Position numbers and translations under genes: made by a program. The notes below the pieces were generated by a model. It was not told the origin of the DNA. It saw nothing but the letters and a program-made list of their open reading frames with translations, and did no database searches. This document shows positions 1-64,000 of a stretch of DNA of 64,000 nt, piece by piece. Source of the DNA: Malacoraja senta (taxonomy: Eukaryota); contig JAXLNO010002228.1 in assembly GCA_038087875.1 (NCBI GenBank), positions 1 through 64,000 of the forward strand, in the 5' to 3' direction. The stretch's first letter is position 1, and each line of letters opens with the position of its first letter.

Positions 1-1139
1 ATGGTCTATTCATCAAACACATTCTACAGGCAACTATTATTAGGTGAAATCTCAAGAGCAGAACTTGTACCAAATGAGCCACATAAAATGAACTTGATCA
101 CTGTGCCACCAGTCACTGTGGACAATTTTATATTCATATGGATGATAAATTCTTTGCATTAGATTAGAAATGTACAAAGTACAAACAATCAAGACTTTTG
201 ACATCAAATAACCAAGCGTTATGTAACAACATTTATTGGTGCTGTGTCTCAGACTAAATGCAGTGTTAAAACAAAATATATTATATCCAATAATGACTGT
301 AGCTAATGGAATCTGCAACTAAAAACAGAAGACTGAAAGCATTCAATGGCTCAAGCAAAATTATTGGGACAAATGGTTGATGTCACAAATAGGGTCAAGA
401 ACCTGCACCAGGCCTGTGAGGGAAGAGGATGAATTGCCAATATATAGCAATCAGGGAGGAATAGGACAGAGGCTGGTAGATCAAACGTAGAACCAGGTGG
501 GGAGAGGATAATGGGTAGATGGAAACAGGTAGGAGAGGAGGAGGAAGAGGTGAACAACAGGAGAATAAACTGTTCAAATGAGACAGAGGTTCACTTGCAT
601 CTCTTTCAACTTTCTATACTGCAATCATTGCTCACACTGTGGAGAAACTAGCTTAGATGTCAACCATTTTGTACAGCACATCCCTTTGAAGTAAAGATCA
701 TCCTGAGATCTGTTGTATGATATTTTAATACCCCTTCCCACTCTCACACTCACCCATCTGTCGTTAACCTTGGGCACAGAAAGTTTTAAGTAAAATATCT
801 GATAATCCACCTGGGTAACTTTATATGAATATAAAGTTTTCACATTTCAGCTTATCCATACCACTGGTGTTCATTTGTTCTCCCACAACCACCCATACAC
901 CAACTTTGCTCCATCTGCCCATCATCCCCTCCCCAGCTGATTTTACTTCGGAGTCACGTGAGTGACTACGTGAAGAAGCCCCGTCCAGCCGCACACGCGT
1001 CATTATCGATCAGACGCATAGCGTTCATGACCGTGTGTGGAGGAGCAGGAGCTCCTCCAGCCGGTGAGTAAAACAAAAGTCGGAAGGTAAGTGAGTTACT
1101 TTTCACTTACAGGAGCGTTTCCTTCCCGTTTAGACTTGT

Positions 1140-2620
1140 TTGATGGAACTCCACACAAGTTTATTATGGAGAAATGGGAAGGAGAGTCGGCCAGGGACGC
1201 ACTGTAGTAAAACCCCAGATCCTAAGGGTAGCGGGCGTCAGTCAGGGGAGTCAGTGGCAGCGAAGCCATTAACTCCAGTTGTGGTCGAATGTGCGTTAAA
1301 CCGCCGCGGGCGGGCGCAAGGCAAAAATCGGCCCGACCTGTAGACTCGGATGAGTCAGACCCGGAGGTATGCCCTCCTGAGGCAGGAAAGAGTATTACAC
1401 TGCAAGGGTCAAAAACGTTATAACTCCTTATGGGGCAGATGATTTGTAAAGAACCCCCACAGGAGGATTTAAGTCGGTGTTGGCCAATGAAGTATAGCAC
1501 AGGAGGTGCCTTGGAACAGGCACAAGGGTGGCCTACAGGAGAGCCATCAGTGCCTGTGCAGAAACATTAAAGAGGTTGGCCTACAGGAGAGCCAGTGCCC
1601 AAAAATGCCATAAAAAAGGCAAGTTATGTGTTGGCCTATTGGAGAGCCAGTACTAGAAATGCCTGAACAAAAGGCAGCACAAACGTGCAATGATAAATGT
1701 GCCAGCACCGACAAATATAAAGAGTAAAAATAATGAAGCGTTGGCCTAGAATTGAGCCAGCGCCAGCAGCACCTGAAGCAGGGCTGCCTGTCCGTGGGCC
1801 TACAAGAGAGTCCGCGCAGGGGGAATCTGGCAGAGACTTACCTGAAACAGGGGAGTCAGAAATTACCCAACATAAAAATGAATATTTAAATTTAGATGAT
1901 GATTTAAATGAGGACCAGAGCCCATTATCAGAGCCACAAATGTTCCAAGGCTGGCACAAAACTTTGCTGTTCCCAGAGTAACAGGGGAACCTTTGAGAGA
2001 GGAAATAGCTATGACTATAAATTATCTACTCTCCCATCAGCCCCAGGAATTAACCATGGATGAGACAAAAAAAATATGAGACCCGGGAAATTGTAGCAGT
2101 TACAGCAGTGAATAACTTGATATGGGTAATTTGAGCAGTGGTTTACGCTCACAAGAATTGAAATTACACAAGTGCTGAAATTTCTGGGGTCAGTGGTTTG
2201 GATGAAGGTTATATATCGTATTCACAACAAAATGTAGCACTCATGTGTAGTGCGCACTTTGAAATAAATTGTATTCATAAAAATGCAATAAGACCAAATA
2301 TTCATCCTAAGTATGCAGGCTCTGCAAACCATGCAATATACAAATGCCTAAATCTGTTTAGGAGAAAATCTAACAAAGAAACTAAAGGATCACCTATGCT
2401 GAGCAGAGCGGTGAGAAGGCAGTATCCCTACATGCGAAATGTGGTGCTGGAGAAGGAACAATCCTATCATTCTCGTATACACGTTGACGTGCTGCACCGA
2501 GGATACGTGGAGGTTACAATGTGCCTACTAGAAGGGGACAAACAACTGCCGGTGGCAAACCCTGAGGTTAGGGGGCTTGGTCTGGTAAGAAACACAACAA
2601 ATGTTTCACACTCACAAATA
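1140..2620 (+). pseudogene. DIRS gag-like ORF1 remnant (fragmented)
   Basis: Position before RT. Segment ALMCSAHFEINCIHKNAIRPNIHPKYAG is paralleled by LLCSTHFEINCPRKGAIRPIMNPKFAA in the second DIRS. Multiple stops/frameshifts. Confidence 0.6.
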
Positions 2621-4034
2621 GGGGGAAGGTTACGATTCTTCCTAAAAGAATGGCAATCAATAACAAATGATTCATTTATTCTATGTAGCATTGTTGGATT
2701 CAAAATTGAGTTCTCTCCACTTTTGGATCCTCCAATTCAGCATAATTCAAACTGGTCACAGATTTTTTTCAAAGGAAGAGAATGGGTAGATCAAAGGAGA
2801 ATTGAAAAATGTTATGCAGAAAAGGATGATATAAATGTCAGTAGAACAACACCATCAGTTTGTGTCAAATATTCTCCTAGGAATATTCTCCTAGAAAAGG
2901 GATGGTGGACGTAGAATCATTTCCGATCTGACAAATCTTAACCTTTATGTACAATAGAAACATTTCAAAATGGAAACATTTACTAATGCCATTTAGCTAG
3001 TCACAAAGAATTGCTACAAGGCAAGCATAGATCTGCAAAATGCATATTATTCTGTGGCAATGCATGGTAATGATCAAAGATATTTGAAATTTAGATGGAT
3101 GAGTCAGTTATGGCAATTTAAAGCATTGCCCAATGGTCTGATTTCAGCACCAAGATTATTCACTAAATTGCTCAAACCAATTTTAGCTCTGTTAAGAGCT
3201 GAGGGCCATGTATTAATGGCTTATTTAGATGATATCCTCATTGTAGGGGACACTTTGGCTGCTGCAAAATTGTCAGTATCCAGTCAAATACATTTTGAGA
3301 AATTAGGTTTCATTATTCACCTACAAAAATCTAAATTGTTACCAAGCAAAAAGATTGATTACCTAGGGTTCACAATTAACTCCGAACACATGGTAATCAC
3401 TTTGCCAAAAGATAAAAAGCTGCAGTTAATTGAAGGTTGCATAAAACTCATTAACGAGGACACATCTTCAATTAGAGAAGTGGCAAGCTTGCTAGGCAAA
3501 TTAATTGCAGGGTTTCCAGCGGTCACGTTTGGACCATTGCATTATCAATGTTTACAGAGAGCTAAGGTACAAGCGTTAAAAATGTATAGAGGGCATTTTG
3601 ATAGGCCCATGAAATTAACAATTCAATCCATTACAGAAATAGAATGGTGGATTAACAATGTTTCTAATGCTTCCAGAAAAGTTCTGGTAGAAACACCTTC
3701 CGTCACTCGACAGACTGATGTAAGTGCGCTGAGTTGGGGCGCTACTAACATGATTTCCAGCTGTGGAGGTAGGTGGAATGTGAATGAAGTACCTTTGCTG
3801 GAAAAACTGGGAATCAATTACCTAGAGCTATTAGGCGCATTTTACGGCCTTAGAGCTTATTGCACTGATATGGGAAATGTGCATGTTCAGGTACAGGTTG
3901 ACAATACTACAGCTGTAGCATACATAAATCACATGGGTGGTATAAAATCAGAATCATGTGATAAATTGGCAAATGAAATTTGGACCTGGGGTATTGCCAG
4001 AAAAATGTGGCTGTTAGCAATATTTACCAGGTAA
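2620..4034 (+). pseudogene. DIRS reverse transcriptase/RNase H (frameshifted)
   Basis: GGRL..F...W N-terminal motif; QFKALPNGLISAPRLFTK, AYLDDILI (YXDD), YLGF; RNaseH-like INYLEL and VQVDNTTAVAYINHMGG. Confidence 0.92.
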
Positions 4035-4453
4035 AAATTAATACAATTGCAGACAAAAGATCACATAAATTTAATGATAATACAGAATGGATGTTAAATC
4101 GGAAAATATTCACACTAATTATCACACAATTTGGAATGCCAGAAATTGATCTGTTTGCATCAAGATTGAACCACCAGTTGCCTAAGTATGTGTCATGGGA
4201 ACCTGATCCTGGTGCAGTAGTGGTGGATGCTTTCTCGCTACATTGGGGTGGTATGTTTCTGTATGCGTTTCCACCATTTTGTTTAATCCACAAATGCATA
4301 CAGAAAATTAAACAAGATTCAGCCTCAGGGATTTTGGTAGTACCAGATTGGCCCACACAGGTGTGGTACCCACTGGTGTTAAAAATGGGGGGAAAAAACC
4401 CAAAACCCTTATGGTTATTCCAAAGCAGATTAAACTGCTTGTACACCCTGTGA
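3980..4453 (+). pseudogene. DIRS methyltransferase-like (dam-like) domain
   Basis: IDLFASRLNHQLPKYVSW...DAFSLHW...YAFPPF...LVVPDWPTQVWYP, the MT-like C-terminal domain typical of DIRS1 pol. Confidence 0.85.
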
Positions 4454-4496
4454 CTAATGAATCACATCCTTTACATAATCGTATTGGTTTGTTGAT

Positions 4497-5492
4497 TTGC
4501 AGATTCTAAGAAGGCCATATCTTGGAAAAGGATTATCAGACTGTACGGTGGATGTTATGACAGCAGCCTGGAGGAATAGTACCCAGAAGCAGTACATTTC
4601 CTATATAAAGAAATGGGAGGTGTTTTGTTCAGGAAAGAATATTGCATATAACACAGCAGAAATTTCAGATGTAATAGAGTTTCTTTCAACTCTACACTAT
4701 GAATTGAAATTAAGTTATAGTGCAATTAATACTGCACGAAGTGCACTCTCTGCATATTTAAGCAGTGAATCAGAACAAACTCCAATTGGAGCACATCCTT
4801 GGGTCTGTAGGTTTATGAAAGGAATTTTCAACTCTAATCCTCCCAGACCCAGGTATACAGAAATTTGGAATGTAAAATATGTACTGATGTTCCTAAGGAA
4901 TTGGAATCCAGTTGAAACTCTGTCATTATCCAAAATTACCATGAAATTGGTTATGTTCATGGCATTAGTTTCAGCGCAGAGAGTTCAAACATTACAGAAA
5001 CTCAGAATTGATAGAATGAAAGTAGGGCAAAATGCCGTGACATTCTATGTCTATGATTTACTGAAGCAAAGTAGACCTGGGTCCACAGGATGCAAGTTGG
5101 AATTTTTAGCATATCCTGCAGATCCACGACTGTGTGTAGTAACATATGTGAAATGTTACATAGAAACAACAAAAGTTTTAAGAGGCGCCGAATTGGCATT
5201 TTTTATTAGTCATAAAAAGCCTCATAAGAAAGTGTCAACACAAACAATTTCACGATGATTGAAACAGGTGTTGAGATATTCAGGTATTGATACTGATAAA
5301 TTTAAATCTCATTCCACCAGGGCGGCATCAACATCAGCGGCCAGGGATTCAGACGTGCTAATAGACCTTATTCTCGTGGCCGCGGGATGGGCAAGTGAAC
5401 AGATGTTTCACAAGTATTACCACAAGGAGATTAAAGATCTCAGAGGGTTTGGTGATGCCGTGCGGGATACAGTATTAAATCCCCCATTATAA
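4497..5492 (+). pseudogene. DIRS tyrosine recombinase (one in-frame stop at ~5256)
   Basis: WRNSTQKQY N-terminal domain; SAQRVQTL (R); KQSRPG; HSTRAASTS (HxxR); AAGW; FHKYY (catalytic Y). Confidence 0.92.
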
Positions 5493-5657
5493 ATGGGCCT
5501 AATTTTGTTACTTTTATTAAAATAAATAAAACCATTAACTGATTACATTCAAATGTTGTGGTTATGCATTGTTGATTGTGCTTACTCAAATAGAGTCAAT
5601 CGATGCAGTGAACACCTGGATTTGAATCCACGGTGTGAAATCACAGAGCTTTGAAAT

Positions 5658-5770
5658 CTTCACGTAGTCACTCATGTGACTCCGAAGTAAAATAGTAAGA
5701 TTAAACGAGAACTTACCAAGTTTGAAGCTTGATCTTTATTTTATGAGGAGTAACGTTGAGGGATTACGTG
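5658..5770 (+). repeat. DIRS internal complementary region (ICR), copy A
   Basis: cttcacgtagtcactcatgtgactccgaagtaaaat = revcomp of left end; aatagtaagattaaacgagaac...ggattacgtg = revcomp of right end (5917-5996). Confidence 0.92.
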
Positions 5771-6321
5771 CCCTCCGCTCCCACCCTCATAAAAAGATCA
5801 AGCTGGTAGTTCTAAGTCTTTATGCATCTTACTATCATACTTCAGTAATTATCGTCTGTGATTGTCACTCCGCTGCTTTGAAAGATTGACGCGTGTGCGG
5901 CTGGATGGGGCTTCTTCACGTAATCCCTCAACGTTACTCCTCATAAAATAAAGATCAAACTTCAAACTTGGTAAGTTCTCGTTTAATCTTACTATTCCTC
6001 CTGCCACATACCAGCCTCTGCCCCATTCCTCCTTCAAACTGTTAGAATCTTCCCATCCTCTCCTTCAATTCTAATGCAGTGCCTTGCCTTGAAATGTTGG
6101 TATATGTCATTTGCCTCCACAGATGCTGTTTGACCAAGTACTTCCACTGGCCTTTCTTTAGTCTAAAATTCTTGTTGGAAATAACCACAAAGTCTTACTC
6201 TATCTATAATTGAAACCATTTAATTGGTGCTTAGAGAGCTTTCTAAAATCATGAGGGCGATTGATCAGGATTTATTTTACCCAGGGTAGGGTAATCAAGA
6301 ACCAGCAAAAACAGGTTTAAG

Positions 6322-6964
6322 CAGTGTTCAATGCTAATTTTTTAGGTGTCGGAGCTGTCAAACAGGGGCATTTCAGATTTTGCTGGGGGGGGGGGGGGGG
6401 GGCAAGCTAGTTTCCCTAGAGGGTCAAACAAGATTATAGCCTATTACTACATCCCAGTGTATAGCTAGTACTTTAAAACATATAATACTTAATTTAATTA
6501 TGACAAAATATTGCACGGTTGCACTCACTGATTATCATGAAATATAATTATGAAGCAAGTAAAGAAAAAGACTGTTATCATATATTTTTACAGAGGTGCC
6601 GGCAAGACACCGACTCGCCCTGACTATCCCACAGCTCTGGGCCTTCACACACACACACACACTCTCACCCTCACACCCATTCACCTACACACCCACCCAC
6701 TCATCCACCCACCAGAGTTCCAGGCTCAGCTCCAGGCCCACAACCACAAACGATGCACACATCACATGGTCTGTCTCTGCTGCATCATAGTGTTCCCCTC
6801 CTCCTACAGGGAACCTCAGTAGTGATGGATCTTCCTCTTACCCCTCTTTTAATCAGGTTACCCCGACCACACATCCGCTAGTTAAAATTCCACCCTGTTT
6901 ATTTTTTCTTTAACAGAGGTGCCGGATCGGTGCTCAGGTGAGCTCCGGCAGCACTGCACCCCTG
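6322..6964. mobile_element. Non-autonomous hAT-type DNA transposon inserted in a CR1 fragment
   Basis: Exact 8-bp TSD GGTTTAAG (6314-6321 and 6965-6972). CAG...CTG termini with imperfect TIR. Flanks rejoin into CR1 3' sequence (aggtttaaggtgag). Confidence 0.75.
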
Positions 6965-9320
6965 GGTTTAAGGTGAGGAGGAAGATTTAGTAGGAACCTG
7001 AGAGGCAACCTTTTCTACTAAGAGGTTACTGGGTGTATGGAATGAGCTGCCAGCGAAGGCAGAATAACAACATTGAAAAGACACTTGGACAGGTACATGG
7101 ATAGAACATGTTGAGAGGAATGTGGGCCAAACGCTGGCAAATGTGACTAACCTAAATGTAGCATCTTGTTCAGCTTGGAGCATTAGGCTGAAGTACCTAC
7201 TTCCATGCTATATGGCTCTATGACTCTTTGTTAGATGAACATAAACATGGCAAATGGAGTTTAATAATGGAAAATATGTGCTCACACACTCTGGTAAGAG
7301 CAATTCAAAGGAAGCTATTATCTAAATGGAGTGAAATTGCAAATGAGTGGAGTACAAGAGATTCAAGTGCTTAAAGTGCAAAACAAAAAGCCAGCAGGTA
7401 GATGCAGCACACAACTCAGAAGGTGAGTAGCATTCAAAGGTAGGTTACTATTGTAATTATGGTACATGATGTTGCTAAGGACATATCAGGAGCACTGTGC
7501 ACAGCTTGGTCCTCAAATTTAAGAAAGGATATATTAATATTGGATATCAGCTAGAAGAGATTTCTGGAATAAGCAAGTGTTACCTAACCATGAATGGCTG
7601 AAATCACTGGTTCTGTGTCCCTTGGAGATGACAAGAAACAGAGTTAACCTTATGAATGTATTAAAGAGGCATGATGTGGTGGTGAATTGATGGATAATGC
7701 GTGGATATATTCTAAAAGACCAGGGAATTGTGTCTTATGTGGAATAAGCACAGTAAAGGAGTTGAGGCCTCAGTCATATCAGCTGTTATCAACATAAATT
7801 GCTAGATAGCTCTAATTTGTACAAATGCAGGGCAGTCTATTGAGAATTTCTGTCATGTTTGATAAACTTAATTTAACTCTTTCCATTTATTTCAGTTCCT
7901 GCATTTTAATCACATCCATGAAATCTTCTACTCAGCGATTGGTTAGCAGTGCACGTTCTGCTTTGGTTGAATATTTTGATAATCTGAGGAGGGAAATTAA
8001 ATATTAGACAACAAAGAAATGGCATAGCAGAGAACAGAACTCAGAAAGATGCAACTAGTTTATTCGCTTTAACTGTTGATTCATCCCACATAACATCTTC
8101 CTTCCAGATATAAAGGCACAGTGCCAGACACCTGGGTTTGATCCTGACCACGGGTGATGTCTGTACGGAATTTGTACCTTCTCCCTGTGACTGCATAGGT
8201 TTCTCCAGGTGCTCCAGTTTCCTCCCACATTCCAAAGACAGATGTGCAGGTTTGTAGGTTAATTGACGTGTTCCTAGCTTATGTGGGTGATCGTTGGTTG
8301 GTGCGGCCTCAGTGGGGCCGAAGTGTCTGTTTCAATGCTCTCTCTCTAAACTAAACAAAAAACTCAATACTCCTTCAAATAGTTTCGTTCACACAAGTTC
8401 TATGTTATCTAACTTTCGCTTCCACACTAGGGTCAAATTACAGAGACCAATTAACCCATAAACCTGGCATCTTTAGTATGTGTGTGAAAACTGGAGGACA
8501 GTGGAAACCCATGCGGTCATAGGGAATACATGCAAACTTCACACAGCCGACAAGCGAGGTTAGGATTGAACTGATGTCTATGACGCACTGAGGCAGCAGC
8601 TCTATCAGCAGCGCCACTCTGCCTCAGGTTGCGTCATGTTCAGCACAAACGTTGTTGGACAAAGGACCTGTTCCTCTATTACAGGGGCATTCCCATTCAC
8701 CGTAAAATTCAGCGAACTCAGCACCATTGGGTCACTGGAAATATTCCCTGCCTGACCATCAGATCCCTCCAGATCAGTCGGACAGACACCAGTTAGGCAG
8801 CATCTGCCTGCAAATGATTCATGTCCCTCAAACCCCTGCATCTCCATGCACCACAAAGGTGCACCCCAGACGCCACCATCCCTGGCAGTGCTTTCCAGGC
8901 ACACACCACATAGTATGTAATAAAAACTTGCCCTTTTAAAAACTGCAGCTTCTACCCTGCACTGAATATAATGCAATAATTTAAATGCCATAGTAGGCAT
9001 TTAGTTAATTGGGATAATTTTAGTCAATTGGGAGGTGTGATTGCAAATCTTGTACAATATCATAAACCAAGTAAAATGTGACAAAGTCAAAATGGCCAGG
9101 CACAAAGAACAGAATAATCATGAACATCAATAACATGTCAATAACTAGACTCTCCTTGTGTAAGGCAGCATGCTGTAAGGTTGCAAACTCGTTTGCTCCC
9201 TTAACTTTTAACTTCCACTGACCACTCTTTCAATGTTACTGGTGACTATTTGACTTCAAGACATCGTCTAACTGTTCATAAAGTGTTGATAACACATTTA
9301 CACGCCTTAATCGTGAAAAG

Positions 9321-10156
9321 GATGGAGACAAGAAGGAAAGGAGGATCCCCAAAGAAGGAACTGGGGAAAGCCACAACCACAGCTGTAGCTTCTGATTCCA
9401 GCATCATAGAAGCAATATCGAAAATGAACGATGAATTGAAAAATGAGCTGAAAAATGAAACGAAAACAAGATTTGGCAGTTTGGAAGAAATGGTGAAAGG
9501 AGTTGACCAAATTGAAGGAAGTCCAAGGAAAACTGTTTTTGTTACAAGATGAACTTCTTGAACAAAAGGATCAAATTGATATCTTGCGCACCCTGGGACA
9601 GGAGAGAGATTTGAAATTTGAAAAATTGGAACGGAGAATGAATGAAAACACTTGAGAACTTCAGCAATACAAGTCTAAAAATATGGACTTAGAATACAGA
9701 AGCCGTCGTTTGAATTGATGAATTGTTGGTTTGCCGGAAGGCCAAGGAGGAGATAACGTTATAAAATATGCTTCTAAAATGATAAAGGAAACATTCAACA
9801 TTGAGCACAATGAAAACCTTCTGTTCCTGGATAAGGCACACAGGATTGGGAAGAAATCCGGTAATAAACCGAGACACTTGATCATTCGGTTTCATTTTTT
9901 TCAAATGAAGGAGAATATTCTCCAGGCAGCAAAAAAGTTTGGTGTGGTTGAATACGAAGGATGTAAGTTTCGGTTTGTCCCTGATTATAGTTACGAGCTT
10001 TTGGAAATAAGAAAGACTTTTTATAATGTAATGTCTGATTTGTATAAGAAAAAACTGCGCCCAGCTCTATTATCACCAGCTAGATTGCGTATTCGGCTTT
10101 TCAATGGTAACTTTCGATTTTTTAACAGTCCTCAAGACGCCTCCAGCTGCGTCTGA
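9321..10156 (+). pseudogene. L1 ORF1 (RRM/CTD) remnant
   Basis: LDKAHRIG..KPRHLIIRFH, FVPDYS.EL...R, LLSPARLRI: L1 ORF1p motifs; frameshifted. Confidence 0.8.
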
Positions 10157-10759
10157 AGAGCTACGACGAGGAAGGGGAGTAATTGATAGCTGATTAAGTT
10201 ATAATTGGAGATTTACTGTTCCTCTTTTGACAACATTTCGTTTGGTAATGATTAAGAATTTAACTGGACGAGTTGTTTTTCTTTTATATATATTCTTTTA
10301 AGAATTTCTTTGTTAATTCGTGTTCCCCTGTCGTTAGACAAACTAAGAGAACGCAGTTCTTGTTTTTCATATTTTGACCTTGGATAATAATAAGCAGCAT
10401 TCCATGCCAGTCTGTATTTTTTTTTCTTCTCTCTCAAAGAGATAATAACGAATGTGTTATGACGTAGTGGTTAAATATTATTCATTTTATGCTGAGCGCT
10501 GTTACTGGGAGAGATGGGATCGGGGAGGGGATTAGGTAGTTTGCTGACTGTCTTTTGGTCAGTTTGGGGTTCTACAGGGGTGGGAGGGGAGAGGGGTCTT
10601 TTGTTCCCTATTTAGTGATCTCCATTTGTGCAAATTCTGAACTACAAAATTGGCTGAAATGTCGTCACCTGGCTCCGCCCTAGATTTTTCTTCTTCCAGT
10701 ATTATGAACTTTTAGGCTTCAAGAAATTAACCCATTACATCCCACATGATTTTTACAAG

Positions 10760-13700
10760 CAATATGGATAAAGTTCCTTTCATGGAATGTGAATGGCTTG
10801 AACCATCCCATTAAGAGGATTTTTTTTTAAAGTTCTTCACAGACTAAATGCTCAGATTATCTTTGTTCAGGAAACTCATGTAAGGCAAGATGACAAGTCA
10901 CGATTTTTCAAGTTTTGGAGAGGACAGCAGTTTCATTCAAATTCACAGGCTAAGGGGAAAGGAGTCTCTATTTTTATCGACCCCTCAATTCCGTTTGTTC
11001 ACCATGAAACAATTTCTGATCCATATAGCAGATTCTTGGTGATTACCGGTGTCCTTTATAGGCAAAAAGTCACTATGGTGAATGTCTATGCACCAAATAT
11101 TGATCACCCTGAGTTTTTTAAACAGTTAATTGCATCCTTTCCTAACTTAAATGAACACTTTTTAATAATGGGTGGAGACTTCAATTGCTGTTTGAATCCC
11201 TCGATTGATACGTCTACATCTGATCATGTGCTTCCAAATAAATCAGCTAATTTTATTAATTCTTTTTTACTTGACTCGGGAATGTTAGAAATTTGGAGAT
11301 TCTTACACGCAAATGACAAAGAATTTTCATTTTTCTCTCATGTATATCATAATTATTCTAGGATCGACTATTTTATACTAGATTCTCGGCTAATTCCATT
11401 CGTCATTGCATGTGAGTATGATGCAATTGCTATTTCTGATCATGCACCAGTGAAACTATTGATCAAACTACCTGATTCCAAGTTTAGTGCTAAACAATGG
11501 CGATTTAATGCTACTTTGCTTCAAGACTTAAACTTTATTAAGTTTATGAAAGATCAGATTGCTTTTTACTTCTTGACAAACTCTAATGAAGAGATATCGA
11601 ATGATATAGTTTGGGATGCTTTTAAGGCATATATTCATGGACAAATTATTTCATACTCCGCGGGATTAAAAAAACAAACACAAAAAGAAATACGCACATT
11701 GGCTGACGAGATTAAAGAAATTGATAAAAAATATTCAAAAGCTCCTAGTTTAGAGCTCTATAAGAATAGTTGAACTTCAATTGAGATATGATTTGTTATT
11801 AGTATCACCGATTGAGAACCAGTTACTTAAAACCAAAAGTAAATTTTATATAAATGGCAAAAATCTGGTAAATTACTTACTAATCAATTGAAAGCAGTGT
11901 CGGCCAAGAGTCAGATTACTAAAGTGAGTAAACGGGATGGTACAGTAACTGTAGACCATGACGAAATTAATAAGTCCTTTCAGGAATTTTATACCTCCCT
12001 ATACCAATCAGATTTTCCTACTGATTCCAATATAATGCATGAGTTTTTAAAGAAACTGAACTTACCAAATTTACCATACAATGAGTCTCTGTTGTTAGAT
12101 GAACCCATCACGGAAGAAGAAATACAGAGAGCAATTTTTTCAATGAATTCTGGTAAAACACCTGGTTTAGATGGGTTTACAGTAGAATTTTTAAAGTATT
12201 TCTCAAATTTATTGTCTCCATGGCTATGCAAGGTATTTAAAGAAGCTTTTTTAAAGGAATAGATTACCACAATCTTTTTATGAAGCTTCTATTTCTTTAA
12301 TTTAAAAAAAAGATAAAGACCCTACTGAAGTGACATCATATAGACCTATATCAATGTTAAATGTAGATTTTAAAATTCTTTCCAAAATATTAGCTATGAG
12401 ATTGGAAAAGATTTTACCGCAAATTATCTCTGAAGATCAGACAGGTTTTATTAAAAATCGTTACTCATTCTTTAATGTTAGGAGATTAATAAATATTGTA
12501 CATACAGCGTCTAATAAAACCCCAGAATGTGTCATCTCACTTGATGCCGAGAAGGCTATTGATAGAGTAGAATGGAATACTTATTCAATATACTTGAAAA
12601 AGTTAAGATTGGTCCAAAATTTATCTCTTGGATCAAACTGATATATCTTATACCTCAGGCTTCTGTATTTACTAATAATCAGAGATCCCCTTTTTTCAGG
12701 CTCTTTCGAGGTACGAGACAGGGCTGTCCCTTAAGTCCTTTACTATTTCACATTGCTTTGGAAACTTTAGCCACTGCTATTAGGGAATCCCCTAATATTT
12801 TTGGTATTGTCCGTGGGAATAAGACACATAAGCTATCTCTTTATGCAGATGATCTGTTATTATTTATTTCTAACCCTGAGAAATCTATTCCGGCAATAGT
12901 AGCATTACTTAATCAATTCAGTAGTTTTTCTGGTTATAAACTAAATCTTAGTAAGAGTGAGCTTTCCCATTATATAATTTTGTTTCGAGTTATGGACAGT
13001 TTCCATTTAGATTGACTACCGAAAGTTTTACTTATTTAGGTATTAAGATCACCAAGAAACACAAGGATTTATTTAAAGCTAATTTTATTCCTTTAATTGA
13101 CCATATTAAACATCAGTTCACTAAATGGTCACCAATGTCCTTATCCTTAATTGGCCGAATCAATGCTATTAAAATGCTCATTTTACCTAAATTTCTGTAT
13201 TTATTTCAGACGATACCAATTTGTATTGCCAAATCTTTCTTTGATATTATAGACTCTAAAATTTCTTCATATATATGGCAGAATAAAAATGCCAGACTAG
13301 GTAAAAAATACCTACAGAAATCAAAAAAAGTTGGTGGTTTGGCAATGCCGAACCTTAGACTCTACTATTGGGCAGTCAATGTTCGTTATTTAACATTTTG
13401 GACAAAAGATTTAGAAGATACCCAATGCCCTGGATGGATAAACCTAGAACGTGATTCCTTACAAGGGCTATAATTGGCTTCTATTCTAGGGACCTCGTTA
13501 CCTTTTACAATTACGAGATTGAATAAATATATGACGAACCCAATAATAAGACATACGTTCCGAATACGGTTTCAATTTCATAAGTTTTTTGGACTATCTG
13601 ATTTTATCCAAATTTCTCTTCCAACCATCTAGTACTGATCAAGTTTTTTTGTTATGGAAGGGGAAGGGATTAGTAGCTTTTTGTGATTTGTTTTTGGAGG

Positions 13701-14064
13701 GTTGTTTTATGTCTTTCGAACAACTCTCCAATAACTTACCTAATTCACACTTTTTTAGATATTTACAAATTAGACAAAAGGAACTACCTCTTTTTCCGCT
13801 ACCACATCAACCCGAAATTGTTGATTTTTTTTTACAGTTGAACCCTTATCAGAAAGGATTAATAACGACTATTCATGAGTTGATTTCAAAATTACAAATA
13901 GATACATTTGATAAAATTAATAATGACTGGGAAAGAGAACTCCAAATGTCTTTATCTATAGAGAAATGGGAGAGGATCGTTCAATTAGTTAATACCTCTT
14001 CAATGTGTGCAGACACGCTTTGATACAATTCAAGGTGGTTGACAGAGCTCATATGTCAAAAGAT
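10760..14064 (+). pseudogene. L1 ORF2 (AP endonuclease + RT) remnant of host LINE
   Basis: SWNVNGLN, VQETH, GGDFN, YSRIDYF, SDH; KTPGLDG, YRPISMLN.DFKIL, RQGCPLSP, LYADD, YLG. Many frameshifts. Confidence 0.9.
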
Positions 14065-14429
14065 AAGTTAGCTCGTTTTTTTTTTTTTTGAAAATATTTT
14101 TTATTGGAGATAAGTACACAACCTATTAACATCATTACCAGTCTTACATTTTTGAATTGATAATATTGTCAATTATTATTACATTGTCTCCAATACCTTT
14201 TGCATTTTTTTGTTTTTTTTAAACTAGATAGAACTAAAAAGATAGATGAAGTAAAGAAAGAAAAGGGAGAGAAGAAAAGAGAGAGAAAGAAAAAAAAAAA
14301 AAAAAAAAAAACAGAAAAGAAATAGATAGTTAAAGAAGAATGGAAAAATTTATTAAAATAAAAAACTTCATTCGAGATATATTCGTACATTTCAGAGTAT
14401 AGCATTTCATCCATTCTTTAGCCCGAGTG

Positions 14430-17400
14430 CTAGTCAGGTTCCTGTGCTGAACCATTCTGACCCTTTAAATAATCAATAAAGGGAGACAATGTTCCAACGA
14501 ATAATTCCTGTTTGTCCAACAGGGAAAATCTGATTCTTTCCACGTTTAAGGTCTCCGTCATTTCTATAATCCACATTTTGATTGTGGGGGTTATAGGGCC
14601 TTTCCAAAATTTTAGAATTAATTTTTTTCCCGTTATTATACTATAATCAATAAAGTTTCTTTGTGTTGTTTTAAATGTTTGATTTAATTCTAATGTTCCG
14701 AGTATTATTAATTTTGGATCCGGGTCCAATTGTGTGCTGGTCACTTTAGATATTATACTGAAAATATTTACCCAGAATTTTTTTATTTTTATACAGTTTG
14801 CAAACATATGAGATAAGTTAGCTTCTAAATGTTGACATTTATCACATATAGGTGAGATATGTTGAAAGATTTTATGTAATTTTGTTTTTGAATAATGTAA
14901 CCTATGTATTACTTTAAATTGTATTAATGAATGTCTGGCATTTAATGAACATTGATGTATGTGTTGTAAACTTTCTTCCCAAGTATCTTTCGTTATTATT
15001 TGATTTAATTCTTTTTCCCATGTTTGTCTGTGTAAGTCCGTCGATGGAATGTCACTGTCTAATAAAATATTATATATATAAGATATTAATTTTTCTGTAT
15101 TAGGATGTTTATTCCAACATTCGTCAAGAATTTCTGAATTTCTAATTCGAAAATTTAGAGTATTCGATTTTACATAATCTCTGAGTTGAAGATATCTGAA
15201 AAAATCATTTCCTTGAAGTCCATAAGTCTGTTGCAACTCCTGAAATGTCAGAAAGGTGCCTTCCTTGTAAAGTTGTCCCATATTTTTAATTCCATAATTC
15301 TTCCATTGTGTAAAACCCCTGTCCAACCATGAGGGCTTAAACAAAGGGTTATTCACAATTGGAAGAAAAAGTGATAAATTATCTAATTTTAATGTCTTTT
15401 TTAATTGTTTCCAAATTCGTATAGCACTAAATATTATAGGGTTTTCCTACAATTTTTTTTGTTTAATTTAGACGTAGCAAATAATATCGAGCCGATATCA
15501 AAAGGTAAACAATCTTCCTTTTCCATTTTTAACCAATCTAGTTGTTGATCTATTTCTTCCAACCAGAAATTCATATTTTTAATATTAACTGCCCAAAAAT
15601 AAAACAGAAAGTTGGGTAAAACCAAGCCTCCATTTATTTTTGATTTACACAAATGTCTTTTATTTATCCTATGATTCTTATAATCCCAGATAAAATCATT
15701 AACAATGGAATCCAATTTTTTTTTAAAGTTTTTTGACAAATATATCGGAATTGTCTGAAAAAGGTATAATATTTGCGGTAAAAAAATCATTTTTATGGCA
15801 TTAATTTTGCCAACCATTGAGATAGGAAGTGTTTTCCAATATTGAATATTCTTATGTAGTTTGTTCAGTAATGGGGGGAAATTTGCTTTAAATAATGATG
15901 TATATATCTTAGTTACGTAAATGCCTAGGTATTTAAATTTTTCGTTTACTATTTTAAATGGAAATTGTTGTATTATCTGTTTGTTGTGTTCCCTTATTGG
16001 CATAATTTCACTTTTATTCCAATTTATTCTGTATCCTGAGAGTGAACCAAATTGGGTTATTAGCTTTAATAAGTTTGGAATACTAATTTCTGGTTTTGTA
16101 ATGTAAATTAGTACATCATCTGCGTATAGAGAAATTTTATTCACTGTGTCCTTTGTGTTATACCCATGTATTTCCGGATGACCCCTAACTCTTTCTGCGA
16201 GTGGCTCAATAGCAAGCGCAAATAATAATGGAGATAACGGGCATCCTTGTCTACAACCTCTAGATAGGCTGAATTTAGATGACAACCTTTGGTTTGTTAA
16301 TATTCTAGCCGTAGGGTTTGTATATAACAGTTTTATCCATGTGCAGAATTTCTCCCCTAGCTGCATATTTTCCATCACCGAAAATAAATAAGACCATTCA
16401 ACCTGATCAAATGCTTTTTCAGCGTCAAGTGAGATTATTGCTAGATCTTCATTAATAATTCTCTTAGAATAAATAATATTAAATAATCTTCTTAGATTAT
16501 AATATGAGTACCGTTTCTGAGTAAAGCCTGTTTGGTCAGGGTGTATTAATTTATTCATCACTGTACTTAATCTATGCGCTAGTATTTTAGTTAATATTTT
16601 CTGATCTGTATTTAAAAGTGCAATTGCCCTATATGATCCCGGATCTTCCGGATCTTTATCAACTTTAGGAATAAGTGTTATTATAGATTCATTTAAAGTA
16701 TCTGGAAGTTTCTGTTGAGTATAGATATGCTCATACAGCCTTTGTAAACGTGGGGAGAGCAAGTCATAATTTTTTTTATAGAATTCAGAGCCTAAACCAT
16801 CTGGTCCTACTGCTTTACCATTTTTTAAAGAGCCAATAGACTCCTCAATATCCTTTATCGTAATCTCCCTTTCTAATAATTCTCTACCGTTTGAATCTAA
16901 ACCTTTTAAATTACATTTTAGTAAAAAATCTGCTATTCCTTCTGGTTGTACTACAGTTTTAGTTGAATAAAGATTATGATAGTATTGGAGAAATCTTTCG
17001 TTTATATCCTTGGGCATTTTTAATAATTCTCCTGTCTCTGTTCTAATTTTATGAATTATTTTTTCCCCTTCCATTTTTCGTAACTGACGTGCTAATAGTT
17101 TTTGTGGTTTGTCTCCAAACTCAAAATGTAATTGTTTGTTTTTTGATAAAGTTTTATTACTTGTTCTGAATACATTTTGTTTAATTTATATTTCAATACA
17201 GCAATTTTATTATGTTTTAAAATAGATGGCATTCTCGCATTTTCTATATCTTGTTGCTTGATTTCCCTTTCCAATGTTTGTTGTTTAATCCTGTTCTCTT
17301 TATTATAAAATACTTGAGCAGAAATTAATGCACCTCGAACAAACGCTTTAAACGTTTCCCACATAAGAGAAGTAGGTGTGTCAGGGTTGTCATATACCAC

Positions 17401-18228
17401 AAAAAATATTTGAATCTGTTTAGTAAGATATTCTTCGCATGATCTTTCGTTCAAAATTTGTGGGTTAAATCTCCAATATGTTTGTTTCTCGGACATTCCA
17501 TTTAATTTAATCATGAATGTTACAGGTGCGTGATCTGAGATTATAATATTATGGTGTTTTGAGTTGTAAGTAAATGGGATAAACGTGGAGTCAACTAAAA
17601 AATAATCTATTCTTGAGTATGTTTTATGTACTGGTGAGTAAAATGAATATTCCCGTCCAGTTGGATTTTCAATTCTCCAGACATCCTTAATATTAGTGGT
17701 ATTAATAAATGAATTTAAAAATACACTTGATTGAGATTTTACTTTTTTTTGCCTTGATGATCTATCTAAGTATGAATCTAATGTGCAATTGAAGTCTCCT
17801 CCAATTATTAATTTATATTGTGTAAATTCAGGAATTATATTAAATGTTTTATTAAAAAACATAGGGTTATCAAAATTAGGCCCATATACATTAAGAAGAA
17901 TCACTTTCTCTCCATTTAACTCTCCAACTAATATAATATATCTACCATCAATATCCGCTATTGTTGATGAATTCGTAAAAGGTATTCCTTTACGAATTAA
18001 TATTGCAACTCCTCTGGACTTATGGGAAAAAGAGGAATGATATGATTCAGCGATCCACTTAGCTTTAAGTCTATGTTGAGATTCCTTTTTAAGGTGTGTT
18101 TCTTGAAGGAATATTATATCTGTTTTGATTGAATTTAGATGTGCCAAAACTTTACCTCTCTTAATTGGTTCATTGATTCCCTTAACATTCCAACTACAAA
18201 ATGTTATTCCCTGACCCCCTCTTGTCAT
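14430..18228 (-). CDS. L1 ORF2p (APE-RT-CCHC), broken only by two single-base frameshifts
   Basis: MTRGGQGITFCSWNVKG, LQETH, GGDFNC, YSRIDYF, SDH; GPDG, RQGCPLSP, LYADD, YLG; CDKC...HMF..C. Adding one base at ~17150 and one at ~15445 gives 3801 bp, i.e. 1266 aa + stop. Confidence 0.85.
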
Positions 18229-18621
18229 ATTAACATCTTGCATATTGTTTCTAAGGTGGTCTATAACCGAGCAGAAGGTGCAACACATAAAACCTGACCC
18301 TGCTCCCGAACCTCGAATAGATGAATTTAAAATCATATACATCGCTCTTCCGAACACATCTCCTTGAATTAGTCTTGTTGTTCCATTCAAACATTAAGTT
18401 ATAAAAATATTTAAAGTGAAAAAAGTGATAGAATTGGTTAGTATAGGGTGAAAGAAAAAAAACTACATCTACAATTAGTGTAGTTAGTGATAGCCACACT
18501 AACGTGGCTAGAATTCTAAAGACTTCCGTAGCCTTTGTAAAAAAAAAATTCCCAGCTCCGTGCCCGAAAAAAAAAGAAAGAATATTTCTGACAATCAATT
18601 AACTTCTTTGGGAGTAGCAAA

Positions 18622-18754
18622 NNNNNNNNNNNNNNNNNNNNNNNNNNNNNNNNNNNNNNNNNNNNNNNNNNNNNNNNNNNNNNNNNNNNNNNNNNNNNNN
18701 NNNNNNNNNNNNNNNNNNNNNNNNNNNNNNNNNNNNNNNNNNNNNNNNNNNNNN
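18622..18754. other. Assembly gap (N run) in L1 inter-ORF region
   Basis: Run of N. Confidence 1.
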
Positions 18755-19351
18755 GCACATATCCCTGCAGAAAAGTCCGAAAACAACATAAATTCACAAC
18801 GTTATTATTCTCTACATACCATATTAATATCTTCGCTAAATCTATAAATTTAATTTTAAATTGAAAAATAAAGAGAAAAACCGTCAAACCTTATTATGAC
18901 GTAGGCTGAATTACCTCTTGCACATCTTCCTGTAGAATATAAGTATGTAACTCATTTCTACGTTAACCAGAGATTGTTAGTTATTAATCATTGTTATCGA
19001 TCATACCCAGTATTAAATTTTTATGAGTAATATAAATGTTAATAATTTTAGTAGTAATATAGATATTTAATAAGTATTAGCAGTTACATATATAGTTAGA
19101 TATGAATATACTAAATAGTAATAGTGATTAATAACAATTGGTCACAACTATGATATTATTGTTCTTAAAGTTTATACTAAAAATAAAAAAAGATTAAAAA
19201 AAATAATAATAAAAAACCACGGTTTTCTCCAATGTCCACCGTCCATTTCGGTTTTCGAATGTCCTTAAAGCTCTTAAAAGAACTTTAAAGGTCCTTTTAA
19301 ATCTGGTGAAGTCCCGTTAATCCTTGACTCCTGAGGAGTAATGTAAATTCT

Positions 19352-20380
19352 TCAGTCTGTGGTCACGTTCCCGATTTCTTTGGCATATTCCAGTGCTTTT
19401 TCATGGTCTGTAAAAAATTGCTCCTTCTGCTTGTAGGTGACTCTTAGTCTTGCGGGGTAAAGCAAGCCGTATCTCAAATCAGGTACCTTCTTCAGTATTC
19501 TTTTTGTCTCAGTGAACAGTGCTCTTTTCTTGAAGACCTCTGCCGGATAATCTCGGTAAATACTGAACCTCGCACCTTCAAAATAGAGCTGTCCGCTTCG
19601 GACGATTTTCTTCATTATCTCGTCAAATTCATGATCAAGTTGCACCTTTACTATAATTTGTCTTGGATGGGCATCATCTTGTGTACGACGCCCCTGCGCT
19701 CTATGTGCTCGACCGAGTGAAGGTTTTTGATCCAATTTTAAGGCTTTTTGTAGTAGGTCTGCCACAAAATCCCGAGGGCCCATATCCCTCTCACTTCCTT
19801 CTTTCACCCCTACAATTCTTAAATTCTTGCGTCTTTGACGCCCCTCCAAATCGGTACACTTATCACTTAATTTGATCACCATACCGGAGAGGCGTTGGTT
19901 TTCAATAAGGAGTCGATTTACAGTTTCCTCACTTGTCGCCGCCCATTTCTCAAGTTCGGTTATCGCTGTTCTATGTTGATCAAGTGCTTGATGAATGGGG
20001 ACCACCTCCATATTAGCGTTCGATTCCACCGAAACGAACCTGGCTTCCAGCACTTCCATCTGTTCCTTGACCTCATCGTCCCTCGACCTCTTCCAGACTT
20101 CCAGTATTTCTTGAACGGTAGAAAGCATTTCTGCTTTAAAATCTACCTTAAAAGAGTTAAGTTCCTCTTTAAAATTCAATTTTCCTTCAAAGGTTTTCAA
20201 CTGTAGTTGAATCTGTTTAATTTCAACAGCGAGAAAAGTTTTAAGATCTTCAATTTCAGACTTTTTCTGCTTTGATTTCTTCGTTGGGTCTTCCTGGGCC
20301 GTCATTGTACCTGAGGCCGAGGCCTCAGTTAGGCCTACCTCTTCCATCGGTGGTTTCCCTTTAACGGGTTTTTTTGGCAC
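19352..20380 (-). CDS. L1 ORF1p (coiled coil, RRM, CTD), open
   Basis: 342-aa open frame with DLEGRQRRKNLRIVGVKEG, GRAHR, PRQIIVK, IYRDYPAEV..KR, YGLLYPARLRV. The track starts at GTG next to a long homopolymer, so the true start is uncertain. Confidence 0.88.
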   Translation of the reverse strand: MPKKPVKGKPPMEEVGLTEASASGTMTAQEDPTKKSKQKKSEIEDLKTFLAVEIKQIQLQLKTFEGKLNFKEELNSFKVDFKAEMLSTVQEILEVWKRSRDDEVKEQMEVLEARFVSVESNANMEVVPIHQALDQHRTAITELEKWAATSEETVNRLLIENQRLSGMVIKLSDKCTDLEGRQRRKNLRIVGVKEGSERDMGPRDFVADLLQKALKLDQKPSLGRAHRAQGRRTQDDAHPRQIIVKVQLDHEFDEIMKKIVRSGQLYFEGARFSIYRDYPAEVFKKRALFTETKRILKKVPDLRYGLLYPARLRVTYKQKEQFFTDHEKALEYAKEIGNVTTD

Positions 20381-22700
20381 ACGGGGGGGGGGGGATGTTG
20401 CGTCGACATACCGTCAAAGTCGCGCGCCTGATGACGTCACGCGGCAGGCAGCCGTTCAGATCGCGATCGCTGCAGGTAAGACCCGATTTTCTCCCGTTTT
20501 CAGATTCTTCGGCACGGAGCTAGTTGGTACTGGACTCAAGCCTCCATAGCGCCACCGGAAGTCAAGTTAGCTCGTTTTTATGGTCATATAAATCCTACCT
20601 GTGACAGATGTAACTCTGAAGTGGCATCACTGACCCATATGTTTTGGTCCTGCCCTCTTTTGGAAAAATATTGGAAATACATTTTTGATACTATTTCGGT
20701 AGTCTTAGGTATAGATTTACAACCTCATCCTATTACTGCAATTTTTGGGTTACCAATGTTAGATTCTATTCATTTGTCCCACTCCGCCCATCGGTTGATT
20801 GCTTTTACCACATTAATTGCCAGAAGATTTATTTTCATTAAATGGAAAGATTCCAACCCTCCGACCACACTCCAGTGGTATTCTGAAACGATATCATGTT
20901 TAAATTTAGAAAAAATCAGAAGTGACATTGTTGAACCCTTGGTTCAATTTGATAAGACTTGGGGAAAATTTATTGAACACTTTCATACAACATAAATTGT
21001 TCCCTCTTTAACCTTTATAAAAATTATTTTACCTTCATAGGGTGGAACGGACTTGACGACAAACAGACGTAAATTGTTGAATTTCTCAGTTCAGATTCGG
21101 TTTTGCTCTGTTTTGTTTTATTTATTTATTTTATTTTTATTCTTATTTTATTATTATCCAATTTTTTTAATTTTTTTTTAGTTTAGGGGGGTTTTGTTTT
21201 TTCTTTTTCTTTTTGTCTTTTTATCTTTGCTTTTTTTTTACATTTATGTTTCCTTTTAAAGATTTAACTATATTTACATAGAGATGGAGAGGTCTATATT
21301 CATTGTGTATTTTGACACTGGTCTCATATTTTACTTCGGAATCACGTGAGTGACTATGTGAAGAACCCCGCCAGTGCGCCTGCGCGTCATTACGTCATAC
21401 GCCTTGTCGCAAACGGACGTGAGGAGCAGAGCTCCTCAGTGGATTTGTAGTTTTTTAACTACAAGGTAAGTAAAAACTTTTTTAGTATTTTTTCATGTCC
21501 GTTTACTGTGGGTCTGTGGGGATTTCTTCCACAGATGCCATGGGAAAAAACGGGCAGGGGGAAGAGGCGAGCGACACAGCCGACAGAAAGTCGGGAAAGT
21601 CGGGAGTCTGCGGGTAGCGACCAACCGCCTCTAACCCCGGTACAGTCGTCAGCGGTGAGCATAGCGACTGTGGACCTGGGGCAGTCAACGCCTGTCGGGC
21701 GCAAGGCCAAGTCCGAATTGAAACGGGCCACGGAGGAGGAGTCCCAGGAAATGGAAGCTCCAGGGCTAGATACTGCTTTTAAAGCGTATTGCCCAAATGG
21801 AAAGCCTGCTACATAGGCTGTTGGAGCAAAGCACACTCAGGTAAGAGTGTACTGAAAACCAAGCTGCTGGAAGCAGCTCAACAGCTCCTGGTTCAGGGCT
21901 GATAGAATGCACCCTCAGGGATGAGGAGCGTGCCATAGGTCATGAGATTTCAGACCCTGATTCTGACGGTGAGGCTCTATGTGATTTGTCACAGTAGCCG
22001 TGATGTACGTGATGTACAGATGTTCCACCCCTGGCAGTATGATTCGCTGCCCCGTCAGAGTCAGGAGAGCCATTAGAAGAGAATTGGCCTCCCTAATAAA
22101 TTACTTGGTTTCCCATCAGCTGGAACAGCAGGAAATGAATGAGAATGCAAGAAAATATGAGTTGAGTATGATTATGAGAACTCAAGAATTGAAATGGCAG
22201 AGAATATTAAAGCTGCTGGAATAACTGCTTTGCCAGAATAGCGGATAAAAGCCAACGGAGTTGCATCAGAAAGCACTGGGGTTGCTATGCAGCACCCACT
22301 TCGAGATCAATTGTCCGAGGAAAGGTGCTATACGGCCTATTATGAATCCGAAATTCGCAGCACTCTGCAAACCAAGTAATGTACAATTACCCAACTTACT
22401 CTTTGGAGAGGATCTCGAGAGATGTGTTAAAGAGTTGGAAGATGAAGCGAAAACAGGATTGATGAAAACATCAATGGTTGAAAAGTCTGTAAAGAGGAAT
22501 ATCCTTTCAGATGTCATACGGATCCTGGACAGGACCAAGTCGCACATTAACGCAGGGACGTAGCTGGCGGCCTGCAGCGGGAGCAAGAACCAGTGAGGGT
22601 GCTTCCGGGAGAATCCAGGAATCTCAGAGTACTCAAATGACTCAAGAGGTAGGTGGACCTGGTTCTCATGGGAACATACTAACTGGATTAAGTCCAAAAG

Positions 22701-24570
22701 TTGGTGGCAGATTATGTCTCTTCTATAAACAATTGGAAGATTACTTCAGATGTGGTAATTCTGAATAGTATACAAGGATTTCGAATTGAATTCAATCCAA
22801 ATTATGATTTGCCTGTCCAGCATGTTCCTAGCAGAATTCTCCACTTCTTCGGCATGGACTTGAAAGGCCGAGATGGCCTGTTTTCCTGCTGTAATTGTCA
22901 TATGGTTTGCACAAAAAGAAGTGATGGAGGTTCAAGCTGCGTTTCAAACCCTATATATAAAATGTGTTATTGAAGAATCAGTCTACCAAATTCACCAATT
23001 TGTGTTAAATATATTCCATCGATCAAAAAAGGATTGAGGATGTGGGATTATTCTAGACTTGACAAGTCTGAATCCTTTTGTTTAATTTAAACATTTTAAA
23101 AGAGATATTTGTGACTGCCAAACAACTTATTTCAGAAGCATGTCATATGGCAACTATAGATTTAAAAGATACATATTCAGTATCTTAAATTTACATGGAT
23201 GAACCAGTTATGGCAGTTCAAAGCTTTGCCTAATGGGTTAACGTCCGCTCCCAGAATATTCACAAAATTATTAAAACCAGTTCTGGGGTTGCTAAGAAGC
23301 CAGGGGCATGTACTAGTGGCATATTTTGGATGATGCGCTGATAATAGGAAGGACAAAACAGTCAACAGAAGCATCTGTGGCAGTTGTGAAATCAACTTTT
23401 GAAAGTTTGGGGTTTCTAATTCATCCAAAGGAATCAAGGTTAACACCATGTACCTCGATTGATTATTTGGGGTTCACAATTGATTCAGTCCAAATGAAAA
23501 TTACTTTGCCCAGTGAAAAAAGGGTGGAGTTGATTAAAGATTGCAGTAATCTGGTAAACGAGCAAAACCCCTCAATCAGACAGGTGGCTTGAGTACTGGG
23601 AAAATTAGTAGCAGCATTCCCAGCAGTCCAATTCGGACCATTACATTATCAACAGCTGCAGAGAGTTAAAGAACAGGCACTGAGAATGCATGTTGGTCAT
23701 TTTGATAGAACCATGCAACTGACAACAAATGCTGTTTCTGATCTGCAGTGGTGGATTCTACATGTCTCAAGCAGTTCCAGCAGAGTGCTGATTGAACAAA
23801 CCTTCCATGATATTACAAACAGATGCCAGTACACTAGGATGGGGTGAAACTGACTTAGCATCTAGCTGCGGAGGCAGATGGAATCAGGAAGAGTCATTGT
23901 TACTGCAGACATGGGGAGTTAACTATTTGGAGTTTTAGGATGTTTCTATGGACTCCAAGGTTATTGTTCTAACACAACTAAAAGGCATGTCCAAGTTCAG
24001 ATTGATAAACACAACAGCAATTGCCTATATTAATGATATGGATGAAATCAAGTCAGGGTCATGTGACAAAATGGCTAATCAACTTTGGACTGGGTGTATT
24101 GAAAAGAATATTTGAATTTCAGCTATCTATCTACCAGGTAGAATGAACACGATAGCAGACACCAGGTCACGAAAGTTCCATGATAATAAGAATGGATGTT
24201 GAATCGAGAGGTATTCAATGATATAGTAATCAGATTTTGAATGCCCAACATTGACTTGTTTATATCTAGGCTGAATCATCAGCTATCGAGATATGTCTCA
24301 TGTGAATCAGATCCAGGAGCAGTGGCGATTGATTCTTTCTCGCTACATTGGAGTGATATGTTGTCATATATATTTCCACTTTTCTGCCTTATAAGCCAGT
24401 GTTTGCTTAAAGTCAGGCAAGATGCTGATTCAGGTGTATTGGTAATACCAGATTGGCCTACACAGCCATGGTATCTGTTGATATTAGAATTAACAACACA
24501 AATGTTGATGAAAGTCCCCAAAAGGAGTAATTTATTGCTGCACCCTGTAACAGGGAAACAACATCCATTA
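22701..24570 (+). pseudogene. DIRS RT/RNaseH/MT remnant (copy B)
   Basis: QLWQFKALPNGLTSAPRIFTKLLKP, DDALI, YLGF, IDLFISRLNHQL, IPDWPTQPWY. Many stops/frameshifts. Confidence 0.88.
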
Positions 24571-24573
24571 TAT

Positions 24574-24834
24574 CGACCACCCCGGGCCGCGGTGTTTGAG
24601 CCGCGGGAAACATCGCCCGGGGGGTATCGCCTCAGCGCAGAGGGAGAAGAGGAGGGAAGAGACTGCAGACCTAAGACTTTTGCCTCCATCACAGTGAGGA
24701 GATGTTGGGTGGACTCACTGTGGTGGATGTTAATATGTGTTTATTGTTGTTTTATGTATGACTGTTGCAATTTCGTTCAGACTTCGGTCTGAATGACAAT
24801 AAAGGGCTATCTAATCTAATCTATCTAATCTAAT
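24574..24834 (+). mobile_element. Short non-autonomous retroelement (GC-rich head, tgacaataaa + (TCTAA)n tail) inserted in DIRS copy B
   Basis: Interrupts sequence that is collinear in DIRS copy A (catccttta...ttgttgatttgcag). Microsatellite 3' tail. Confidence 0.75.
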
Positions 24835-24854
24835 GATTGTTTGGATTTGTTGAT

Positions 24855-25835
24855 TTGCAGGTTTAAGAAGGCCTTTTCTGGGGCGAGGACTGTCTGAGCG
24901 TACTGTGGACATGCTTACGGCAGCCTGGAGGAAGAGCACTCCAAAAACAGTACCTTTCTTATATTAAGAAATGGGAAAAGTTCTGTGTACAAAAGAATTT
25001 GCAATATAGTACTGCAGATATTTCAAATGTTTAGAAAATCTGTCAAAACTCTATTATGATGAAGGTCTGAGTTGTAGTGCAATTAATTCAGCCATAAGTG
25101 CATTGCCCTCATATTTGGTTCTGGATTCAGAAATAAACCCAATTGGGTCACACCCAATTCTTTCCAGACTAATGAAAGGAATCTTTAATTCCAAACCACC
25201 GAAACCTAGGTACATGACAATCTGGGATGTAAGTGTGGTACTGAAACTACTTCGTGAATGGTCACCAAGTGTGTCTTTACCTTTGGTCAAGCTCAGGATG
25301 AAAGTATTCATGCTTATGGCATGAGTGACTGCACAACGAGTGCAAACACTTAGAAAATTACAAATAGATACTATGGAAGTAACTGAAGACAAGGTTACAT
25401 TCTATATCTATGACCTATTAAAGCAAATTAGGCCAGGTGTGACAGGATTTAAAATTATGCTAGCAGCATATCCAAATGATCCTTGTCTCTGTGTTAAGAC
25501 ATATTTGTGACAATGCATTGAGGTCACAAAGCATTTAAGAAATACGGAAACTGGGTTGTTAATCACACACAAGAAACCACACAAGAGAGTTTCAATACAG
25601 ACTATTTCCTGATGGATAAAAGAAGTCATAACAGCTGCTGATATTAACACTTATGTTTTTACGTCTCACTCGACTAGGGCAGCAGAAATGTCGGCGGCCA
25701 GGGCATAAGACGTCCCCGTCGACCATATCCTCGCAGCCGCCGGATGGTCCAATGAGTTGATGTTTCAACATTTTTACCATCGGCCTATTGTTAATGCGGG
25801 ATTGTGTGCAGAAACTATTTTAAGTTCTGTGTAAA
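24855..25835 (+). pseudogene. DIRS tyrosine recombinase remnant (copy B)
   Basis: AAWRKST, MKGIFNSKPPKPRY, TAQRVQTL, YDLLKQIRPG, SHSTRAA, AAGW. Confidence 0.88.
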
Positions 25836-26489
25836 TTCCTCTGGTTTAAAGGGGATCTGATTAATTTCATTATTGAAATGAATGACTGCATTTGTGGTAC
25901 AAATGTTATTATGAATGCATGATTGATTATTCTCGTTCCGAGTCAATCTATGCAGTGAGAAGCCGGGATTGATCTACGGCATGAAATCACAAAGCTTTAA
26001 AATCTTCACGTAGTAACTCACGTGACTCCGAAGTAAAATAGTAAGATTAAACGAGAACTTACCTAAGTTTGAAGTTTGATCTTTATTTTATGAGGAGTTA
26101 CGTAGGTGATTACGTGCCCGCCATGACCCTACCCTCTATCATAAAGGTCAGATTGAAGTTCTTGTATTACTCGTTTTATTATGAGACTATATTACTTCGG
26201 TTGTTGTTTTTTGTGATTTCACACCGCTGCTTTGAAGATTGGCGCACTGGCGGGGTTCTTCACGTAATCACCTACGTAACTCCTCATAAAATAAAGATCA
26301 AACTTCAAACTTAGGTAAGTTCTCGTTTAATCTTACTATTAGTTTATACTTGTTATTAATGTAATCATGATCCCTATGTATCAATACCATTGTTATGTTT
26401 ATCATTATTCTTTTTGCTCTGTTTTTTATGTTTTATTTTTGTTTTTGTTTTTTTGAAAAAAAACAATAAAAAGATTTTAAAAGAAAGGT

Positions 26490-27010
26490 ACTGAATAAAA
26501 AAGTTGGGATGTTCTGCTACAGTTGTACAAGATGTTGGTGAGGTCACATTTGGAGTAATGTGTTAAGTTTTGGTCACTCCACTATCGGAAGGATGTCATT
26601 AACAGGGCCTGTGATTCAGGGAGAGGATGAGAATGCTTGGACTTTAGTCCTTGGCACGCAAGAGGCTGAGGGGTGATCTTATAGAAGTTTATAAAATCAA
26701 GGAGCATAGATAGATTGAATGCACGGAATCTTTTAACCAGCCTTGTGTAATCAAGAACCAGAGGACTTAGGTTTAAGGTGAGAAGGAAACGAGTTACTCG
26801 GAACCAGAGGAAGTGGAAATATGGAAGAACATTCCAGCGGAAGGAGTTGAGGCAGGTATTAAAAAACATTTAGAACACACTTGGACAGGTACATACTGTA
26901 GATAGGAAAGGTTCAGTGAGATATGGGTCAATTGCAGGTAAATTGTAGTTTAAACATGGCATCTTGGTTGACATGGCCAAGTTGAGGTGGCCATTTCCAT
27001 GCCGTATGAC
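26490..27010 (+). mobile_element. CR1 LINE 3' fragment, degenerate
   Basis: Similar to the CR1 3' ends at 59832-60989 (ggtgaggtcacatttggag..., gaaggatgtc..., aggtttaaggtgag). Confidence 0.75.
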
Positions 27011-28949
27011 TCTATGGCTCCGTGGGCTTGAAAAGCCAATTCTTTTCCGTTTCACTGCTACATGATAGTTAATCACCCTCACTAATAGTGACCACAATGG
27101 CAGACCCATGACCACGACTGGTTTACAGTGATAATAAGCTAACCATTGCCTCAGTTCAAATATGCATGTCGTTGATGTTCAATGACTAAATTGTTGCTGC
27201 ATTCTTAGTTTTGGCAAGGTTCTGATCTGGGTGCTGGAGCTGTTGGACATCTTGATACCATGAAAGCAGAACCTCCGTTTCAGGAAATATACTTGCTGAA
27301 TGGTGCCTCAGACCAGAAATGCCAGGGAACATTGTATTTTGAAGAGGAAATATTACACAACCAAGGCCAAGTGCTCGAGAAAGCTGCACGTCTGTTATTT
27401 CAATGAAAACTCTGCTCTTCATCCATCTTGTCATTTTGATCACCCAGTTTAGTTTATAATATTGTATAACATTTGCAATCAATTCTCACAGTTTATGACA
27501 TTTACAGCTGGTGTGAAGATGCATCAGTAAATACCTTCTGTCTTCCAATTTAGTTTATTTAATAGAAAGATAGAAACATAAAAAAATAGGTGCAGGAATA
27601 GGCTATTCGGCCCTTTGAGCCAGCACCGCCATTCAATACAATCATGGCTGATCATCCAAAATTAATACTCCGATCTGGCTGTTTCCCCATATCCCTTGAA
27701 TCCCTTAGCCCTAAGAGCTAAATCTAACTCTCTCTTGAAAACAGTGATACAGTGTGTAAACAGGCCATTTGTGCCACCAAATCCATACTAACCAGCAATC
27801 ACCCATTCATAATAGATTTCCCATCCACCCCCTACACTATCAGGGTGACTTACCGAGGATGATTACCTGCACACCTGCTCATCTTTGGGATATGGGAGGA
27901 AACCGGAGCTCCCTGAGGAAGCCCACATAGTCACAAGGAGAACATGCAAACTCCACGTAGACAGTACCCGAGGTCCAGATTGAACCTGGGTCTCTGGCGT
28001 TGTGAGGCAGCAGTTCTACCAGCTGCACTACCATGCTGCATTACGTACAAACTCTAAATCCTACACTGACTTTCCCTCCACTTGTTATATTCAACACAAT
28101 AACTCCTTTACACAGGAGGAAAGTGAACTGCAATTCATCACCAGAATATATCTTACAACAGTGTGATCACAGGCAAGAAATCAGTGATATAGATGACTTT
28201 GAATTTACACTAAAACCCTGATCATCCAGCTCTCTTGGGATTTGGGAAATGGTAGATTTTAAGGACTGCTGCATGTTACTCCAAACATACTTTAATTCAA
28301 CTAATTTAAGCACTTGTTGAGCAAGTCAGTGGTTGAGGTGCATCTGTACACTACTATCAGACTTAAGCGGAGGAATACCCATTGTAATTTGCCTGAAGAG
28401 TCTCGAACCAGATTGTCACCTATCCATGGTCTCCAGGGATGTTGCCTGACCTGCTGAGTTACTCTAGCACTGTCCCTCACAGTCTTTCCCAATCTTATAA
28501 ATCAAAAATAGTCAACATCTTTCTACATTATAAAGAGTCATGGAAATATGCAGCATACAAACATGGCCTTTGTCCCACTAACCTGCACCAACCATTCATG
28601 TACACTAATCCTATATTTGTCCCACATTCTCATCAGCTCTCCCCACATTGTATCATGCACAATCTAGGGGACAACTAACCTACCAAACCATGTTTTGGGG
28701 ATGTGGGAGGAAACCAGAGCACCTGGGGAAACCCACATGGTCACAGGAACAACATGCAAACTCTACAGATACAACAGCCGATGTCGGTATTTAATTCAGG
28801 TCTCTGGCTCTGTGCTGCCCTGTTTCACATTGTAGTCCACCTGTCATGTTGTTGCTCATTCATTCGACTTTCCACATTGAACCATTTCTCCCACTACTCA
28901 CATTCCCACTTAATTTTGAGTCATAGAAACATAGAGTCTTCCAGCAACA

Positions 28950-29260
28950 GCGGCCTTGGTGGCAGCTACTGAGTGCAGCAGTAGAGTTGCTGCCTTACAG
29001 CGCTTGCAGCACCGGAGACCCGGGTTCGATCCCGACTACTGATGCTGTCTGTACAGAGTTTGTACGTTCTCCCCATGACCGCGTGTGTTTTCTCCGAGAT
29101 CTAAGGTTTCCTCCCACACTCCAAAGACGTACAGGTATGTAGGTTAATTGGCTTGGTGTGCGTGTATAGGATAGTGTTAATGTGCGGGGATCGCTGGTCA
29201 GCGCAGACTCGGTGGGCCTAAGGACCTATTTCGTCACTGTATCTCTAAATTAAACTAAAC
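28950..29260 (+). mobile_element. tRNA-derived SINE (HE1/V-SINE-like); representative of roughly 15 or more copies in both orientations
   Basis: Head agagttgctgccttacagcg...gagacccgggttcgatccc (A/B-box-like), shared body gtacgttctccccatgacc and (taaac)n tail. Other copies near 8120, 8400, 27730, 28520, 29335, 34875, 37140, 46610, 50160, 51975, 52860, 53735, 54483, 55928, 63005. Confidence 0.85.
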
Positions 29261-29901
29261 AAAACTAGTAAATGTTAAACTGCAACCAATCTGCCTCGTA
29301 GCTGACTTGGATCATGAACAGTGCGAGCCCCCAACAGAGCAGCACAGTGTCACAACTCGTAGAGCTGCTGCCTCACAGCGACACAGACCCGGGTTCAATT
29401 TTGACCTTGAGTGCCATCTATGTGGAGTTTGCATGTTCTCCGTGTAACCGCATTGGATCCCTCCAGGGGCTCCGGTTTCCTCACACATCCTAAGATGTGT
29501 CAGTTTATAGTTTAATTGGCCACTGTAAATTGCCCCTAGTGGGTGGGTGACTGGATGAGAAGGTGCAATGAGATAGAATTCATGAGAACAGGTGGTTGGT
29601 GGTTGGCATGGACACGGTGGGCCGAAAGGACTGCTTCCATGCTGTACTTTTTAATGACTCATTGATATTTCTAGGATTTGGGGCAGTGAATCCATAATGT
29701 TTAACTTTTTTTTACACTGAATTCACAATTTTTAAATATCTGATTATCAGAAACATTTAACAACAGCACAAAGGCTAGTTGACAGTGGTGACTGTCGAGG
29801 CATTTCAGGTGTAGCTGCTGCCTTATCCTACTTGAGATCGATCATTTCTTCAAGCCCAATACCTTTACTAGCAACAGTGCATCACAATTTTTCCATCTTA
29901 C

Positions 29902-30009
29902 CTCTCCTCTTTTTTCTCCACCAAACAATTACTGCCAAGACAATAGCCAGAAATATCAGCACACACACGGCAATAAGGCCTATGTGCCTGTCTTTCTTCC
30001 TATTTCCTT
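29902..30009 (-). CDS. MHC class I-like connecting peptide/transmembrane exon
   Basis: 108-bp phase 1-1 exon between cttatttttcAG and GTaaga. Translates (E)GNRKKDRHIGLIAVCVLIFLAIVLAVIVWWRKKRR: hydrophobic span plus basic stop-transfer. Same strand and correct order downstream of alpha3. Not in the ORF track in this frame. Confidence 0.85.
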
Positions 30010-31103
30010 CTGAAAAATAAGAATGCATAATTTTACAAATCAATTGTTAAGCTGTGCAGCTAAATAGATGGGCACTGTCTGAAGACTTCAGAGTGAAGAA
30101 GGGTCTCGACCAGAAATGCCACCTATTCCTTTTCTCCAGAGATGCTACCTGACCGCTGAGTTACTCCAGCATTTTATGTCTATCTTTGGGGCTTTTCAAG
30201 GTATATAAGATGATATGGTGTTTTGAATCACGGAGTTCTGCAGCATGGCAAAGGGACAATATCTGTTCTGTACAACTCTATGATCTATGGCACCATCACA
30301 GCCACAACTTAATTCAAGAAAGAAGGTGAATTGAAAGCAGAAAGCTTTAACCCTATATAAACTAACATTTGTTTTGGGGAAAATGCTGGATTCCTTTCAA
30401 TAATGGCAGAACATTTAAGTAATAACAAAACAATAAAGTGCATTATCAGGGCATTAACAGGAAAATTGTAGAAAGAAAGAGATGCAGATACTGATTTACA
30501 CAAAAGCTTTAGTTTAGTTTATTGTCACATGTATTGAGGTACAGTGAAAAGCTTTTGTTACGTGCTAACCAGTCAGTGGAAAGAATATACATGATAGACA
30601 CAAAATGCTGGAGTAACTCAAGGGAACAGGCAGCATCTCTGGCGAACATGGATCCATCACCTATTCCTTTTCTCCAGAGATGCTGGCTGACCAGCTGAGT
30701 TATTCCAGCAATTTGTGTCCATCTTCGGTGTAAACCAGCATTTGCAGTTTCTTCTTACACATGGACAGGTGACGTTTCATTTTGGGACCCTTCTTCAAAC
30801 TTTGTTTGAGAAATTGATTAGAATTCTTTGAAAATGCAACAGGAACCCGTAGACAATGTATATTCGAGCAGCAGGTGTGAAAAGCCTAAAATTCATAAAC
30901 AAAATGATGGAAAAGCAGAATAGGTAACAAAATTCAAATGAGAAACAAAAGAAATACAATATATTGTAGAGATCCAAACGTCGTGAACAAATCAATGTTT
31001 TTAAAGAAATACAGTTTTGGCCCACTCGCGTTTAGTAAGGACTTGAGCAAAGTTCCTGCCGTTGTTATCGGGCACACCAGTTGACTGGCGATTAACTCAT
31101 CAC

Positions 31104-31710
31104 TAAAGGCTCTGTCTTACCTGTTTGCGGTCATCGGCGGTGAAGCGCGGCGTCGCCGGTAGCGAGGACCGCGCGGCAACGGCAAGAGCGTCGAGCCTAT
31201 CCAACTGAGCGCCGCACGGATGTTGCGCGGGGGCCGAGTTAATTTAAACACGGCGGGTCCCACGTGCTTGCGGTAAGTAAAAAAAGGGCGGGCCGACTGC
31301 GATGACGTCGGCCCGCCGCACGTGACTCACCCGCGGCGGCTGTGGCGGCTGCCGTCCAGATCGCGGCGCTGCAGCGGTGGCTGTGCCTGCGGCCGTGCAG
31401 CACACGTGCGTCACTGGCGGCGGCACGTGCCTCACTGGCGGAGGCTGTGGCTGAGGAGGCTTGACGCACGGCGCTCGAGCCAGACTGGCGGCGGCCCGTG
31501 CGAGCGGCCGTGCGCACTCGCGCATCACTGGTGGAGGTTGTGCGGTAAGTATTTTGTTTTGGACATTGTCGTTTTTATTTTAGCACCGCGCGTTGTTGGG
31601 AACACCGACGCACGGCCCGGGAATTGTACTTTCTCACGAGTGCGCGGTCTATGGCGGCAGATTCCTCCCGTTTCGCCGCCATAGACCGCAGACTCGTGAG
31701 ACAGGCCTTT
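31104..31710. mobile_element. CpG-rich PIF/Harbinger-like MITE in the alpha3-TM intron
   Basis: Termini taaaggc(t)ctgtcttac ... gtgagacaggccttta are near-inverted and resemble the TIR of the element at 47164. TAA/TTA-type flanks. No transposase. Confidence 0.65.
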
Positions 31711-32419
31711 AACTCCCACCAAAACCCTGTCACTCACGTGATAGTCCCAGCTCCCCTGACGAGGGTTCTAGCAATAAGTGGCCTGACCACCAGATGTCGC
31801 CACAATATCTGGATTTTCATAAGATATCTGATCAAGTGATGCAAAGGCACATGGCTTATGACATTGGGGGTAATAATTAGCATGAATGGAAAAACAATTA
31901 AGAGCAAGCAGAGAGTTGTCTTAAAGGAGTGTTCAGGTTGGGAAACTGCAACTGCAGGTTGGGAATCAATGCAAGAAAGTGAACTACTTATCGTTGGTAT
32001 TAAGAGCAGATGAAGGGACTGATGGCGCTGTAGCCTAGATTGCTGATGATACATAGATAGGTGGAAAATTAAGTTCTGGAGTATGTCAACAGCCTTCAGA
32101 GTGAAACATCAGATTCCTTATTTGTGCATTGTTCGAGGGAATCTTCAAAAGTGAACATTTGTGTAGGTTAGTGCAGCATACTTGGAATCAAACTACTACG
32201 ATCGCTGTTTGTCAGGCAGTTATATTTTTTGTTGCTGAATCTGTAACTTGTGTCAGGGAACTTACTTCATTAGGTTTTGTTTTATTAATGCCAGATGTTT
32301 CAAAATACAGAGCAAAGGTTTGTTTTGTATGCTATCCAAACAAATTATAAAACTATACATAAATACAAACTCAAAAACAATAGATAGAGCAAAGAGGAGG
32401 ATACAGAGTACAGAATATA

Positions 32420-32960
32420 GTTCTCAGCATTGTAACACATCAGTTCCATGGACAATGTTCAATGTTCAATGAGGTTGAGGTGAATCGGGCATTAAACCTA
32501 CATTATGGAAGGACCCTTCCGAAGCCTGTTAACAGGTGGAAAGGGGGTGTTCCTGAGTCTGGCAGTGCATATTTTCAACTTTCTGTACCTAATGCCTGAT
32601 GGGAGCAAGAAGGAGGAAGGTTGGGATAAGTCTCGTTTTCCAAGGCAACCTAGTGTAGATTGAGCCAATAGTGGGAAGTCTGGCCTGTGTGATGATCTTT
32701 AACTCTTTGTATATTCTTGCAGTCTTGGGCAGTGCAGTTCCCAAATCAAGATGTGATGCAACCCAACAACATGCTTTCTCTAGCGGCATCTATAGATGTT
32801 TGCTGGAGTCACCAGAGACATGATGAATATTCTCAGTCTCCTGAGGAAGTAGAGGTGTCGGTGTGCCTCCTTGGCTATGTGGTCAGTCCTTTACAGAATA
32901 TTGGATAAATTCATGCCAAGGAACATGAAGCTCTCAATCATTTCCACTTCGGACCATTGA
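32420..32960 (-). mobile_element. Rex1/Babar LINE 3' fragment, degenerate
   Basis: Reverse complement parallels the 62085-62990 Rex1 fragment (cctctacttcctcaggag, ctatagatgccgctagaga). Confidence 0.6.
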
Positions 32961-33304
32961 TTCAGATTGGGGCATGTACTCCCCCAGTGCCTTGCTGTTA
33001 ATCACATCATGAGGAAAGATTCATTTTTTATTTAAACATACCTTTCATAGATTTCAGTTCCACCACTGAGAATCTCAAATACTCCTTCCTTATATATTAG
33101 TTATTTATTTACTTTTGATAAATGTTCTGTTGACAAAGTCTTCTGCTCTTGTGGAGAGTGGGTGCTGATTACGTGATTGCTTAGAGCAACACCACTAAAC
33201 AAAGAAAGTTTAAGCATCTTGGAATATGGGATGTATTCATGATGATTAAAATGGAAACAACAGAAGATAATGATTATCTATGAAAGAATATTTAACGTTC
33301 TTAC

Positions 33305-33571
33305 CCCAGATGATGGTCTTCCCACCGGGCAGGCTGCTGTGATCGACATGACAGGAATACTGTTTCCCATCATACGGATCATACTCAAGGACAGACCTTA
33401 GATGATATGTTCCATCGTTGTTGGGTATGACCCCAGAAGATTTGGTCTCAGAGACATGTTGACCATTCTGCAACCAGCTGACATTGATGGCCGGTGGGTA
33501 AAATCCAAACACAGTGCAGTACAGGACTGAATGATCATCAGGGCGGGCAGCGAGAGTGACCTCAGGGGAAA
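33305..33571 (-). CDS. MHC class I-like heavy chain, alpha3 (IgC1) exon
   Basis: 267-bp phase 1-1 exon between actgtcttgtAG and GTaag. Translates (V)SPEVTLAARPDDHSVLYCTVFGFYPPAINVSWLQNG...VIPNNDGTYHLRSVLEY...YSCHVDHSSLPGGKTIIW. Has IgC1 Cys/Trp/Cys, GFYP and the class I-type PN.DGT motif (class II beta has NGDW). Confidence 0.93.
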
Positions 33572-36500
33572 CTACAAGACAGTAAGATGGTTATTTTCAT
33601 CTTCAGTAAAACTTGCACAGTCACCCACCACAAAATATTCTTCAGTCCACTACAACAACCAAGTTACTGTCCACATCTGCCCCATTTTGCCTCTTTCGGC
33701 ACCATCAACCAACCACGTGGTTTAAAAGGGATCGCACGCTCCCTGTTAAGACAGTACACAAGAAAGTTTGAAAGTACGTACCATTAAATTCAGGAACAGC
33801 TACTTCCCCACTGTTATTGGACTACTGAATGGTTCTCATGTAAGATAAGATGTTGCCCTGATCTTCCAACCAATCTCATTGTGATCCTTGCAACTCTTTT
33901 TGATCTGCACTTTCTCTGTAACTGTAATGCTATGATATTGTAACCCGATATTCTGCACTCTGAGAATTTTTCTCTTTGCACTGTTCTACTTGTGGATGGC
34001 TTGATTGCACATGTGTAGTATGATCTGATTGGATAACACACAGACAAACTTTTGACTATATCACAGTTCATGTGACAATAATAAACTAATACCATCGGCA
34101 AATCTTTTCACTAGGGCATATTATTGACAATAATAAATAATTGACAAGTTACGAAATGAGGGTCAATTGGGGAGGGGACAAGCTTAAAATTGGCAGTATT
34201 TTCACTCCTCTTCAATAAGAGATAAAAGAGACCAGTCATTTGTTTACAAAATCTCTTTTTGCAGAGTGTGGTCATTCTCTGGCGCCAGAGATTTGTGAAG
34301 ACAAAATCATTGGAAGCATTTAATGTGGCGGTAGTTAACTTAATTAAACTTAAATTGGAGAACTGAGTGCAATGAGGAACTGATATCGAACAGGAGTTGA
34401 TGCCTGAGGAACGTCAGCCATGGTCATATTGAATGGTGGGCAGGTTAGAGGACCAAATGGCTTACTCGGAAACTTAATAACCGAGGAGAAAATCAGGCTT
34501 CTGAATGATCGTTCCATAAGCCAGGGTACTGTCCAATTGACCACTACCCCATTAAAGACAGTGGACTTTGTTTATAGAACTATGTAGGGAGGAACTGTAG
34601 ATGCTGGTTTAAACCGCAGATAGACACAAAATGCTAGAGTAACTCAACGGGTCAGGCAGCATCTCTGGAGAGAAGGAATGTGTCACGTTTCGTGTCGAAA
34701 CACTTATCTAATGGAACTGCTGTGCTACATTGCTGAGAACTACATGCCACACTCTGTACCTTCCCCTTTGCTCTACCTACAGTACTTGAGTTTGATGATC
34801 ATATATATGTATTTTGTTACCTCATCCAATTGGATAGCATGCAAAACAAAGCTTTACACTCTACCTCAGTACATGGGCAGCACAGTGGCGCAGAGGGAAA
34901 GTTGCTGCCTTACAGTACCACAGACCAAAGTTCAATCCTGACAATGGGTGCTGTCTATATAGAGTTCATACATTCTCCCTGTGACCATGTGAGTTATCTC
35001 CGGGTGCTACAGTTCCGTCACATTCAAAGACGTGCAGGTTTGTAAGTTTTTTGGCTTCTGTAAATTGTCCCTAGTGTGTAGGATAGAACTAATATTTGGG
35101 TGGTCGTTAGTCAGCACAGGTTCAGTGGGCCAAAAGGCCTATTTTCATGCTGTACCTCGAAACTAAACGTGACAATAATAAACCGAAACTTATCCCTGTG
35201 CCTATCTGTAGATTAGTGTCACTCATACTGTGGCTCCGCCCACAGGCTTATTAGACAGCTCTCTCTCTCTCTGGTAGACTGGTAGTAAGCATGCTGAGAA
35301 GAAAGCACCTTGTGTTTCCTCTGCAGAGTTACTAATAAAAGACTATGGATTCTAACCACTATGTGTGAGTTTGATCATTCTTCCAACACTATCTCTTGTG
35401 TTGTTACGTCTCTGGAACTAAGTGGTAGCTGCGCTTAACTGCTGTAGCATAACTGTTTAAGCTGAACAATTCATGAAAAAAGTCTAAAAAGGATAAAAAA
35501 CAAGTGATTCCAGCATGTTGAAAGATAATTGGGACTGATACGTAATGGGTGGCACTGCGACACAGTTCCAGTGACGAGGGTTTGATCACAATCTTGAAAC
35601 AGAAAAACTTAAACTGAGGCAGGCGCCTCTACTTCATCAATCCAGTGCTGTTATGACACTGGGCCTTAACATGAGAAAATGTGAAATTGGGTATTTCCTT
35701 AGGGCAAAATCAGACTTCTCAGAGACTTGGAAGCTGCAAGATAGTCCTGGAATGTGGTGGATCTCTGCGTGCTGTTCCAGAAGAGGACGAATTGTACTTA
35801 TGTACAGTATGACTTGACTGGGGAGAATGCAGAACAACCATTTCACTGCAGACAGACACAAAAAGCTGGAGTAACTCAGCGGGACAGGCAGCATCTCTGG
35901 AGAGAAGGGACGGGGTGTCCAGCATCTGCTGTTCCATCCAAACCATTTCACTGCATCTCTGCATGCATGAAACTAAACAGAGTTATATAAAATGCAGCAC
36001 ATACTGCAGTACTCAAGTAGGTCAGGCTGTCCTGATTTTGCAGGTGGATAACTTTACTGTAATTTTAAAAAAACACAAAAATGTGCAGGTGTAACTCAGT
36101 GGCTCAGGCAGCATCTGGAAGACATGGTTACGTAATGTTTCAGCTTGGTGTCCTTCTTCATACTTCTTGCATCTGTTCTTTCTGACTTCAACTTAACAGT
36201 TGAAAAGGACCGTCGTGAGCCCCACCACGGGGCGTGGACTTACCATCGGAGCGGATCCCTTGCCTGGGATCGCTCCCAACGCGGCCTGCGAACTTACCAT
36301 CAAGGGCTCCCAGTCTCGGGAGAGGCTAGTCGGGAGCTCCAACGCCACAGAAGGTTCGTCCAGCCCCGACGCGAGGTTCGATCGCCCGGCGCAGGGGAGC
36401 TGACAATCCCCCCGAAATGACCAGTTCTTTTATCGACAGGGAATACAACTTGTTGAACGTGGAATTGAGTGTGAAAGGCTGCAACATGTCAAGGTAGAAG

Positions 36501-37739
36501 CTGAGTTGTTGGTCCTCAAGGTTACTTTCACCCTTGTTATCCTAGTGTAAGAGGTACAGATGGATGGATCATGGTGGGTGTTGAATGGAGAATTAAAGTG
36601 GCAGGAATTAGGAATCTTAGAAAGTCCCAGGAATTAGGAATCTTAGAAAGTCCCATGGATTGAATGCGGGTTCTCCAGAACGCAGCCACTCAATTTGTTT
36701 CATTGATGCGATGTGGAAGATTACGTCATGAAAACCAAATGCAGTAGATTTGACTGGAAGTGCAAGTGTTTCACGCTGTTTCACTTTGAAGAACTGCCTG
36801 GGTCTATGGACAGTAGGAAGGGAAGAGGTAAATGGATAGATGTTGCATGCACCAAGACAGGAAAGTAGAGGAAAGTTGTGGGGATAGTAGACAGACCAGG
36901 GAGCGAAAAAGGGAATGACTACTTCAAGATATAGAATGGGGATCAGGGCAGGAGGGGGGGGGGAGAAATGGATTGACTAATTGAATCAGATTTAAACTGG
37001 GAGTAAGTATTCAACATGGAGGCTGGAGGAGTGAAAAACTCTGCCCTGTCCAATGAGAATATATAGAACATAGAACAGTACAAGAACAGGACTTTCAGCC
37101 TGCAATGTCCATGTCGAACAGGATACCAAGTTAAACTAAGGCAACACAGTGGCACAGTGATAGAATGGCTGTCTTACAGCATTAGAGACCCGGGTTCGAT
37201 CCTGACTAGAGTGCTGTCTGGACGGAGTTTGTACGTTCTCTCTGTCACCCTGTGGGTTTTCTCTGGGGGCTACGGTTTCCTCCCAAATACAAAAGACGTG
37301 CAGGTTTGTAGGTTAATTGGCTTCTGTAAATTGTCCCTAGCTTGTAGGACAAAAATAGTGAATGGGCAATTGCTGGTCAGTGCAGACTCAGTGGCCCAAA
37401 GATCCTGTTTCCATACTCTATCTCTAAACTAAACCAAAACTGATTTCCACTGCCTGCATGTGATCCATATCCTTGTATTCGCTGCACATTCACAAGCCTG
37501 TCCAAAACCTTCTTAAGCACCATTATCATGTCTTCCTCTACCACCACTCCTGGTAGCGCATTCTAGGTATCAAGCTCTCTCTGTGCAAAAAAACACTTGA
37601 CCTGCACAACTCGTGTAAATTTTGCCCTTCGAAGCTTAATGCTGTGCTCTTTTGAGATGTGTGATAGACATGCAATCCCATTAGGGGCTGTCAACTGTGG
37701 TCAAGAAAATCCATGGTTAACTAATATGAAATACATCAA

Positions 37740-38010
37740 TTACACTTTCTCCCTGTCAAACAGGGATGTAATGCTGAGGTTCTATAAGGCGCCGGTCAGG
37801 CCACATTTGGAGCATTGTGAGCAATTTTGGGCACCATATCTGAGGAAGGATGTGCTGGCTCTGGAGAGTGTCCAGAGGAGGTGTACAAGAATGATCCCAG
37901 GAATGAATGGGTTAACATATGATGACCATTTGATGGCAGTGGGCCTGTACTCGCTGGAGTTTAGAAGAATAAGGGGGGACCTCATTGAGTCATACAAAAT
38001 AGTGAAAGAC
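37740..38010 (+). mobile_element. CR1 RT 3' fragment
   Basis: YKAPVRPHLEHCEQFWAPYLRKDVLALESVQRR.TRMIPG. Confidence 0.8.
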
Positions 38011-38014
38011 TGTT

Positions 38015-39440
38015 TGCCTTTTGAAATTGGTTCGATTATGTTTGCTCCCACAAAATTGCATTAAAAAACCTATAGTGAAAATTCTATAATATATAGTGGT
38101 ATACGAATTTGGAAACAATTAAAAAAGACTTTAAAATTGGATAATTTATCACTCTGTCTCCCCATTATAAACAACCCTTTATTCAAACCCTCCATGTTGG
38201 ATAAAGGCTTTACACAATGGAAAAATTAAGGAATTAAAAAGATGGGACATCTTTATAGGAAAGGCACTTTTCTTTAATTTCAGGGGTTACAACAGATTTA
38301 CGGACCACACTCAAATAACTTTTTCAGATATTTACAAATTAGAGATTACATTAAATCAAATACACAAGATTACAGAACTAGGGAACCAGAAATCCTTGAT
38401 GAATGTTTGAATAAACATCCTAATAACATCAACAGGGGGCGCCGTCGAATATGGCTGCCCCGCCAGCAGCTGTTAGTTTTTTCACTCTTTTTTTAATTTT
38501 TAGTTAGTTGAGAGTGTTGGTTGGAGATCTTTTAGTCTTTTTATGTGGGGGGGGGGTAGGGGGAAGGGGGAAACTATTCTTCTCAGTCCCTACCTGGTCG
38601 GAGATGCGGCTTTTCTCCGAGCCGTATCTTCGCCCCTTCCTCGCGGCCTACGGGCAGGCTGGAGCGGCGTTTTCCTGCCGGGACCGGCCAGGACTTCAGC
38701 TTCGGCGGCGGCACAGCGCTGAAGCACCATCGCGGAGTGGGCGATGCCTAACCCGGGTCGCCGTGCAGTAAGCTCCGGAGTGCTGTGACGGCCGGCACTA
38801 ACATCGCAGAGCTGCGGTCTGCGGTCAGTGGAGCTTCCAGCGGCGCTGAGCTTGGAACACCGCGGAGCCTGGGATCTGACGACGAGGTCGACAGAGTCGG
38901 GGCATCGACCAGCGCGGCTCGTGGACTTCGGGAGCCGCGGTCTACTGGGAGGAGGCAGCCGCTCCAGACACTCCGGGCCGCTGAGAGTGTTCACCCGACG
39001 CTGGAGCTTCATCATCCGGTGAGAGGGCCTGAGGCATCGGGCTGCCGTAGCGGCGACTGCAGAGGCCTCAATAGGCCCCGACTATGGGTGAACTGGGGAT
39101 GGGACTGGACTTTGCTGCCTTCGCCCACAGTGGGAACCATTGTGGGGGGATGTTTTTATGTTTACTGTTAAATTCTTTGTTGTAATCTTTATTTGTGTGC
39201 TGCATGGCAAGTCAAATTCCTATCAACTCAGTTGACATGGCAATAAACTTCTTGAATCTTGAATCTTGAATCTTAATACAGAAAAATTAATATCTCATAT
39301 TTATAATACCCTCTTAGATAGTGAGGTCCCGCCGACGGATTTATATAGACACACATGGGAAAATGAATTAGGCCAACCCATAACGAAAGATATTTGGGAC
39401 GAAAGTCTACAATATATACATCAATGCTCGTTAAATGCCA
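38015..39440 (+). mobile_element. L1 ORF2 fragment of the same family as 14081-20563, split by an insertion at ~38429-39272
   Basis: DCLPFEIGSIMFAPTKL, NNPLFKPSMLDKGFTQW, then NTEKLISHIYNTLLDSEVPPTDLYRHTWENEL. All are close matches to the 14430-15560 translation. Confidence 0.85.
38429..39272 (+). mobile_element. Non-autonomous retroelement with GC-rich head and (TTGAATC)n tail
   Basis: Interrupts the L1 fragment with a taata(a)ca duplication. 3' module gccttc..cacagtg...ggatgttt...caataaa is shared with 24574, 40735 and 43800. Confidence 0.7.
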
Positions 39441-39444
39441 GACA

Positions 39445-39630
39445 TGCCTGTTTGCTGGCATGCGTCTTCCACCCATGGAAGACTTGACCCAGGATGGCCA
39501 TTCAAGACGATGTTGAAGACGTTGATGGAAGACGCATGTGTAGAGACAAAAGAGGAGCTTGCCAGCTGCATGGAGGACAGAGATGTGTGGTGCGTCCATC
39601 ACCGTGCCCGTTGGAAACCAGCACGGCACT
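39445..39630 (+). mobile_element. Probable RTE-clade LINE 3' end fragment
   Basis: TLMEDACVETKEELASCMEDRDVW resembles RTE ORF C-termini. Confidence 0.5.
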
Positions 39631-39789
39631 AATGTTTTCAACGATTATTATTATCATCCACTACACCCCTCTGTCCTGGGGATTTATCCACATTTCTCTT
39701 CAAGTGATCCAACATCTCCTTCTTACTTAACTTCAAAGTGTCCCTGCATGTTAGCATTCTCCACATTGATTCTCCATGTGTAAGAAAGA

Positions 39790-40580
39790 ACTGCAGATGC
39801 TGCAGATGTTAAAATCGTAGAGAGACACAAAATGCTGGGGTAACTCAGCGGGTCAGGCAGCTTCCCTGGAGAGATGGAATGGGCATTGTTTTGGGTCGAG
39901 ACCCTTCTTCAGACTGATGTCAGGGGAGGGACAAAGATAGAATGTCGGCGGAGACAGTAAGACTGGTGGCAGAATTGGGAAGGGGGAGGGGATGGAGAGA
40001 GAAATCAAGGGCTATCGAAAGTTATAGAAGTCAATGTTCATACCGCTGGAGTATAGACTACCCAAGCGAAATATGGGGTGCTGTTCCTCCAATTTGGGCT
40101 GGGCCTCACTCTGACAATGGAGGAGGCCCAGGACAGAAAGGTCAGATTGGGAATGGGAGGGGGAGTTGAAGTGCTGAGCCACCGGGAGATCGGGTAGGGT
40201 AAGACGGACTGAGGGGAAGTGTTCAGCAAAACGATCGTCGAGCCTGCGCTTGGTCTCACTGATGTAGAGAAGTTGACAACTGAAACAGCGGATACAGTAG
40301 ATGAGGTTGGAAGAGGTGCAAGTGAACTTCTGCCTCACCTGGAAAGACTTTAGGTCCTTGGACGGAGTCGAGGGGGGACGTAAAGGGACAGGTGTTGCAT
40401 CTCCTGCGGTTGCAGGGGAAAGTATCCGGAGAGCAGGTGGTTTGGGTGTGAAGGGACGAGTTGACCAGGGAGTTTCGGAGGGAACGGTCTCTGCGGAAAG
40501 CAGAAAGGGGTGGAGATGGGAAGATGTGACCAGTAGTGGGATCCCGTTGGAGGTGGCAAAAATGTTGGAGGATTTTATGA
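39790..40580 (-). mobile_element. Penelope-like element 3' fragment (GIY-YIG endonuclease + terminal repeat)
   Basis: FTCTSSNLIYCIRC..CQLLYISETKRRL.DRFAEH...LPVAQHFN..H...EEQH.IFRLG. Confidence 0.88.
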
Positions 40581-41606
40581 TGTACTTACTATTAATGGTC
40601 CTTACTATTCTACATGTCTTCCTTGGTGAAACCAAACCTCGCCTATATCCACAAACTCCAAGCACATATTCCCTTCTATATCCTTAAGCAATCCAACTTT
40701 TGCTGCAATGGTTGCCTCGCCAACAGTATGTCTGTCCCTTCCTTCCTTGTGTCTGTTTTGTACGTGTTAAATGTATATTCTTTAGTGTTCTTTAGCTTGT
40801 TTTGGGGGTGGGGGTTGGGGGAGTTGTGGGAAACTTTTCCTAATCTCTTACCTCGACGTAGATGTGATATTTTCTGTATCGTATCTCCGTCCACAATGCA
40901 GCCTAACATTGAGGAATGGTGGCCTTTGCTAGAGATCGACCGGGAGATCCATCGCAGGAGCCTGTGGACTTACCATCATGGAGCTCGCAATCCCTGTCGG
41001 GGATCGACTTTAGGGCTCCAACTGTGAGAGCCTGCAAGACTTTAACATCGCGGAGCCCGCGGTCCCCGGTCGAGACCAACATCCGGGACCTCCAAGCCGC
41101 AGGAGTTTCGACCGCTCCGACCGCTCCGACGCGGGAGTTTCGATTCCCCAATGGGGGTTTCGACCACCGACTGCAGATTGTTTGACTGCCCCGACCGTGG
41201 GAGATAAAGAGGAAGGAGATTAGACTTTATTGCCTTCTATCACAGTGAGGAACGTGCGGGCTCCTCTGTTGTGGATGTTTATGTTAACTTTTACGTTATT
41301 GTGTGTCTTGTTGCTTTCTTTTTGTATGGTGTATGGTAGTCTGCATTTCAGTGTACCTTAATTGGTATATGTGACAATAAACTAACCATGAAACCTTGAA
41401 AAAGATGTGGGATTTTCTGTAATCCGACTCACTAAAGCCACTTTGTGGCCTTTATTAGCCCCTTTAGTTTTAAGCTTTAGAGCAGTGGTTCTTAATCTTT
41501 TTGGCCCCACGACCCCATCAGGCATTCTTGATCAGTACCGTGACCTCTAAAACAAAATTTGAAAAAAAACAGCCCAATTTATTAAAACATGTCTGCCAAT
41601 GCTCAG

Positions 41607-43359
<1,753 letters not shown>

Positions 43360-44164
43360 GGTTCACAACACACACTGTTTGTGCGTGTATACGCAGGGCC
43401 TCACAGGAATTTTATCAGTGGGTACAAAGTTTCTTTTGGGCCCCCTTCCCTTCTCCATTAGTCATCCTGTTTTTATCCACTATGCTACAGTTTTATGCCA
43501 TGAGCTGTAGCCTGCACGGCAAAAAGGGGTATGGAAGATGAGAGAGGGGTGGGATGGGGCGCTCTGTTGATTTTCTGCATTTGAGGCCTTATGTCCCTAT
43601 ACACCCTCCATGATAAATATAAATAAATATAAATAACATAAAAGGATCATCAAGCACATTTGTTTTCCTTCACTCTATAGATGCTGCCTCACCCATTGAG
43701 TTTCTCCAGCATTTTATCTACCTTTGTTTTGAACATCTTTGTTTATGCTACAATACAGATAAGGAGAAAGAATTCACATTGAAACATCCTTTTATATTTA
43801 ACCGCAAAACCGCTGGCCTGTGGCCTATAACATCCTGAAGCTGCGGTCTCCAGTAGGAAAGTGCCGAGTCGGGACCTCCAAGCCGCAGAGTGTGTTTGTC
43901 CGTCCCAACGTCGGAGTTTGGATCATCCCGACGAGAGGGCCTTGTACATCGGGCCGTCCCTAGCGGCGACTACGGAGGGGTTATGGCCCCGAACACGGGT
44001 GAACAATGGAGGACTTGCTGAAACTTGTTGCCTTCCACCACAGTGAAGAATGCTGTAGTGGATGTTTGTGTTCAATTTTATTGTGTATTGTGTGTTCTTT
44101 TTACATGTATCACTGCTGGCAAATTCACTTCACTGCACCTTCGGGTGTATGTGATGAATAAAAC

Positions 44165-44400
44165 TGACTTTGAATACTTAGCCTGGCCAAATCCACAAGA
44201 CGTTCATGAGACATTGTCGACCTTAAATAATTCTTAATCAGCTTGAGTTTGCTAAATGACCTCTCTGCAGAAGCTACTGTTGCTGGAATTGTTAATAGTA
44301 TTCTGAAGCTAACACAAACATTTGGAAACAGGTTACCAAGTCAATAGTCTGTTAACAAGTTCAACAGATCTAATGGTTTTAACTTCATTTATAAAATTCA
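44165..44400 (-). pseudogene. hAT transposase C-terminal dimerisation domain remnant (ZMYM1/Ac-like)
   Basis: Manual translation: KPLDLLNLLTDY*LGNLFPNVCVSFRILLTIPATVASAERSFSKLKLIKNYLRSTMSHERLVDLARLSIQS. Not in the ORF track. Confidence 0.85.
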
Positions 44401-44444
44401 CCCTCCCACTAACACACACATACACTCAGACACACACTCACTCA

Positions 44445-44830
44445 NNNNNNNNNNNNNNNNNNNNNNNNNNNNNNNNNNNNNNNNNNNNNNNNNNNNNNNN
44501 NNNNNNNNNNNNNNNNNNNNNNNNNNNNNNNNNNNNNNNNNNNNNNNNNNNNNNNNNNNNNNNNNNNNNNNNNNNNNNNNNNNNNNNNNNNNNNNNNNNN
44601 NNNNNNNNNNNNNNNNNNNNNNNNNNNNNNNNNNNNNNNNNNNNNNNNNNNNNNNNNNNNNNNNNNNNNNNNNNNNNNNNNNNNNNNNNNNNNNNNNNNN
44701 NNNNNNNNNNNNNNNNNNNNNNNNNNNNNNNNNNNNNNNNNNNNNNNNNNNNNNNNNNNNNNNNNNNNNNNNNNNNNNNNNNNNNNNNNNNNNNNNNNNN
44801 NNNNNNNNNNNNNNNNNNNNNNNNNNNNNT
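44445..44830. other. Assembly gap flanked on both sides by CA-rich microsatellite
   Basis: N run between acacacactcactca and actcacacacaccc. Confidence 1.
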
Positions 44831-45218
44831 ACTCACACACACCCACACACACACACACACACACACCCACCCACCCACACTTACCCACACCCACTGACCT
44901 ACACCCCCACCCACACAAATCCACCCACTTACCCACGCCCACTCTCCCACACACCCACCCCCACCCCCACCCCCACCCAAACGCAGGCCCGGACCACTGA
45001 AACAGCCGTGGCTGCCGACTCTCACCACCTCCCCGGGCGGGGACACCACAGCCACTGTCGCTGGAAAGCCCATATCTCTACTCCAGCTCCCCACAGGCCT
45101 CCGCCAGCGACTCCGCCGACACTTGCCTCTCCACCGGCCACCAGCGGGCCAGAGCCGTCACCTTCCCGGTTCAGCACCAGGCCCACAACCTCCACCATGC
45201 AGGCAGCACGTGGTCTAA

Positions 45219-46165
45219 CTCTGCTGGCTCCTAGTCCCCCTCCCCCTACAGGGAAGATCAATCAGTAGTGATGACTCTGCTGGCTCCTAGTCCCCCTCCC
45301 CCTGCAGGGAAGATCAATCAGTAGTGATGACTCTGCTGGGTCCTAGTGCTCCCCCCCCTATAGGGCAGATCCATCGGTCAGCTGGGTCCTAGTCCCCCTC
45401 CCCCTACAGGGAAGATCAATCAGTAGTGATGACTGCTGGGTCCTAGTGCTCTCCCCCCCTATAGGGCAGATCCATCGGTCAGCTGGGTCCTAGTCCCCCT
45501 CCCCCTACAGGGAAGATCAATCAGTAGTGATGACTGCTGGGTCCTAGTGCTCCCCCCCCCCTATAGGGCAGATCCATCGGTCAGTTGGGTCCTAGTCCCC
45601 CTCCCCCTACAGGGAAGATCAATCAGTAGTGATGACTCTGCTGGGTCCTAGTGCTCCCCCCCCTATAGGGCAGATCCATCGGTCAGCTGGGTCCTAGTGC
45701 TCTCCTCCTGCAGGGAAGATCAATCAGTAGTGATGACTCTGCTGGGTCCTAGTGCTCCCCCCACCCCACTATAGGGCAGATCCATCGGTCAGTTGGGTCC
45801 TAGTGCTCTCCCTCCCCCTGCAGGGAAGATCAATCAGTAGTGATGACTCTGCTGGGTCCTAGTGCTTCCCCCCCCTATAGGGCAGATCCATCGGTCAGCT
45901 GGGTCCTAGTGCTCTCCTCCTGCAGGGAAGATCAATCAGTAGTGATGACTCTGCTGGGTCCTAGTGCTCCCCCCCCCCTATAGGGCAGATCCATCGGTCA
46001 GTTGGGTCCTAGTGCCCTCCTCCTGCAGGGAGATCCATCAGTAGTGATGACTCTGTTGGGTCCTAGTGCTCTCCCTCCTCCTGCAGGAAGATCCATCAGT
46101 AGTGATGACTCTGTTGGGACCTAGTGCTCTCCCTCCTCCTACAGGGAAGATCCATCAGTAGTGAT
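45219..46165. repeat. Minisatellite, about 18 units of 50-56 bp, with A/B alternation (about 103-bp higher-order repeat)
   Basis: Unit A ctgggtcctagt...cctacagggaagatcaatcagtagtgatga; unit B ctgggtcctagtgctccccccctatagggcagatccatcggtcag. Order approximately AA(BA)7AA. Confidence 0.92.
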
Positions 46166-47163
46166 AGGTCTTCCCCTTCCCTCTCTTTTAATGAGGTTAC
46201 CCCGACCACACACCACCAGTTAAAATTCCCTGCTTTATTATGGATCACAATTTCTACGAATTACAATATATAAAACTCCGAAGGCACAAAATGTGAATGC
46301 TAGTATTCACAAAATATATGCAAACATTTTCTGAGATTTCAGGAAATTCCCACCCCCCCTCCTTCAGCTCCCGGGCTCCTATTGGACTCTGGGCCCGCAT
46401 ACGATGTACGCCCTGCACCCCCCTCTCATAGGCCCTGTGTATACGTAAGCGCATTCGTGAACAAAATATTGTGTGTGGTATGTACCTTTGTTAGGTTCCT
46501 AAAAATAGGCTCAACAAATTGATGTTCTTTACAACCCCTTCATGACCCCCGGAAAAACCCCAAACGACCCCCATGGGGGTCACGACCCCCAGGTTAAGAA
46601 CCACTGCTTTGGAGATACAGTGCTGAAACAGGCCCTTCAGCCCACACTAGGGACAATTTACAATTATACCAAGCCAATTTACCTACATCTCAGAGAAAAG
46701 CCACACAGGTTACGGGGAGAACATGCAAACTCCGTACAGTCACCACTCGTAGTCAGGTTCAAACCCGGGTCTCTGGTGCTGCAAGGCAGCAACTCGTGTA
46801 AGGCCACGATCTCTTGGCTTTGCTTATAGTTATTATCATGTTTTATCTTCTATTGTGTTCTTTTTGCTTATTGCATATAAACAAATATAAAGCTGCACAT
46901 AAGGTTGGATCTTTTCGAGGCCCGAGCTGCCCCATCTTTTACCACAAAAGTGCTTCCTATATTTAGAGAAACATAGATATAATAAGGCTCACCCCTCATG
47001 GGCATTGAAGGCTTTCTCTAAAATATGGAGACCATTAAGCTGTTCACTGCCAAGTTTATTTTTCACTATTGGCCATGACCCCTAGTGTACTCGGCAGTGG
47101 CATTGAACAGGTTAAAGATATCCAGTGATGTGTAGCTGCGCTACCTTTCCTTGGTATTCTTAA

Positions 47164-47842
47164 GGGCCTGTCCCACTTACGTGTCCTTGGCACACAAATT
47201 ATGCGACCTTGTGGTCGCGTTGAGGCGCACGGGCATCGTATGGCCGCGCGGGGCCGGTCCCACTTGGAAGCGCGGAGGGGTATGGAGTTGTGCGCGACAT
47301 CGCGCGGGGCTCCAATAATTTTGTAGTGAACGAAATCTTCGCGCGCCAACGGCCTGTCGCGGAACTGATGGCCAAAGTGGGACAGGCCCAAGACCCTGGC
47401 GCGACGCAAAGTCTCACTTTCAACAGGAGCAGAAGCAGGCGAACGATCGCCGAACTCGGCCTGGGGCTCACAGCCGTTGCAGTCCGGATCCGCCCCCACT
47501 TCTACTCCCAGAGCGGGGCCAAGAAAATTGAAGATAGACACGAAATGCAGGAGTAACTCAGCGGGACCGGCAGCATCTCTGGAGAGAAGCAATGGGTGAT
47601 GTTTCGGGTCAAGACCCTTCTTTTCAGACTGAAGAAGAGTCTCGACATGAAACGTCACCCATTGCTTCTCTCCAGAGATGCTGCCGGTCCCACTGGCTTA
47701 CTCCAGCTTTGTGTCCATCTTCAAATAACGTCACGCGCTCCAGACGGCTGTGCGTACGCATGTAATCGCACCCGACCTTCGCCGGACCATCGTGGCTCAA
47801 CGCGTAATTTGCATTCCAAGGACACGAAAGTGGGACAGGCCC
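47164..47842. mobile_element. CpG-rich PIF/Harbinger-like MITE
   Basis: About 42-bp TIR gggcctgtcccacttacgtgtccttgg... / ...ccaaggacacgaaagtgggacaggccc. taa on the left flank. No ORF. Confidence 0.8.
47528..47724. repeat. Palindromic head-to-head pair of Penelope-terminal-repeat-derived elements inside the MITE
   Basis: ttgaagatagacac...ttcagactgaag...gtgtccatcttcaa: the two halves are reverse complements centred near 47626. Confidence 0.85.
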
Positions 47843-48330
47843 CTTTACTTAGATGATTCATTCCCTCTGGCATTGATTGATGAATCAAAGTGGGGGGGGG
47901 GGGGGTGATGGAATTTGTAAGGATTTGCTGAAGTCAGTTTGCTTAAAACTGCTCACTCCTTGAAAAGGAGAGTCTGTGAACTTTAGCCCAGAGACAAAGA
48001 ACAGTTTGTGAACTCAAGGTTGTAATTGATAAAAATCTAGGCACAACTGTGAACACCAACCCTTTATTAGGATGAATGTAATGAGCTAATGCCAACCATG
48101 CCCCTGGGACCAGGAGTAATAAGGAAGGGTCAAAACTTGGATGATGTTTTCATACCAATAAGAAACTCTACAAACAATGATAGCTGAATAAAACATAATT
48201 ATGTTGTATAGATGAAGAGCCTCCTTTTCAAGCTGCTTTCTGCAGTCTTTTAGTTGTTCTGCAGATCCTTTACATTCTCTCGTCTTCGTGTTTTCAAGAA
48301 ACACCACCAATAGCCGAATGTATACTAATT

Positions 48331-50100
48331 ATAGAAACATAGAAAAATAGGCACAGGAGCAGGCCATTCGGCCATTCGAGCCAGCACCGCCATTCAATAT
48401 GATCATGCCTGCATCTAGAATCAGTACCCCATTCCTGCTTTTAGAAACATAGAAACACAGAAAATAGGTGCAGGAGCAAGCCATTCGGCCCTTCGAGCCT
48501 GCACCGCCATTCAATATGATCATGGCTGATCATCCAACTCAGTATCCTGTACCTGCCTTCTCTCCATACCCCCTGATCCCTTTAGCCACAGGGCCACATC
48601 TAACTCCCTCTTAAATATAGCCAATGAACTGGCCTCAACTACATTCTGTGGCAGAGAATTCCAGAGATTCAGCACTCTCTGTGTAAAAAATGTTTTTCTC
48701 ATCTCAGTCCTAAAAGATTTCCCCTTTATCCTTAAACTGTGACCCCTTGTTCTCGACTTCCCCAACATCGGGAACAATCTTCCTGCATCTAGCCTGTCCA
48801 ACCCCTTAAGAATTTTGTAAGTTTCTATAAGAACCCCCCTCAATCTTCTAAATTCTAGCGAATACAAGCAGAGTGTATCCAGTCTTTCTTCATATGAAAG
48901 TCCTGACATCCCAGGAATCAGTCTGGTGAACCTTCTCTGTACTCCCTCTATGGCAACAATGTCCTTCCTCAGATTAGGAGACCAAAACTGTAGGCAATAC
49001 TCCAGGTGTGGTCTCACCAAGACCCTGAACAACTGCAGAAGAACCTCCCTGCTCCTATACTCAAATCCTTTTGCTATGAATGTTAACATACGATTCGCTT
49101 TCTTCACTGCCTGCTGCACCTGCATGCCTACTTTCAATGACTGGTGTACCATGACACCCAGGTCTCGTTGCATCTCCCCTTTTCCTAATCGGCCACCATT
49201 CAGGTAATAGTCTACTTTCCTGTTTTTGCCACCAAAGTGGATAACCACACATTTATCCACATTATACTGCACCTGCCATGCATTTGCCCATTCACCTGGC
49301 CTATCCAAGTCACCTTGCAGCCTCCTAGCACCCTCCTCACAGCTAACACTGCCCCCCAGCTTCGTGTCATCCGCAAACTTGGAGATGTTGCATTCAATTC
49401 CCTCGTCCAAATCATTAATATATATTGTAAATAGCTGGGGTCCCAGCACTGAGCCTTGAGGTACCCCACTAGTCACTGCCTGCCATTCTAAAAAGGACCC
49501 GTTTACTCCTACTCTTTGCTTCCTGTCTGCCAGCAAGTTCTCTATCCACATCAATACTGAACCCCCAATACCATGTGCTTTAAGTTTGTATACTAATCAC
49601 TTATGTTGGATCTTGTCGAAAGCCTTCTGAAAGTCCAGATATAACACATCCACTGGTTCTGCCTTATCCACTCTACTAGTTACATCCTCGAAAAATTCTA
49701 TAAGATTCGTCAGACATGATTTACCTTTCATAAATCTATGCTGACTTTGTCCAATGATTTCACCATTTTCCTAATGTGCTGCTATCCCATCTTTAATAAC
49801 TGACTCTAGCAGGTTCCCCACTTCTCTCTCCCTCCCTTTTCAAAAAGTGTGGTTACATTAGCTACCCTCCAATCCTCAGGAACTACTCCAGAATCTAAAA
49901 AGTTTTGAAAAATTATCACTAATGCATCCACTATTTCTGGGGCTACTTCCTTAAGTACTCTGGGATGCACTCTATCTGGCCCTGGGGATTTATCGGCCTT
50001 TAATCCATTCAATTTACCTAACACCACTTCCCGGCTAACCTGGATTTCACTCAATTCCTCCATCTCATTTGACCCCCGGTCCCCTGCTCTTTCCGGCAGT
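48331..50100 (-). mobile_element. 5'-truncated CR1 LINE (RT C-terminal half open 48520-49554) with a second CR1 3' tail in tandem
   Basis: SGVPQGSVLGP, KFADDTKL, LVRPHLEYC. (tttctatg)n-type tail. Duplicate tail at 48331-48440. Confidence 0.93.
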
Positions 50101-50419
50101 TAATTAAGTCTTCCTTAGTGAAGACAGAACTTCAATGCCACAAATCCACCTATTTGCAGCGGTGGCTTAATCTACTAATTCAGCACATTTTGGTATGTGG
50201 GAGGAAACTGGAGAACAAACATTGTCACAGGGAGAATGCTTATACTCCACACAGACTGCACTGGAGATGATTGAACCCGATCACTGGAGCTGTGAGACAG
50301 CAGCGCTCTTTGCTATAAAGCAGTCATAGAGAGAGTCACACAGCAGGGAAACAAGCCCTTTGGCCCAACTTGTCCATGCTAATCAAGATACCCGATTTAA
50401 GCTAGTCCCATTTACCCTG

Positions 50420-50930
50420 CAATGGGTAGACATCATTCAAAACGTTTCTCTCTAGATGTCAGCTGCTCTACATCGGTGAGACCAAGCGCAGGCTTGGCGA
50501 TCGCCTCGCCCAACACCTCCGCTCAGTTCGCAACAACCAACCTGATCTCCCGGTGGATCAGCACTTCAACTCCCCCCTCCCATTCCAAATCCGACCTTTC
50601 TGCCCTCGGCCTCCTCCATGGCCAGAGTGAGGACCACCGTAAATTGGAGGAGCAGCACCTCATATTTCGCTTGGGCAGTTTACACCCCAACGGTATGAAC
50701 ATTGACTTCTTTAATTTCAGGTAGTCCTTACTTTCTCCTCCCCTACTCAGCTCTCCCTCAGCCCACTGGCTCCACCTTTTCCTTTCTTCTTCCTGCGCCC
50801 CACTCCCCCCCTCCCACCCACCCTCACATCAGTCTGAAGAAGGGTTTTCGGCCCGAAACGTTGCCTATTTCCTTCGCTCCATAGATGCTGCCTCAACCGC
50901 TGAGTTTCTCCAGCACTTTTATCTACCTAT
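50420..50930 (+). mobile_element. Penelope-like element 3' end with hammerhead-like terminal motif
   Basis: GIY-YIG C-terminal remnant (HRKLEEQHLIFRLGSLHPNGMNIDF), pyrimidine tract, then ctgaagaagggttttcggcccgaaacgtt. Confidence 0.85.
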
Positions 50931-53097
50931 GCATGTCCCTGTCCATGTGTCTTTTAAATATTGTTATTGTACCTGCCGCAACTCCATTCTCTGGCAGGTC
51001 ATTCCATATGCTGACCACTCTCTGAGCACAAAGTTTGCCCCCAAGTTCCAATTAAATCTTCCCCCTCTCACATTCAACCCATGTCCTCTGGTTATTTGAT
51101 TCCCCTTCTCTGGGTAAAAGGCTCTGGGCATACATCTATCAATTCCCCTCATGATTTTAAGCACCACTATATGATCACCCTTTCAGCCTCCTGTGCTCCA
51201 TGGAATAAAGCCCTGGCTTGCCCAATCTCTCCCTCTTGTTCACACCCTTGAGCCCCGACAATATGCTCATAAATCTCATAAACATAACAATGTTGCAGAT
51301 AATATGTGCACCATAAATAATGCAAATTAAAAAAATATTTTTGAAGGCAATATGATTCAATAAACATGGTTCAATGAATCAGATGATAATGTAATAAACG
51401 TCATTCACATGTATTCACATATAATTTGAAAATAATAATAAATATTGCAAGATGTGGAAAATTGATAGAAATTATGCCCAGTGCATAATATTTTGATGTA
51501 TTGTTCCCTGTTTGTACCCTCACCCTGTTTTAGTCCAGTTAAAGATTAATAATATAATTTGTTTAATGTGTAACCGAAGAGGTAACAAAAAGCAATGTTT
51601 TCAGAAATAATTAATCATGAATGAATGACACTTTATAGTGACATGTGACAAGTCACAGTGAAAGTCTTTGTTTTGTAAACCCAACGTATTTCAAGATTCT
51701 TCACATAAAGGGCACCGACAAAGTTATAAAGTCTCCCACACCAGGTCCTCCTTTGTCCCCCCCCCCCCCCCCCCACCCACCTCACCATGGTTCCCCCACG
51801 CCTGGTCCTGCTTTGTTCAATGGTACACTACGAATGTCATTGAATTAACACAGTAATGGTGATAGGACTTATTGATTTACAATATAAAACATGTCCAATT
51901 GCAACTTATATGGATATACAAGTGTGGTGCAGATGGATTTGGACAGCTTACTTTACAATTGGTGCCCAAGATAATTTAGAGATATAGCACGAAAACAGCC
52001 CTTAGAGTCCACAGTGACCAGTGATCCCCTTTGGCATACAGGCTTGGAGTGTGGGAGGAAACCGGGGAACCCGGGGAAATCCCACGCAGGTCACGGGGAG
52101 TACGTACAAACTCTGTACAGACAGCACCTGAGGCCAGGATCAACCCTGGGTCAATAGCACTATGGCACCATCACTACGGCTGAACCACAATGACATTTAG
52201 GTTATCCTTTAAATATTTCACACAACTTTTCATTCTAAATTTGTCAATAAAAGTAAAAACAATTGGTGAGGTACGCAAGGGATTTTAACCATTCAAAAAG
52301 CCACCAACATTTCAATGATTTGTAAAATGCTGGAAGCACAGCATTTTACAAATCATTGAAATATTGGTTACCTATGGAACCTATGGAAAGAGATACAAAA
52401 TTAATGCTTCAGAATTGTGAGAATGTGTAAGTTACAGACAGGAGTGGGAGGCATGGTTGGACATAGGGAGTATCACTGATAAGGTAATTACAGGTTTCCA
52501 TGGTGATAAACTGACAATGAAGCCATCAGACAATGGCATTTTTGGTTTTTATTTCACATTTGCAGCATCTGCAGTTCTTAGGTTAGTGACTCAGCATGGA
52601 AATGGGCCATTCTGCCCACCAATTCCATGCCAACCATCGATCATCTTTCACACTAGTTCTATGTTATCCCAAAATGGACACAAAATGCTGGAGTAAGTCA
52701 GGGGAAACACTCTGTCTGAGGAAGGGTCTTGACCTGAAAAGTCATCCATTCCTTGTATCCAGAGATGCTGCCTGTCCCGCTGAGTTACTCCAGCACATTG
52801 TGCCTATCTTTGCTGTAAACCAGCATCTTCAGTTCCTTCCTACACATCTATGTAATCCCTCTTTCCTCACCCATTCTCAGCACACAAGAGTAATTTACAG
52901 AGCCCAATTAACCTACAAACTCTCACATTTTCAAGATATGGGACGGAACCGGAGAACCTGGAGGAAATATCTGTGTTCACAGGGAGAACGTGTAGTCAGG
53001 ATCAAACCTGGGTCTCTGGCACAGCGAGAAATTTCTTTGAGATGTTTTTTTATGAACATTCATCACACTCCAAATGTATTGAAATGAATGAACTAAC

Positions 53098-53358
53098 TTG
53101 CTGTTTCGTTCTGCCTCCGCATCCATTCATCGACTTGCCCTTTGATGATTCCATGGAAACCAGTTTCAGAGACCGTATTTGTTACCCAGTAATTCCTGTC
53201 AAATGCAGCCGCCATCCATTTCTGTCTTGGAACTGTAATGACCATGTTTTTGTCATAATACTGTATCTCACAACCATCCAGTTCACCCACGACACTATAT
53301 TCTGGTAGATGAGTACTCCCGTGGTTCAGGGTGTAGTAGTAGATCAGTGTGTGAGGCC
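53098..53358 (-). CDS. MHC class I-like heavy chain, alpha1-domain exon (nonclassical-looking; lineage not assigned)
   Basis: 261-bp phase 1-1 exon between ctttgtgtctAG and GTtagt. Translates GPHTLIYYYTLNHGSTHLPEYSVVGELDGCEIQYYD...VPRQKWMAAAFDRNYW...WMRRQNETA, matching the class I alpha1 pattern (HTL.Y.YT, PE..VG.LDG..I.YYD, PRQ.WM, YW, N86 glycosylation sequon NET). Confidence 0.93.
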
Positions 53359-54564
53359 CTAGACACAAAGACAATAATACAATTATTGTCAAGTAATAGA
53401 AATTTCTATGGATAGGAAAGGTTTGGAGGGAAATCGGCAAAACACCAATTGGATTTACATTGCACTAAACATGATATCATTTACCCTGTATCTATAGATT
53501 GTGAACGGCTTCATTGTAATGTAGTCTTTTCACTGACTGGATAGCACACAAGAAACATTTTCACTGCAAAACAGTACACGTGACATTAATAATAAATTAA
53601 ACTAAGCTAAAATATAGATAGGTGGGTCAAGGGTAGATGGGGCATCTTGGCTGGCATAGATAAGCTGGGCTGAAGGGCCTGTTTCTATGCTGTACATGAT
53701 TCTAAATGTCAAGCTTACTTAGATTATTTTAGTTTAGTTTAGAGATACAGTGTGGAAACAGGCCCTTCAGCACGAGTCGGCACAGATCCCCGCACATTAA
53801 CACTATCCTACACACGAAGGACAATTTACATTTATATCAAGCCTATTAACCTACAAACCTGTACGTCTTTGGAGTGTGGGAGGAAACCGAAGATCTTGGC
53901 GAAAACCCACTGGTCATGGGGAGAACGTACAAACTCCGTACAGACAGCAGCCATAGTCAGGATCAGACCCGGGGCTCTGACACTTTAAGGCAGCAACTCT
54001 ATCGCTGCCCCGCCATGTCGCCCTTACTGATCAACATTTGGAAATATGATATTCAGATATTCCACCCACAAAGGGAAGTCACGGCAGTTATTTGGTTCAC
54101 AGGCCACCATTTATTGCTCCGTGTGTCGTTAAAGAGTAAAATCTAGGGGTAGGTATTGGAAATATCAGGAAGATAAAAAGAGATCAGGTCCCAAAATAGT
54201 TAGTATGGACAATAGGTAAAAGGGCTTGTTTCTGTGCTGCACTCTCTATGCTGCACTCTCAATTAGTTGCATCACATCATATTTATAAGTCGTAACCTTC
54301 AGTTGATTAGTCTAACAAGGGTTCATTCGCTCGTGTGTCAGACGAGGTGTAGCTCACTGTTGGCTTCTGTCGTCGTCCAACATGTTGACAGAATAGGTCG
54401 CCCGACGCGTCTCAGAGTGCATCGTGTTGTCGGTTCCGTGGATCGCCACAAGGAGGCTTCTGCATGATCCCCCACAAAAGGGTGACACGGTGGAACAGCG
54501 GTAGAGTTACTGCCTTACAGCTCAAGAGACCGCCAGGTTCAATCGTGACCATGGGTGCTGTCAT

Positions 54565-55035
54565 AGAAACATAGAAAATAGGTGCAGGAGTAGGCCATTC
54601 GGCCCTTCGAGCCTGCACCGCCATTCAATATGATCATGGCTGATCATCCAACTCAGTATCCTGTACCTGCCTTCTCTCCATACCCCCTGATCCCTTTAGC
54701 CACAAGGGCCACATCTAACTCCCTCTTAAATATAGCCAATGAACTGGCCTCAACTACCTTCTGTGGCAGAGAATTCCACAGATTCACCACTCTCTGTGTG
54801 AAAAATGATTTTCTCATCTCGGTCCTAAAAGACTTCCCCCTTATCCTTAAACTGTGATCCTTTGTTCTGGACTTCCCCAACATCGGAAACAATCTTCCTG
54901 CATCTAGCCTGTCCAACCCCTTAAGAATTTTGTAAGTTTCTATAAGATCCCCCTCAATCTTCTAAATTCTAGCGAGTACAAGCCAAGTCTATCCAGTCTT
55001 TCCTCATATGAAAGTCCTGCCATCCCGGGAATCAG
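54565..55035 (-). mobile_element. CR1 3' fragment inserted in a tRNA-SINE
   Basis: Nearly identical to the 48443-48915 tail. The flanks rejoin into SINE sequence gggtgctgtctgtatggag. Confidence 0.9.
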
Positions 55036-56683
55036 TCTGTATGGAGTTTTTACATTCTACCTGTGGGTTTTCCCTGGGTGCTCCAGCTTCCTCCCACACT
55101 CCAAAGATGAGTTTGTAGTTTAATAGGGTTTGGTAAAGATTATAAATTGTTGCAAGTCTATAGGATATTGCTACTGTATGGGGATCGCTGTTCAGCGTGG
55201 ACTTGGTGGGCTGAAGAGCCTGTTCCAATGCTATATATCTATATCATCTTGAGCTGCAATATACAGTAAGTTGTCCAAATCGGATTGCACCATGCCAGTA
55301 CATCAAGAGCAGACTAAAAATATCAATGTAACATTTAACTTCTGCTTTGATATGACCTCCTGGTGACTTGTTCACCACATCCCCCTTTGTCAGGGAGTTC
55401 CCCAATCATCTCAACGGAGAGGCCCCACATTCACACTTACTCAAATACCACACATTTCCTGCTAGACTAGTTTTTCAACTGTTTACTCTCACAGTCTGCC
55501 CTGTGAACATGCAGAAATTAACATCACAAAACATCAGGATTGAACAACTCATTATCAACCTTAGACACAGAGTGCTAAAGTATCTCAGCGAGACCGGCAG
55601 CATCTCTGGAGAAAAAGGCTGGATGACACTTCGTGTCAGGACCCTACTTCAGTCTCAAGCAGGGTTATTCTGAAGGGTCCCAACCCGATACATCAGTCTG
55701 AAGAAGGATCCCAACCTGAAGCTTCACCCAGCATCACCAATCCTTTTTCTACAGAGATGCTGTAGAACACCTCTGACCCGTTGAGTTACTCCAGCACTTT
55801 GTGACTCTCTTTGGTACAAACCAGCATCTGCAGTTTGTTGTTTCTACATCATTATCTAACTCATTGAGAAAGCGTTCCCATAGAATTTGCATCCTAACAA
55901 AATGAGATCACACAAAGTTACCAATAATGGCGGCACAGTGGCACAGCGGTAGTGTTGCTGCCTTACAGTGTTTGCAGTGCCAGAGACCCGGTTTCAATCC
56001 CGACTATGGGTGCTGTCTGTAAGGAGTTAGTACGTTCTCCCCGTGACCTGCCTGGATTTTCGCTGAGATCTTCGATTTCCTCCCACTCCAAAGACATGCA
56101 GGAATGTAGGTTAATTGGCTTGATGCATGTGCCAAATTGTCCCTCGTGTGCAAAGGATAGTATTAGTGTGCGGGTTAGTTGCTGGTCGGTGCAAACTCGG
56201 TGGGCCGAAAGGCCTGATTCCGTGCTGTGTATCTAAACTAAAAAAAACTAAAGAACCTATGTTACATATCTCACTTCCTTTGGTTCAGGCAGTGTTCTCT
56301 CTGGTGTAGACTGATTGAGCCATTTTCAGTGCTTATACTGGCTAATAGAGATAGCAACATGTAAACCACAGAAAGAATCTTAAAATATACTGAATCATGC
56401 AGCATATAAACAGGCCCATTTGCCCAAACTTGTTTATGCTGACCGAGATGTTTATCTACAATTACATTACGCCCTTATCCCTCCCTGACTTTCCTACCAA
56501 AAGTCCAAATGCTTTATAGACATTGTGATTATGTCTGCCTCTACTATCTCCCCTGCAGCTCATTCTAGATAACTACTGCGGTGAGATCCCCTTGACATTT
56601 CTCTTCCATCACCTTAAACCTCCAGTTCTAGTCTCCACTGCCCTGGGAAAGAGACAGTTACTCTCTATACTATCTATACCCCA

Positions 56684-57131
56684 AAGATAGACACAAAATG
56701 CCGGACGGAGTAACTCTGCAGGGCAGGCAGTATTTATGAAGAGAAGGAATGGATGATGTTTAGAAACGTCACTCATTCCTTCCCTCCAAAGATGCTGCCT
56801 GTCCTGCTGAGATACTCCAGCATTTTATGTCGGTCTTCGGTGTAAACCAACATCTGTTAATCCTTCCTGAAGAAGGATGTCGACCCGAAATGTCACCCAT
56901 TCCTTCTCTCCAGTGATGCTGCCTGTCCCACTGAGTTACTCCAGCTTTTTACATCTGTCTTCGGTGTAAACCAGCATCTGTAGATCCTTCCTGAAGAAGG
57001 GACTCAACCCGAAAAGGTCTCGACCTGAAATATCACCTATTCCTTCTCTCCAGTGATGCTGCCTGTCCCACTGAGTTACTCCAGCTTTTTGTGTCTTTCT
57101 TCGGTTTAAACCAGCATCTGCAGATCCTTCC
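56684..57131 (+). repeat. Tandem array of about 124-bp Penelope-derived units with hammerhead-like motif (preceded by one inverted unit)
   Basis: Three head-to-tail units bounded by tccttcc; CTGAAGA at 56867 and 56991. Confidence 0.8.
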
Positions 57132-57439
57132 GACACAATCTATAGCCCTCATTATTTCACTCCTGCATTCTAGTGAGAATAAATGCAGCCTATCCAATCT
57201 CTTCACATAACACCAGACCTCTATTCCAGGCAACAACCTGGCAAAACCCTTCTGCACTATTTTTGATGCCATCACATCCTTTTTAGTTTAGAGATACATT
57301 GCAGAAACAGGCCCTTCGGCCCACGCCAACCAGTGATCCCCGCACAGTAATGTTAGTAGTGGAGCGATCAGAACTCTACACAATACTCCATGTGCAGCCT
57401 AACCAATGTTTTGTTTGATTTCTCAACTCATATACTTGA

Positions 57440-58030
57440 TGCCAGAGTCTATTCAGTTATACAGGGCCTTGGTGAGACTGCACCTGGAGTATTTTGTGCA
57501 GTCTTGGTCGCCTAGTTTGAGGAAGGACATTCTTGCTATTGAAGGAGTGCAGCAAAGTTCACCAGGTTAATTCCCGGGATGGCGGGACTGTCATATAATA
57601 AAAGAATGAATCGACTGGGATTATATTCACTGGAATTCAGAAGGATGAGAGGGGATCTGATAGAAATAGAATACTAATAACGGATTTGACAGACTAGATG
57701 CAGGAAAAATATTCTCAATGTTGGGGGAGTCCAGAACCAGGGGTCACAGTTTACGAATAAGGGGTAGGCCATTTAGGATTGAGATGGGGAAAACCTTTTC
57801 ACCCAGAGTGTTGTGAATCTGTGGAATTCTCTGCCACAGAAGGCAGCGGAGACCAATTCACTGAATGTATTCAAGAGAGAGTTAGCTCTTAGGGTTAACG
57901 AAATCAAGGGATATGGGGAGAAAGCAGGAACAGGGTACTGATTCTGGTTGATCAGCCATGACCATATTGAATGGTGGTGCTGGCTCGAAGGGCCAAATGG
58001 CCTACTCCTGCACCAATTTTATATGTTTCT
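57440..58030 (+). mobile_element. CR1 3' fragment
   Basis: YRALVRLHLEYFVQSWSP.LRKDILAIEGVQ and the CR1 3' UTR. Confidence 0.85.
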
Positions 58031-58619
58031 CTGTCTAAGTGGACAAACATGCCAAAGTGCATTTTTTGCTTTCCTGTCTACCCTTGTTACACTCATGTTA
58101 CAGAGTGTCCTTGGGTTGCAAGTTCATTGATAGGCATTTTCACGTATCAATGAACTTGCAACCCAAGGACACTCTGTATATTAACACCCCTCAGGTTCTT
58201 ACCGTTTATGTCCTACCAGAACATGACATGCCGACACGCACAACTTCACACATCTCTGGATTACATTCCTTCTGCTATTGCTCCATCCAGCTCTCCAGCT
58301 AATCTGTATCCCACTGGATCCATAGACAACCTTCTTCAATGTACATGTCATCTGTAAACCTACTAATCAAACCACCAATATTCACATCCACATCATATAT
58401 ACTATCCACTGCAAAACACAAAGGGCTGCAGAGACTCAGCAGGTCAGGTAATATCTGGAGGGATGTTTTCCCCACCAAGGATAAATATTATTCAGAATAA
58501 TGAAATGTATACAAAATAAGAACAGGGCAAACAACATTTCTGCCATTCTCAGTGTCCACACATGAATTAATTACGGTTATTTTTGGTTGTGTTCACAAAC
58601 TACCCTTATATCAAGCACC

Positions 58620-58815
58620 CTTGGCACTCGTATAGCCCTCCTGGGTTAATAGCCCGTCCCTTGTTTGAGGGGCGTCTTCACCAGTTGCAGCCCCCCAATG
58701 TATTGCCACGAAGGACCCTAGACTGTAGACCCCCACTGAGCCTTGGTGTTGGCTGCAACAAGCTCCAGTGAGTCCCTCAGCACGTAGTCCTGCAGTCTGG
58801 AATGGACAGATGATG
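58620..58815 (-). mobile_element. Probable Tx1/L1-clade 3' end fragment
   Basis: Minus strand reads HSRLQDYVLRDSLELVAANTKAQWGSTV*, resembling Tx1-type ORF2 C-termini. Confidence 0.5.
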
Positions 58816-59459
58816 TTTTGGGTCAGACACTTCTTCAGACTGATTGTAATAGAAAGCTGAAAAGGAGATGTGGGGCTGGGACAAAGCCTGGCAAGTAATA
58901 CAGGTGATAAGACATAAAATGCTGGAGTAACTCAGCGGGCCAGGCAACATCTCTGGAGAGAAGGAATGGGTGCCTTTTTAGGTCGAGATTCTTCTTCAGA
59001 CTAGTTGGGGATAAGGGAAACAAGAGATATAGACAATGATGTTGAGAGATAAAGAACAATGAATGAAAGATATGCAAAAATGTAACGATGATAAAGGAAA
59101 ACAGGCCATTGTTATTTATTTGTTGGGTGAAAACGAGAAGCTGGTGCGACTAGAGAACAGATTATGATAAGTAGACGGGTGGAGTAAGTGGCAACGGCTA
59201 GAGGTGAAAAGGTGACAAAGGGTCTGAAGAAGGGTCTTGACCAGAAACATCACCCATTCCTTCTCTCCAGAGATGTTGCCTGTGTTACTCCAGCTTTTTG
59301 TGTCTTATCGCCTGTATCACTTGCCAGGCTTTGTCCCAGCTCCACATCTCTTTTTCAGCTTTCTATTACAATCAGTCTGAAGAAGTGTCTGACCCAAAAC
59401 ATCATCTGTCCATTCCAAACTGCAGGAGTACGTGCTGAGGGACTCACTGGAGAGTTTTA

Positions 59460-61740
59460 ACCAGCATCAGTAGTTCCTTCCTGTACATCGTGCCTTGTGC
59501 AGCATTGTTCTGTGTCTCCAAATAGAGTGTAAACATTCCTCCGTCTACGCCGCATATGCTCCCAGGATGAGGCGTTCCACACCAGGGCATCTGAAGTGTC
59601 CTCATTCTTCAGGGAACGGGGGTTCCCCTCCTCCACCATAGATGAGGCTCGCACCAGGGTCTCTGCCATACCCCGCAACACTGCTCTCTCTCCCCATCCC
59701 CCCACTCACAACAAGGGCAGAGTCCCCCTAGTCCTCACCTTTCACCCCACCAGCCGTCACATACAACAAGTGATCCTCCGTCAGTTTCGCCACCTCCAAC
59801 GTGACCCCACCACTCGCCACATCTTCCCGTGTGATTTAAGATACAAACTTAAATCACACGGTATTGGGGGTTCAGTATTGATGTGGATAGAGAACTGGCT
59901 GGCAAACAGGAAGCAAAGAGTAGGAGTAAACGGGTCCTTTTCACAATGGCAGGCAGTGACTAGTGGGGTACCGCAAGGCTCAGTGCTGGGACCCCAGCTA
60001 TTTACAATTTATATTAATGATCTGGACGAGGGAATTGAAAGCAACATCTCCAAGTTTGCGGATGACACTAAGCTGGGGGGCAGTGTTAGCTGTGAGGAGG
60101 ATGCTAGGAGACTGCAAGGTGACTTGGATAGGCTGGGTGAGTGGGCAAATGTTTGGCAGATGCAGTATAATGTGGATAAATGTGAGGTTATCCACTTTGG
60201 TGGCAAGAACGGGAAGGCAGACTATTATCTAAATGGTGGCCGATTAGGAAATGGGGAGATGCAGCGAGACCTGGGTGTCATGGTACACCAGTCATTGAAA
60301 GTAGGCATGCAGGTGCAGCAGGCAGTGAAGAAAGCGAATGGTATGTTGGCCTTCATAGCAAGAGGATTTGAGTATAGGAGCAGGGAGTTTCTACTGCAGT
60401 TGTACAGGGTCTTGGTGAGACCACACCTGGAGTATTGCGTACAGTTTTGGTCTCCAAATCTGAGGAAGGACATTATAGCCATAGAGGGAGTGCAGAGAAG
60501 GTTCACCAGACTGATTCCTGGGATGTCAGGACTTTCATATGAAGAAAGACTGGATAGACTTTGCTTATACTCGCTAGAATTTAGGAGATTGAGAGGGAAT
60601 CTTATAGAAATGTACAAAATTCTTATGGGGTTGGACAGGCTAGATGCAGGAAGATTGTTCCCGATGTTGGGGAAGTCCAGGACAAGGGGTCACAGCTTAA
60701 GGATAAGGGGGAAATCCTTTAAGACCGAGATGAGGAAAAACTTTTTCACACAGAGAGTGGTGAATCTCTGGAACTCTCTGCCACAGAGGGTAGTTGAGGC
60801 CAGGTCATTGGCTATATTTAAGAGGGAGTTAGATGTGGCCCTTGTGGCTAAGGGGATCAGGGGGTATGGAGAGAAGGCCGGTACGGGATACTGAGTTGGA
60901 TGATCAGCCATGATCATATTGAATGGCGGTGCAGGCTCGAAGGGCCGAATGGCCTACTCCTGCACCTATTTTCTATGTATCTATGTATCTCCCCCCATGT
61001 CTGCCTTCCGCAAAGACCGCTGCCTCCGTAACTCCCTTGTCAATTCTTCCCTTCCCTCCCGTACCACCCCCTCCCCGGGTACTTTCCCTTGCAACCGCAA
61101 GAGATGCAACACTTCTCCCTTCACCCCCCCCCTCGACTCCATCCAAGGACCCAAGCAGTCGTTCCAGGTGCGACAGAGGTTCACCTGCATCTCCTCCAAC
61201 CTCATCTATTGCATCCGCTGCTCTAGATGCCAGCTGATCTACATCGGTGAGACCAAGCAGAGGCTTGGCGATCGTTTCGACGAACACCTCCGGTCGGTCC
61301 GCAATAACCAACTTGACCTCCCGGTGGCTCAGCACTTCAACTCCCCCTCCCATTCCGTATCTGACCTCTCTGTCCTGGGTCTCCTCCATGGCCACAGCGA
61401 GCAACACCGTAAATTGGAGGAAATGCACCTCATATTCCGCTTGGGTAGTCTACATCCTGGTAGCTTGAACATTGAATTCTCCCAACTCTGCTAGCCCTTG
61501 CTGTCCCCTCCCCTCCATCAGCCCTCTGGTTGTCTCCTCCCCTCCCCCAGCCCTCGGGCTCCTCCTCCGCCTTTTTTCCTTTTTTCCTTTCTTCTCCCCA
61601 CCCCCTTTCAGTCTGAAGAAGGGTTTCGGCCCAAAACGTTGCCTATTTCCTTCGCTCCACAGATGCTGCTGCACCCGCTGAGTTTCTCCAGCATTTTTGT
61701 GTACCTTCGATTTTCCAGCATCTGCAGTTCCTTCTTTAAC
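59460..61740 (+). mobile_element. Penelope-like element 3' portion interrupted by a CR1 insertion
   Basis: FFRERGFPSSTID...VPLVLTFHP...IFP, resuming SAFRKD..LRNSLV...CNRKRCNTC-like...NLIYCIRC...YIGETKQRL (GIY-YIG), then terminal repeat. Confidence 0.9.
59832..60989 (+). mobile_element. 5'-truncated CR1 LINE inside the Penelope element
   Basis: Open RT C-terminal half nearly identical to 48520-49554; tail tttctatgtatctatgtatct. Confidence 0.93.
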
Positions 61741-62084
61741 ACAACAGAGTGTAAATAAAACCTGGCATCCTCTGTGCCATTTAAATTAATTATGATTGAT
61801 GTATATTTTTATTCCATGCAATCTTACAAAGTATTCCACAATACACCACTCGGCAGCATTCAGTGGATGGTGCCTGAGGCAAGGCAGCTCTTTGAACTAG
61901 TTCATGGATCACATGTGTATTCTTTTCACATTGTCTTTTACAATTTAGTTGACCAATTAGTTTAAATATTTTTCCCCCAAGTTACTGAACTTTTTCCACA
62001 GGAAGTACTTTTTTATGGCCCATTCTAGTGAGAATATTGATGACTGAAAAACAAGAAAACTGTTCTTCTGTACTCACTCTAAAC

Positions 62085-62990
62085 TCATGACTGCGTAGCC
62101 AGACGTAGTCCGAACTCCATCATCAAGTTCGCCGACGACACCACTGTTGTGGGACGAATCACTGATGGTGATGAGTCAGAGTATATTAGTGAGATCGACC
62201 GATTGACCAAATGGTGCCAGCACAATAACCCGGCCCTCAACACCAGTAAAACCAAGGAACTGATTGTGGACTTTGGAAGAGGTAGGATAGGAACCCACAA
62301 TCCCGTTTATATCCCGGGACGATGGTGGAAAGGGTCAAGAACTTCAAATTCCTGGGCGTGCGTATTTCCGAAGATCTTTCCAGGTCCCAACACACTGATG
62401 CAATCATAAAGAAGGCACAGCAGCGCCTCTACTTCCTGAGAAGTTTACGGAGAGTTGGTATGTCAAGGAGGACTCTCTCGGACATCTACAGGTGCACAGT
62501 AGAGAGCATGCTGACTGGTTGCATCGTGGCTGGGTTCTGCAACTTGAACGTCCAGGAGCGGAAAAGAATCCACAAAGTTTGTGACTACTGCCCAGTCCAT
62601 CTTCGGCTCTGACCTCCCTTCCATCGAAGGGATCCATCGCAGTCGCTGCCTCAAACTGGCTGCCAACAGACCCGCACCATCCTGGCCACACACTCATCTC
62701 TCCGTTGCCATCAGGAAGAAGGTGCAGGAGCTTGAAATCTGGAACATCCAGGTTCAAGAACAGCTTCTTCCCCATAGCCATCAGGCTATTAAACACGACA
62801 TCAAACAAACTCTGAACAATAACAGCCTATTGCACTTTAAATGTTTATTTATTGTGTATATATATGGTCTATGGTATACAGACACACTGAACTTTTATCT
62901 CTGTATTATGTTTACATATTCTGTTGTGCTGCAGCAAGCAAGAATTCATTGTCCTATCTGGGACACATGACAAAAAAACTCTCTTGACTT
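62085..62990 (+). mobile_element. Rex1/Babar LINE 3' fragment
   Basis: IIKFADDTTVVGRITDGDESEYISEI..L..WC..N..ALN.SKTKELIVDF; KAQQRLYFLR.LRR; VESMLTGCI. Confidence 0.88.
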
Positions 62991-63394
62991 TTGGGCAGCA
63001 CTATTATGGGTGGCACGGTGCAGTAGAGGTAGAGTGACTACCTCACAGTGCCAGAGACCCAGGTTCTGTAGACCTGGTAGAGTGACTGCCTCACAGTGCC
63101 AGAGACCCGGGTTCGATCCTAACTATAGGTGCTGTCTGTATGGAGTTTGTACGTTCTCCCTGTGATCTGCATGGGTTTTCTCCAAGACCATCGATTTCCT
63201 CCCACACTCCAAAGACATACATGTTTATAGGTTAATGGGCTTGGTGTAAATATTAAATTGTCCCAGGTTTGTGTGTAGGGTAGCGGTAAGGTGTGGGAAT
63301 CGCTGTCCGGTGCAGACTCGGTGGGCCAAAGGGCCTGTTTCTGCTCTATATCTCTAAACTAAACTATTAACGTGTGCACCAAATCACTGAGGAG

Positions 63395-63650
63395 AATAAA
63401 GTCATCGAACACAGAAACTTGTGTCATAGTTTAAAAATAAGGGATAGACCATTTAGGAATGAGATAAGGAAAAACGTTTTCACCCAGAGAGTTGTATATC
63501 TGTGGTCTTCTCTGCCACAGAAGGCAGTGGAGACCAATTCACTGGATGTTTTCAAGATAGAGTTAGATTTAGCTCTTAGGGCTAATGGAATCAAGGGTAT
63601 GGGTAAAAAGCAGGAACGGGGTACTGATTTTGGATGATCAGCATGCGTGC
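63395..63650 (+). mobile_element. CR1 3' fragment
   Basis: HSLKIRDRPFRNEIRKNVFTQRVV.LWSSLPQKAVE. Confidence 0.8.
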
Positions 63651-63679
63651 TGGCTCGGTCTTCACCCTCTGACATCTAG

Positions 63680-63960
63680 ATTATGAAGGGTATCTTCAAC
63701 ACAAAACCTCCCAGGCCTAGGGACGTGGAGATATGGGTTGTTAACATTGAGCTACATCAATTCGCCGGTGGGCTCCAGCTACATCCCTGTCCTTGGTCAA
63801 ACTCACTTACTCGTGATTATGCTCATGGCGCTGAGTTCAGCGCAACGGGTCCAGTCATTGCATAAGTTAACACTGGATAAGAAGATCTGCGGGCAATAAT
63901 AAGGTTTTATGTTTATGACTTAGTCAAGCAGAGTAGACCAGGGGCATAAGGTCTAACTAG
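63680..63960 (+). pseudogene. DIRS tyrosine-recombinase fragment (third copy)
   Basis: MKGIFNTKPPRPR...W; later tatgacttagtcaagcagagtagaccaggg (YDLVKQSRPG), matching copies A and B. Confidence 0.75.
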
Positions 63961-64000
63961 ATGTTTGCATATCCCATGGACCTTGGGTTGTGTGGGGTCA

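Follow-up and report, generated by a model that had tools for sequence, protein, structure and literature searches.

A class I MHC gene of the skate Malacoraja senta has lost its alpha2 exon. Its absence is a derived loss, since all three colinear skate orthologues (Amblyraja radiata, Leucoraja erinacea and Rhinoraja longicauda) keep alpha2, and it takes the form of a ~1.4-kb replacement at 39468-38008 of the window, by which we mean the whole 64,000-nucleotide stretch that was analysed (contig JAXLNO010002228.1, assembly GCA_038087875.1). The copy belongs to a CD1-like class I lineage and is probably a young pseudogene or null copy, not a new two-domain immune molecule.

Gene anatomy, domain identity and the search for alpha2

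The alpha1, alpha3 and transmembrane (TM) exons lie on the minus strand (Table 1); all are open and phase 1-1, with intact AG/GT splice sites. An earlier, sequence-only reading of this DNA had placed the same three exons correctly, down to their frames and canonical splice sites, but had ended the gene at the TM exon, whereas the gene continues to a last coding exon 21.9 kb further downstream (acceptor cctcag/AT), whose stop codon coincides in position with those of A. radiata and Rhinoraja. Upstream of alpha1 the window extends for 10.6 kb. The A. radiata leader exon is 31.8 kb upstream of alpha1; the leader exon falls outside the window, and the four exons here are alpha1, alpha3, TM and the last coding exon. 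They contain no stops, frameshifts or broken splice sites, and the loss of alpha2 is the single lesion seen. The orthologues use the identical alpha1 donor (CAA/gttagt) and alpha3 acceptor. Joining alpha1 to alpha3 keeps the frame (A/TT gives Ile, followed by SPEVTL), which follows of itself from all exons being phase 1 and would be expected for any such set of exons.

Table 1. Features of the gene and of its alpha1-alpha3 intron, in gene order (window coordinates)
Feature	Position	Strand	Description
alpha1 exon	53358-53098	-	261 nt, phase 1-1, open, AG/GT intact
hAT element, lineage-specific	41481-46608	.	5.1 kb, in the alpha1-alpha3 intron, holds the gap 44445-44829
Upstream intron flank	39777-39469	-	ends in CCATGGGTGG; ~0.5 kb upstream of alpha2 in relatives
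Replacement block	39468-38008	.	1,461 bp, in place of alpha2 and 1.14 kb of flanks
TE-X second half	39270-39445	.	82% identical to window 15106-14931
Nested element inside TE-X	38426-39269	.	heptamer-repeat tail, ~9-bp target duplication
TE-X first half (dispersed repeat)	38006-38425	.	79% identical to window 15516-15098
Downstream intron flank	38007-36414	-	starts with TCTTTCAC; ~665 bp downstream of alpha2 in relatives
alpha3 exon	33571-33305	-	267 nt, C1-set Ig, open, AG/GT intact
Connecting peptide / TM exon	30009-29902	-	108 nt, open
Last coding exon	7983-7943	-	D-YQNIQPKQNVHC-stop, YQNI tail

Alpha1 is a class I alpha1 domain: it matches the full-length skate class I protein XP_055521884 of L. 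erinacea (phmmer E 4.9e-44) and residues 3-86 of PDB 9ch4_A (E 6e-37), and has a feature score of 0.96 to MHC_I clusters, although Pfam MHC_I gave no match when this half-domain was searched alone. Alpha3 is a C1-set domain (Pfam, 3e-20) that matches residues 182-268 of the same solved relative (E 8e-35), residues 87-181 being left unmatched between the two. The class I alpha3 type assigned to this Ig domain by the sequence-only reading agrees with its best matches, which are to class I, MR1 and CD1 alpha3; it carries GFYP and DGTY motifs, with Gly, not Trp, in the DGTY motif. The TM and cytoplasmic tail exons are open and conserved, and the TM is without the class II glycine pattern. Of the parts of a complete class I gene, alpha1 is present, as are alpha3, TM and tail; alpha2 with its Cys pair is missing.

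The sequence-only reading had found no alpha2 exon, and this now holds over the whole window. A tblastn search of the window with four full-length relatives matched only alpha1, alpha3 and TM; an HMM of 19 family alpha2 domains found nothing better than E 1.8 in the complete set of 2,658 six-frame ORF pieces; and blastn of the alpha2-bearing DNA of three species against the window returned only dispersed-repeat matches. No other part of the family is as conserved as alpha2, judging from an alignment of family alpha2 domains. One weak alpha2 match by tblastn at 1148-1306 (E 0.13) contains a stop and scores 6 bits (E 2.4) with the family HMM, and was set aside as noise.

The gene is colinear over ~60 kb, including the 3′ flank, with its orthologues XP_032898133 (A. 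radiata), XP_055486429 and XP_055521885 (L. erinacea) and XP_078272153 (Rhinoraja longicauda). Nucleotide identity to A. radiata, L. erinacea and Rhinoraja, respectively, is 94.3%, 92.3% and 93.1% for alpha1 and 96.3%, 95.5% and 97.4% for alpha3, both ungapped; over the alpha1, alpha3, TM and YQNI-tail exons DNA identity to the skate orthologues is 92-97%, and protein identity to sharks is about 55-63%. Alpha2 is present in 17/17 cluster representatives (skates, sawfish, rays and sharks; 55-94% identity; all with MHC_I and C1-set), in L. erinacea transcript-derived proteins of 334 aa, and in ten paralogues from Rhinoraja, which has at least 10 paralogues of the gene. Relatives bear the NCBI names 'F10 alpha chain-like' or 'MR1-like'. 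We read the gene as a copy belonging to a conserved non-classical, CD1-like lineage of elasmobranch MHC class I genes; its orthology to the three skate genes and its close kinship to 9ch4_A are shown. Searching for a paper on PDB 9CH4 and for sequences named UFA or UGA yielded neither in usable form.

The replacement at the alpha2 position

Homology to relatives ends at 39469 and resumes at 38007 (38007-38010 for L. erinacea and Rhinoraja); A. radiata, whose own locus carries a TE insertion there, regains homology at 37952. The relatives have their alpha2 exon between these points, 480-500 bp beyond the first and ~665 bp short of the second. The upstream flank matches 53681-53990 of the L. erinacea locus (L002), 52558-52963 of the A. 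radiata locus (L001) and 29341-29465 of the Rhinoraja locus (L003). The downstream flank, which begins inside an old LINE fragment, matches L002 55413-56941 (87.6%), L001 64753-66227 and L003 30569-31250. Between the flanks, an 8-bp direct repeat (GCAAACAG in gene orientation) marks the two ends of the replacement block, which has no homology to the alpha2-carrying 1,422 bp of L. erinacea (L002 53991-55412). Conservation of that L. erinacea segment is 95-97% in A. radiata and 88.5% in Rhinoraja.

The filler is a copy of a dispersed repeat, TE-X, split into two halves by a nested element. Another TE-X copy in the window (14931-15516) is uninterrupted at the point of the nested insertion; the nested element itself has a 68% match to A. 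radiata L001 23250-23940, and the two copies of its target duplication already differ at one base. Since the TE-X filler carries a nested insertion with a diverged target duplication, the deletion event is not brand new. In the most probable course of events, ~1.4 kb comprising intron and the whole alpha2 exon would have been lost in this skate's lineage and replaced by a transposon copy, which would later have taken the nested insertion; insertion followed by deletion, or a repair patch, would give the order of these events.

An assembly gap (44445-44829) lies ~5 kb from the deletion site, flanked by CA-rich low-complexity DNA, and no coding frames cross it. The hAT element that contains it has 18-nt TIRs (94% complementary), an 8-bp TSD (CTTTAGAG/CTTTGGAG) and transposase-like ORF pieces at 41607-42903, and its empty site is intact and contiguous in Rhinoraja (about L003 29119-29127). 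Because the gap is inside this hAT, with an intact Rhinoraja empty site, and the syntenic position of alpha2 is elsewhere, the gap cannot hide the alpha2 exon. The sequence-only reading, which had noted the CA repeats on both sides and the TIR/TSD-bounded hAT, had judged the gap unlikely to do so.

Age of the event and rival readings

Pairwise dN/dS of alpha1 plus alpha3 against the orthologues is 0.3-0.4, and nearly all of the underlying divergence predates or falls outside the window's own branch. With Rhinoraja as outgroup, the window-specific changes are two synonymous changes and V25E in alpha1 plus alpha3, one change in TM and one in the tail. With ~6 window-specific nucleotide changes in 670 coding nt, there are too few to test constraint, and the loss of alpha2 is compatible with a recent event. 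A three-taxon count for the window branch (10 synonymous to 12 nonsynonymous changes) is misleading, as the Rhinoraja outgroup puts most of them on the Amblyraja+Leucoraja stem. Some observations speak against a pseudogene: there is no second lesion, the four exons being open and all splice sites intact; the pairwise dN/dS is of the value given above; and the nested insertion shows that the event has some age.

No RNA runs from Malacoraja senta were found. The only RNA contigs on alpha3 (run X17) are from another organism or a paralogue, and the X17 contig runs upstream of alpha3 into an exon ending AG, as alpha2 does and unlike alpha1. Contigs of organism A show a synonymous minor variant in alpha3, at 23% of depth, and a very high word depth, in line with several near-identical copies. 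Organism A contigs contain only 0.77-0.79 of the window's words, and those with exact matches cover unique pieces on either side of the deletion site.

The loss of a whole domain exon is a disabling lesion. In any transcript of the copy, splicing from the normal alpha1 donor to the alpha3 acceptor would be the simplest outcome, and the predicted product would be an in-frame alpha1-alpha3-TM-YQNI chain. Such a chain would lack the alpha2 disulphide, one half of the ligand groove and a large part of the beta2-microglobulin (beta2m) platform, and we therefore read the copy as a young pseudogene or null copy, probably belonging to an amplified gene family. We infer that it is non-functional; the alpha1-alpha3 chain may be an accidental product. 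The event is young relative to skate divergence, which would explain why the other exons and splice sites are intact. Among the three explanations that the sequence-only reading had put forward, the alpha2-deleted pseudogene is the one favoured by the orthologues, the 17 relatives and the mapped replacement. Its two-domain chain, possibly class II-like, finds no support as an ancestral or designed architecture: orthologues and relatives alike, without exception, have three ectodomain exons.

A functional, genomically fixed alpha1-alpha3-TM chain, kept and perhaps amplified after the deletion, is unlikely. Such a chain would act in an HLA-G2-like manner, whether by forming a beta2m-free homodimer or by serving as ligand or decoy for a receptor. 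It would agree with the in-frame join and the intactness of the four exons and all splice sites, with the conserved YQNI tail and TM, with a filler old enough to hold a nested insertion, and with the 23% alpha3 variant and high word depth of organism A, which fit several near-identical copies. The join, however, is automatic for phase-1 exons, and the architecture is derived, being absent from three other skates and from all sharks and rays sampled. The window branch has too few changes to show constraint, no RNA of the species was found, and the exon upstream of alpha3 in the X17 contig has an alpha2-like end; near-identical copies, moreover, would mean that the open frames reflect youth, not selection. 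We are similarly doubtful that the alpha1-alpha3-TM-YQNI form has been retained and amplified as expressed, groove-free two-domain chains, for example as HLA-G2-like homodimers that pass via endosomes.

Hardly probable, too, is a null allele, in which the deletion would be a polymorphic haplotype and other chromosomes of the species would carry the locus in functional form with alpha2. The exons do look very young, and the incomplete share of window words in organism A contigs points to differences between individuals or copies, but nothing shows an alpha2-bearing allele of the same copy, and the nested insertion and diverged target duplication suggest some age. That alpha2 is real and was dropped by a collapse or misjoin, or lies in the gap, is very improbable: the region is repeat-rich, the scaffold is gapped and, within 33260-39250, repeat-derived contigs obscured any bridge over the 38007 junction, but both breakpoints are in gap-free sequence, both flanks are the same orthologous locus in the right order, the filler is structured (direct repeats at its two ends and, inside it, an element that carries a target duplication), the gap belongs to a hAT with a contiguous empty site in Rhinoraja, away from the syntenic position of alpha2, and exact-match organism A contigs lie on unique pieces either side.

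Comparison with known systems

The skate copy shares its orthologous position and colinear introns with the elasmobranch CD1-like lineage (UFA/UGA of Flajnik and colleagues; PDB 9CH4), and differs from it in being without the alpha2 exon. The lineage name UGA rests on a review citing a personal communication (PMC12562908). As a single locus the copy matters little: it is a member, with one exon deleted, of a class I lineage already familiar to specialists. Descriptions of the CD1-like lineage in sharks and rays, however, give it as single or low copy, and it appears amplified in this skate and in Rhinoraja.

Mammalian MHC regions contain truncated class I pseudogenes and gene fragments. The skate copy resembles them as a duplicated class I gene with exon loss in a repeat-rich birth-and-death family; in contrast to them, it has one clean lesion, and its remaining exons all stay open.

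With W-category and class II chains the predicted product would share one membrane-distal domain, one C1-set Ig domain and a TM. In W-category (WA/WB) and class II chains, however, the two-ectodomain architecture is ancestral (PMC8713811), whereas the two-domain state in the skate is a recent deletion. By the criteria of the same paper, an alpha-chain Ig domain of the beta2m / class II alpha2 type with its characteristic Trp, and class II-type glycines in the TM (PMC8713811), the skate copy has neither feature, and its pairing of a class I alpha3 Ig domain with an alpha1-type domain is found in neither WA nor WB. A W-category alpha-chain is ruled out by the type of the Ig domain and by the structure of the orthologues.

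HLA-G2 and HLA-G6 are alpha2-deleted isoforms of HLA-G, of which HLA-G2 is a beta2m-free homodimer binding LILRB2 (PMC11756389). The predicted skate product would resemble them in its in-frame junction between alpha1 and alpha3, be it with TM or without. The clean, exon-sized, in-frame loss makes for a natural experiment on whether a class I chain of alpha1 and alpha3 can be made and tolerated outside the HLA-G splice isoforms. HLA-G2, however, arises by alternative splicing, with exon 3 kept in the gene, whereas in the skate copy the exon is gone from the DNA and the product is a predicted one only.

Exon anatomy and the search for alpha2

One gene on the minus strand of the window is represented by four open coding exons. 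All four have AG acceptors, GT donors are found at the three exons that need one, and the alpha1 donor (CAA/gttagt) and the alpha3 acceptor are the same sites as in the orthologues. The sequence-only reading had described three of these exons, with their splice sites and an alpha1-alpha3 join reading ...NETA-I-SPEVTL..., and all of this was confirmed; its gene extent, however, was too short, since the last exon was missing from its list. The join is in frame because every exon is phase 1, and is hence no evidence of design.

Coding exons in the window and at the orthologous skate loci
Locus	Exon	Position	Strand	Details
Window	alpha1	53358-53098	minus	261 nt, phase 1-1
Window	alpha3	33571-33305	minus	267 nt, phase 1-1
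Window	connecting peptide/TM	30009-29902	minus	108 nt, phase 1-1
Window	last coding exon	7983-7943	minus	D-YQNIQPKQNVHC then stop; starts phase 1, ends at stop codon
A. radiata (L001)	alpha1	41881-42141		
A. radiata (L001)	alpha2	53460-53738		
A. radiata (L001)	alpha3	74156-74422		
L. erinacea (L002)	alpha1	28186		
L. erinacea (L002)	alpha2	54471-54749		
L. erinacea (L002)	alpha3	64492		
R. longicauda (L003)	alpha1	25056		
R. longicauda (L003)	alpha2	29625-29903		
R. longicauda (L003)	alpha3	32724		

The Tyr-x-x-Ile tail of the last exon is YQNI in the window and in A. radiata, and YQTI in Rhinoraja. The distance between this exon and the TM exon is 21.9 kb, as opposed to 6.8 kb in A. radiata; a ~17-kb AT-rich insertion block (about 9.1-26.5 kb), within which there is also a second gap (18622-18754), accounts for the extra length. 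Two NCBI models, XP_055486429 of L. erinacea and XP_078272227 of Rhinoraja, run past the alpha3 donor and stop ~19 codons into the intron; the window encodes an identical read-through peptide, GKNVKYSFIDNHYLLLFPF, in the intron 3′ of alpha3 (33303-33249). Intron retention may yield a conserved soluble isoform here; alternatively, the read-through may be an artefact of annotation that the models share.

The earlier failure to detect an alpha2 exon held across the window in three kinds of search. In tblastn with four full-length relatives, the E values of alpha1, alpha3 and TM ranged from 1e-14 to 1e-52, and no match outside these exons was better than E 0.1. An HMM of 19 alpha2 domains, run unfiltered against all 2,658 pieces between stops (15 aa or longer) in the six frames of the window, gave a best E of only 1.8 (6.4 bits). 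When the DNA that carries alpha2 in three species was the blastn query (word size 7), all matches were to dispersed repeats.

Replacement of the alpha2 region

The window is colinear with all three orthologous loci from upstream of alpha1 past the last exon. Unique intron DNA is ~89-91% identical to the window in Amblyraja and Leucoraja and ~80-87% in Rhinoraja, which places the window locus nearer the former two and makes Rhinoraja the outgroup. Homology to all three loci ends at window 39469 (...CCATGGGTGG). For L. erinacea and Rhinoraja it is back at 38007-38010 (TCTTTCAC...), and for A. radiata at 37952, where that locus has a TE insertion of its own. The relatives' alpha2 exon lies 480-500 bp past the first breakpoint and ~665 bp ahead of the second. 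L. erinacea has 1,422 bp between the breakpoints; conservation of this segment is 95-97% in A. radiata and 88.5% in Rhinoraja, and nothing in the window corresponds to it. A deletion, derived and mapped, in one copy of a known and conserved lineage accounts for the two-domain architecture; among the alternatives of the sequence-only reading, loss of alpha2 is the one that the orthologues support.

At the alpha2 site the window holds 1,461 bp (39468-38008). This block is a dispersed repeat (38006-38425 and 39270-39445), 79-82% identical to window 15516-14931 and interrupted by a nested element (844 bp), whose ~9-bp target duplication differs at one base. An 8-bp direct repeat bounds the block, with 13 further bases at its upstream end. 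The transposon may have inserted first, with the deletion following, or a break may have been patched with ectopic transposon DNA.

The A. radiata locus has its own ~5.9-kb insertion block (53831-59755), which starts ~90 bp downstream of alpha2. One element in this block shows 65-82% similarity to the repeat found at the alpha2 site of the window; insertions seem to be attracted to the short stretch 3′ of alpha2. A young LINE with a 344-aa reverse-transcriptase ORF lies at window 48520-49554 (minus) and 59841-60990. The window has several copies at 92-95% identity, and such copies are also found at the A. radiata and L. erinacea loci; the family was therefore active at about the time when these skates diverged, or later.

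Alternatives to deletion, constraint and reads

That the gene encodes a functional alpha1-alpha3 chain is improbable. The in-frame join is automatic with these exon phases, alpha2 is present at the three orthologous loci and in the family representatives, and the results on the window, orthologues and reads gave this proposal no positive support. Over alpha1 and alpha3, pairwise dN/dS was 0.40 with A. radiata and 0.31 with L. erinacea. With Rhinoraja as outgroup, the Amblyraja and Leucoraja stem carries most of the differences; the window's own branch has two synonymous changes and V25E in these exons, as well as S-to-F in TM and N-to-K in the tail, in all too few to separate purifying selection from neutrality. 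So few changes would fit a recent loss of alpha2.

Of the window's words, counting introns, 0.77-0.79 are present in two runs of organism A, which yielded exact-match contigs on unique intron pieces; organism A is probably the species of the window. Word depth on unique pieces (33260-39250) was 1,300-3,900 in its run X1 versus ~9-12 in runs of other organisms, which suggests either very many near-identical copies of the locus or an unusual, targeted or very deep library. At 33444, 23% of the organism A depth belongs to a synonymous variant, and minor variant contigs (depth 20-170) also occur in X1. In RNA run X17 (organism H), contigs stop exactly at the alpha3 donor, 33305, and run two bases (AG) past the alpha3 acceptor, followed by 28 that do not align. 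Since alpha2 ends in ...AAAAG and alpha1 in ...GCAA, the X17 transcript most likely has alpha2 5′ of alpha3. It encodes Lys58, as do organisms B and D, A. radiata and L. erinacea, whereas the window has Arg58; the transcript thus belongs to a different species or a paralogue and is no direct evidence on the window copy.

A gap or misassembly is an unlikely explanation of the missing exon. The N run (44445-44829), flanked on both sides by CA-rich low-complexity DNA and crossed by no reading frames, precedes the expected alpha2 site by ~5 kb in the direction of the gene and cannot contain the ancestral exon. Its location in a hAT element, put forward earlier as a reason to discount it, is borne out by the 18-nt TIRs and 8-bp TSD (CTTTAGAG/CTTTGGAG) of the 5.1-kb element (41481-46608) and by Rhinoraja, where the two flanks are contiguous and the empty site is intact.

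Relation to known class I chains

Pfam placed C1-set on alpha3 (3e-20) and called no domain on the alpha1 exon alone. Exhaustive phmmer with alpha1 found class I heavy chains, with L. erinacea XP_055521884 first (E 4.9e-44, 86% identity) and sawshark proteins (63-64%) next, and a language-model atlas placed alpha1 in MHC_I clusters (0.96). Against the PDB, alpha1 aligns to residues 3-86 (E 6e-37) and alpha3 to residues 182-268 (E 8e-35) of 9ch4_A, a chain of a solved close relative, whose alpha2 domain (residues 87-181) is without counterpart in the window. The other best PDB matches of the Ig domain were MR1, CD1 and classical class I alpha3, and the earlier alpha3-type assignment is therefore right.

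The A. radiata protein retrieved 17 cluster representatives (55-94% identity) from skates (Leucoraja, Amblyraja, Rhinoraja), sawfish, manta, stingray and seven sharks. All 17 have MHC_I and C1-set, at ~320-350 aa or as longer fusions; alpha2 is extremely conserved across the family alignment, and transcript-derived 334-aa proteins of L. erinacea include it. A review (PMC12562908) and Verissimo et al. deal with what is probably the lineage of the window gene. Rhinoraja longicauda has at least 10 paralogues on one chromosome, all with alpha2 and >90% identical to each other, whereas sharks and rays are described as having one or few copies of this lineage.
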